A DNA stretch of 64,000 nucleotides from Chrysomallon squamiferum (lineage: Eukaryota; Animalia; Mollusca): contig CM022679.1 of NCBI GenBank assembly GCA_012295275.1, positions 13,454,001 through 13,518,000 on the forward strand. The letters are read 5' to 3'. The stretch's first letter is position 1. Each line of letters starts with the position of its first letter. The translations under genes and the position numbers were made by a program. A model generated the notes under the pieces. That model was not told where the DNA came from and searched no databases. It saw only the letters and a list, made by a program, of their open reading frames with translations. This document shows, in pieces, positions 1 through 64,000 of the stretch.

Positions 1-4
1 ATAT

Positions 5-14
5 GAGAGAGAGA

Positions 15-76
<62 letters not shown>

Positions 77-97
77 CAGGCAGGCAGGCAGGCAGGC
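5..97. repeat. (GA)n followed by (GGCA)n microsatellite
   Basis: Seen directly; similar (GA)n tracts at 1021-1089 and 14287-14368. Confidence 0.95.
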
Positions 98-208
98 ATG
101 TCCAATTTAAAAAGATTAAAATAACACCAAAATCATTTACTTCATTATATATCTTCTGTTATGAATTAAGTTTAATTGTTCCCTTTTTATTTTATTTTTA
201 CCTGTTAG

Positions 209-319
209 ACCTGTAACGCCAACAGAACTAGAAAAACGACGTCATCTGTCATCAGCAAGCAGTGTTGACTTTGATGTATTTGATCCCATTCTTCACTGTC
301 AGGAGATAATATTACCCGA
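209..319 (+). CDS. FNIP: FNIP exon (PVTPTELEKRRHLSSASSVDFDVFDPILHCQEIILP)
   Basis: ttag|...|gtgagt, open frame, phase 2 compatible with next exon. Confidence 0.8.
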
Positions 320-1017
320 GTGAGTGGTCTTTAAACTTGAATCAAGAACCTTCAATATTGTAAAATCTTACACACACCCATGCATACCTGTACTGAGTAG
401 AATACATTTATATATATACCTTTACTGAGTAGAATACATTTATATATATACCTTTATTGAGTAGAATACATTTATCTGTATCCATTTTTTATAAGAATAA
501 TAATTACATAATAATGTATTTTCTGTGAACATAAATGCTGTGAATTATTTGGGTAATTATTTTAAAGCTAATATGCTATAGACAGATCTACACATGTCCA
601 GGTAATTCAACCTAAATAAATAAAGAAGAGAAATAATAGCAGATTACTAAAATCAACACTTACTGAAATAACAGTATCTTAAAGTTTATCTCACTAATTA
701 ATTTTTTGTCACCTTAAATCATGTTAAATGTGTTTTCATTGGTTAACATTTTCCTTTTATTTGACAGAATGACCAATGACAGTTGTGAATGGAGTCCAAG
801 TGTGAGGACTTTTGACAGAAACTTTGGCCGGTCTCTTCTTGCTGGCTTCTCTGATCACTACATGTCTAACTTTGTCCTGCATGGGACGTCTGATGTTGAA
901 TTGTGGCCCAAGTTACTCAGTGATCTTCAGATTTCATCTCAGGTAAATAATATGACAAATTAATCTTCAAAACAGAATTTCCATTACTTTTTGTTATTAT
1001 ATTTATATGACATACAT

Positions 1018-1095
<78 letters not shown>

Positions 1096-3480
1096 TGAAT
1101 GTTTAAGGTGTGTGTGTGCATGCAGTGATTTAACAAGTGATGTACATAGAAATTTTTGTTTTGTTTTTGTGCATTTCACTAATATATTTTATTACCAGAA
1201 AAATATTTTTTATCATGAAACAGTATTCAGCCATGTGTGATTGTTCGTTCATATTTGCAAATTTAGTGAAATCCGTTAAGTCTAATTTTGATAATAAATA
1301 TACAAGACCATCATCTGACTTGGGGGAAAAGATTGGTATTTTTGATATTACATTTATTTTGATTTCATTGGAAGTTATTTTAAAGATAAATAGGACACAC
1401 AGACCAGCTTGTGTTAAACAGGAATGCATAGTTAATGTTTAAATGACTTTTTGTCACTTGAGTCACACTGGGCTCTGATTTATCTTTCAGCATTCGGTTT
1501 TGGATGAACCTATCGCAGAAGCAGTTTGTGTAGTTGCTAATACAGATACATGGTACAGTATTTGTAAAATGTTTTTTAATTAATAACTGATTTTGTAATT
1601 AACATATTTGGAATTTTTTATTACAAATATTTTAGTATAATTATGCAAAAATTTATGTGTTTGGTTATGGATTGTTTGTTTTCATATAGACTATATATAA
1701 AATATATTTTAAATCATACATGAATTTTATTATTATTATTATTTATTTTTTTTTTTGCTGCTAAAATCTGTTTTTTTTCTAATACAAATCACCAAAAAAA
1801 ATTAAAGAATCCACAGAAATGCAGAAATAATTTTCATAGAAAAAAGGAGTATTCTCCTGATGCTAACATTGTCTCTGTTTTGCCTTTAATTCAGTGATTT
1901 TAATCTGAATATTTGTTTTTAAATCAGGACTGTAGATGTTGCTAACAGCAAGCTGCTGGAAAGATCAGCATCAGGGAAAATGTCATGGACAACGTCGCAA
2001 CTTGTCTGCAATCTCGTTGAGTCTGTACTTGATCTCTCCAGACTGAAAATGAGTCCAGAATTTGTGAGTGTCAAAGAAAATGTTACTGTCAGTTTTGATT
2101 GTTAAAATAATTTATAAAAAAATGATAAAACTGTAAATTAAATTGTTAAGTATTTAAAGCAACAAACTAATTATTCAGCTCCTCAGTATCATAATTTCAT
2201 TTAATATGTTAATATGTGTTCATTTCATACAAGTTAATGACTTAATCATTCTTGCAAAAATAGGCATTTAACACCTGTTTGTGAGAAAATATCTACCAGA
2301 AATATACAGAAAACATCATAATGTGATTTGTTTAATAGTTCTATTGTAAGTTTCTTAAATACAGTATGTTCATTTATAAGAACAATATACAACATGTTCT
2401 CTACATTAACTTTCTACACATATTTTGCTTTTATTTCTAAATATAATTCCCTTATGTTTCTCTACATTGTAATGTTACAGTTTATAAGAAAAATCATTGG
2501 CATTGTATCACAAGTTGTTACTGTAAGACACAGTGAACTGTTATTTATTAAACTGTGTTGCTTAAAAGGACTGACATTTAGAATGTCACTTACCAGTTGA
2601 TGAATTTTCAAACCAGATATAATTATGATTTACTCCGTTACACTTACAAAAAGTTATCTACTGTGACTTAATAAGTTAAAAACGTTTCGGTAAGCTGGCT
2701 TGGATTATCTTCCGTGGACAAGTTTAAATAATTAAGAAAATAATAATAATAAAAATATAATAACCATTGTTATTAAATTGTCGAAGTTAAATATTAATTC
2801 ATTTTTTTATTACAAATAAATAAAAACTTTTTTAAATAAATACATTTTGGTCATTAAACTGTTGAGATGAAGTAAAATATTTATACATTTTTATTACAAA
2901 TATTTATTATAAAGAGAAATGATTGTTAGATTGCATGTTTAAATAAAACATGACTGTTTACAAGGGGAATAACTAATTTTTATTCTGTTCGTGCAGTGTT
3001 TAATGCACCTTGAGGATAGACTTCAGGAAATCTTCTTCAAGAGTAAAATGTTAGCAGAGTATTTGAAGAGTTCTAAGTTGAAGAACATGAAAGATCTGAC
3101 AACCATGTTGGGGTAGGTAGCCAGTATATCATTCTGATTAAATAAAAGCACAATTACTATAAACGTAAAGCAATTAATTTATAAAATTTCAAATTGTTTT
3201 ATATGCTAAGTAAATATTTACTATCTGTTCAGTTTTTCTTTGCATAAATTCTAACAACTTAAAATGTTATATATTTATCAAACATTCAGTTCATAAATAT
3301 TGTGGAGTTAGTCATGTTTTATTTACATTTCAAAATGTGTAATACATTTGATATAATTAAAATATCAGTTAATAAATCACTATTTAATATTTATTTTGTA
3401 ACAGATTTGAAGCCAGTGATTTACCATTGCTGTTGGCAGTAGCAGGAACACATTCACCATCACTTGAACATACAGTTTAA
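209..3480 (+). CDS. FNIP: Folliculin-interacting protein (FNIP1/2-like), 3' part of the gene (C-terminal DENN-related region), 7 exons; 5' end lies outside the window
   Basis: GT-AG exons 209-319, 768-942, 1491-1552, 1928-2063, 2997-3112, 3405-3480 join in frame (six resolved here) to give NFGRSLLAG..FVLHG..HSVLDEPIAEAVCVVANTDTWTV..FCLMHLEDRLQEIFFKSKMLAEYL..LGFEASDLPLLLAVAGTHSP, matching the recalled FNIP1/2 C-terminus. Confidence 0.93.
768..942 (+). CDS. FNIP: FNIP exon (..RNFGRSLLAGFSDHYMSNFVLHG..)
   Basis: gacag|...CAG|gtaaat; conserved FNIP motif. Confidence 0.92.
1491..1552 (+). CDS. FNIP: FNIP exon (HSVLDEPIAEAVCVVANTDT)
   Basis: tttcag|...TG|gtacag; conserved FNIP motif. Confidence 0.92.
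1928..2063 (+). CDS. FNIP: FNIP exon (TVDVANSK..SQLVCNLVESVLDLSRLKMSPEF)
   Basis: atcag|...TTT|gtgagt; in frame with neighbours. Confidence 0.9.
2997..3112 (+). CDS. FNIP: FNIP exon (CLMHLEDRLQEIFFKSKMLAEYL..)
   Basis: gtgcag|...GG|gtaggt; conserved FNIP motif. Confidence 0.93.
3405..3480 (+). CDS. FNIP: FNIP last coding exon (FEASDLPLLLAVAGTHSPSLEHTV*)
   Basis: aacag| acceptor, TAA stop at 3478-3480. Confidence 0.92.
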
Positions 3481-6400
3481 AAAAATAAAAAAATGGCTGC
3501 CAATAAAAAAACTACCTTTATCTCTATTTTTTAGAGTCATTATAATTTCAAAATTTCAAAATAAGAAAGCAGACATATTTAAGCTATGAGATTGGATGAT
3601 TATTACAAAACAACAGAAGTTTTAAGTATCCGCGGAATCATGCTACAGTTTATAAATTTCAGATACTCTATATTGGACTGATAGCTGGAACAGAATTGTG
3701 AAATAGTGATTTTAATTCATAGCATAGAAATACAAGATTATTTGTGTTAACCTCAGTAAGTAGAATTTTTAAAGTCGTATGTATTTCAAAAGCCAAATTA
3801 TCAGCTATAATTTTATTCAGAGACATTTAGTTGATTAGAGATGCTTTGTATTATAGGTAATTATGAAAGTAACTTATATTAAATTGAAATGAACTTAATT
3901 TAGTTTATTCTCATCTGCTTATCTTTTATGTAAGTACATTTATTTATATTTTAAATTATTAGTTGTGATATCAGCTCTGTATTGTGCAATACATTAAAAA
4001 ATCATTACTGTTTAAAAACAGATTTTTGTAATAATGTCAATGTCTGCAAAAAAATAATTCCAAATTAGGTACTAATGAATATCTTCATTTATTAAATACT
4101 GAAATCATTAAATGACAGAAAAGTAGTTTCATTGAGTTTTGAGTGGAAAACTTGAAAATATAAATTCTAAACAGTGAACATTTTTTAAAATCATATTATG
4201 TTTTTGGGGGTATTTTTTATACAGATAATAAGAGGGAATAAAAAAATTGGCTGGAAAGTTGACAGCATTATCAGTTTCAAGGACTGGATTATGCAGATTT
4301 TAGAATTCCTTATTACAACGACTTTTATTCATTATAAACAAATCCTTACTGGACCCTCTATTACTAGAACATACAATTTTGGAAAAGAATGACCAACCAG
4401 ATTTTAATTAAATTTCTTGAAATCTTCATATAAGCAAACAAATATATTTTATTGTTTGGCTGTAGCCAAATATTAACTTACACAAGGGGTTTTTTTTTTT
4501 TTTTTTTTTTTAAAGTTTTGATTAAACTAATAGCAAAATAATTTTATTTTATATTGAATTTTGTTTTTTTCTTAGCTGGAATTAAGTAGAATTTTGGATT
4601 TTTTGCAATTTCTTATAGATAAAATTGCTACACATTCAGTAAATATATTAGCATGTTGTTTTTCATTGGCAGTGTGCTTGTTTGATGAACACTGTGAAAA
4701 TAATGTTCATTTATAGTTAATTCTGCCTTGTGTTGTGCCAAATCCGCAAACTGTATGCAACTCAGATTCATTGCTATAAGAACTGTCAGAAACAATGTGC
4801 AATGTGACCATTAAAAAGTTAAATTTAATTTAATTTTATTTCATTTGTTAAAATCATTGCATGTCATGAACTTTTTTCTTTCTTTGTCCTTCATTTCTTT
4901 TATTTCTATGAATTTTTTAATTTGATTTTTAATATTATTATTTTTATTTTATTTATTTGTTCCCATGAAAGAAAGAATTTTTATTTTAAACAGACATTAA
5001 TATTAAATAAATCACCTACAATTTTCAATCCATTACCTGTCTTGTCAAAACATAAAAACCAAATAATAATAATAATAACAAACACATATATGTATAATGA
5101 ACATGTATACATATACAAAATATAAATAAATAAATAAACTGATGAAAAGTTGAACATTGTTTATACATTGTCACTAAAATCTCCATATTAAGTTTTAATA
5201 ATGTTTGTCTTTTTTATTCTTTTTTATTTTCTTTTTTGACATTTCTCTCATTTTGAGAATGTATTTTATGATTTAACTGTCCAGTTTATTTGGCTTATTG
5301 AAAATTTTTCTTTTTAAGTTTGATTTTCTTTTATTTTGTTTTCATAATGTATATAATTTGAATGAATACATATATAAACAAAGTATTTAATTTCAACATA
5401 ATCAAACGTAATGCTTATACTTAGTATAAACATTTGTATCTTCTTTTAAATAATAAAATCTTCAGCAAATAGTCATTTGTTTTCATCCAGAACATACATA
5501 TTTAGTTACTTGTTTTTAAAAAATTATGAAGTGAAAATAAAGATGCTGATTCATTATTGGAAAATCTCCAATTTTTAAGAACCTCATGAAAACACTTTGG
5601 GGCTGAATTTGCATCCAGTTTTCTTATTTTCTTAAATTTAACTATTTATTCTAGAACATAAATCTTTACATGCTTATTAACTATGAAGTAAAATTGCATA
5701 TTGGCTACTGTAAAGGGTATTTCTTTTTACATTTTTTTTTTCTTCTTTTCTGAAAACTACATAATAGCTGCCAACTCTTAAGAATATAGAAATTAAATAA
5801 TTTTATATATTTAAAGCTTTTTTTTGCATTTTAGCATTTTATTTGTTTTCAGTTGTTAATACATTTATGAAAATACATCTAATGAAAGTTGGAAGGATAA
5901 AAATATAATATATAAAGCTAGATTGTATATCTTAAAAATAAATTCAGACAGTTTCTTTCTCCAAGTGTGTCTCAAGATATTGTGATGAAAATGTATTTAT
6001 TAATGTACTTGTCCATTTTACAGAACTTCTCATACTGTGATAATAAAATTTAAAGAATAAAACAACCAGAAGAATGTAAATGTTTTTTGTTGTTTATTGT
6101 CATTTAAAAATAATTCATTTTTTGAACAATTCAATATATACAAACATGTTTGTTTTTTTGGGGAAGAAGAGATTGGTTAATGATCAGGCTGATTTTTGAT
6201 AGAATTTGGTTGTTAAAAAAAATATATATATATATATATAAAAATTACATAATAGTAATGTTTACCTTAATATTACTATCAATGAGTTACAGAAAATGGC
6301 AAACCATTCAGGCTTTATTTATAAAATAAGGCTGTCTGTAATCTTTGTTTTTGTTCTCACGATTTATTTAGTATTTTACCTTAACATTTTTCTTTTTTAC

Positions 6401-6983
6401 TTGGCTGTAGAGGGGATAATTTTACTATTTTTCTGTCAAAGCATCATTTCTGGGATTGTATATTAAATACATAACCATTTTCTGTAGATTCTTCCACTCC
6501 CAAATAGAAAAAAAATAAAATTATCTTTCTGAAGTTGTCAAAAATGTCCACAATGTCATTATTAAAAGTAATCTTATTATATTTGTAACAAATTAATTTA
6601 AAGATCCGTTCCAATTTTCACCCTAAAAATAGTACATTAATGTTCTACCTTTTAACAAAGTTTTGTCGTATAGTATGTAACCAATTTTGCCAGTTTCACA
6701 ACTTAGTAATAAGAGCAACTTACTCCAGTAGGTAGGAAAAAAACCAATAACATTTGCTCCCACTGAATAAACTCAATTGCAAGACCTGTACACATTTATA
6801 TATTCTAATATACTTATACCATTACTTTTCTTTAAACATGATCAGCTTTAATTTAAATATTAATTGAAGTATTAAGCCTCATCACACCTCAAGTCTGTTT
6901 TCAGTCCATTCACAGAGTTCTGAAAGACAACAACACATGCAGGTAAAAAAAAAAATCACAAAATGCACTATTTCACATTACTG

Positions 6984-7249
6984 TTATGAAATAGACACTT
7001 GTTTTGGTTTTTCTTTCTCCAGAACCTGCATTTGTGCCTCAGGAGATCTAAGGGAGAAGACTATGGGGGTGTTTTCAAGGGTTGGGTTCAGAGACTGCAG
7101 GTAGCGTATCCAGGTGACAAGTGAGTCTTTGGAAGAAGTACCAGTGATACACATCCCCAGCACGGTACCATCCTCTTGTTCATGCACGCTCAACACGGGT
7201 GCAAGGTCATGTGATTCTTCTTCCTCAAAAACTGTCCAATTAAAAAGAT
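6984..7249 (-). CDS. ECSIT: ECSIT last coding exon
   Basis: tttcag|ATCTT.. phase 1; HEQEDGTVLGMC..; stop at 6984-6986. Confidence 0.93.
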
Positions 7250-9300
7250 CTGAAACATCACAGTTATAATTTAAAATTTGTCAGTAGTAAAAACAAAAAA
7301 CAAAACAAAACAAAAAACAAAATAAAAGGGAAAAAGAATAAAGAAATGAATATATATATATCTCTAAAACATAAAATTTAGCCATCATAATATTAATATG
7401 ATAAATGCAATTGAGAATTATTCACATTAACAATGTAATGGATTTTTATTTCTAATTTTTTGTGTGTGTGGGGTTTGATTCAAAGAAAACAGACAGACAT
7501 AATTATATTATTAAATGTTTATCTCCATCTCAGTCATTTGCTAATTTGTGCCTTTGTTAATGTGGTCTGTTACAAATTTGGCCCAGTTTTAAGAATAAAG
7601 TACATAACAATCGCTATCAAAACATGTTTTTCAATACATGCCTGTTTCTCTAATAGAATAAAATTGTAATGATTGATTAAGAATCAAAATCATTTTGTTG
7701 AGAAAATATAATCTCGAAGGGAGACCATGTGCATAAATTTTTATCTGGCCTAGGTTACTCACATTAATTTAATGATGTATTAATTAACATCTTACTAATA
7801 CTAGGAATTTACACTGAACTGATATGCGTAAAACATTATTAGAGTTCAGTTCTGAATCATTCATCTTTTGAAAGATGAAAAAAATTTTTTTTTTTTTTTT
7901 TAACACATTAAAAAAAATATTGCTCCTTATTATTTTCTTTAAACTAAAGTTAGAATACAATCCATTATCATGGCACTTAAAATATGTGTTTGTCATAAAA
8001 ATCTTCAATATATCCATAAATTTTATGCACTTGATACGGCTGCATAGATTTTATGCAAAACAATGCTGTTATATATGTACATGTACCTTCATCATTGTCC
8101 TCGTTGTCTTTGACAGGCTTGTGTTTGCTAGGTTCAGGATCAGCTCTTAACACAAAGTACGTGAGATATTTTTCTCTTAACCACACATTATAACCACCTT
8201 CCACAAACAGAGGAGTCTTCTGTGGGTGCTGTTTCAATAGGCTCTTCTGGGTGGGGCTTTGGGCCGATGCTATAAAAGTATCCTCCAGTGGTTCAGTTTC
8301 TACTTCCAATGTCTACAAGAAAATTTATTAAAAAAAAAAAAAAAAAATCAAAATCAACAAAAGTAATTTAAAATCAATGAGACAACATCTGTTGTCTTTT
8401 GATTTTGGAGAAGTAATGCAAGTTATTCATTTTCCATGTTATGTATTACGCAAATGCAGACTGTAATTTGTCTAGATTTTACCAGTTGTTACGAATTAAG
8501 CCCAATATAATAATAGCAGCAGTCTGTGTCCGATATGTTACATAACTTTATTATGCTGGCTGAAATACTTTAAATTGTTTCCATCTGACATATACCGTGT
8601 ATGTTCTTGTTTTATAATATTAAACCAAATATTTATAAGCCAACAGAATTGAAGTTTATAACAATCTGTACTTATGAACAAAAACAGCATGAACTGACAA
8701 AAAATAACATTTATGTTGTTATCTTAAACAATGTTTATGTTATTACATCTTAAATAATGTTAAAGTTATATCTTAATTTTTTCGCTACTACATATTAAAC
8801 AAGGTTTATGTTATATCTTAAATGTTTATTAAATCATAACGTTTATGCTGTTATAACCTTAAATAATATTAACATTGTATCTTAATATTTACATCACTAC
8901 ATCTTAAATAATATTTATGTTATTATATCGTAATTAATGTTTATTAGATCATAATTTTATGCTGTTATAATCTTAAATAATGTTAAAGTTATATCTTAAT
9001 TTTTATGTTACTACATCTTAAATAATGTTTATGTTATATCTTAAACCATAATTTTACACATAATTTTGTACATACCTTCCAAACATTTATTTCATTGTCC
9101 AAATCCACTGCCATTCTCTTCAATGCCAGAATTGCTAACTGTATAGGATCTTCAGGTAACTGCCATGGTACAGGATATGGATTGGCATTCTTGAACTTTG
9201 GAAGCCAATACATCATACGTCTGTATTTTCTGAATGCATGGGCATCAGGCCCAAAAATTGTTCTAAGAATTGTTCCAAACTCATGATCTGGTATCACTCC

Positions 9301-9331
<31 letters not shown>

Positions 9332-12300
9332 GGAAATAAATAAAAATAAATAAATAAATAAATAAATAAACAATTGATTGAGAAAGCAAACAGGTGAATG
9401 AATGATGCATACAATACTATCAACGATCAACTAAATAAATAGAAAAGCTGTAAAAAATTAAAATTAAAAAAATTAAAAAATTCATTATAAATACTATTAT
9501 GTATTTATAGATAAAATGAGTAACAAGAAATATTACTTAATTCTTTATTCCTGTCATTACTTTGCATGTTAACAATAACAATAATAATAATAATAATCAC
9601 ACATATATTACTAATCATAAAGTAAAACTGTTACAAAAACTGATTCATAATGTCAAGGTCCTCCAAGTCAAGCTTATATAATTCATAGGTACAAGCTACT
9701 AATTACTGATGAATATATGAACATTTCTTAAAAAACTTGTGCAACAAAATGTGTCTGGGTAAAGCTTTGACATATCATTTGAACTGACTAGGTAGAATAT
9801 AACATACATTCAGTAATTTATACAATTTTTCTTTGCACCCAGACATTTCAACATATCTGTAACATGTTAAGATTTAACATTTATCATAAGCCAGGCGTTT
9901 GAAGAGCGATTCTATTTTAGGACCTTTTATTCCATGCTATCAATTGCTGACCATGGGTGCAAAGTGCATTTACCCCCACTGCATTTAACACTCTTGTACA
10001 AAGAACTGATTTAACATACAACAAGAACAACAGCACCATTTAAAAGAGCACATAATAATCTTTAGTTCCATGTATTTGTTTTTTTATGGTAGGATTTCTA
10101 GAAGGGATTTGGAAGTGGAGGAAAATGGACAAAATCTGAACTTTTAATGGGTTCGACCAATTATATCGGCTAGGCTGCTGGTACCTAATTTATGAGTTTA
10201 GATTTAATATAAAGATTTCATATTTATTCGTTGTCAAATGTAATTCATTCATTACCAATATTTTACTATTGAAAAGTATGGAACTCAAAAATTCCAAAAT
10301 GGGAAGAATTACATATTTTTAATATTATTATTTTATTGTTTTGAGCCTATGATTGCTCATAACAAAATTTGACTTTAAATAATACATCTGTAAATCACTG
10401 AAAGCATGACACAGTGTGTACACTGCAGCCTGGTAGTTGTATCATATTTGACATTAGAAGAAAATAGAAGAACCAGTCTGCTCTGAGTGCTATAAAGTCA
10501 CAACAACAGAAAAATGGCAGAACATTTATAAACTGTACTCTTTTGTTTGCTGGACTTCACCATCAATAAAAAGTTAATGACTAGAAATAAATAAAACATA
10601 AATCAGGTGTATGAAGACTATATTTAAACTGTGTTTTAATATCACCAATGGTAGATTTTAAAAATTCATTTACTGAACGACTTTACCACTGAAAGTTCCA
10701 AAGAGAGAAAAAGTGAATTATTTTTTAAAATAACCCTCCAGATGAACAAACTAATGTTGGATGCAAATTACCATTGTCTTCCATTTGTTCCATGACATCT
10801 ATTGCACACTGCTGTTGTTTTGGGTAATGCATCATTTCCACCTGCCAGGCACTTCTCGGTATCATCTTTTTCTCTGGGAATATTTCCAGAATCTTTTTAT
10901 ACATGCTGAGATCTCTGTGGACCCCAAATTCTTTCATCCGTGACAAAGACGCGTAAATGAATTCAACATGACCTCTTCTGTACAGGCTCTCTTTTGAAAT
11001 GTACATCTTGATGGCAGTCTGAAATGCAACTTTGTCTGTGGCTCTCATTTTGGCGACTTTGTCAAACATTTCTGTTGAGCGTAAGGTCAAAGTGTTTGGC
11101 TTCTCAATTGTTTTCAAGTCTCGTTTGTTCTTGCAGCTGCTCGTGTGAAAATGTCTGAGAGTTCTATGAGTCTGTGACATTCTCTCACTGTGACATAACA
11201 GCTGAAAGATTCTTCTCACTGGCAACTTGAAGGCTGACATGATTTCATTTATCTGAAAAGAAAAGGCAAATAAATGTTTATAAATGCCTCTTTATACTAT
11301 ATTTTTTTTCTTATTTTTTTTTTCTCTATCAAATAAAAATCTGGCAAATCACTTCTCCATCTTCTATTTTTTGTTTCGATGGTTAATTTTTCAAAAATGG
11401 TTTTAAAGTTTTAAAGTAAAGATTAGTCTTCAACATAAACAAAAAGATGAAGGAAATTTGATCACAAATTTTTTTCCTAACACTTTATCAGCTTATGGAT
11501 AATATTAATATTTATTGGTGATAATATAAACAAATACCCATTTCATCCCTATACATCCCTATCCATTACTTTACCTGTCAGAAAGTTCAATGATTTAATA
11601 TTTTCTTGTATAAACCTCATTTTATATCACTGACATTTGGACTCTCAAAAATGAATCAAAACTTTCATAAACAATCACATATTACGTGACATAATTAAAG
11701 TTTAATAATATTGTGCTTTCTGACTCATTTATTTATTTATTATTATTTTTCATTTTATAGTTATTTTTTTTAAAATCTGCCTCTCTCTGCTATTGTCAAG
11801 ACCATACATTATATGTGTGTGTGGGTGTGTGTGTGTTCTTGTTCCCAGCATCATTTAAGTATTTGTGTGTAATTATAATTATGTGATTAGCTAAAATTTA
11901 ATATTTATGTATGCTGACCAGTGACTGTAGAATATACTGGATAATGGTTTATAACTAAATATCACCCTAAGCTTTACAGTCTTACATTTTCAGTTTTGTT
12001 TCTGAATACAGAAAAGAAAGATAATTGTATTAATATTACGTCGATTTCTCTTTCCTATGTTTGCTATTAATAATATAAAATAAATCAAATTGCACAAGCT
12101 GTGCAAACAAAGTGCAGATTTCGTATTTTCACAAACACAGTAGGTGAGTTAACAATGGGTTGGGTCGAAGTGACTTATTACTGACACGAATGGACTGGAT
12201 TGACGCAAAGTGCAGGATGTATCAACCTGAATTAATAAAATTACAAAGTTACAAAGTCGCTGGCGTTAATTCTCACACAATTCATAACTTTATATTAGGT

Positions 12301-12829
12301 ACTACATTTTTTATTTCGTTATTAACTTATTATTATTATTATTATAAAAAGCTGAATAATATATAATTACATTAAAATTTTTATCAACAAACTCTTAAAC
12401 TCGTGTTAAATTGAACTACTATTTATTCGTTATCAATACAAAAATCAGAATCGGTGTCATTGATTTATTAATGTCGATAACACAGACATTCAGGGGAAGA
12501 GTCTACTCTATCAGTCTATGTACAAAAATACTAAATAGGCACATTATCTAATTTTTAATAACCATGTATTCTGAATAAACTTACTTTTATAACATTTATT
12601 TTCTTTAAGCGTAATGAAAGCCAGAATATACTAAAAACATAATATGAATCGCTTTTCTTATTTGAATAATAATATGAAAAGAGAAAAAAAAAACAAATAA
12701 CCAGATACCAGTTATTTGATTTTTTTTTTTTATCCAAGGGAGATAATTTGTGTTTTATAGTAGAATCCTAATATTGCTGAACCCTTTAAACAAAATTAAT
12801 ATTCTCGTATTTTCTTGTTTTATTTATTA

Positions 12830-12878
<49 letters not shown>

Positions 12879-13171
12879 GCTATAGTAATTTTGTATATAT
12901 ATTAGATATAAAATATTATTCCTAGCATCATGCAGAGAGAATAGTTATTGTTGAAGCAGTTACTCAGTAAGCTGAGTAACATCAACAACAAAAATAATAA
13001 ACTGAAAGTTACTACAAGTGTATTTTTAGCATGTAATTAATAAAAGTAATTTTCAGCAGTGTCGATATGCATTTATTTACATTCTACTATCGTTTGTGAC
13101 ATCTGTTATTGAAAATCACAAATTATGCTGACATAAAAGAATTTAGCAAATTTAATTTTACTTACCGACAT
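6984..13171 (-). CDS. ECSIT: ECSIT (evolutionarily conserved signalling intermediate in Toll pathway; mitochondrial complex I assembly factor)
   Basis: Exons 13166-13171 (tentative), 10772-11252, 9076-9299, 8087-8312, 6984-7249 join in frame; motifs RRGHVEFIYASL..MKEFGVHRDL..HYPKQQQCAIDVMEQMEDNGVIPD..RMMYWLPKFKNANPYPVP..FVEGGYNVWLR..YFVLRADP..HEQEDGTVLGMCITGTSSKDSLVTWIRYLQ..NPTL..PIVF are ECSIT hallmarks; basic N-terminus resembles a mitochondrial transit peptide. Confidence 0.95.
8087..8312 (-). CDS. ECSIT: ECSIT exon
   Basis: ttgtag|ACATTG...GAAG|gtacat; FVEGGYNVWLREKYLTYFVLRADP. Confidence 0.93.
8700..9045. repeat. AT-rich degenerate minisatellite in an ECSIT intron
   Basis: Recurring aatgtttatgttatatcttaaa-type units; reverse-complement relative at about 15290-15425. 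Confidence 0.75.
9076..9299 (-). CDS. ECSIT: ECSIT exon
   Basis: tttag|GAGTG...AAG|gtatgt; RMMYWLPKFKNANPYPVP. Confidence 0.93.
10772..11252 (-). CDS. ECSIT: ECSIT exon (in-frame ATG at 11240)
   Basis: tttcag|ATAAAT...AATG|gtaatt; RRGHVEFIY..HYPKQQQCAI. Confidence 0.93.
13166..13171 (-). CDS. ECSIT: Probable ECSIT first exon, coding part only (ATG TCG)
   Basis: aacATGTCG|gtaagt strong donor; in frame with exon starting 11252. Confidence 0.55.
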
Positions 13172-13567
13172 GTTGGAAATGAATCAGCTTTCTTTTATAT
13201 GACGAAATATTCTTATTGAAATTCACTTCGTTCTTGGCTTGTTTAGGGATTTTTTTTTAACAAAAATTTTTAAGGACAAGTATTTTCTTTCATAAATCCA
13301 TGTTTTCAACTTTTTGAGAGGACATGTTTTCAATATTATTTATGACTTTATATTTACTGTCAAATATTTTCACTGAATTTTTATTTGGAAATAAATGGCA
13401 TGGCATGGTATGTTATGGTATATTATTGTATAGTAAAGTATAGCATAGTGTATCATAGCATAGCTTAATTTAATGTTATGGTATCTGTATTTTATAGCAT
13501 AATATATAGTGCAGTATAGATTATCAGCTTTACGTCTTTCGGCTGTTAATAACATTTGACACTTATA

Positions 13568-13598
<31 letters not shown>

Positions 13599-13913
13599 CG
13601 CGTACGTGCGTGCGTGTTTATGGAAAATTAATTTATGAAGGAAAGATCTATAAACGGAATTTTAAAGAATATATTCCGATCTCACAGGGTTCTTTGCTGT
13701 TCGTAAAGGCATTTATCAAGTTAACTGATACCTTCTAGGTGCATGGTTGTATTAGCTATTTCGTATTGGATATCTAAATGTTCGAAATAGTCCTTGATTT
13801 AAAATACAAGGTATAACTCATATTACGAGTTCATCGATACTGACGTAAAGATTATTGCAAACCGCGAAAATCCAGCGCGGTTTCTTATTAATTAACGGAT
13901 TCTGTCAGGAAAG

Positions 13914-13944
<31 letters not shown>

Positions 13945-14283
13945 TAATTAATAATAATAAAAAAACTTAAAAAAAAAAAAAATAAAAAAAAAAAAAAAAA
14001 AAAAATTATCTTGAGATGTTTATTAATTCACATAATAAAATTAATTTAGAAATTTTACCTTGCGTTTTTTAAGTTTTAACACCTAGTCTTATGTTTTATT
14101 CGATGTACTTAAACACGTAATTGAATTGCCCTACAAGGGATATACGTCCCGTAATTACAAAGGTCAAATTGATCATAAACGTGAAAGCAAAGGAAGTGAA
14201 AGGTATCTAACATTCTTTTTACGCATTATACAGCATACGACATAACGGTTAATAACCAATCAGATAACCTGCAACTTGAATGA

Positions 14284-14370
<87 letters not shown>

Positions 14371-14432
14371 AAACGATGACATCAGTCCTACTTTATCTCT
14401 CTCTAATTAATTATGACTTCTGCTTTTATCGT

Positions 14433-15060
14433 CAGTGGGACTGAAACTATATAAGGGCCCTCTTAACAGCATTATAGAGGCCCTTAGGAGGGGCATAGCC
14501 TGGTTCTAAAGTTAGCGGGAGCTAGAACATAAAAAAAGGCGTTGTCACACATACCAAACAATTTTTAACTTATTGATTATACGTTTTAATTTCGTGAGCA
14601 ATATACAGTTCTAAAGAAAATAATTTATTGATATTTTTTATTTAAAATAAAAAACACTCACACACACACGAAAAAAAAGTTTCACAGTACGCACATACAT
14701 TTCAAAACGTGTTTTATTTAATTATTTTAATTTTAAACCTAAAAAGAAAACAAAAAAAAAAGCATTGCGAAACATTTATCATGAAGGAATTACAAACGTC
14801 TGTTTAGATTAGTCTTCGCTCTAGCAAAGTTTGCCATAACTTTATCATAATCTGCGTCAGGAGCCAGCTGGTTTCAGTGGAGAGCATAGATAACTCAGAC
14901 AATCTATCCTCGCCCATTGTAGAACGAAGATAAGACTTCATCTGTTCCAGCCGACTAAAGGATCCTTCAGCAGCTGCGCTAGTTATTGGTGATGTCCGAA
15001 AATGTGATACCACGTGGACAGGTTAGGATAAAATTAAAGGAACACATGTCATCGGCGATC
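14433..15060 (-). mobile_element. Degenerate hAT DNA transposon 3' fragment (transposase C-terminal dimerisation region)
   Basis: Minus ORF 14804-15013 PITSAAAEGSFSRLEQMKSYLRSTMGEDRLSELSMLSTE matches the hAT P.T.A..ERSFS.L..IK.YLRSTM...RL..L motif; CAGTG-type terminus near 14433. Confidence 0.8.
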
Positions 15061-16915
15061 ACGAATTTAAGTACATGGTTGATGATCACTTGACACTTGA
15101 ACTTGTTGATGAAGCGCCAGTTTTGAAAACAAGTTCTAGGGGCGAGCGGTCACACACATATTGTCCACTTGCTATCATAAAATTAAAAATTAATATTGTT
15201 CACTGTCTTTAGTAAAATTCATACTAAATGTGCATCTTCCAAAAACAAAAAGTATGTACAACGTTTTATATGTGTAAAAATATGATTTAAGATATAAATT
15301 AAATATTATTCAGAATATAATAACATAAATATTATTTAAGATGTAATAACATAAAAATTAAGATATAACTTTAACATTATTTGAAATTATAATAGCATAA
15401 ACATTACGATCTATTAAACATTATTTATAGTTTAGTATGTTATAATATTTATTTATTGACAATATATTTAGATTTGCTTGGTTTCCCTGTACTCTTTGAA
15501 CCCCCGTTTAAATGCCCAGTGTACGAACAATGAACACATTTGTAACCGATATCTAATTAGAAAGTTGCTGGATAAATTTTCATCATGTTTTTTAAAGATT
15601 AATTTAAAAACATACGAGGATTATAAACCGTTTATAATCAGTTCGAATTAGAGTTATAGATAGGGATAGGTTTTCTAAGTTGAAATATTTATATAATAAT
15701 TTATTAATAAATTAATTATAACATATATAATTAATATTAATAAAACTTCATCCTAAGTGCTCCATAATAAATATTGAACACGTTTTATATCTTGATTATT
15801 TAATTGATTGTACTTTCTGAACTTCAGAGACAGAAAAATAAATAAAAAAGAGATGAATTTGACAGAGAGAGTAAGAGAGCAAAAGAAAGACAGAATCGAA
15901 GAAAGAAACAGAATAAAAGTTTAAAAGAGAATCAGAGAGAGCAGAATAAGAAAAGAGAAAATCAGAGATAGAAAAAGTAAGAGACAGAGAGAGAGAATTA
16001 ATGAGAAAGAAAATCAGAGACAGAAAAGATAAGAGAGAGAAAAAAAGAGAAACAGGGAGACCTAAATGTCCTGGAGTAGGTTTAAGAAATTTGAAAATAG
16101 GCTGGACTGTAATAAGTATATACTGTAATAACAGCTGTTTCTCGACACACCAATGGAGTAACAATGGGCATTGATCCCAGCACTACTTGTTATTCTTAAT
16201 TTGTATCACTCGATGAACGCTATTTAACCGTTGCGCGACGGTGAACCATCACAGAATTCTTTTCACTCGTCGCTGCTTTAAATCGGATACGGAAAGGTAA
16301 GTGCCACTTTTGATTTCCGCTAAACTCAAGAATACGATTGCGTTCACTTAATGTTTTGATTTACTGTTAAGACAGTACGTCACATGAAACAGTAATAGAG
16401 TTGCTGATGTGTCCTTTTCCAACGACCTAATTTTCTTTGAAAAGTTAAAGATAAAAGTAACATTAGTGTGTTCCCCTTCAAGTTCCTTACTTCATTTTCA
16501 CATTACTAAACAAACGATTCGTATTTATTGAGACAGTGTGATAAAACCGTTTTGAAAATGGCAATGAAATCCAAACGATTTAACTGTATTTTATTTCGTG
16601 CGCTTTTCAATTCCTAATATAAAGTAAATCGAAAAAATGTTCATAAGCTGGGAAATCAGATATTACTGTACAAGCTGTATACAAGTTACATAAATAAGTA
16701 GATGAATTACCTATTCTCTGTCGGTATGTTTACTTAATGTCACGTTAATCTATAGTTATATTAAACAAAAGTATATGCTATGTGATAAAATATCACCCCC
16801 ATTAATCGACTGGAATACTGCATAATATATGTGTCTATGTATGTATGTGTGTATGTATGTATGTATGTATGCATTTATATAAGTAGATATGTAGATAGGT
16901 AGGTAGGTAAATACG

Positions 16916-16957
<42 letters not shown>

Positions 16958-19104
16958 TATATATGTATATGCGTGTATTTGTCTACTTACATAAATGGGA
17001 ATGACCAAAGCACTACTGTACATAAAAATAGCATTCAGTTATTGATCTCTAAATGCGTGAATTTCGTGAAGTAAATTTTAATTTAATATTCAGTTTTCTT
17101 TAATTGTACTATTGGTTTGACGCAAGGCGGCGCAACACCTCCCTTTTTATTTTCTATATACACAAATAAGTTAGCCGAAAGTGAATTAAGCTAATATGTG
17201 AGTATTTATTTTAAAAATATTTCTTGTAATGCTTACTGATAAAAGAAACAACAAACGGGTTTCATAAAACACATAATATAACTAATTATATTTGTAATAC
17301 ATTATCATACTCTCAGATGAGTCTGAAATTGTCTGTATAATGAAAATAATATTATACCTGTCAAAGATAAATAGAATATATAACAATGGCTTTATAGCAA
17401 TGGGTATAATGACGATTTGAAAGAAGTTAGTGGTTTCAACATTAATGTATTAATAATATATTGTAATGATAAATTTTCAAAAACATACAGGGTTATCGCA
17501 TCTCTCAAGACGGAACGGAATTTTAGGATAATATAATAGATTGTCTTTTTGCAAAGTAATTTATTTTCTATATTTGATCATCTCTTTTCTTATGATTGTG
17601 AATTACGTGTGCCCTACTTTGCTGTTAAAAAGCTGTATATAGATTTCTGTAAAAAAAAAAAAAAAAAAAAAAAATAGAATACGCAACAAATATTCGATGT
17701 GAGTAAACATGGCAGAGTGTTTTTATTTATCCATCTCTCCATTAAATTATTTACATACAGACAGAGAGAGAAAGACTGACAGACGAATAGTTAAATATTG
17801 GTTGAAACTTTTCTAAACTAACAGTTGTATTTTTAATCACTAAATTCTGGAGTATCAGAATAACTGTTCTGTTTTGTAACACTGAAAATTTGCTTTCGTC
17901 ACTAAACGTTTGATTTAATCAACGCATCAGTAATAGAAAACTAATTTTTGAAAATATAAAAATACGTTTATCACCTTTAGCAAAACATATTATAGCTTGA
18001 AAGTTATTCATTTATTATTTTAAAAAATTGGGTTTATTCTGATCAAGTTATACATATTTTAATGATGAAAAACCAGAGTGGGTACATACGACAGGTAATC
18101 AAAATCGCAGTATAGAACAATATCAAAATTTCCATACTGACGAAAACCTTTTTGTGTTTAAGCTTTTATTGTCTGTTAATAGTTGAAATGAATTATTTAA
18201 TTAAAGTCTTATTTTAGTTATACAAATTTTGCTTATTCCATAGTTATCATTTATTTGTTTTTAATGTGCCTCTACAAAAATATTTGAGCGACGCTTTTTT
18301 TTCTTGCTGCCATTACATCATAGTTGAGCTCGTGAATTAGATTAACTGCGTACATTCTCCATTATAAATAGCACCTGTTAATGTTAAATTGTTTTAACTG
18401 CTGCACATTTATGTCAAGAATCGGAATGCACGACGAAAATAAACTATAAAGAATCGACTGGCCTATTTTTTTTATTTTTTTTTTTTTTAGGTTTAAAAAA
18501 AAAAATTAAAAAAATTAAATATAGATTAATTGTTTGGTACAAATGTCAACGACATAAAATGGGATTACAAGTACATATAAACTATTTAATGATTCATGAA
18601 CTGGATAAAACAGAACACTGTTTTTGCTTTGGCTTTAATGCCATGGTGTTTTGAAATGAATAAATAAATTATAAATCGATGACGTTAACGTAAAATATTG
18701 ACAATTGTTAAACCATCAATCTTTATTTATTATCTTGGTTTATACACTTTATGTACCATAATGTATAGGCAATGATTTTCATCTGGAAAACATATTCAAC
18801 CATTTTCATAATATAGGAATTATATCTAGGGCTTAATATCTTGTCAGATTTATAGAAATTGTTTGTTATGATGCTTTACGCGTTCCGTCTGCCATCTTTA
18901 GAGAACATATTTTTTATAGTTAATTATGCGTAGGGTCTACTTCCTTTAGCATCTAGTATTATGATGCATTATGGGTAATGTCCCCATTTCGGCAGATTCG
19001 CCTGTCGGGTCTGTATTTGTTCCTGTCATATTTAAAGTTAGTAATGTGATTTTCTGCTGTTTGGTTACTTTTGTATACTTACTATTGTTGTTGTTGTTGT
19101 TTTG

Positions 19105-19161
<57 letters not shown>

Positions 19162-19555
19162 CTTTTGTTATTTATATATGTTTTTAATGACAGTACCTGC
19201 CACGATGTATGAAAAATTCTCTACTATTGCTTGCCTTTATATTATTTGTAATCAGTGTCTGTCGGTGTGACATAAATCAACAAAACTGACATTACAACAT
19301 CAACAACAACAACAACAACAACAAAAAATAATAATAATAAACAACAACAACAAAAAGAAAGAAAAAAATGAAAGAAAGAAAGAAAAGCAATGAAACTCTA
19401 TAGTTTTATCATGGTTTATAAATAATATCCACCATCTTAATATGTTGATAAATAATTTCGACCATTTTTAAAAATAATGTCTGCCACATACCAGCATTGT
19501 AATAAAGTACATTACCTTAACGTATTTGTATATAGTAATCATTTGAAAAAAACAA

Positions 19556-19592
<37 letters not shown>

Positions 19593-20261
19593 AAGAAACA
19601 AAAACAACATCAACATATTGTAATTTTGTATACAAGCTTTGAGTCATCGAAATAAAATTTATAAAAACTGTCAGCCGTATTGATAAAGTGTATAAACAAG
19701 CAGTGTCTGACATTAGTAAATTTAGTTACTTAAGTTTCAAGAATCAACATATGTTTTACAAGGTACTTACAATATCATATGCTCTATCTTTATTATTTTG
19801 CTATTTTTAAAAATCAATTTCTGACAGTTTTGTATACTTTATAAAGGAGTTGATTTACAAACAGTGTTGTTTGCTTTGTAAATAAGTCTCGGACTGGTGC
19901 ACAAACAGTTGTATTTTATCATGGTATAGACCACAAAACAAGCTGCGCTTTTTGCCCTTGTTAAAAGAAAACACTACCATTGTCTCATGTTTTACGATGA
20001 TCTTCTTGACATGCTTTATACATAGCTAGAATAGTTTATAATTCAGTGGCTAGATCGCGGAGCTGTGTTGTGGTAGGACGCAAGATCAGTCCCCCATTCC
20101 GCAGTTATTGTGACGTTTCACGGTACAGCCCGAGCCTCTGTCTTGTTTAAATACGCAAACGTAAATCTTTATATCGGTTTTCTAGACTATGTTTTTTTTT
20201 TGTTTGTGCAAGAAAAAAAAAAAAAACATTCAAAAATCAAAATTTGGGTGTATTTAAAAAG

Positions 20262-20549
20262 AATTATTTTCAACCATTGTGCCGCGAGATATCGACAGAT
20301 GTGCCGAGAGAAATTATCCAAATCCACTTAATTAATCCAGTTTTTAAAATGTTTTAATTATTATTTTGTTACTTCAAATAATTTGCCATGTATTGTGCGT
20401 CTGTGCCTGTATTGTAGTGACTGGCGAAGTAATTAAATATTTTTCCATGACTAAATAGTCTTTGTAAATGTGTAATTTGGTAACACTTTCGGTTGCTTTA
20501 TTTAATGTAAAAAAATGTGCCTTGGCTCAAAAAAGGTTGAAAAACACTG
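20262..20549. mobile_element. hAT-type non-autonomous element (MITE)
   Basis: Right end ggctcaaaaaaggttgaaaaacactg, decayed left end ttttcaacc, subterminal gtgcc motifs. Confidence 0.65.
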
Positions 20550-21024
20550 CTCTATTTGACATTAAGTTTTAATGATACATTTCTAGAGTGTAATGACATC
20601 CGAAAATGGAACATATATTAGCAAATTTTGGGATAAGGTAATAGGCTGTTGTTATGTAAATTAAAGTAGTTAACACTCGAATCTTTAATTTAAAAATTTG
20701 GATGGATTGCTATATAAATCTAATGTTGTGAATAGTAGATAACCTACAAACTGTAACGTTTGCAAATGTAAGCACAGCCAGCATTTTAGCTGATCGATCT
20801 CCTTGCAGACTTGTTGTTCATCGGCAATGAGTTAAAATGATACTTATTACACTGTGTAAAGACCTTTTTAACGATTATATATTTTTTTTCTAAAATGTTT
20901 ACTATCACAGAGTAACTACTGAGTATAATGCAAAATTTAAAAGCTCACATAATTCAAACTAATGAACAAAACACTTTTTCTGTTCAGAAGATAGTAAATT
21001 GTAAATTATTTTTCAACAGCACTC

Positions 21025-21310
21025 GGATCAAGTTGTTGCTGTTGTTGTGGAATCAAAATGTTGCTGTTGTATGAAGATGTTGCTGTTGTTGTTGTAGAAT
21101 AAAGTTGTTGCTGTTTTTGTAGGATCAAGTTGTTGCTGTTGAAGGATCCATCTGTTGTAGGATTTAATTGTTGCTGTTGTAGGATCAAGTTGTTGCTGCT
21201 GTTGTTGTAGGATCAAGTTGTTGCTGCTGTTGTTGTAGGATCAAGTTGTTGCTGCTGTTGTTATAGGAATACGTTTTTGCTGTTGTAGGCTCAAGTTGTT
21301 GCTGTTATTG
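21025..21310. repeat. Minisatellite, about 24-30 bp unit (tgttgtaggatcaagttgttgc..)
   Basis: About 10 units visible; explains the poly-Q ORFs on the minus strand. Confidence 0.85.
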
Positions 21311-22473
21311 CAGATATTGTTTATCATTTTCATATTTTTATTAACAGTGACATGAACATAATAAAAACGAAAGAAATGTTATGTAACTAAATCGAATCTT
21401 TTATGTAATTTGAATGGCTTCCATATTGGCCATTCCGCAACATATGTATTGGCTAAATTCAAACAAATCGTAAAATTAATTCATTTTAATCTCACAACAG
21501 CTCGCGCTCCTTTCACAATGTCACAAACTAATGTTCGAAGACATCTTTTAAAAGTCTAAACAGATTCCCGTTAATCTACCGACAGATGGCGTCGTTAACA
21601 AAGGTGTATTTTAATAAGGTTCTAAAGTGATAGACTAGTTTCTGTACTAACGACACCCACGGCTGTGCTTGTGATTGGTTGTGCAAAAGTCGTCATAACT
21701 AAAGGAATTCATCTTGGCGCAACAAAGTCGATGAATGATGGAATTCCAATACAAACTGATGGTGGCGTGAATCATAATAATAACAAAATTGAACGCATGT
21801 GAACGACCTTTTGTATTTGCCCCATTCAAGCGATGACAGATTTATGATTAGTTACCACTAAAGATACATAAAATAGGTTTAAGAAATTGATGTATTCGGT
21901 GTAAGTAAAATAGAAGGTTTAAACGGATGTAAGACTCTTTGTAATGTAATTGCTCAAAATGAAGTAAAAAAATTGTGACGTTGCATTAACTAGCTGAGTG
22001 TATCTGAACTTAACGAGGCAAGGTTTTATTTATTTATTTTCTTTTCTTTTATTATTATTATTATCAACATTATTATTAACACATTTTTGACATGATCCGT
22101 ATATTCCCTCGTAGATTTAATTTTTAATATAATGAATTAAACTTCAGTAAACCAGCGTATTTATCAAAAAAAAAAAAAAAAAAAAAATTGAATAGAAAAA
22201 TGAAAATCAGAAAACTTATTTTCGTTATCCTTATTACCATCATTATAACAATCTTCTTTCTCTTCTTCTTTCATCGCTGCTACTCCTTCCACAACTAAAT
22301 ATAGTAAGCACTGCTTGAAGGCCCTCGCAAACCTAATATGAAACCATGCGACACGGATTTCGATCGATGGAAATGGGAACCGCTGATAGAAACCGCAGAA
22401 ATCCTAAAATGTAGAATCCCTTCTCAGCAAAATATATATTTTTGAGTGTTTACCAGCTACTTAAGTATTTTAA

Positions 22474-22532
<59 letters not shown>

Positions 22533-23758
22533 CATTATTATCATTATTATTAATAATTTTTGTTGGTGTTTGTTCTTTTATTATTAACACAAACACGCAC
22601 ATACGGACACAGTTTCTATTGGTGCAAGAAACTGATACACGAACAGATGTATAGATTAAAAAAAAACCCACCAAAAAACATAATATTAAAGTTGATATAA
22701 AAGTTTATTTTGACCATAAACCTTTATTATTATTATTATTATTATTTTAAATAAATAAATAATTAAAAATTATTTAGGACGAGGGGTTGGGAGACATTGG
22801 TTTCATTAACCGGAATTGCCCAAATCAATTATTTAAAAAACAGAATTAATAAATTAAATTACGTCCATGAAATGTAGCACTGTTTTTTTTTTTGTAATTT
22901 AACATGAGCGAAATGCTGTGGGTAGTTGCAAGTATGTTGCACACATCTTTAAAATGATGGAATATTTCTCTCGTTAAAAACAAGCTAAATGCAATCCAAA
23001 ATTTATATATACAACAAATTTATATAAACTTATGACGTAATACAATATAATCACTGTGTGACATAATTTATTTGGAATAAATAGCTTGACAACTGTAACA
23101 ACGCCGAGATGAAAACATGTATTTCACCACACTGAAGTTGAAATTCTGAAAAAATATTTCTGTAATATTGAAAATTAACAAATGGCTATTAAGGAGACAA
23201 TACTGTTCAAGGAAACAACAAGTTGGTGGCTGAATAGAACTTTGTAAAGTTGTACAAACTGAGTGACTTGTGTAAATCGTTACGGAAACTGAAACAATCA
23301 ACATCAATCAAAAGAACATTGACTTTCAAAAAATGTGTACACCCAGAAATAAGACAGTGGAAAAACTACACTCGGGGGAAAAAAACCTACTCACTTGTCT
23401 GCTAGCGTGTCCGGAAAGTGGAAACACGGAAGGAAGATGGAAAGATAGCTGATGTGCTGAGGCTTCTGTTTGCCATAGCAACCACAATTGGATCCATGGC
23501 AGGCAGCGTGCCGTCCGACGTAAAGGGCATACCGTCTTGAACTCGTGTGTGCGTGTGTGTGCGTGTGTGTGTGTCTGTAATCACACATAGATGCACACTC
23601 ATACTCACACACACACTTACATGCACACTCGTACTCACACATACACATACAATTACGCACATACATACATAATATACATTGCATAAACATACGTACATAT
23701 ATATCCGCATATACATATGCATGTATACATATGTATGTATGTGTGTGTATGTATATGT

Positions 23759-23798
<40 letters not shown>

Positions 23799-24660
23799 TC
23801 TCAGTCAAAACATACGAAAGCGAATATAAACACCACAATATTCATAGAAGCGCGCGCACACGCACGCGAAAAACAGAGAAACAGGCGACACACACAGACA
23901 TACACAGAGGCCCCCCCAAAAAGAGAAGAAGACAAACAAGCGAGTGCACACACAGACAAAGATGCGCGCGTGAGCCCGCACGCTCGCACACACATGTGAA
24001 AACAGATAAACAAGCGCGTACACAGATACACATATAGACACAGGCAAAAAACCCAGAGTCATACACAGTCAAAAAAAACCAACCAAGGCACTTGCGCGCA
24101 CACACATGCACAAAACCAACTAAAAAGCATACTCGCATACAGCCAAACACATGGTAACGTACATGTGTTAAAAAGACTAGTGCGCGCGCGCACAAACACA
24201 CGGAGCAAAGAAAAAGACAAAGCGCGCAATAACATACAGACACAGACACAGACAAAACACAAAAAAGAACACACACAGCAAAACACAGAAGAAAATCGCG
24301 CGCAGTCACACTCATACAAAGACAAAAAACAAATAACCGCCCGCAAACACGCACAAAAAAAACACCAACACGAAATATCACACACACACACACCTGCGCA
24401 TATACAGAATACAAAAAGAAAAGACAAACGAGCGTGCACACAAACATACACAGAAAAACAGACAACCAGTTGTGCACACAAACATACACAGAAAACGAAC
24501 AAAAACAACATAAACAAAACCACGCGCAAACAACCGCGCGCGCAAACAGACAATCAGACACAAATTTCAAAATAAATATTTTCAACCAAACGTAATGCAA
24601 CCATGCAATCTATGAAATGAAAAAAAATAAAATATGTGCGCGTCTATATGTGCGTGTGTG

Positions 24661-24694
<34 letters not shown>

Positions 24695-25499
24695 CGTGTG
24701 TGTGTGTGTGTGTGTTCATATATAAAAATCCTGGTGTAAATAAGTTAAACTAAAATAAATAAATAAAAAAATTAATACAAATAAATTGTAAACTGAAACT
24801 TGACAGAGACAGAGTCTGTCAATACATTAAATAAATAAATTCAAATTGTGTATCCAAGTGAAAATAAATGTTCACACATTAACCGCACTGATCGATCTTC
24901 AGAAGTAATCACTGCTATAACTGACAAAACACATACAGAAACAAGTATGTATTTACTGTGCATGTGTGTGTGTTTTTTGAATGTATGTATGTGTGCGTAT
25001 ATATGTATGTATGTGTTTGTATGTGTATGTATGTTATAAGTATGTATGTATGTATGTATGAAATGTGTGTGTGCGGGTTAATGTCTATGTACGTATGTAT
25101 GTATGTATGTATAAGTGTGTATGGATGTGTGTGTATCTATGTATGTATGGACGGATGTATGTGGATTGTGTTTGTGTCTGTTATGTATCAATGTGTTATA
25201 TATGAACATAAACATAAATGTGTGTGTATTGTCTCTATATGCGTGCATATGTGCGTCTCTATAAATAAATACATAATAAAAATGTATTCAATTGTATGGA
25301 CAAAACAGTATGTTTGTGTATGTGTATAGAAATGTGTGTGTGTGTGTGTGTGCACGCGTGGAAGTTAACCTATATATCCTGTATGCATTTAAATTAATTT
25401 AAATAATATGGACATTATTGTATAGATATAAAGTATTGATTCAAATATCGACATTATAGTGTAGCTATACAAATATAACAATTAACCTATATAGGCAGT

Positions 25500-26175
25500 G
25501 TATAGAAAATGTTAAATCAAGCTGTGTGAAGTAAATTAACCAAAGAAAAGCTAAAACACGCGTTGTGAAATAACGTAACCAAAGAAAAAGTTGAATCACA
25601 CTGAATGAAGTTTAGTAACCATAGAAATGTTTTGAACACATATTGTGAAATAAAGTAACCAAAGAAAATGTTAAATCAAAGTGAATGAAGTTTAGTAACC
25701 ACAAAAATGTTAAATAACGTGAATGAAATTTTGTATCCACAGAAATGTTAAAACACATATTGTGAAATAAAGTAACCATAGAAAGTATTAAATCAAAATG
25801 AATTGAGTAGATGACTATAGAAATGTTAAAACACATACCGTGAAATAAAGTAACCATAGAAAATGTTAAATCAAAGTGAATGAAGTTTAGTAACCACAGA
25901 AATGTCAAATAACGTGTTGTGAAATTAAATATCCATTGAAAGTGTTAAATCACGTACTGTGAAATTAAGTAACCATGGAAAGTATTAAATCAAAATGAAT
26001 GAAGTAGATGACTACAGAAATGTCAAAACACGTATTGTGAAATAAAGTAACCACAGAAATGTCAAATCCTGTATTGTGAAATGAAGTAATCATTAAAATG
26101 TAAATTCAAATTGAATGAAGCAGAGAAAACCATAGAAATGTTAAAACACATATTGTGAAACAAAATAATCATTGA
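25500..26175. repeat. Degenerate minisatellite, about 35-37 bp units (gtgaaataaagtaaccatagaaatgttaaa..)
   Basis: Repeated units seen directly. Confidence 0.85.
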
Positions 26176-26220
26176 CGATATTAAATATTTGAAATATGGG
26201 AAATGTTAACTGACAAACTG

Positions 26221-26254
<34 letters not shown>

Positions 26255-27036
26255 AAAAAGAAAAAAAAAGGATCAAAAACAAAACAACAACAACAATATT
26301 AATTAAAAGTTAACTTGGATCAGTTACTGATTTATTGATTTGAACGTTATCCACTAAATACTTGATACATTTTATTTTACACCGTTCATAATAAATATAT
26401 ATTAGTAAGTTATATCGTCTTGATGTTTTGTATTATTGAAATACTATGCAAATCAATATTTAAGCTGAAATTAATGCCTTGTAGTATCTAAATAACCTTT
26501 ATACATTTTTTCACCTTTTCAGATTAATAAACATATATACATATATATATTATAAGTAGACGAAAAAATCTAATTATATATATATATTATTTAATTAAAA
26601 ATAAATAAGCAAGTAAGTAAAAATCTGAATAAAAAACAATTAGAATTTTTTTTAATTTAAAAAAAAAAAAAAAAAATTCTAACGTTACCGTTCAAGGGGA
26701 TGAATTAATATTGATTTTACTGTTTAACCGCGTCCTCTTTACGTATCCCGTAAAACCTGCATTAAAACCATTCTTCAAACAATCAAAATGATTAATATCC
26801 GGTAGTCATTCTTTAAATATGAACCAAGTGTCGTTACAAGGGCATGCGTTCATTTGTCCATCCCGAAAAGAAATGAACCTAACTGTGAACTGGGCATCAT
26901 TCACCAAGGGAATGTGAAATCCTAATTTTAAGGATTTTTGTTTTTAGTAGAGGACAAGAGCCCGATTTGCTCGTTCCAACACAGACGGTAGCTATTCATT
27001 CGTTACGCTTTACTAAACAGAATTCTTAATGGAAGC

Positions 27037-27197
27037 TGTTATATTGCAGATATAACGTTGTGATTATTTGTTATATTGCAGATATGACGCTGTGTGAATT
27101 ATTTGTTATATTGCAGATATGACGTTGTGATTATTTGTTATATTGCAGATATGACGCTTGTGATTATTTGTTATATTGCAGATATGACGTTGTGATT
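27037..27197. repeat. 5 copies of a ~32 bp unit (tgttatattgcagatatgacgttgtgattatt) directly upstream of the start codon at 27232
   Basis: Seen directly. Confidence 0.92.
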
Positions 27198-27231
27198 GGC
27201 ACAAGATTACCGGGACTTGATTGGCTGAGCC

Positions 27232-27340
27232 ATGTTTAGAGTGGAACTTGTACGATGGTTTATTCTATCGGCATGGTGTCTTTCCAGCGTGCAAGCCGCG
27301 GCGATAGTTACAAAATCAGCATGGACATGGAATTCAACAG
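27232..27340 (+). CDS. Modular gene exon 1: signal peptide MFRVELVRWFILSAWCLSSVQA-AAIVTKSAWTWNST
   Basis: gccATG, hydrophobic core, VQA cleavage-like site; ends at a GC donor (ACAG|gcacgt). Confidence 0.7.
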
Positions 27341-30300
27341 GCACGTACAACTTACGTTTTTCTTCTTCTTCTTTTACTTTGTCTCGTCTTCGTCTTCGTC
27401 TTATAAAGGGAATCAATGTAAAACACAAAAGTTGTTTTTTCCCTTTAACTCTTAAAAACATACTTAGATGAGGAATGATAAAAAAAAAAAAAAATGCGTA
27501 CATAAACGTAAATACATACAAGTACATCCAGACATATGTACATAATACACGCACATATACATCTAAATGGTGATTATAAGTAGTAAAAAAAAACCCCCAA
27601 AACCAACACCTAATATTAAACTCTCTTTGTTAGGAAATCAAGTTCTCAATATTCAGAATAAAAAAAATGAAAACTTGAAGATTAATATGAAATACTATAA
27701 TATTACGAGCTTTGTGTTTCACTAAACCCATGAAAACAAACAAACAAACAAACAAAAACAAAAAAATAAAAAAATAAAAAAATAAAAAAAAAAAATTAAT
27801 AAATAAAAATTAAATAAATAAATGAAATACTTGCAGGCGATCAGTGCAGACCAATGATATGCTCCTGCTACATGAACGGGGTTTACTACGACGAGGGGGA
27901 CGAATGGAATGACCCCGAAGACCCGTGTATTAGATACAGATGTTTGCAGAATGGATTTTACAAACCCATTCAAACTGGTAACCTGTTATAATTTCATACC
28001 TCTTCATTTTCCTTTCTTTCTTTCCTTTTTTTTTTGTTTTGTTTGACACATTTTATTTTTTTTTTTTTCTTTTTTCTTTCTTTCTTTTATTTTAGTTAAT
28101 TAATTAAATAATTATTTTTGTATTTACTTATTTATTTACTTTATTTATTTACTTACTTTCTTTCTTACTTATTTATATACTTTCTGTATTAATTAATTAA
28201 TTCAATGATTTATTTATTATAATTATTTAATTAATTAATTTACCTTATTTATTAATTAATTACATTATTTATTTATTTTTTTATTATTTTTTAACATTTA
28301 TAATTGGTACTTAATTTAACGTTTCTAATTAAATATATGTTTTCAATGACAGGTTGCAATTTCAAAGGTGTGTGTAAGAAACACAATGAAACTTGGTCTG
28401 AGGGATGCTTTACTTATCACTGTGAGAAGAAAAAGGGAGACTGGAGATATACTCTGATACAACCAGGTAGCTTTTAAATAAAATACTCAAATTTACTATC
28501 ATTCCGTAACAGACACACACGGACGCTCGCACCTACACACATATACATGTACACATATGCGCGCACACACGCACGAACACACACATACATGCCTATAAAA
28601 GCACGCACACAGACACATTCCTACACATATATACATACAAACATACACACGCATATATACTAATGTATATATAGAAACACATATCTAGACATATATGTAC
28701 ACACACACACACACACATGCACACATACATATAGTACATGTACAAAAATGTGTATATAAATACAAATACATTTTGTTTTTGAGACTGATCTTTATATTCA
28801 CAAAATATAGTACATACACAAAAATGTATATATAAATACAAATACATTTTGTTTTTGAGACTGATCTTTATATTCACAAAATCGTATCAGCTAATCGTTA
28901 TTGTTGAACAGTAGAATCATTTTCTTCATTACAAAAACAAAAATGTTTCAGTTCTTTTATATAATATAAATAATAAGAAACAGAGACGTTTTCATTTCAC
29001 ATTAAAAATTCAAGACTAAATAAAAACGTGAAATAACATTATCTATTAAGTAAGAGAAATATAATTTTGTTCTAATACCTGTAATAAATACGAAATAAAA
29101 TAACTGAAACTGAAACTGATCTATATATATACTGAACACATGAAAAATGTTTCACTTTCCTTAACATTTTTGTTCAGTATATTTAAAATACACTGTGTTC
29201 CGCAGGTTGTGCAACTCGTAAAGGTGACTGTCTGCAGGTTGGGGAGAGGTACGTGGAGCTGTGTGACACGTACGAGTGTCAGATAGTTGGTTCCTGCTAT
29301 ACTTTAGTAAAAGTGAAATCAGGTAAGTGTGCGTAAACTGAGTTCTGCATGCGTCCATGTGCTTGTTATTTGTCAACCAATTAACTAGAATACGTCCAGG
29401 TGATCGTTATTTGTCAACCAATAATCTAAAATACGTTCCGCTTACGTCCAAGTGCTTGTTATTTGTCAACAAATAATCTAAAATACGTTCCGCATACGTT
29501 CAAGTGCTTGTTATTTTTCAACAAATAATCTAAAATACGTTCTGCATACATCCAAGTGCTTGTTATTTGTCAACAAATAATCTAAAATACGTTCCGCATA
29601 CGTCCAAGTGCTTGTTGTTTGTCAACAAATAATCTAAAATACGTTCCGCATACGTCCAAGTGTTTGTTATTTATCAACATACAATCTAAAATCCATCGAA
29701 GTGGTTGTTAATTATCAATAAATAATCTAAAACACGTTCTGCATACGTCCAAGTGCTTGTTATTTGTCAACAAATAATCTAAAATACGTTCCGCATACGT
29801 CCAAGTGCTTGTTATTTGTCAACAAATAATCTAAAATACGTTCTGCATACATCCAAGTGCTTGTTATTTGTCAACAAATAATCTAAAATACGTTCCGCAT
29901 ACGTCCAAGTGTTTGTTATTTATCAACATACAATCTAAAATCCATCGAAGTGGTTGTTAATTGTCAACAAATAATCCAAAACACGACCAAATGATTGTTA
30001 TTTATCAAGAAATAATCTAAAATACGTTCTCCATACATCTAAGTTCTTGTTATTTGTCAACAAATAACCTAAAATACGTCCAAGAGATTGTTATTTGTCA
30101 ACAAATTATCTAAAATACGTCTGCATAAAAGTACGTCAAAAAATACCTTCTGCATTGTCCAATTTTGTTATTTGTCAACATGCAATCTAAAATACCTTCT
30201 GCATACGTCCAAGTGTTTGTTATTTGTCAACATGCAATCTAAAATACCTTCTGCATACGTCCAAGTGTTTGTTATTTGTCAACATGCAATCTAAAATACC

Positions 30301-32573
30301 TTCTGCATACGTCCAAGTGTTTGTTATTTGTCAACATGCAATCTAAAATACCTTCTGCATACGTCCAAGTGTTTGTTATTTGTCAACATGCAATCTAAAA
30401 TACCTTCTGCATACGTCCAAGTGTTTGTTATTTGTCAACATGCAATCTAAAATACCTTCTGCATACGTCCAAGTGTTTGTTATTTGTCAACATGCAATCT
30501 AAAATACCTTCTGCATACGTCCAAGTGTTTGTTATTTGTCAACATGTCCAAGTGTTTGTTATTTGTCAACATGCAATCTAAAATACCTTCTGCATACGTC
30601 CAAGTGTTTGTTATTTGTCAACATCCAGTTTAAAATACCTTCTGCATACGTCCAAGTGTTTGTTATTAGTCAACATACAATCTAAAATACGTTCTGAATA
30701 CGTCCAAGTGTTTGTTATTAGTCAACATGCAATCTAAAATATGTTCTGAATACGTCCAAGTGTTTGTTATTAGTCAACATGCAATCTAAAATATGTTCTG
30801 AATACGTCCAAGTGCTTATTAGTTGCCAACAGATTATCTAAAATATATCGAAGTGCTTGTTAATTGTCAACAAATAATCTATAAACGTTCTGCACACGTC
30901 CAAGTTCTTGCTTTATTTGTTACGGTCACCAGCCTTTGGTAATAATAAAGTATGATGATAACATAACAAGCACGTGAGAATGCATGTCGGCTAAATATTC
31001 CGGTTGTTTCGTCACGTCATTTCGTTCAGAGATACTGCGTCTTTCCAGTGATATTTCTACAAACGAAATGATGTCACGAAAACATAGGGAATGTTAACCT
31101 ACGCGCATCTTCATAAAACTGTTATTGTGTAATCATAAAACAATACACAGATTTATAAATAAGTTCAATCTTAATACATTGAAAATATTCCGATAGATCA
31201 AATTATAATATGCATATACCTGTTGTATTCTGCATCAAAAGTAAATCAGATTTATTTGAAGTTTTTTTTTTTTTTTTTTTTTTTCAGTCTCTAGTGTTTT
31301 AAATATCTGAATTGTAAACTGTTGTCACTGTTTATGTATTTTAAGGGTGCAAAGCAAAGAACGACGTCTGCATGCCTGTTTACAGCTTCTGGCACGACGA
31401 ATGCGCTGTCTATCAGTGTAAACTGGACAAAGGAAAAAGCAAATCAATAATACAAACTCACTCTCATGGTAAAAAAAACCCCCAAAACAACAACAAAAAC
31501 AACAAACAAAAAAAAAACCCAAACGAAAATCAGTTTTAAAAATTACACCATCCATATTTTAGTAGCTATAATTATGTTTGTTTGTTAGTATATTTTAGTT
31601 TACTTGACATTCAGTATCAAATGTTATTTTAATTTTTTTTATTTTATTTATCATACTATACGGTACGATACCATATGATAAGAAACTACACGATAATATA
31701 CGATTCCTTGCTGTCTATTCTATGCTACTCTACACTGCATTACATGACACTAAACATTATTACACTATATTAAACTATACTGTGCTATGCTTCACTACAC
31801 TGTACTACACTATACTGTACTATGCTATGCTATACTATACTAAGCTATACTGTACTATACCATACTATACTGTATTACACTATACTATTCTTAGAAAAAA
31901 AAAATATTTTAATATTTATTTTTCTTCTTCTTTTTTTCTTTTATTATTTTCTTTTCTTTTATTTTTATTGAATTTTTCATTTATAATTTATTTATAATTA
32001 TTTTTAATGTTACGTCATGTAAATAGTATGAGATTTTTTTTTTTTTAATTGAAAACGTCACATCTTTTTTCTTTCTTTTCACGTCAGACGTCATGGTTTG
32101 GCCGAGAGGCGAGTACGCGCTTTTGGAAACTGTCCACGGCTGCCCTACGCTTTACGAGCAGTTCTGGAAAGAGGGATTCCACGAACACTGGGGCGATGGT
32201 CACAATGACTATTCTTACGAATACGATTTAAAGGGAAACAAAAGTGAATTAATGATGCAACATTACTTCTGCGTGCACGACGAGCTCAACGACACTGGTT
32301 TGATTCCTGTCTACCAGACGTACTGGGAAGAAGGAAAGTACTGCATTTTGGCCTACAATGGAACATGCCCTAAAGGTAACCTTTTTGTTGTTGTTGTTGT
32401 TGTTTTTTTTTTTTTTTTATTTTTGTTTCTTTGTTTGAACACAGGGCCCAGTAAAGCTATATATTTTGTAACTATACATGAACGCTTTGTCTGTTGTTCA
32501 TGGTACTTCAAACACTAGTATAAAATTGAACCTAGAAGTCAAAGCCATGGAAATTATTTGAAATGTGACGCTG

Positions 32574-32641
<68 letters not shown>

Positions 32642-34363
32642 AATAAATAAATAAATAAAAATTATAATATAAAAATTAACCTTTTGTATCTAACCCTGTT
32701 GACAGAAATAAAAATGTATACTTTATTAATAAATAATGTATTTGATTCTTGATTCTGTTCATGATTAATCAACTTGGTCTCTTTGTTGTTTGCTGCTATA
32801 GCCAATGTATTGTGACTGGTTTTTCAATATAATGTTTTCCCGCCTATGGGATGGTGCACCTATATAACCCCTGACTGCAAAGAGCAGTTAATGGAGTTTT
32901 CACTATCACATAATCATTACAGCTTTGACTGTAGTTTTATCTATTTATAGTTTAGTTTAGTTTTGTTTAGTTTAGTTCAGTTTATTTATTTATTATTTAT
33001 TTTAAAAAACAAAGCAAACAAACAAAAAAATATATGCGTATATGTATATATATATTTTATATATTGTGTACTTGTATCTCTATCTATATGAATGTATATA
33101 TTTATTTATTTATTATTAATGCTTTTTATTATTATTATTATTTTTAATAATAATTAAACACTTTGTAGAAGATATAGTAATATTTTGACCATAAGCCTTT
33201 ATTATTATTACTACTATATGTATTTGTTAGATTATTTATTTACTTATTTGTTTATTTTTTATTTGTTTATGTTATGAAAAATCTGTGAAGCCACGTGAAA
33301 TAATGTATAACCAAATGTTTTATTCAATAACAAACTGTATACATAACCATTATGCTTGTTAGACAAATCCACAATCGGAAACATATGGTGTAAATCAGTA
33401 TATGCTTGAAGTTCACGTCGATCACGTTTCTATAAAACTACATTCATATTTGGCAAGTCATTGTGTTAGCGTCTCAAAAAAAAACAAAAACAGAAAGATA
33501 GAAGAAAAAAGAACAGAAAGAAGGAATTTAAAGAAATGATGATGATCATGATAAATAAATAAATAAATTAATTAATAATAATAATAATCATATTAATATC
33601 TAAGTCTCATAATTCTAAATTGTTTTATTCGTTTCTTTAACCGTCAATTTTTAATTAATAATAATAATACAAAATATATATATAAAAAAATAGAAATTGG
33701 TGCATAGAATACAGTTTAAAAATATCTGGAAGCCGCCATGTTTTTTTTTTTTTTTTTTTTAAATAAAGATGTTCTTGCGCACAATGCGGACACATTTTCT
33801 TTCAGTGTTGCAGAGTTATCAATCCGCCATGTACGCGATTATCTGACCATTTTTTATTATAATTTATTTATTTATTTATTTTATTACTGTTGTTGTTATT
33901 ATAATTATTAATATTATAATATAAGTAACCCTTTAAAAGTATAGTAATATATATAAATAAAATAAACTTAAATATGTTTGACAAATAAGTGTTAATAATA
34001 AAACAATTAAAAAAGATATAAATAAATAAATAAGTAAATAAGTAAATAAATAATACAATATATAAAATTGAAGGTTTCCAAGAGGGGATGGTCATAATGG
34101 CGGATGAATCGAAAAATGAAACTAACACGACGTGGGGCACGCTACCTGATGGTGTTTTCAACAACCTTACGACAACTCTCTACTTCTGCTGTCGTTATGA
34201 TGGTGAAATCAAAAAACCAATAGTTCTGCCTTCCCGACATCCTTTTGCATTATTCATGGCGGCCAATGAAAGCAAATGCCAAGAAGTCAGAGGTAAAAAA
34301 AGATTATGTTTTTACTTGAAAATTCATATTTTATTTATTTGATTTGATTTGATTTGATCTGAT

Positions 34364-34394
<31 letters not shown>

Positions 34395-35974
34395 TTATTA
34401 TTATTATTTGATGACAATTTTGATTATATCTAATAACAGCAGCAACAACAACAACAACAACAACATCTATACAGTTTTATGGGCATACATTTATAATCGT
34501 ATAATAATTATACCTATTATTAGCTTCATTCTCATCCATTTTAATAAATATCAGCATCATTATCAGTAACATCCTTTTAATAATTGTTTTGTTTTTAATC
34601 ACTTCAAAAATAATTCAACTTTCAGGAATGACCTACAAAATAGAATTCTTCAGCCATGACGACCTCAACAACGGCACTTTGAGAGAGCTGCATGGTGCTC
34701 TGCCTTCCATCAAAACTGCAGACGACAACACACTTATATACGTCTGTTACTACTCGCCTGTTATGTGTGGTGTGTAGCCTCTCTCAAAGCTATTCATTTT
34801 TAATTTTTTAATGATATAACTATTTTGCAGTTTGTTACAAAAATTAATTTTAAGTTTAGGTATAATGACAGTATATCAAGAAACAAATAAAGAAGCATAA
34901 AAATAAATAAATAAATAAATAATTTTTTCAAACTATAAATGACATCAGATAAGCCTTTACTCCCATGCATTTTAAACTTACAGTCAGTTTATGAATATAT
35001 ATTAAGGAATTCAAATTATTTTTTATTTTTTATTTTTATTTTTATAAGGATGTGTCAATGGCGATGAAAATTTTGTAGCAGTCAATGACATCATTGAAAA
35101 GTCATGTGTCAAGTACCAGTGTTTTGAAATGAATTTTCGACCAGAGTTCATTATACTTGAAGGAGGTTAGTATAATTATTCAGTAGTTAAAGAATACACG
35201 CAAGCTTCAGAAGCAATAGTCCATAGGATCAATTCTACTCAGTCCTTCTATGGATCTATTTTCCATTTTAGCCAGTTCCCCATGACTGGTTTTTAAAAGG
35301 TAGTGGTTATGTATTTTCCAGTTTATGGGAGAATACGTAGCAAAACAATTCCTTGGCAAGCATAATGGTGGCAACAGGTTTTGTTTCTAATATCATCAGG
35401 AAAAAACCCATAATAAAATAAAATAAACTTGATTATGTTTGACACTTAATAACTGTTAATAATAAAATCATTTGAAAAAGATATAAATAAATAAATAAAT
35501 AAAACAATAAATAAAACAATAAATAAATAATAATAATAAAAATAATCATCATTCATTCATTCATTTGTAACTAACTGTTACTGCGCCGACAACGCCAACA
35601 AAGATGATGAAACGGGTAATTACACAAAAAAGATGATGATGATGATGATGATGATGATTATCAACAAAAACAATGCTAGAAACAAAAATTTATAATAATT
35701 ATAACAGGGCTGATTATGACGGTAGGGGTGATGGTGGTAAACCATTATGTTTTAAGCATATATTTCCAGGTTGTAAAATTGAGGGCAAAGATCAGTGTGT
35801 GGCTGAAAATGAAACATGGGTGGAGAAACATGGTGAGGCTTGCTTTACCAAGCAGTGTGTACGTCATACAGACAATACAACCGGTCACGTCTCATTTGTG
35901 GTGATCACCATCCTTAAAGGTAACTGTTTCTTTTCATTAGTGATGTTGCTGCCATTAGTACTTCAACTACAATG

Positions 35975-36008
<34 letters not shown>

Positions 36009-37577
36009 TTTCTATTAATATTATTACTGTGACTGCTATTACTATGATGTCGATGACAACTTATTCCTTTTACTGCTACTACCATTACTATTACAGCTAT
36101 GACAGTCACTGCTATTTCTACTATGATGGCTATGACTACTATTCCTATTGCTGCTAATATCATTATTACCACAACTACAATGAAGATGTCTACTATATTG
36201 TTATTCCTATTACTGCTACTATCATCATTACAATTTCCTGTTATTCCTGCTTTTGTTATTAATGATATTACTACTATTACTAGTATTATAATCACTTTTA
36301 CTACAACTATTGTTGTTGTTGTTTTGTTCTTTTACTTCATACTGCTATTACTACTATTGCTAATTCTACTGCAGCTACTACTGCTAATGTTACTACTAAC
36401 ACTATTACTGCTATTACTGCTACTGCTAGTAATAATATGCTTTTTTTATTTTATTCAGAATGTCGCGATGGAGAATACTGTCGACCTTTGACCTACACAA
36501 AAACTCATGGTTGTTACAGTGCTCAGTGTCAGGAGAGCAACATCACTGGAGAAATAGCATTTGAGGTGACAGAGGCAGGTGTGTGTATAACAGTATTATC
36601 ATACTACATACATACACACACACCATTGGTCTCCCGAAGGGATGGAGGGAATCAGCATAACTGGTGCAAGTTAAACGAAGGGATGGTACAGAATATTTTT
36701 AGGGTACAAGAACTTTGAACAAAGTTCAAATTACTTGTATGTCAAAAATACTCCTATAAATAATTGCATCAAATGCATTAACAATTAACTAGTTTATTTC
36801 ATTTGCAATTAAATAAAATCAAAATGTCTGTTTAATTTATTATACAAAATGAAGTTCATTAAATAAATGTGTGGCAGATATTGCTGTTGTTACCAATGAA
36901 TGGCAGACAAACTTGTTACAGCATGTAGCAAGACCTCTACATACATACATACATACATACATAAAAACCCCACCATTTCTTTGAAACAACAACATTAGCT
37001 TACAGTTACATAATGTGTCAATAAAAATGAAAGGCACCTTTTGTGTTGATTCATTTTTTGTACTGACATTTAAAAGTCCAATATTTGCAACTGATTGTTA
37101 CTTAATATTGCGTAACTGTGAAACTTCAACAACAAGTAATCTTTTCGCCAAACATCTATATTTTCTCATCTTGACAGTGCAGTCAAAATAAAATAGATTG
37201 CTACCGACACCCATGAAATGTTCTTTTGAAAATTATTATTAGTTCTATGGTATGTTTATCATATTTAATACTAGGAGTTAGAGGGTTAAGTACTAAATGC
37301 TTTACTATGCTAAACATGGTGTAACAAAAACAAATAATAATAATAACAATAAAAAAACACACAATAACAACAGCAATGATAACAAATAACAAAGCGGTTC
37401 AAACATTTATTATTATTAGCAATAAAAAACTTGAACTACATAACAGTGGAAGAATTATCACAAACAAACTTCAAGGATTAAAATTATATTTAAAATGATA
37501 AAACAGTATGGATTTAACATTCATTTTACACTAACATCCAACCATTTACATGTATTTTGTATTTTTATTTTTATTTA

Positions 37578-37620
<43 letters not shown>

Positions 37621-40600
37621 TATTTATTTTATTTTATTTTGCTAATTTGGCAAATAAATGATCTAACAAAACTTATAATTATATCTAAACTCTTGTTACG
37701 ACACTGAAGTGATCCAACTCGTTCTCATGATGTAACGTGAGTTATGTCTGGTCTAAACTGACTGTAGTGTGTCATTCATGTTATCTTCTTTGAGTATAAT
37801 GGACATTTAAATACAATTCTAGGAAAAAAGTCACAATTTTTTAAATTAAAATTAAGAAATATATTAGAAATGAAAGATAAATGAAAAACAGGCTCTTTGA
37901 TTTTAATGTTGGTGGTTTAGGCAGATGTTCCTCCCAAGAACCACAAAGAAATCCTGCCACACTCTTGCAGCTGGACATAGAGTTGATGAATCTGGCATAG
38001 AGGTGGGTTGGCAACCACATCCTGCTGGATGATGGTGCCCACTGTTGCCAGCTCACATAGAAACCATTCAGTAATTCACCAGGTTGTGGATGGTAGTAGC
38101 CCACAAGGTTGAAGAACATATTGTTCCAACCTTCACACAAATTAATAAATTAATACAATGAATATTGTTCATGGTGGTGCAGTGAATGTTCCACAGGATA
38201 GGAGCAAACAAAATAAGCCTATGAGTTATTTAATACCCAAGGATAGTTTGGCAGGGATTTAATCTGGTCTGTTTCTCTGGTATTTGATGATATCATTGTA
38301 CAGAATTAATTTGGATCCAAAGAAAATCTCTCTCCATGTTTGTGTAGAATTCATGTACACTCTTACAGTGAACCCTCGACATAATTATTACTGAAGCATA
38401 CATTACATACTGATAAAATGAATATTAATATGTCCATAATATATTACACATATACCATAAACAAAACTAATATGTCTACAATAATTAAATATGTTAATAC
38501 TAAGTTAATTCTACTGTTGTTCTATCAGCTTGCAGTGATGGTTATGGACACTGTATTGAAGTAGGGAAAACCATCAAGAAAGGATGTATGGAACTGAAGT
38601 GTATCAGGGAAATTTCTAAATGTGCCCTTGTTCCATTTAAAGGAGGTGGGTATTTTTATTTATATAATTACCTCTCATTAAAAATAATAATAATAAAAAA
38701 TCAAAACCTAGTTATCTGTACTTGTGAAGAAGAAACAGAAGAAAAAACAAGTATTTTTTTTTGGTATGGTTTGTTACACTATTTTAAAAGTGAAATTTGT
38801 GTATTCTCTATTATTTGTTTTCTAATTCTGCATAAATTAGTTACATTCATTATAAATGATTAATCTTATACTAAATAAGTCAGACATTTTATCTAGAACA
38901 ACAGTAGTATATCAGTTGTATTAGAACATGTACATAATAATTTCATTTTCTATCGTATTTACAACAGTAGTATATTAATTGTGTTAGAACATGTACATAA
39001 TAATGTGAGTGTCATAATGATGTGACCTTATTTTCGTTTTGTATTGTATTTACCTTTGTTTATATATTTTACCATTGGTATTCGACATTGTTTACATATG
39101 TAATTTTGCATATTTGGTTCATTAACTAAATAAATGTACTGCACATACTCAGTATTCATGTACATTATAAAACAATCTTAAACAAGTAACTCAGACACAT
39201 TATTTAGAATAACAGTCAAAATCATACTTCTAAACTCCTTTAATATCATGCATTACATACTCTGTATCAAATGGTGATGTCATTCACATGACTAAGTTTC
39301 TTTATCTTTTGAATTTCATAAATGCTATTCATCTTGCATGTCTTTTTCACAAAAATCTATTAGATTAAGTAAGCAGTCTGATATTTGACATTGTTTACAC
39401 ATGTAATTTTGCACTTTTTTTTCGTTAACTAAATAATTGTACTACACATTCAGTATTCATGTATTGGGTTGAGGAATAAGTCACTGCAATTCATAATTGA
39501 ATCAAATCTTGTTCCATTTCATTCAAAAACTTGTTGATTATTGGAAAGAGGTGGTAAAAACAACGGAGAATATATTATTGATTAAATTACATCTTGTTAT
39601 CAATTAAGCTTAAATTTTCTTCTATGTAATGATTATATTTAATTTAACCACAGTGACTTAACTCCTGAACTCCTGGTGACATCATCTACCTGATTAAACT
39701 TCTTTATCTTTTGACTTTTACAAATATTATTCATCTGGCATGATGGATTTTTTTACAATAATCTGACCTGTAAAATAATCTATTAAATTAAGAGTCTGAT
39801 ATAAAAACATGATATCGAAGCAATCATAAAATAAAAAGAAAAGTAATTATAAAAGGATTTTTATTTTTATGTGGCTTCTTACACTATTAAAACCAAAAAC
39901 TAAACTACAATAAGCACAACCTTAAATGATTAAAATAAAATTAAATTAAATTAAATTAAATTAAACAAACAAACAAACAAATAAATTAAAACACAAAAAT
40001 ATAAATAAATAAATAAATAAATAAATATAAAATAACATAAAATAAAATAAAATAAAATGAAATATATTAAAAAAAGGCAAAAAAAAAGAAAAATCAATTA
40101 TTTATACACCATTGCAGCCATCAACCCTTCTTTATCTTCAGCTGGATTCATTGTTTTCAGTTCATTTGGAAGACCAGATCCATTTGGATTACATTTGTTC
40201 TTACTATGTTTGATATTACCATCATCAATAGTAATGGTCTTGTCAGCAGTCTTTCTGTTTCTGTTTCTGGAATTCTGTCCAACAGGATGATCTTCATCTG
40301 TTTCACTTATTTCCTGACTCAACACACTTCCAGAACTTCTTCTGTAGTGTTGTCTATTAGCATCAACATCCTCTCCTTCTTTTTCATCACTGCTGCAGTG
40401 GATGTTCCCGTTGGGAACTGCCTGACACAAAGGTGTTGTATCTGTGTCCCCAGCTCCATCTCCTGCCTCTGTCTGTGATTCAGCACACATGTTCTGCAAC
40501 ACCATCTTGTTCTCTAGAAAAATTAAAACTTAATATACTCATATCTTTTATTAGTCACTTGTGTAACTCCATGAGAAAAAATAAATAAACAACCAAATAA

Positions 40601-43600
40601 ATAAATAAAAAATAAAAAAAAAAATGAAATAAACTTTGTTAAAAATATAAGAATATACTACTCAGAAATTATTGTTTCACTGTACAACTCAATCAAATTA
40701 CATTTCATCTACAAATTTTACATGGTGTTAATATCATTCTCATAATTTCTCAGAAATACATGTAATAGTGCAAGTCAGTAATTGTTATGAACTGAACAAA
40801 AATTAATATGATTACAGCAGTGACAAACCAAGACACATTAAAGAAAATATTTTACACAAATTAATTTAATTTGTTCAAATTAACAGTCGTGATCTTCATT
40901 TGACCTTAATGTAGGCCTCTACTTTGTCAGTATGAACAAACGGTATAAACACTTTCAGTGTATCTCCAAATTAATAGGTTTATTCTGGGTTTTTTTTTAA
41001 ATGACAATTAATCTTTGCTAATGATAAAGTATGACAGTAAAGATATACTATCATGAAACTGGATGAATATTGTAATTTTCTCCCTTTATCTGCATCAGTG
41101 ATGATGACATAATTTTGTTCGATGAGGATTGATTTCTTATAAGTTGTCAGAAAAAGATTAGGCTTTATCCAAATTAGCATGGACTCATACTTTAAAGGTT
41201 CTTTGTATGAATAAGATCAATATTTATTTAATAATTATTATTTCCTGCATTTAGGTATGTATCTGTACATGTGGGTATATATACATGTGCGAGTGAGTAA
41301 ATGAATGGATGGGTCAGTGAGTGATGCGTGCATGTGTGAGCAAGAAAAAAAAAAAATTAACATGCTAATAGGATCAAGCTATTTTTCAAAGATGCTTGTC
41401 ACAGTCAAACAGTGACAGACTTTAGCAGATAATAAAGCAGCAACATTCATTAAATACATTTAAATACCAAAAGTGATTAATGGGAAATCATATAGTAGAT
41501 TCAGACATTTGGGAAATCATACAAATAGACTCAAATACTTTTTATAATTCACTCAAAATATATGTAAGCAGATAGCTGTCCAATTATACATGTATTTACA
41601 AAGGAAGGAAGTGTTGGAGTTTGTATGTTACTTCTGGAGCAAGAGCATCATATTATATCCATTCTTTATTATTAACAAGAACTGGTTTGAAGAAACAAAT
41701 AAAATACTGAAAGAATACAGAGTGCATTTTGATCATTGATTGGCACATGACAACAAATATATATACTTTGACAGAACTGAAAATTAATCTGAATTGAAAC
41801 ATATGCAGTGTTGTGTGTTTTCAGACTTTGATAACTGGGGATATACATCTGTGAACTCACTTTCTTTGTTCATTAGTGCTATTTGTTCTTCTTTCTTCTC
41901 AACATCAACTTCATCTTTGTTTTTATACTGTTTTCTCCTTTCTAGGCAAATGTACACTATAGCTAAAGCTAATAATATTGCACATGCTGCCAACAAACAT
42001 GCTGTGATAATCAAAGGTATTTTGTAAAGGTCTTCAGTACACTGTGGACGATCTGAAATAAAACCAAAGTAACTTTGTAACATCACCTTTAGAAACAATC
42101 ATAAATTTAGCCATTTTTATCAAGCAACTAAACTTCTTCATAATACATTCACTTTCATACATAATCCACATATACACATGCAAATACATATATTCACACA
42201 CATACACACACACACACATTTATTACTTTATGGCTGTAACAAATAATAAATCTACCTTTGATTGTCTGATTAACAAGAAAGTCTGAAACAAAAACAAAAA
42301 ACAAAAATAAACTGGAGAAATAAGCTCAGAGAAAAGTTATTACTGTGTATAAAATGTGATCAAAAACACAAAAGTTATAAGTAACTTTGTGAAATTTATT
42401 TATTTATTTATCTGTTCATTTATTTAAATTTTATTTATTTATTTATTATTTATTTTAAAATTTTTATTTATTTATTTATGTCAGATAACAAGATACATAA
42501 TAAAAATGATACAGTACTGTTATAAAATATAATATCATCTAGCCTAGATAGGCTAGACACATTTTAAAACACACAAATAGCAAAAATAGTTCTTATTAGA
42601 AACCTTTATGACTTATAATACACATCTACCTACCTATACAATAATGAATACACTGTTGAGGAAAGTTCACATTTGTTGAGTTGAAGGAATGACAGATATC
42701 TTTGCAGTAATAGCACCTGTTGTCTTTAGGTACGCAATACTGTTCTATCTTATTACATATATCATGGCCACATCTAAACGTTTTTCCACTTGTCATCTTG
42801 TCTACGTCTGAAAATAAAACTATACCGTATACTGTTATTATTTCTCCAAATTCCAATTGAAGAGTAAATTTGATAATGCGAAAATTATTATATATACATT
42901 ACATATGTTTTATTTACATTTCTGCCCTTTGGCCTTAATTAATACTTTTATTCAGCAGTTTTTTTTGTTTTTTTTTTTTCAACGTTTTTTTTTAATTTAG
43001 TGTTGTCACACAAACTTTAGCTGTCAGTACATCATGTATGCATGGGAAAAATGGCGGCATTATAATATTTTGAAACTATTATTTTATTACTATACTTTGC
43101 TATGAACGACGGTATGCCAATCAAAATAGTAATATAAGTATAAATAATGCTATGACACCATTTATCAGACTACAGGTCTGCTTTAATAGTTAATATTTTT
43201 GTGGTTACAAGTATGTAATTATACAAAATAAGTGACCAATTTATTTATTTAATATATTCAGTACAATTTATATTTGTAAAACATACTTTTTACATATTTA
43301 TTTATTTATTATTGTTATTATCATTTTTTTCTTTCTATTTTACTTTCTCTTTTAAATGAACCAGCGATATCCATATTCTGGCTAAAAGTACTATCAACCT
43401 GTATACCATCATTTAACTGACATACTAATGTCATTTACAAACAAGTGGTTTCTAAACTGAGTTACCTGTTAACTTTTCAGATTTGCTTTGTCAGAAATAC
43501 TTTTTTCTTCTACGTACAGATCAGCGTGTTCAATATTATAATACTAACAGCCTTCTCACTTGTCTATTACGTAGGTGATATAAATAGCTCGGAATTTCCC

Positions 43601-46600
43601 AGCTGAAAATAGCATACACTAGACCAGAAGTATTAACCCTAAAATTTACCAAAGCATAAAAGTTTTGTACAAATAACACATAAAAAATACAGTAAAATAA
43701 TAATCTAAGAAAAATACTTTTTATTTATTTATTATTGTTATTAACATTTTTTCCTTTCTATTTTTCTTTCTCTTTTAAATGAACCAGTGATATCCATACA
43801 CATCATACTCTGCATACTCAACCTGCATACTATCATTTAACTGACATACTAATGTCATTTACAAACAAGTGGTTTCTAAACTGAGTTACCTGTTAACTTT
43901 TCAGATTTGCTTTGTCAGAAATACTTTTTAATACATAGAGATCAAAGTTTCAATATTATAATACTAACAGCCTGTTCATTTTTTAATCTTTAAAAAATAT
44001 AAATATGTTTGACCCAGAAAAAAATAGATCATACAATTGAGGATCAAGAGTAAATATTTTTGTTTTAACCAAAAAATTAACGTTTTGTACAAATAAATAT
44101 AAAATACAAAAAATAATAATCTAAGAAAAAATATACAGACAAAAATAAATTAAACAAATTTCATACAGTTTATGTAAAGAAAACAGTAAAACAGAAAAGT
44201 GTATGCTACCTTCGGTGAAGTTTGTTAGTTAGGATGGTTAAACTGAAAATAAAGAGTTGTAAAATTTATGTCACATTATTGGCGATGGAAAGTAGGTTGA
44301 GGAGGGATTGCTGTGATCATTTAGTTGAACTCAGAATAACTTAAGAATACATAGAGGCAAATTTCAAGTGGGAAAATTCAGTATGCTCAGTTTTTTAATC
44401 TTTTTAAAAAAATATCATGTTTGACCCAGAAAAATGGATCTGTGAAAATTGAGGATCAAGATGTAAATGTTTTTGTTTCAGCTAATTAATCTGGTAGTCT
44501 GCAATAAATACAAGTATTACAAATTTATTATTTACGGGTTTTTTCTGAATTATATATGCATTGATGTCACAGTTTCAGTGTTGAATGGGAACAATTCCAA
44601 AAAAAAAATATCACTTACTTGGATGTGTACTTATTTGCTGTTCTGTAATTATTCAGACAATCAGTTAAACTGAAAATAAAGACGGAGCATAGAACATTCT
44701 TGTCACATTATTGGCGATATAAATAGTTTTGGAATTTCTGTAATTATTTGCTTTAGTGTTCACCTAAGACTCAGACAACAGAAAATACAGCTATTACAAA
44801 TTTATTTATTTATGTTTTTTCAGTTTTAAATTATATATCTGTATACACACACATACACACATATGTAAAATGAAGCAAAATCACCTACTTGGATGTATAC
44901 TCATTTGCTTTTCTCTAATTAATTCCTGTGGTTTTCCCCATTATTATTTGGGGTTATCAAACAAACTGTAGCTGTCTGTCCATCATATATGCATTGATGT
45001 CACAGTTTCAGTGTTGAATGGGAACAATTCCAGTGTTATAATATTTTGAAACGGTATTATTTTATTATTATTTTTTGCTATGAACGACGGTATGACAATC
45101 AATTCAATATTATAATATTAAAATATAACAGACCATATTTTTGGGGTATGTTTTTTTAAAAATATTTTTGTAGTTTAAAGTATGTAATTATATTTTTATT
45201 TTAATATATTCATTTCTCTTGTTTGTCAAAATTAATATAAGTATAAAGAATGTTACAAGACCATATATCAGATTTCGGATATGTTTTAATAGTTAATATT
45301 TTTGTGGTTACAAGTATGTAATTATACAAAATAAGTGACCAATTTATTTATTTAATATATTCAGTACAATTTATATTTGTAAAACATACTTTTTACATAT
45401 TTATTTATTTATTATTGTTATTATCATATTTTTCTTTCTATTTTACTTTCTCTTTTAAATGAACCAGTGATATCCATATTCTGGCTAAAAGTACTATCAA
45501 CCTGTATACTATCATTTAACTGACATACTAATGTCATTTACAAACAAGTGGTTTCTAAACTGAGTTACCTGTTAACTTTTCAGATTTGCTTTGTCAGAAA
45601 TACTTTTTCTTGTATTTACAGATCAATGTGTTCAATATTATAATACTAACAGCCTTCTCATTTGTTTATTGTGTAGGTGATATAAAATAGCTCAGAATTT
45701 CCCAGCTGAAAATAGCATACACCAGACCAGAAGTATTAACCCTAAAATTTACCAAAACATAAAAGTTTTGTACAAATAACACCCATAAAATACAGTAAAA
45801 ATAATAATCTAAGAAAAATATACAGACAAAAATAAATTAAACAAATTTCATACAGTTTATGTAAAGAAAACAGTACAACAGAAAAGTGTAGGCTACCTTC
45901 GGTGAAGTTTGTTAGTTAGGATGGTTATCAGGGTAGTTGTAAAATTTACTCTTACCTTGATGGAAAGTGGGTTGAGAGGGGATTGCTGTGATCATATAGT
46001 TGAACTCAGAATAACTTAATAATACATAGAGGCAAAGTTTCAAGTGGGAAATGTCAGTATGTTCAGTTTTTAATCTTTAAAAAAAATCATGTTTGACCCA
46101 GAAAAATGGATCTGTGAAATTGAGGATCAAGAGTAAATGTTTTTGTTTCAGCTAGAAAATCTGGTAGTCTGCAATAAATACAAGTATTACAAATTTATTA
46201 TTTACGGGTTTTTTTTCTGAATTATATATCTGCGTCTCGCACACACACACACACACACACATAATGAAAAAAAAAGCAAATCACTTACTTGGATGTGTAC
46301 TTATTTGCTGTTCTGTAATTATTCAGACAATCAGTTAAACTGAAAATAATGACAGAGCATAGAACATTCATGTCACTTTATTGGCGATATAAATAGTTTT
46401 GGAATTTCTGTAATTATTTGCTTTAGTGTTAACCAAAGACTTGGACAACAGAAAATACAGCTATTACAAATTTATTATTTATGTTTTTCTTTTCTAAATT
46501 ATATATCTGTATACACACACATATGTAAAATGAAGCAAAATCACCTACTTGGATGTTTGCTTTTCTCTAATTAATTCCTGTGGTGTTCCCATTCAATCAG

Positions 46601-46889
46601 AAAATCAATTAAACTGAAAATAATTACGCAGCAGACTATTTGTGTTGTGTAGTTGGCACTATAAATAGTTTTTGGGAATTTCCAAACTAATTATAACTTT
46701 TTATTTTTATATTTTTAATATTATTATTATTTTCTTTTGATGTTAATTATTATTATTATTGCAATTATTTATTTATTTATATTACTTTTTAAATTGTGTG
46801 TGTGATCACAAATTACATAAAATAAAGACATCACAAATCATTCAAGAAGCTTTTTTTTCTCTTTTTTTTTTTTTTTACCATTTCTCTAA

Positions 46890-46921
<32 letters not shown>

Positions 46922-49382
46922 AAAAAGCAACACTGCATTTTATACAGGACAACAATATCAGTTATAATGTAATCACACAACACTTACAAAAGTTTGTTAA
47001 CTAGATAATTACTTTCCTCCTCTAATTTCTTTTCCAGATCAAAAACAGCTGTATAAGCACAGATTATTATATTTTATTTTATAAACATATTTTTTTTTTA
47101 TTTTTATTCTTTTTATTATATATACATATTTTTTTTTATTTTTTTATTCATTTTATTATATATACATATTTTTATTTTATTTTTATTCATTTTATAATAT
47201 ATACATATTTTTATTTTATTTTTTAATTTAATCAATGTTATCTGTCCTGAAGCTGTATTTGCAGACATGACTAGCTTTTCTTTCTTTCTTTCTTCTTCTT
47301 TTTCTTTTTCTTCTTCTTATTATTACTAATTTTTTTTATTTTTTTTTATTGTAACTTTTTGGAAATTTTTTTTAGATATTATTATTATTATTGCTATTAT
47401 TTCAATATTTTATTTATTTATCTATTTATTTATTTTATATTTTTATTTTGCTATGGTTTGTTACACTATTATAACAGTGAAATTTTTGTAATGTCTATTA
47501 TTTGTTTTCTAATTCTGCATAAATTAGTTATATTAATTACAAATTAATCTTATACCAAATAAGTCGGACATTTTATCTAGAACAACAGTAGTATATTAGT
47601 TGTGTTTAGAACATGTACATAATAATGTGATCTTTTTTTCATTTTGTATTTTATTTACATTTGTTTATATATTTTACCATTGGTATTTGACATTGTTTAC
47701 ATATGTAATTTTGCATGTTTGGTTCATTAACTAAATAATTGTAATATACACACTCAGTATTCATGTACATTATAAAACAATCTTAAACAAATAACCCAGA
47801 CACATTATTTAGAATAACAGTCAAAAATCATACTTCTAAACTCCTTTAATATTGTGCATTAAATACTCTGTATCAAATGGTGACATTCACATGACTAAGT
47901 TTCTTTATCTTTTGAATTTCGTAAATGTTATTCATCTGGCATGTTTTTTTCACAATAATCTATTAGATTAAGTAAGCAGTGTGATATAAAAAGATGATAC
48001 CAAAGCAAATATATATTAAGGTAATACAATCAAATGAAAAGTAGTTACAAAAAGAGATTCTTTTTTTATCTGGCATCTTACATTATTAAAGCCAAAACTA
48101 AACTACAATAAGCACAAGCTTAAATGAATAAAAAAATAAATAAATAAAAATAAATAAATAAGTAAATAAATAAATTAAATAAATTGAAACGAAATGAAAT
48201 AAATTTAAAAAAATAAATGATAAATAATTAAATTATTTTTTTAATTTAATTTTTTTTTGTTTGTTCATTAACTTTTATGAATACACCTTTGCAGCCCTCA
48301 ACCCTTCTTTATCTACGTCTGGAATCACTGTTTTCAGTTCATTTGGAAGACCAGATCCATTTGGAATATGTTTGTTCTTATTATGTATGGTAATCACTAT
48401 ATCATCATCATCAACAGCAATGGTCTGGTCTACAGTGTTTCTGTTTCTGTTTCTGGAATTCTGTCCAGCAGGATGATCTTGATCTGTTTCATTTATTTCC
48501 TGACTCAACACATTTCCAGAACTTCTTCTGTAGAGATGTCTATTAGTATCGACATGCTCTCATTCTTTTTCATCACTGCTGCAGTGGATATTCCCGTTGG
48601 GAACTGCCTGACACAAAGTTGTTGTATCTGTGTCCCCAGCTTCATCTCCTGCCTCTGTCTGTGATTCAGCACACCCGTTCTGCAACACCATCTTGTTCCC
48701 TAGAAAAATTAAAACTGGATATACTCACATCTTTTATTAGTCACTTGTGTAACTCCATGAGAAAAATAAATGAATAAATAAATAATAAGAAGAAAATGAA
48801 ATAAACATTGTTAAAAATATAAAAATATACTACTCAGAAATTACTCAGAAATAATTGTACAACTCATACAAATCACATTTTAGATATCATTAATGTCATT
48901 GTCACAATTACTCTGAAATACATAAGACAGAAATTGTTATGAACTGAACAAAAATTAAAATGGTATTAGCAGCGACACAATAAAACATCAAAGAAAATAT
49001 TTTACAAAAATTAATTTTGTTTGTTCAAATTAACGGTAGTGATCTCAATTAGACCTTAATGTAGGGCTCTACTTTGACAGTATGAATAGTGTATCTCCTA
49101 ATTTATAGGTTTTTTTTTTTTTTAATGACAACTAATCTTTTTTTTTTAAATGGAAACTAATGATAAAGTATGACAGTAAAGATGTACTATCATGAAACTG
49201 CACAAGTATTGTAATTTTCCGCCTTTAATTGACCATTTTGTTTGACGAGGACTGATTTGTCATAAGTTGTCAGAAAAAGATTTCCTGTATTCAAATTAGA
49301 ATGGGCTCATACTTTAAAGGTTTTTTGTATGGATAAGACCAATATGATTCAATAATTATTATTTCCTGCATTTATGTAGGTA

Positions 49383-49432
<50 letters not shown>

Positions 49433-50490
49433 CATGTGCAAGTGAGTAAGTGAATAGATGGGAAATCTTACAATTAGACTCAAACATTAGGGAAATCATA
49501 CAAATAGACTCAAATATTTTTTTTATAATTCACTCAAAATATATGTATGTAGGTAGCTATCCAGTTATATATGCATTTACAAAGGAAGGAAGTGTCAGAG
49601 ATCATATATTACTTCTGGAGCAAGAGCAAGATATTATTTTCATTTATTATTTTATGGCTGTAACAAATAATGAGCCTTACATTTCTCTATCTGATTGACA
49701 AGAAATCCTGAAACAAAAACAAAAAAGAAAAATAATCTGGTGAAATAAGCACAGAGAAAAGTTGTTACTCTGTACAAATTGAGATCAAAAACAAAAAGGC
49801 TGTAACAGTAACTTTGAGAAGATCTGTGTGTTTATTTATTTCATTTATTTATTTATTTATTTATTTATTTTATTTTATTTATTTATTATTTATTAATTAA
49901 TTTATTTATTTATTATTTATTTTATTTATTTATTTATTATTTATTTTAATTTTATTTATTTATTTATTTGTCAGATAACAAGACACATAATAAAAATGTG
50001 ACAGTACTGTTATAAAATATAGTATCATCTAGCCTAGAAAGACCTGCATTATAGAAACATTTTCAAACATACACATGGCAAAAACATTTGTTATTAGAAA
50101 TCTTTATGGATAATAAAACACATACACACGCTCATTCATAAATATTCAAACACATACAACACACACAGATACCAACACATAAAGACAAACTAACAAATGA
50201 AGATACACACATTAATACACATGCATATACACATCTACCTACCTACACAGAAACAAGTACACTGTTTGGGGAAATCTAAATGTGTTGAGTTGCACCAATC
50301 ATTGATATCTTTGCAGTAATAGCACCTGTCATTTTCATGTCACAGTACTGTTCTATCTCATCACATATATCGTCGCCACATCTAAACATTTTCCAGTTGT
50401 CATCTTGTCTATGTCTGAAAATAAAACTATACTGTTATTATTTCTCTAAATTCCAATTAACAAGTATATTTGAAAATGCAAACATTATTA

Positions 50491-50533
<43 letters not shown>

Positions 50534-53500
50534 TTATTTACAGCTCTGCCATTTGGCCTTAATTAATACTTTTATTCAGCTGGGTTTTTTTTGTTGTTGT
50601 TTTTTTCAACATTTTTTTTTTAATTTAGTGTTGTCACACAAACTGTAGCTGTCAGTACATCATGTATGCATTGATGTCACAGCTTCAGTGACGAATGGAA
50701 AAAATGGCAGCATTTTAATATTTTGAAACAGTATTATTTTATTACTATACTTTGTTAGAATGATGGTATGCCAATCAAAACAGTAATATAAGTATAAAGA
50801 ATTGTATCTCACCATTTATCACACCACAGTCATGCTGTAACAGTTAATATTTCTGTGTGGTTACAAGGATGTTATTTTACAAAATAAGAGATTACGAAGA
50901 AACAGTAAATACAGAAAATGTTATTTTGCTGTATCACCATTTAGTCTAGATATCCTCACAATGTTCATATTTCATATATAGATTATACAGACAGTCTGCA
51001 ATTAATGAAGTATATTTCAGGTAATATGTATATTACCTGAGTTTTATTACCTGGTCATACAGATTAACTGTAACATATATATATATATTTATTTATTTAA
51101 TAAAAATCAGGTAATGTACATATTACCTGAAATATAGTTCATTAATTTATATATATGTATGTTACAGTTAATCTGTATGACCAGGTAATAAATATATATA
51201 TATATATATATCATAGCCATAGCTATATTGAGGCAAATGAGGTAAATACCTCATACCAAAATTGAGGATTTTTTGTTTGTTTCAGATGTTGTGTTTTTGG
51301 GAGGTGCAGGGTTGTACAAAGATTTTATTTTAAAAATATAAAATATAAAAGGCTAGAATCGAGGATGTTGCATTTTTCAAGTCAGAGCTTCTGGGGGCCT
51401 TAGGCAGCTCTCATACACCTCGTTCAAATTGTTTTTCCCTTCTCCACTCAACGATTAACTTTTAATTATTTTCTTCCTCTAATTTCTTATCCAGGCTAGG
51501 TTTTAAAAATTTTTATGTCCCAAAATTGAGCTGTATTTCAGATCATTATATTTTATTTTATATTTTTATTTTATTATTTATTCATTTTTTTAATATTTAT
51601 TTTATTTTTTTTTAAAGCTGCATTTGCAGATGCGATGACTAATTTTATTTTCATTATTTATCTTTTTATTTATATTATATTTTAATATAACAACATTCAT
51701 CTAAAACCATCATTTGTTAACTTACACTCATGTCCTGAATATCTTACAAAATAATATCACTATGCCATTATTTTATAATTAATATCCACAAATTTTAGAT
51801 ATTTTACAATTAAGATTTGAAAATATTAAAATAGTACTCTGAACAAAAATGAGTAATTTAATTTTTGAACTTTAATAATAATAATAATAATAATAATGAT
51901 GATGATGATGATGATGATTATATTTGATGATGACAGTAATAATAATAATGAAAGCAACATAGTAGTAGTAATAGTGGTAGTAGCAAGAAAAAGATGAAGA
52001 AAAATAACAAAAAACAGCATCAGTTGATTCAATAACAACAACTACAACCACAACAAAAACAACAACAACAATAATAATTTAAATACTATAAAGCCAGCAT
52101 CATTTTTCTGAATTAAAATATAAATGTTATAAAAAGTATCAGTATTTCACAACCTAAATGTAAGTTTCATCAGCTTTTCACAAAATATTTTACATGCAAA
52201 ATCTATTACAAATTTTCCATGTGTAGCTGAAAATGATGGTATTTTTTTGTTGAATATCACTGTTTTATGTATGATGGCCTGTACATTATTACAACAAAAG
52301 TTTAACAACTTTGTCATATGTATCTATAAGATAATATTAAATTCTATTAATACTGACGTTTTGCCAATTTTACACCACACACAACACAAATACACAACCA
52401 TTTAAGTATGTTTATATATATATATGTATATATGTATGTGTCTGTGTGTGTTCCTCTGTGTATTTCTATATAATATATAGATAGATGCATAGACAGACAG
52501 AGAGACAGATAGATAGATAAATAGATAGATTTGCTCACAATTATCAGTTTTTGCTGATGAACTTGTTGTTGTTATTGTCACTGTTGTTTTCTCTTTTTTT
52601 CCATTACTACTGCTGCTACTACTCTAAAATCACTACTACCACTACCACTATACTGCTGCTGCTGCTGCAGCTACTACTTCTACTACTACTACTACTGCCA
52701 TCATCACTTCCATTATTTATTTATTTATTTATTTTACAGGATGTTCCTTTAATGGCAAATGCTATGGTGAAGGAGCATATTGGTCATACAGCTGCTCGAA
52801 ATTCACATGCATTAACAACAGCAACAAAACACATTTTCAGTGGAAAAGTGAGACTGTTAGCAAAGGTAAGAGAGTTGATAGAATTTCAGATTGTTAGCAA
52901 ATGTAAGAGAGTTGATAGAATTTCAGACTGTTAGCAAAGGTAAGAGAGTTGATAGAATTTCAGATTGTTAGCAAAGATAAGAAAGTTGATAGAATTTCAG
53001 ATTGTTAGCAAAGATAAGAAAGTTGATAGAATTTCAGACTGTTAGCAAATGTAAGAGAGTTGATAGAATTTCAGACTGTTAGCAAATGTAAGAGAGTTGA
53101 TAGAATTTCAGACTGTTAGCAAAGGTAAGAGAGTTGGTAGAATTTCAGATTGTTAACAAAGATAAGAGAGTTGATAGAATTTCAGATTGTTAACAAAGGT
53201 AAGAAAGTTGATAGAATTTCAGATTGTTTACAAAGGTAAGAAAGTTGATAGAATTTCAGACTGTTAGCAAAGGTAAGAGAGTTGATAGAATTTCAGACTG
53301 TTAGCAAAGGTAAGAGAGTTGATAGAATTTCAGATTGTTTACAAAGGTAAGAGAGTTGATAGAATTTCAGATTGTTAACAAAGGTAAGAAAGTTGATAGA
53401 ATTTCAGATTGTTAGCAAAGGTAAGAGAGTTGATAGAATTTCAGATTGTTAACAAAGGTAAGAAAGTTGATAGAATTTCAGATTGTTAACAAAGGTAAGA

Positions 53501-54919
53501 AAGTTGATAGAATTTCAGATTGTTAACAAAGGTAAGAGAGTCGATAGAATTTCAGATGTTGTTTCAGTTACTCATTAACAATTCAGCACTGTTTCATTCA
53601 AACTTTTCTACTATAATGTAAATTTTTACTTTATTGTTTTAAATTACCAATGCTTCAGATGTTATATCAAGATCTTGGATGCTATCAGCATTTCACAAAA
53701 TAAATGTTAGTGTTATCAATGTTTCATGATATAAATGTTATTATTATTTCAGTGTAAATGTTACAAATGTTGTCAGTGTTTCATAAAGTAAATGTTATCA
53801 ATTTTTCACAATGTAAATGCTATGATGTTATCAATATTTTGACTATCCATATATTTTAAGTGTCTTCAGTTTTTCACAATTTAAATGTCATGAATGTTAT
53901 CAATTTTTCACAATGTAAATGTTATAAATGTAATCACTATTTCACAATCTAAATGTTATAAGCTCATCGATATTTCACAAAAGTTATCAAGTTTCACAAT
54001 GTAAAAGATATCACTATTTCACAGGCTGCCTTGATTACAATGGTAAATGTCGCAAGGAAGGAGATAAGGTGACAAACAACTGTGTAACTTACGAGTGTAT
54101 ATGGGAAGACAAACCTGGCTTTTACCCTGTGGATGGAGGTAAAAGAATCATTTAAACTGAATATATATATATATATATATATCATAATATTTATTGTCAT
54201 CATCATTGTTGTCACAATCATCACTATAATCATCATTATTATTTATTTTGTTTATAGCAGCATGATTTTTCTTTAAATCTTATTGTTTCTGTTTCACGGT
54301 ATGGCTAATTTTCAGTATGTTTCCTTCAAAGAATTCTTCAAACAAGCCTGTCATGGTCATGTTTCCTGCCTTCTGCAGGGACTTCTGGTAAAGACTGGTA
54401 CCACTGTTAATAATGATAATATAATATATTTGTTGCTGTTTCATGATATTATAGTTCAGTAAGTGCAGAATTTTAGATCAGGTAATAGGAGCAAATAGAA
54501 GAGAGATGAAACAGAAACCTTTGTCTGACTGGGTCCCCCAAGTGTCACATGCCTTCTGACATCACAATAAAGAAATGACCTCATACGGGGCTGAACGATT
54601 TGCACTTTATATTGTTTATATGGGATTTAATTTCTTTTATTTTCATGATTCTTCTTTTTTTCTATATCAGATCATAAAGTCAAAGATCAGTATTCAGTTG
54701 TAATTTTATTTTTCTGTTGTTTTAGGTTGTTTGTGGCATGGGAAGTGTTATGATGCAAACTCAGAATGGAAAGAGCGCTGTTCCACTTACAACTGTACTG
54801 TGTTGATTAATGGCACGCACACTCAAAGAACTGTAATGCCTGTCCAACTGGGTAATCCATTTCACTACTATTACTACAACCACAACAACAACAACCACTA
54901 CTACTACTACTACTACTAC

Positions 54920-54950
<31 letters not shown>

Positions 54951-55565
54951 TGTTGTTGTTCTCATTTAAAAAAATTTAATTTGAAATATAATGATGTTTA
55001 TATAGTTCAGTTTTAATACTGATAAAATATTCTTCATAGATATACATACAAAAACACATCATACACAGAGAAACAAACATACAAAATTACATTAAAAAAG
55101 ATTCGTACAAATTGCACACACAAACAAGACACACATTTCATACTCTCACCTGCACACATGCATACACATGCACACACATCTAAAACCATCGAACATCTAT
55201 TCATAAATGTATTCTTCCGCAGATCTGTAAACACATGGCGTATACATGCATATTATATCCTGGAAATACACGTGCATACTTCAGTGAATTCTTTTATCTG
55301 TCTATGTATTGATGTCAAAATAATCAGTTATTTTATTTATTCTGAAGGTTGTAAATTCAATGACAAATGTGTGAACACTGGTGGCACGTACAAATACAAC
55401 TGTGTCACCTACTTATGTAACAAGACAGGAAGTGCATGCGGTATAAAAGTAACTGCAGTTGGTAAGTTTACTCTATAAAAACGTCGTGTTATTAAAATGC
55501 CAGTGTTGGGGAAAAAAACCTTTCTTATTAGTATTACTATTAGTATCACTATTATTATTATTATT

Positions 55566-55605
<40 letters not shown>

Positions 55606-55782
55606 TTTTTTTTTTAAATTAATCATTTTATTTTTTTATTTTTTTATTTATTTATTTATTATTTTAATTTGTTTTTATTATTTACTTTATATTTTTAATT
55701 CATTATATTATTCGTTTAAATGATCATCATCATCACCATCATCATTATCATCATTATTATCATTATTATTATTATTATTATT

Positions 55783-55813
<31 letters not shown>

Positions 55814-57150
55814 CTTATTTGCTGATCCACTGTTTTCAATAGCATAAAACCTCCCTTTCTGGAATGCTATATTTGCTTCTGTTATTAAGTAAGTTTTAAA
55901 GTTTATCTGTGGCAGTATGAACAAACATATTAAATATCTTTGGTAAGCATACAAATAAATATGCAGTAGTTAAACCTTTTCCAGATGCCGTTATTTTTAA
56001 ACAAAGAAAAATACATTAATCCTTAACAAACTGAGGTTAATGCTGCATTATGGTGATTATAACTCAGTCTCTTGACGATGTTTTGGGTATAAATTGGTAA
56101 GACAAAATTCAGAAAAAATAAGAGCCTTCAGCTGATACACACAAGATAATCATTTGAAAATATACAAAATATATTTACATGTGTTTGTTCGTACAGCTAT
56201 GAGTTCTGATTAATGTTTTCTATAAATAAAGGTTTATATTAATACAACCACAGACATAAACACATACATAATATACATTCATAATTATGTAACTACATAT
56301 ACACTTATACATGCGTACATATATATACATACTTGCATGTACACTTATACATGCACACATATGTATATTTTATATACACATACATACACACATACATATT
56401 TACCCATGCAAAAATGCACACATACACACAGACAGGCATGTTTACTTGAAAATATAATGACAGTGAATGTACTTTGTACTGTTCTCTTGTATTTAGGCTG
56501 TAAAAACCCAAATACAGGTAAATGTGTGGCTGAAAATGCTACAATGGACTTTGGGTGCAACACGTATAAATGTGTCATACAGAAAACAAAAAAAGGCTAC
56601 AGACGAACATCACGTGTAGTTTCATCAGGTAATTTTGTCTGTAATTTCAAACATAGTTTAAAATACATGTATACATATTAATTCAGAGCATACTATTGCG
56701 TAGCATGGGCAGGGCCCCGGGATGTTGCCAAGGACACAAAATTCTGGAAGAGACTCCAGGAGGGATAAATTCCACAGGTTGGGAAGTACAATATTTGCCT
56801 TGCCCCATGGGCTGGCAACCCACGCTACACTGCTAAGTGCACATCTCAGGCACTATCATTTAAGTGGTTTCTTAAAGGCTGTCTGCCTATGGGGAGATGC
56901 ATGTAAATGATCACTTGTTGCTAGTAATAATAACACAGTAGCTCAGATTGTGGCACTGGGATTGCCGTTTCATTAACTCTACGATTCTTAAACATGATCT
57001 GTAATGCACATAACTGTAAATGAACTATGTGTTAAGTGTATGGTTTAATCAAATGTTTTTTGTTTTTTTTTCCTTTTAAAAACATATTTAAAATATTACT
57101 GTTCTCTCTTTTTCTCTCTCTCTTGCTATATATCTCTCTAACTTCGAACT

Positions 57151-57190
<40 letters not shown>

Positions 57191-58039
57191 ACATATGCAA
57201 TATGTTGTAATTTATTTTCATAATGATCAAAATGAATGATACGTTAATTAACAACATATTATATACATTGGAAAATAACTTCATGCTGATGGTAATATTA
57301 ATTTCTCGTTTTTCTCTATTTCAGGTTGCACTTACAAGAAGAAGTGTTACAAACAAAACGAAACCTTGCAGTTTGGCTGCCAAACGTACATATGTAGTAC
57401 ATTCAAAAAGAATGGAAAAATATATGTTGGTTTCAAATTTAGTTCCTACGGTGAGATTACTACGAACTGAAATTACTACGCATGCTAGAAGCAGTAAAAA
57501 TCAATCTGTTTTTGCAGTTTAATTACCCTACAGTAAGATACAACTTCTCGCTGTAGTCATTGTTAGTGTGATGTCCTGATGTGAGTAAGGACTGAATTTC
57601 AGAATGAAAGATGCACACATTTACATTCATACGTACCTACATGTACATACATAGAAACATGCATACACAGATACAGGAATATATGCGTATATAAATACAT
57701 GCATACATACATTCACACATAAATACATACAGACATACATACATACATAAAATGCATACACATACACATAAACATATGTACAATCACATATACACACATA
57801 TCTCCACAGAAACATACAAGAACAAAAAAGTAGCACTGAAATGGACTTTATTGTTTTTGTTTTTTTAAGGTTGTAAGTACAAAGGTGTTTGTTACAAAGC
57901 TAATGAGACGTTTCATGACGGATGCAGGAAAAAAGCCTGTCGTGTTTATGTAAAAGGAAAGCGGATCAGTTATAAAATTGTTTCACTTAGTAAGTATCTT
58001 TACAATCAAATTAGCTTCTTTTCTTTTTCTCACTGTCTT

Positions 58040-58076
<37 letters not shown>

Positions 58077-58097
58077 TAATATTATATATAATATTAT

Positions 58098-58135
<38 letters not shown>

Positions 58136-60139
58136 ACTAGTAGTACTAGTAGTAGTAGTAGCAGCAGCAGCAGCATTAGTAGTTATTTATTTACTTTGTT
58201 TGTTTTAAATGTTATTACTATTATTATTTTTTTTTTTTTTTTTAAATTAATTATTTCCTTTACATATAGTATATACAAATTAAACAATACCTTTGGTGAT
58301 AAGAAAAAAAATAGTATAAATATATTCTGCATACTTCCCAGTTACATTTTTGCAGTCCAGTGTTAATTTGTAAAGAAGTGTATCAAGCAAAGAATACAGT
58401 TTTAAAAAATAGGAAAATTTGAAATTTGTCTCATGTTGTTTTTACTGAAGAGAGGTTGCCCAAAACAGTAAGTTAATAATAACTTGAAAGTATACATAAC
58501 ATTTTTTTTTACTTTTTAAAAAAATAACCATTTTTAGATCTTTATTTGTACATCTCGTACACTGTAAATCAAAAAGAAATTGTTGTTGGGAAGCTAGTGT
58601 AGCTCTATAGGAAAACACTAAATCCATAAGTGAGAGATTGTGGGGTCAGTTGTTCTTTATCCACTGATATATAGTATATTTTCAATTTCATCAATTTCCC
58701 ATAGGTAGATACATAACTCTTGTAAAGGATGTAGTACTGAAAAAACGTAACATAAGAGATCTAGTGATATAGATATTTTTTCCTTTGAATAAATTAATGT
58801 TTCTATAACAATCCTTCAGAGTAAGATTATTTCTGTAATGCATATTAAATATTTTATAGCATAACTGGAAAGTGAATTTTTGTTTTAAACAACAGTACAC
58901 TTTTTAGGTAATGGGTATAATGATATCAAATGATACCCTTCTTCTAAAATCTGTTTCTTTTATTTTCATGTTTGTAGATTAATTAACCCAACTCATCTAT
59001 ACGGTTATTCCAGTTTAGACACAAAATTCACATATATACGTTTTTACATTTTACATTAGCATGCTCAGTATATGGAATTCCACTTTATAAACTAAATTCA
59101 TGCATAAGCATATATTATCAAATATCAAATTAGCATGACTCACAGTACGGTAATGCAAATTTTTAAATCAAACTCATTTATACATGATCAAAGTAACAAA
59201 TTGATACTTTTGTCCATCATCAAAGTAGCATTTTTGGTTTTGTGTATCAGTTTTTGATTAATTATATTACCTTGCAGACTGCATGTATAATGGACACTGT
59301 TACGAGATGAACCAGTCAATTCAAATTAGATGTACTAACTACACCTGTTTGGAAAGACATGATAACTCATGTCAGCGTGTTGGTATGACCAGAACAAGTA
59401 TAGGTGTGTATTACGTGTGTGTTTGCTGTCATTATAATCATCATTTACATTTCTGTCATTTTACATAGTTGTTTTGTTGTATTTATTATTTACTTTATTA
59501 TTATTATTATTATTATTTTTTTTTAAATTTTTAAATCATTTTATCTATTTATTATATTTTATTTCATATATGTATATATCAGTTAATACTTTTGTCTCGT
59601 TCTGTCTAATAAACTTGATATAAATTATCTGACAAAACTACCTGCTTTAAGCGTGTTTATCTGCTGACTTGCTTTCTCACTGTTTCAGCCTGTACTCATC
59701 CCACTGAAGACAAATGTGTGCCTGCTAACGCCACTGTGGATAGTCACTGTGCCACATACAAATGCCGTGTTAAAAAAACATCCAAAGGATACATGCGCAT
59801 GCTAAATGCAGTATCTGCAGGTATGTTCACAGGTAGTTTTAATGACAGATGCACGTGTGAAGAACATTATATCTTTCTGATGTAACACGAATAAAATATT
59901 GAAAATTAATTTAAAAAAAAAATTCAGTATCATTTAAAATAAAGTGCACAAGAAATGAGGTTTGATAATATATTAATTTCATTCGTTTTTTTTTTTTTTT
60001 TCATTAACAAAACAGTAATGTTTTCTGTAGTCTTGAAAAAATACACATCAGACAGCTATGTACAAAATGAATATTGTTTTATTGTTGTACTTTGTTGTTA
60101 ATGTCCATTGGTTGCCTAAAACAAGAAATTAGTTGCATG

Positions 60140-60194
<55 letters not shown>

Positions 60195-60937
60195 AACTTA
60201 AAATACTTTACATTCATACCAACATAGGTGTTTTTTAATTTCTACATGGATAGGAAAAACTAAAACTCTTTTTTTTTTTTTATTTATTTATTTTTTTTTT
60301 TTTTTTTTTAACTTACAGGATGTATCTACAAAGGAAAATGTTACAAACTAAATGAGACATTTGAGAGGAACTGTATCATTTTCAAGTGTTATCAGAAACG
60401 GCTTGCATCTGGAAGAATACAATCTAGTTTTAAAATTGATTCCTATGGTAAGTTCCCATAAGCACACCTGTTACATGTATGTTACATCAAAGTGTTAAAA
60501 TCTCCATTTGACTCACTATTTAATTCACTGTATTCTAGAACGAGAGTGCTTTTTGGTGTCTGTCTAAGATTAAGCTTAATTCCTTAAAGAACAGTTATTT
60601 TAAAATTTATTATTGTTAAACTTCAGAATAATGAGATAAAATTACGTATAAATTACAATAAATTTAATAAATCTCTGATATTGTTAATGTTTTATTGTTG
60701 GAATTATAACTGCTGTTCCTCTTATTATTATTCCTTCTTCTATTACCACTGTTATCATAATGATCATGTTATAATTGTTTGTTGCTGATGCCGTTTTTAT
60801 TGTTGTTATTGTTATTGTAATTATTATTACTACTATTACTATGATTGTGATAATTATTTTTGTTGCTGTCGTTGTGGTTGTAATTGTTGTTGTTGTTGTC
60901 AATGTTCTTGCTCCTATTATCATTACGATCATATTAC

Positions 60938-60979
<42 letters not shown>

Positions 60980-61237
60980 AGGGTGTAAACGCAATGGACA
61001 CTGTCGGAAGGCAAATGAGACATTTCTGGAAGGATGCTCAAAGAAAGCGTGTCATGTGTATCGTAAAGGAAATGGCATCATGTACAAAATTGTTTCTCTT
61101 AGTAAGACTCCTCAAAACACATTTTATAAAATTACACAACTTTCACATTTGCTTGCTGATGGGAATTTTGGGGGATAGGTTGTTTTTTTTCAATTTTAAT
61201 TTTTTTTAATTTTTTTGTTTGTTTGTTTGTTTGGTTT

Positions 61238-61268
<31 letters not shown>

Positions 61269-64000
61269 TCGTAATCATTAATAATAATAAAATAATACTG
61301 TTTGAAACCACCATTTTATGTTTACCCCACCATTAACTGGATTCGTACATGATGGAGCGATGTTGACATTATGCTGTATTTGTTTAAAAGAAACTTACCT
61401 ATGTGATGATATCATGACTCTCACAAAAAGGCAATCTTTTGTTATTATACTGCATTATTAACACTGGATAGATAAAAAAAAAATTAAAAATTCTAATTAA
61501 ACAAAACTTGGGAATATTCAGAATATATTTAACCTATTTCTTCATATTATTGAGATTTTACAGTAATTTATTCTTTTTATTTATTATTTATCAATATACA
61601 AAATCCCCTTCCCCCCAAAAAAAACTAACAAAAGGAAAGAGCGACTCTGCTTATCTCTCTATAAGCTTACTTTTTATTTGCAAAATATATTTGTGCCTAT
61701 CAAATAAATATATAACTATAAATACAATGCTTTAGATAATGCTGCATTAATAATTCAACATTAACCAAATTTTATAAGGAATTTTTTTTTGCATGATGTA
61801 ACCATTGTTGTTCCCATTTGCAGACTGCAAGTACAATGGGCATTGTTATGACATAAACCAGACGGTTGAATTCGGATGTGCTAACTACACCTGTATGGAA
61901 AGACATGATAACTCATGTCAGCGTGTTGGTATGATCAGAACAAGTGTAGGTGTGTATTACATAGCAAAAATATATGTATTTTATTTTATATTACTACCAT
62001 CTTCATATTATCATGCAGTTATCAAAGTCACCATAATCATCATTATTGTTAGCAGCAGTAGTAGTAGCAGTAATAGTAGTTTTAATTCTATATTTTATAT
62101 TTTAAAATTGTATATCTTTCAGTATTGTGTCTTTATGTGTGCATATGTGTGTATGTATGTATGTACATGGTTGTGTGTGTATCACGTTAATTAGTACTTT
62201 TTTCTCTTCTCTTAAAGCAGTTTACAAACACACAGTTATCTTACTTATTCATTGTGGGGTTGTTTTGGATTGTTTTTTTTTTTTTTTTTGTTAATCTGTA
62301 CTGCTATGGACTTTTAACTAGTTCAGTAACAGGCTTTACAAGATAGTATTGAAACAATTATAAAATCTTTCGTAATATACACGTACATTTTATCATTGTT
62401 TCAGGCTGTCCACATATGTCAAAGGACCAATGTGTGCCTGCTGGCAGCACTGTGGAAATCAATTGTGCCGTATACAAATGTCGAGTTACAAAAACATCCA
62501 CAACGTACACTCGTGGGCTAAGAGTAATAACTGCAGGTACAGCTTTCGTTTTGTTCTTTTATTTTAACTACACTTAGGCAAATGAGACAAACATCTGATT
62601 TTGTTTTTCTTACACAAAGATTTTATTTAAAAATATGTTAATGTTAATTCTGACAGAAACGATATCCACTGAATGAATTCATTTATGTCTATGGTTACCA
62701 CTTGGCAATCAAGTGTTACTGCCTCATTTCAAAAAAACTAGTTACAGCCATGATAATGATAAATAAGGTGAATGACAAGTACTGTACTGTAAGCTGTAGT
62801 CATCTGGTTATATCTGGTTATAATATGAATTTTTGAGATTTCCACAATCAATTTGCATCTCTGCCTCATTTGACTTTTTCTCTTTTTTAACAATCAGTAT
62901 CTCATAAGAGAAACAATGGAAGCTGTTGATATTGTTCTTTCAGGTTCATGCAAGGATGGATATTAAAGATTTATTGTTAACAGTATCACATGCAGAAATG
63001 ACAGCTAGTTTCCGTTCTAAAAATCATCATTATATAACAATATATTTCACAGCATCGAATTTTAGAAACATGGTCAGGTACATATACACATACACATTCA
63101 TTCATTTAGATATGTGTTGCCAGAAAGTTACTTTTTACCACATTTTTATTTAATATGCAATATTAAGAATATTTAATACATGTAAAGTTTTGAAAACATA
63201 AAACTGTTTTCTTTATTACAGGATGTCGCACCCATGGCAAATGTTTGAAAGCAAATGCAACACAGCAGTTTGGCTGTAATGTATATAAATGTGTTGAGAA
63301 GCAATTATCACCAGGAAGATTACAGAGTCGAACAGAAATCATTTCCTATGGTAAGTCAGTGACATCTTCAAATATTGGTTGGTGAACATCTGTGACTACA
63401 TTGTCTGTTCTTGAATAGTAGATAAACTGATTATTTTCGTCTTAAAGTCAAGGTTGCATCACAGATTAGCTCGTACTCTTTTCACATTATGGTCAAGGTT
63501 GTCTCATTAACACCCATTGCCTATTTAGTTAACACATTCTCTGTCTCACAGTTTATCATAAAAATAATGCATCGTTAAGTGTAACAAAATGTATTTCTGT
63601 TTTATCAGGCTATTTCTACTTCTAGCAGTACTTTGCTACTTCTTCTTTTACAATAGTAATGACTACTGGCTAACAGTACCTCTGCTTCTAATACTAAAAC
63701 TACTTCAGTTACTACTACAACTACCCTTGCTACTACAAGAATGTTTCTACTAATACTGCCATGTTTAGTCATTATCATCATTGTCATCAGGAGCATCTTC
63801 ATTATTGTTGTTGTTGTTGTTGTTGTTGTTACTGTTGTTATTATTATTAAGTATATTATTATTCTGTGTTTTAGGATGCAAAAGTGATGAAGGAAAATGT
63901 TATAAGCCTGATTCTAAAGAAAAATATAAGCGTAATGTACTGTACGAAGGTACCAACTATACTTGTGATTGTCAATGTAAACGCAATGGAAAATATTCAA
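27232..64000 (+). CDS. Large secreted modular protein: signal peptide, 4 Cys-rich VWC/FnI-like modules, internal ApeC domain, at least 19 further Cys-rich modules; 3' end outside the window
   Basis: 27 exons, all internal ones multiples of 3 nt with phase-1 junctions and no stops; module consensus GC-x5/6-C-x10-C-x4-C; about 1210 codons inside the window. Single-transcript status is inferred from phase compatibility. Confidence 0.8.
27837..27977 (+). CDS. Exon 2: VWC-like module (DQCRPMICSCYMNGVYYDEGDEWNDPEDPCIRYRCLQNG..)
   Basis: ttgcag|...CTG|gtaacc; C..NG..Y..G..W....PC..C motif. Confidence 0.88.
28353..28466 (+). CDS. Exon 3: Cys module (GCNFKGVCKKHNETWSEGCFTYHCEK..)
   Basis: acag|...CCAG|gtagct, phase 1-1. 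Confidence 0.88.
29206..29322 (+). CDS. Exon 4: Cys module with fifth Cys (GCATRKGDCLQVGERYVELCDTYECQIVGSCY..)
   Basis: gcag|...TCAG|gtaagt, phase 1-1. Confidence 0.88.
29360..30910. repeat. Minisatellite, 52 bp unit, roughly 30 copies, in intron 4 of the modular gene
   Basis: Unit gtttgttatttgtcaacatgcaatctaaaataccttctgcatacgtccaagt; near-identical run at 30165-30620. Confidence 0.95.
31346..31468 (+). CDS. Exon 5: Cys module (GCKAKNDVCMPVYSFWHDECAVYQCKL..)
   Basis: ttaag|...CATG|gtaaaa, phase 1-1. Confidence 0.87.
32088..32375 (+). CDS. Exon 6: ApeC domain part 1 (WPRGEYALL..GCP..FC..YWEEGKYCI..GTCPKG)
   Basis: WP.G.Y.L...GCP and W..G.YCI....CP.GF are apextrin C-terminal domain motifs. 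Confidence 0.92.
34074..34292 (+). CDS. Exon 7: ApeC domain part 2 (GFQEG..WGTLPDGVF..LYFCCRYDG..PIVLPSRHPF.LF..KCQEVRG)
   Basis: G.LPDG.....FCCR.DG....PI.LP...PF.L...CQ.V.G ApeC motif. Confidence 0.92.
34626..34769 (+). CDS. Exon 8: ApeC domain part 3 (MTYKIEFFSHDD..GALP..LIYVCYY)
   Basis: ttcag|...TGTG|gtgtgt; terminal CYY of ApeC. Confidence 0.88.
35049..35165 (+). CDS. Exon 9: Cys module (GCVNGDENFVAVNDIIEKSCVKYQCFE..)
   Basis: taag|...GGAG|gttagt, phase 1-1. Confidence 0.85.
35200..35460 (+). mobile_element. Degenerate SINE-like remnant (Meta-SINE core-like); related pieces near 32820-32930 and 56860-56970
   Basis: Loose similarity among the three segments and to the recalled core ggtatgt..cctgtctgtgggatggtgcatataaaagatcccttg..gtggc..c.ggttt. 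Confidence 0.4.
35770..35919 (+). CDS. Exon 10: Cys module (GCKIEGKDQCVAENETW..ACFTKQCV..)
   Basis: ccag|...AAAG|gtaact, phase 1-1. Confidence 0.88.
36459..36578 (+). CDS. Exon 11: Cys module (ECRDGEYCRPLTYTKTHGCYSAQCQE..)
   Basis: ttcag|...GCAG|gtgtgt, phase 1-1. Confidence 0.87.
37915..38230 (-). mobile_element. Frameshifted Mutator-like (MULE) transposase fragment in intron 11
   Basis: Across frames: LWNIHCTT.. / CEGWNNMFFNLVGYYHP / LATVGTIIQQDVVANPP..LYVQLQE, resembling the MULE C-terminal WN.H....RTNN..EGWN..F..LV...HP motif. Confidence 0.65.
38529..38645 (+). CDS. Exon 12: Cys module with fifth Cys (ACSDGYGHCIEVGKTIKKGCMELKCIREISKCAL..)
   Basis: atcag|...GGAG|gtgggt, phase 1-1. Confidence 0.87.
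40098..40513 (-). CDS. TNFR-like gene: cytoplasmic tail exon
   Basis: ttctag| acceptor in frame with ORF 40098-40505; TAA stop. Confidence 0.82.
40098..42796 (-). CDS. Single-CRD TNF-receptor-like membrane protein (Grindelwald-like), about 265 aa, nested antisense in intron 12 of the modular gene
   Basis: Exons 42634-42807, 42256-42282, 41861-42052, 40098-40513 join in frame (phase 1): 8-Cys ectodomain, stalk, TM helix, RRK stop-transfer, long polar cytoplasmic tail. Confidence 0.8.
41861..42052 (-). CDS. TNFR-like gene: transmembrane exon (IPLIITACLLAACAILLALAIVYICL-ERRK)
   Basis: tttcag|...GAAA|gtgagt; long hydrophobic run then basic residues. Confidence 0.85.
42256..42282 (-). CDS. TNFR-like gene: 27-nt stalk micro-exon (DFLVNQTIK)
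   Basis: tttcag|...AAAG|gtagat; same-length exon retained in the duplicate at 49681-49707. Confidence 0.65.
42634..42807 (-). CDS. TNFR-like gene: Cys-rich ectodomain exon (MTSGKTFRCGHDICNKIEQYCVPKDNRCYYCKDICHSFNSTNVNFPQQCIHYCI)
   Basis: tttcag|ACGTA...ATAG|gtaggt; C-x4-C-x6-C-x6-C-x2-C-x3-C-x13-C-x3-C spacing. Confidence 0.85.
43010..46600. repeat. Local tandem duplication (about 43010-44950 vs 44960-46600) with an extra internal copy at 43725-44130
   Basis: Long near-identical blocks, e.g. 43180-43710 vs 45285-45815 and 44110-44940 vs 45795-46590. Confidence 0.9.
43577..46683 (-). promoter_or_regulatory. Repeated NF-kB-site plus TATA-like cassettes upstream of the TNFR-like gene
   Basis: Consensus kB 10-mers at 43591-43600 (GGGAAATTCC on -) and 46674-46683 (GGGAATTTCC), near matches at 44731, 45694, 46401, each beside tataaatag/tataaaatag. 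Confidence 0.5.
48275..50414 (-). pseudogene. Pseudogene duplicate of the TNFR-like gene
   Basis: CRD exon 50243-50414 is 172 nt (two 1-nt deletions vs 174), TM exon deleted near 49640, GGA>TGA stop at 48560-48562 in last exon (48275-48699), upstream cassette region missing. Confidence 0.85.
51001..51191. repeat. Two interleaved inverted repeats (A-B-A'-B')
   Basis: 51001-51045 pairs with 51102-51146; 51044-51088 pairs with 51149-51191. Confidence 0.88.
52740..52865 (+). CDS. Exon 13: Cys module (GCSFNGKCYGEGAYWSYSCSKFTCI..)
   Basis: tacag|...AAAG|gtaaga, phase 1-1. Confidence 0.88.
52851..53556. repeat. Minisatellite, 37 bp unit, about 19 copies, spanning the exon 13 splice donor
   Basis: Unit gactgttagcaaaggtaagagagttgatagaatttca. 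Confidence 0.95.
53690..54024. repeat. Degenerate tttcacaatgtaaatgttat-type repeat running into the exon 14 acceptor
   Basis: About 8-10 diverged units visible. Confidence 0.7.
54025..54138 (+). CDS. Exon 14: Cys module (GCLDYNGKCRKEGDKVTNNCVTYECI..)
   Basis: cacag|...GGAG|gtaaaa, phase 1-1. Confidence 0.88.
54726..54851 (+). CDS. Exon 15: Cys module (GCLWHGKCYDANSEWKERCSTYNCT..)
   Basis: tttag|...CTGG|gtaatc, phase 1-1. Confidence 0.88.
55348..55461 (+). CDS. Exon 16: Cys module with fifth Cys (GCKFNDKCVNTGGTYKYNCVTYLCNKTGSACG..)
   Basis: tgaag|...GTTG|gtaagt, phase 1-1. Confidence 0.88.
56497..56628 (+). CDS. Exon 17: Cys module type A (GCKNPNTGKCVAENATMDFGCNTYKCV..)
   Basis: tttag|...TCAG|gtaatt, 132 nt. 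Confidence 0.88.
57325..57450 (+). CDS. Exon 18: Cys module type B (GCTYKKKCYKQNETLQFGCQTYICS..SY)
   Basis: ttcag|...TACG|gtgaga, 126 nt. Confidence 0.88.
57870..57989 (+). CDS. Exon 19: Cys module type C (GCKYKGVCYKANETFHDGCRKKACR..YKIVSL)
   Basis: ttaag|...CTTA|gtaagt, 120 nt. Confidence 0.88.
59278..59403 (+). CDS. Exon 20: Cys module type D with fifth Cys (CMYNGHCYEMNQSIQIRCTNYTCLERHDNSCQRVG..)
   Basis: ttgcag|...ATAG|gtgtgt, 126 nt. Confidence 0.88.
59689..59820 (+). CDS. Exon 21: Cys module type A (ACTHPTEDKCVPANATVDSHCATYKCR..)
   Basis: ttcag|...GCAG|gtatgt, 132 nt. Confidence 0.88.
60319..60447 (+). CDS. Exon 22: Cys module type B (GCIYKGKCYKLNETFERNCIIFKCY..SY)
   Basis: tacag|...TATG|gtaagt, 129 nt. 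Confidence 0.88.
60982..61101 (+). CDS. Exon 23: Cys module type C (GCKRNGHCRKANETFLEGCSKKACH..YKIVSL)
   Basis: taaag|...CTTA|gtaaga, 120 nt. Confidence 0.87.
61824..61949 (+). CDS. Exon 24: Cys module type D with fifth Cys (CKYNGHCYDINQTVEFGCANYTCMERHDNSCQRVG..)
   Basis: ttgcag|...GTAG|gtgtgt, 126 nt. Confidence 0.88.
62405..62536 (+). CDS. Exon 25: Cys module type A (GCPHMSKDQCVPAGSTVEINCAVYKCR..)
   Basis: ttcag|...GCAG|gtacag, 132 nt. Confidence 0.88.
63222..63350 (+). CDS. Exon 26: Cys module type B (GCRTHGKCLKANATQQFGCNVYKCV..SY)
   Basis: tacag|...TATG|gtaagt, 129 nt. Confidence 0.88.
63875..64000 (+). CDS. Exon 27 (cut by window edge): GCKSDEGKCYKPDSKEKYKRNVLYEGTNYTCDCQCKRNGKYS
   Basis: tttag| acceptor, open to the window end. 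Confidence 0.8.

What the first reader, a model, noticed from the sequence alone, without database searches (positions are those of the whole stretch)
27232..64000. Giant secreted protein with an internal ApeC domain threaded into a chain of 23+ one-exon Cys modules
Seen: signal peptide, 4 modules, a complete 8-Cys ApeC domain (exons 6-8), then at least 19 more ~40 aa GC-x5/6-C-x10-C-x4-C modules, each on its own symmetric phase-1 exon. Known: ApeC is usually C-terminal (apextrins, amphioxus ALPs) and is linked to microbe binding and extracellular matrix. Inference: I do not recognise this architecture; it could be an elongated disulfide-stabilised matrix, mucus or adhesive fibre carrying a recognition domain, and any module could be skipped in frame to vary length. 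The ORF track misses it almost entirely.
Basis: partly seen in the sequence, partly recalled or inferred. Interest (0 to 1): 0.82.

Follow-up and report, generated by a model that had tools for sequence, protein, structure and literature searches.

The report
Mollusc fibronectin-like rod carrying ApeC
This is a real 27-exon snail gene, shared with other snails and with clams, for a likely secreted protein in which a sugar-binding-type ApeC domain sits inside a chain of 23 small cysteine modules predicted to fold like fibronectin fingers and likely locked to each other into a rod; its close relative was already catalogued in a 2022 survey, but the papers found here report no test of its function.

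Summary
The 27 exons splice into a 1,212-aa stop-free frame: signal-like N-terminus, 4 modules, ApeC (exons 6-8), 19 modules. RNA contigs of two runs join exons 7-8-9-10, so ApeC is internal. The same architecture occurs in 13 named gastropod and bivalve species. The closest relative, Gigantopelta XP_041364439.1, is collinear across exons 1-16 and appears beside the 'Group 7' label in Li et al. 2022's tree of mollusc ApeC proteins. The family is therefore catalogued, though the text I read does not describe its modules or function.

Corrections: exon 27 matches the family's C-terminal cap, so the protein is probably about 1,220 aa, not open-ended. All three DXED motifs are degenerate.

New here: the module is predicted to have a fibronectin-type-I/VWC-like fold. 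Cysteine spacing follows a strict start-(middle)n-cap grammar, implying a disulfide from each module to the next, with ApeC clamped into the chain by a ninth cysteine. Patella annotations show an isoform skipping three modules. The same module also occurs alone and behind VWA domains.

Best reading: a secreted, disulfide-locked rod that anchors a glycan-binding ApeC head in mucus or matrix. Function is untested.

The parts
27232..27340 (+). Exon 1: signal-peptide-like N-terminus; inferred GC donor
   Evidence: 58% identical to ortholog residues 1-36; junction not seen in RNA
27837..27977 (+). Exon 2: start-type module (lacks Cys2), preceded by a C-x4-C pair
   Evidence: weak SVWC/VWC hits; 78% to ortholog
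28353..28466 (+). Exon 3: 4-Cys module
   Evidence: weak Fn1_2 hit E 0.0044
29206..29322 (+). Exon 4: module with an extra loop Cys
   Evidence: 84% to ortholog
31346..31468 (+). Exon 5: last module before ApeC
32088..32375 (+). Exon 6: ApeC, profile positions 1-91
   Evidence: E 1.3e-14
34074..34292 (+). Exon 7: ApeC, profile positions 93-164
   Evidence: E 4.4e-17; its end is joined to exon 8 in RNA
34626..34769 (+). Exon 8: ApeC, profile positions 168-208, plus a ninth Cys
   Evidence: spliced to exon 9 in runs X1 and X3
35049..35165 (+). Exon 9: start-type module (lacks Cys2)
35770..35919 (+). Exon 10: module
   Evidence: its start follows exon 9 in RNA loose ends
36459..36578 (+). Exon 11: module
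   Evidence: 79%
38529..38645 (+). Exon 12: module with an extra loop Cys; followed by a 14,094-nt intron
   Evidence: 82%, ortholog residues 549-586
52740..52865 (+). Exon 13: module
   Evidence: 66%, ortholog residues 588-628, directly after exon 12's match
54025..54138 (+). Exon 14: module
54726..54851 (+). Exon 15: module
55348..55461 (+). Exon 16: module with an extra loop Cys
56497..56628 (+). Exon 17: module, first of a duplicated 4-exon block; basic
57325..57450 (+). Exon 18: module
57870..57989 (+). Exon 19: module (69% to exon 23)
59278..59403 (+). Exon 20: module with an extra loop Cys (71% to exon 24)
59689..59820 (+). Exon 21: module (51% to exon 17, 53% to exon 25)
60319..60447 (+). 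Exon 22: module (45% to exons 18 and 26)
   Evidence: weak Fn1_2 hit
60982..61101 (+). Exon 23: module
61824..61949 (+). Exon 24: module with an extra loop Cys
62405..62536 (+). Exon 25: module
63222..63350 (+). Exon 26: module
63875..64000 (+). Exon 27 (cut by the window end): probable C-terminal cap module
   Evidence: Cys gaps 6, 21, 1, 1 resemble the family's cap pattern of about 6, 18-25, 1-3, 8-16; 24% match to the Haliotis last module

Best explanation
The gene encodes a likely secreted ~1,220-residue mollusc protein in which an ApeC domain sits inside a chain of 23 one-exon modules predicted to fold like fibronectin type I fingers; the modules are likely disulfide-locked to their neighbours into a rod that would anchor in mucus or extracellular matrix and present ApeC as a glycan-capturing head, most likely for bacterial peptidoglycan. 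Shown: the gene structure, the ApeC identity, the exon 7-8-9-10 splicing and the conservation across gastropods and bivalves. Predicted: the all-beta FnI/VWC-like module fold. Inferred: Cys1-Cys4 within a module; Cys3 of module n to Cys2 of module n+1; the ninth ApeC Cys bonding to Cys3 of exon 5, so that ApeC hangs off the rod; spare loop Cys (exons 4, 12, 16, 20, 24) cross-linking chains; the basic tail (net +54) gripping polyanionic mucins or matrix. Untested: tissue, ligand and polymerisation. Rod length is tunable by exon skipping and exon-block duplication.
For: Single gene. Same architecture in 13 named species and an unnamed 2,919-nt Logan contig encoding 843 aa. Fold: AlphaFold2 of a stand-alone six-module homolog has pLDDT 90.9 and is all beta. 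Its top structural matches are FnI/VWC domains (Z 5.5 over 81 residues at 6.5 A; single modules at rmsd 1.3-1.4 A over 35-39 residues, Z 4.0-4.4). The full-length Haliotis model gives the same top hits (Z 5.7). ESM features point to Fn1_2/VWC (score 0.85, a lead only). Staggered bond: the first module lacks Cys2 in 26 of 35 stand-alone proteins and 11 of 12 ApeC-family rows; the first module after ApeC lacks Cys2 in 10 of 11; caps carry 5 Cys; both internal modules lacking Cys3 are directly followed by one lacking Cys2 (2 of 2). In 389 adjacent pairs Cys3(n) and Cys2(n+1) never disagree, while Cys3(n) and Cys2(n) disagree 4 times. Cys1 and Cys4 are lost together in Patella module 2. The ninth Cys is in 9 of 9 family ApeCs and 0 of 2 canonical ones. 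Skipping: both Patella species have an isoform lacking residues 610-734, three whole modules. Ligand precedent: ApeC proteins of amphioxus, oyster and snail bind peptidoglycan and agglutinate bacteria, including BgACP1 and bfACP5, which have all three DXED motifs mutated (PMC9585378; PMC8361754).
Against: There are no expression, localisation or binding data for any family member (six identifiers found in no paper). 0 of 3 DXED motifs are intact, and the ApeC carries 8 N-glycosylation sequons. Peptidoglycan binding is shown only for short-form ACPs. Conservation of the whole architecture across two classes looks more like a structural protein than a fast-evolving immune family (inference). Fold Z-scores of 4-5.7 are within the range the tool calls common. 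The full-length model has pTM 0.34, so the rod shape is not shown, and disulfides could not be read from the models. Covariation rests on few independent loss events. Spare loop Cys are absent in Mactra, Mya and P0005, and the tail is not basic in Patella (net -3).
Confidence: 0.45

Rival explanations
1. Purely structural matrix protein (basement membrane, apical matrix, egg, shell or foot matrix). The FnI-like array binds collagen-type or extended peptides, or self-assembles, and ApeC binds host glycans or other matrix proteins rather than microbes.
For: Degenerate DXED motifs. The best structural match is fibronectin 8-9FnI bound to a collagen peptide. The same module sits behind VWA domains in scallop and pearl oyster. 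Sea-urchin apextrin is an apical-matrix protein (PMC8361754). Architecture is conserved across classes.
Against: ApeC domains lacking all DXED motifs still bind peptidoglycan. A shared fold shows no function. This rival shares the rod anatomy with the best explanation and differs only in the ligand.
Confidence: 0.3
2. Secreted regulator or cofactor: the VWC/FnI-like modules bind growth factors (as chordin-type VWC domains do, recalled) or a matrix protease, as nematode MIG-18 does for the ADAMTS protease MIG-17.
For: The nearest named module family is the MIG-18-like Fn1_2. MIG-18 is a secreted basement-membrane cofactor of MIG-17 (PMC4856095 passages). VWC domains of CCN3 and collagen IIA are among the fold matches.
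Against: Fn1_2 scores stay below Pfam's cut-off (25.8 of 27 bits for the ortholog). Module number varies freely between species and isoforms, and the tail modules are poorly conserved, which fits a spacer better than specific binding sites.
Confidence: 0.12
3. Two genes mis-joined: exons 1-12 and exons 13-27 are separate genes on either side of the 14-kb gap.
For: The 14,094-nt intron holds opposite-strand genes. Module-only proteins exist, and in Dreissena a module-only model (P0011) matches the family's post-ApeC half. The 12-13 junction letters were not seen in RNA.
Against: Exons 12 and 13 match ortholog residues 549-586 and 588-628 back to back. Exon 12 is not a cap module, and exon 13 is not a start module. 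The RNA contig runs 628 nt past exon 9, which equals exons 10-14 (627 nt) plus 1 (length only).
Confidence: 0.04

Closest known systems
Group 7 mollusc ApeC-containing proteins of Li et al. 2022 (PMC9585378), including Gigantopelta aegis XP_041364439.1 (LOC121379853)
   Same: The window's ApeC is sister to XP_041364439.1 (75% identity, 100/99 support), and exons 1-16 are collinear with it at 50-84%. That accession is listed next to the 'Group 7' label with Pecten, Mizuhopecten and Crassostrea sequences in Supplementary Figure 1. The text says group 7 spans gastropods and bivalves.
   Different: The text and supplement I read class it only among 'medium-sized architectures' and do not describe the module chain or a function; Figure 1B was not visible. 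Tail exons 17-26 are differently duplicated in the window, and the window keeps a cap-like last exon that the Gigantopelta model lacks.
Short-form ACPs (amphioxus ACP1/2/3/5, oyster CgACP1, snail BgACP1) and apextrins (MACPF + ApeC)
   Same: Secreted-type protein with an 8-Cys ApeC domain.
   Different: ApeC is internal, has a ninth Cys and no intact DXED motif. There is no MACPF domain, and 23 Cys modules flank it.
Fibronectin type I modules, Pfam Fn1_2 (MIG-18-like, PF23003) and the VWC N-terminal subdomain
   Same: A ~40-residue all-beta module with matching predicted fold and weak Fn1_2/VWC profile hits. One module per phase-1 exon.
   Different: Scores are below Pfam cut-offs. Internal modules have C-x5/8-C-x10/14-C-x4-C spacing, implying one bond within and one between modules, whereas FnI has two bonds within the module and VWC has ten Cys (both recalled). 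Only the cap resembles the canonical C-x-C pattern.
Uncharacterised mollusc module-only and VWA-plus-module proteins (e.g. Haliotis XP_046355015.2, Lottia LOTGIDRAFT_230689, Pinctada KAK3086679.1, Ylistrum XP_060063141.1)
   Same: Same module and the same start-(middle)n-cap Cys grammar.
   Different: No ApeC; they carry a VWA head or none. All are database predictions without a described function.

Membership tests
ApeC domain (PF16977) | Profile match above the curated cut-off over the whole ~200-aa domain | tested here: met
   Exon 6 scores 54.9 bits and exon 7 63.1 (cut-off 26.5); exon 8 gives 13.2 on positions 168-208. The ortholog scores 152.9 bits over 1-208.
ApeC domain (PF16977) | Eight conserved cysteines | tested here: met
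   All 8 align with the two canonical ApeCs of P0097; a ninth follows.
ApeC domain (PF16977) | Three relatively conserved DXED motifs | tested here: not met
   0 of 3 in the window, and no D-x-E-D match in any of the 9 family rows. The papers report accepted ACPs with all three mutated, so this does not exclude membership.
ApeC lectins | Binds peptidoglycan and agglutinates bacteria | not testable with these tools
   Needs a binding assay.
Group 7 mollusc ACPs (Li et al. 2022) | ApeC clusters with the group's listed members | tested here: met
   Sister to XP_041364439.1 at 100/99 in an 11-row tree. That accession's placement in Group 7 is read from the text order of a PDF figure; the bivalve members listed there were not fetched.
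Group 7 mollusc ACPs (Li et al. 2022) | Domain architecture drawn in Figure 1B | not testable with these tools
   Figures are not held.
Apextrin | MACPF/perforin domain before ApeC | tested here: not met
   No MACPF hit in exons 2-27 or in the orthologs.
Short-form ACP | C-terminal ApeC and no other domains | tested here: not met
   RNA splices exon 8 to exon 9, and depth stops at the donor.
Fn1_2 / FnI modules | Pfam gathering score | tested here: not met
   Best single exons score 17.6 and 16.1 bits, and the ortholog 25.8 against a cut-off of 27. Two stand-alone hits of the profile search pass (P0020 28.9, P0069 27.4).
Fn1_2 / FnI modules | FnI finger fold | tested here: inconclusive
   FnI/VWC entries fill the top ranks for both models, with rmsd 1.3-1.5 A over 35-39 residues, but Z is only 4-5.7. 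The models are of homologs, not of the window's own chain.
VWC domain (PF00093) | Ten-Cys, two-subdomain unit (recalled) | tested here: not met
   Modules have 3-5 Cys; VWC hits are weak (E 0.09-0.25) and cover profile positions 1-34 of 57 at most.

The most novel reading that the evidence does not exclude
Molluscs have their own fibronectin-like fibre family: an unnamed FnI-type module in which each unit is disulfide-locked to the next, giving stiff rods whose length is set by exon skipping and duplication. The rods carry interchangeable heads (ApeC clamped in as a side-arm, VWA, or none) and cross-link through periodic spare cysteines into microbe-trapping mucus or matrix networks.
Probability: 0.2. 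Interest if true: 0.72.

Novelty: new member of a known kind. Interest (0 to 1): 0.42.

Why it matters
ApeC function has been tested mainly in short secreted forms. This conserved gastropod-bivalve family offers a clean test of what ApeC does inside a long multidomain protein. The module is a widespread mollusc repeat that Pfam mostly misses, and its cysteine grammar makes a sharp, cheap prediction (a bond from each module to the next, ApeC clamped by a ninth cysteine). If confirmed, it defines a new rod-building unit relevant to mollusc mucus, matrix and bioadhesive work. The gene itself is an ortholog of a catalogued protein, so the surprise is moderate.

Tried and rejected
No whole genome is held, so the end of exon 27, copy number and synteny were not checked.

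RNA was laid only on 34560-35230. Junctions 1-2 (GC donor) to 6-7 and 10-11 onward were not seen as letters. Run X2 laid nothing, which is no evidence of absence.

A short isoform ending two codons after the exon 8 donor is possible on paper, but RNA depth stops at the donor in X1 and X3.

Homolog search with exon 6 found nothing. The search with the full alignment returned only 3 proteins.

Foldseek of the full-length model gave only meaningless hits, TM 0.09 or less, including clostridial toxin repeats and LRP2. Foldseek of the short model had TM 0.29 or less, with fibronectin fragments on top. No solved structure matches by sequence. ESM Atlas gave no usable hit for the ortholog's module region.

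The homodimer prediction for Haliotis residues 516-675 returned 'no answer' (score 0.02) and is not used either way.

The HMM-based covariation count clips imperfect modules and so has little power. It used 71 of 97 proteins, after dropping 7 unrelated or very short ones and 19 near-duplicates. One 'm' parse in Haliotis falls inside ApeC and was discarded.

Literature: searches found no paper describing this module chain. Li et al. 2021 (PMID 33186688), which lists more than twenty ApeC architectures, is not held and could describe it. The limpet mucus ApeC protein (P-vulgata_14) has a different architecture; that paper's supplements were listed but not read. Earlier scan notes had nothing relevant.

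Full report
Observation. The window is AT-rich animal DNA. An independent scan for AG/GT-flanked open phase-1 exons recovered the module exons; the signal and ApeC exons and exon 27 were placed by reading the sequence. Twenty-seven exons from 27232 to the window end join into 1,212 codons without a stop, with 108 Cys and 30 N-glycosylation sequons. Exons 2-26 are phase 1-1, exon 27 is cut by the window end, and exon 1 needs a GC donor. A strict module pattern occurs 20 times on the + strand, 0 times on the - strand and 0 times in each of 20 shuffles. Exons 6-8 cover the Pfam ApeC profile end to end.

One gene. RNA contigs from runs X1 and X3 splice exon 8 exactly to exon 9, with loose ends reading the end of exon 7 and the start of exon 10. 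Depth stops at the exon 8 donor, so the possible read-through stop is not seen. The X1 contig continues 628 nt past exon 9; exons 10-14 sum to 627 nt, which fits splicing across the 14-kb intron, though only by length. Exon 7 found Gigantopelta aegis XP_041364439.1 (76%, 1,214 aa) and Patella proteins. Exons 1-16 map in order on its residues 1-746, including both questioned junctions, and none of 74 tblastn hits lies outside the 27 exons. The window is thus from a gastropod close to Gigantopelta (Peltospiridae). Exons 17-26 arose by duplication of four-exon blocks (exons 19/23 69%, 20/24 71%, 17/21/25 33-53%).

A family, already catalogued. A profile of 22 modules found 74 proteins among 1.84 billion representatives. 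Pfam scans and cluster look-ups of 20 of them, plus the first 3 hits, show the same modules-ApeC-modules layout in seven gastropods (Gigantopelta, two Patella, four Haliotis) and six bivalves (two Saccostrea, Ylistrum, Mactra, and partial models in Mya and Sinanodonta). An unnamed 2,919-nt contig encodes it without introns. The same module occurs without ApeC in roughly 275-aa secreted-type proteins and behind VWA domains. In Li et al. 2022 (PMC9585378; I read parts 1 and 3 of 6 of the text, found passages and the whole supplement, but not the figures), XP_041364439.1 stands beside the 'Group 7' label with scallop and oyster sequences. The text counts group 7 among those shared by gastropods and bivalves and among medium-sized architectures, with no account of the repeat or its function. 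The window's ApeC is sister to that protein (100/99). Nine paper searches found no description of the module chain; Li et al. 2021 could not be read.

The module. AlphaFold2 of a stand-alone homolog (Haliotis, 32 sequences) gave pLDDT 90.9 and pTM 0.69, all beta, with strands running across module borders. The full-length Haliotis ortholog gave pLDDT 69.5 and pTM 0.34 with the same strand pattern. For both models, the top matches among 48,161 solved chains are fibronectin FnI pairs, factor XII and tPA fingers and VWC domains, at Z 4-5.7, with single modules at rmsd 1.3-1.5 A over 35-39 residues. These Z values are modest, but weak Pfam Fn1_2/VWC hits and ESM features agree. I read the unit as an FnI/VWC-type finger outside current Pfam cut-offs.

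Cysteine grammar. Chains parse as start-(middle)n-cap. The start module lacks Cys2 (26 of 35 stand-alone proteins, several exceptions looking like partial models; 11 of 12 ApeC-family rows). The cap has five Cys. A six-module protein therefore has 3+16+5 = 24 Cys, all pairable only if Cys3 bonds outside its own module. Both internal modules that lost Cys3 are followed by one that lost Cys2 (P0008, P0017), and Patella module 2 loses Cys1 and Cys4 together. I infer Cys1-Cys4 within modules and Cys3(n)-Cys2(n+1) between them. The chain restarts with a start-type module after ApeC (10 of 11), and every family ApeC has a ninth Cys at its end (9 of 9, against 0 of 2 canonical domains). That Cys would take the otherwise free Cys3 of exon 5 and clamp ApeC into the rod as a side lobe. 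Exon 27 has cap-like spacing, so the protein probably ends just beyond the window, at about 1,220 aa. Spare loop Cys sit in exons 4, 12, 16, 20 and 24; they could cross-link chains, but some bivalve orthologs have none. None of these bonds was observed directly.

How it most likely works. The N-terminus is hydrophobic, and no transmembrane-strength segment occurs in the window protein or 7 orthologs. ApeC is acidic (net -15) and the tail basic (net +54; +19 to +31 in four orthologs, near neutral in three). Patella vulgata and P. caerulea annotations both hold an isoform without three whole modules, supporting length tuning. Short ApeC proteins bind peptidoglycan and agglutinate bacteria in mucus, even with all DXED motifs mutated (PMC9585378; PMC8361754 passages), and the window's ApeC has none intact. 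My best reading (0.45) is a secreted, disulfide-locked rod that anchors in mucus or matrix and presents ApeC to catch microbes. A purely structural role is the main rival (0.3), then a protease or growth-factor cofactor like MIG-18 (0.12; PMC4856095 passages), then a split gene (0.04). The gene structure and family assignment are about 0.95 certain; the function is not tested. PMC7333891 and PMC12373286 were read as passages only.

Verdict. The added value is the module's fold assignment and its staggered-disulfide grammar. Interest 0.42.

Noticed in passing
window 42807-40098, minus strand, inside intron 12: Nested three-exon gene: a 256-aa open frame with no signal peptide, one Cys-rich domain (42796-42634), a transmembrane exon (42052-41861) and a cytoplasmic tail (40513-40098). 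Layout resembles Grindelwald/TNF-receptor-type proteins (recalled); the only database hint is Grindelwald 6zsy at E 0.52, with no Pfam hit.
   Followed up: partly
window 50416-48278, minus strand: Tandem duplicate of that nested gene (about 74-89% DNA identity). It is broken: frameshifted Cys-rich exon, transmembrane exon apparently missing, premature stop in the tail exon.
   Followed up: partly
window 11291-6987, minus strand: ECSIT gene (ECSIT_N E 3.5e-35; ECSIT_C E 2.7e-19 and 7e-18).
   Followed up: no
window 718-2102, plus strand: 3' exons of a folliculin-interacting protein (FNIP_C) gene.
   Followed up: no
window 15022-14807, minus strand: hAT transposase dimerisation-domain fragment (E 8.3e-5).
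   Followed up: no
window 29334-30920 and 52851-53564: Intronic tandem arrays of about 52-nt and 37-nt units. The second starts inside the end of exon 13 and repeats its donor site, giving several possible alternative donors.
   Followed up: no
window 34702: G reads as T in X1, X3 and X4 (Ala to Ser in ApeC; the Gigantopelta ortholog has Ser): an allele or an assembly error.
   Followed up: no
proteins P0007, P0008, P0029; P0036, P0053, P0046, P0048: The same module forms chains of 30 or more units behind a VWA domain in scallop and pearl oyster, and tandem three-module start-middle-cap units in other proteins: an unnamed, widespread mollusc repeat family.
   Followed up: partly
window 37844-38420, minus strand: GC-richer stretch with partial open frames and no Pfam hit; possibly an old repeat. 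Unexplained.
   Followed up: partly
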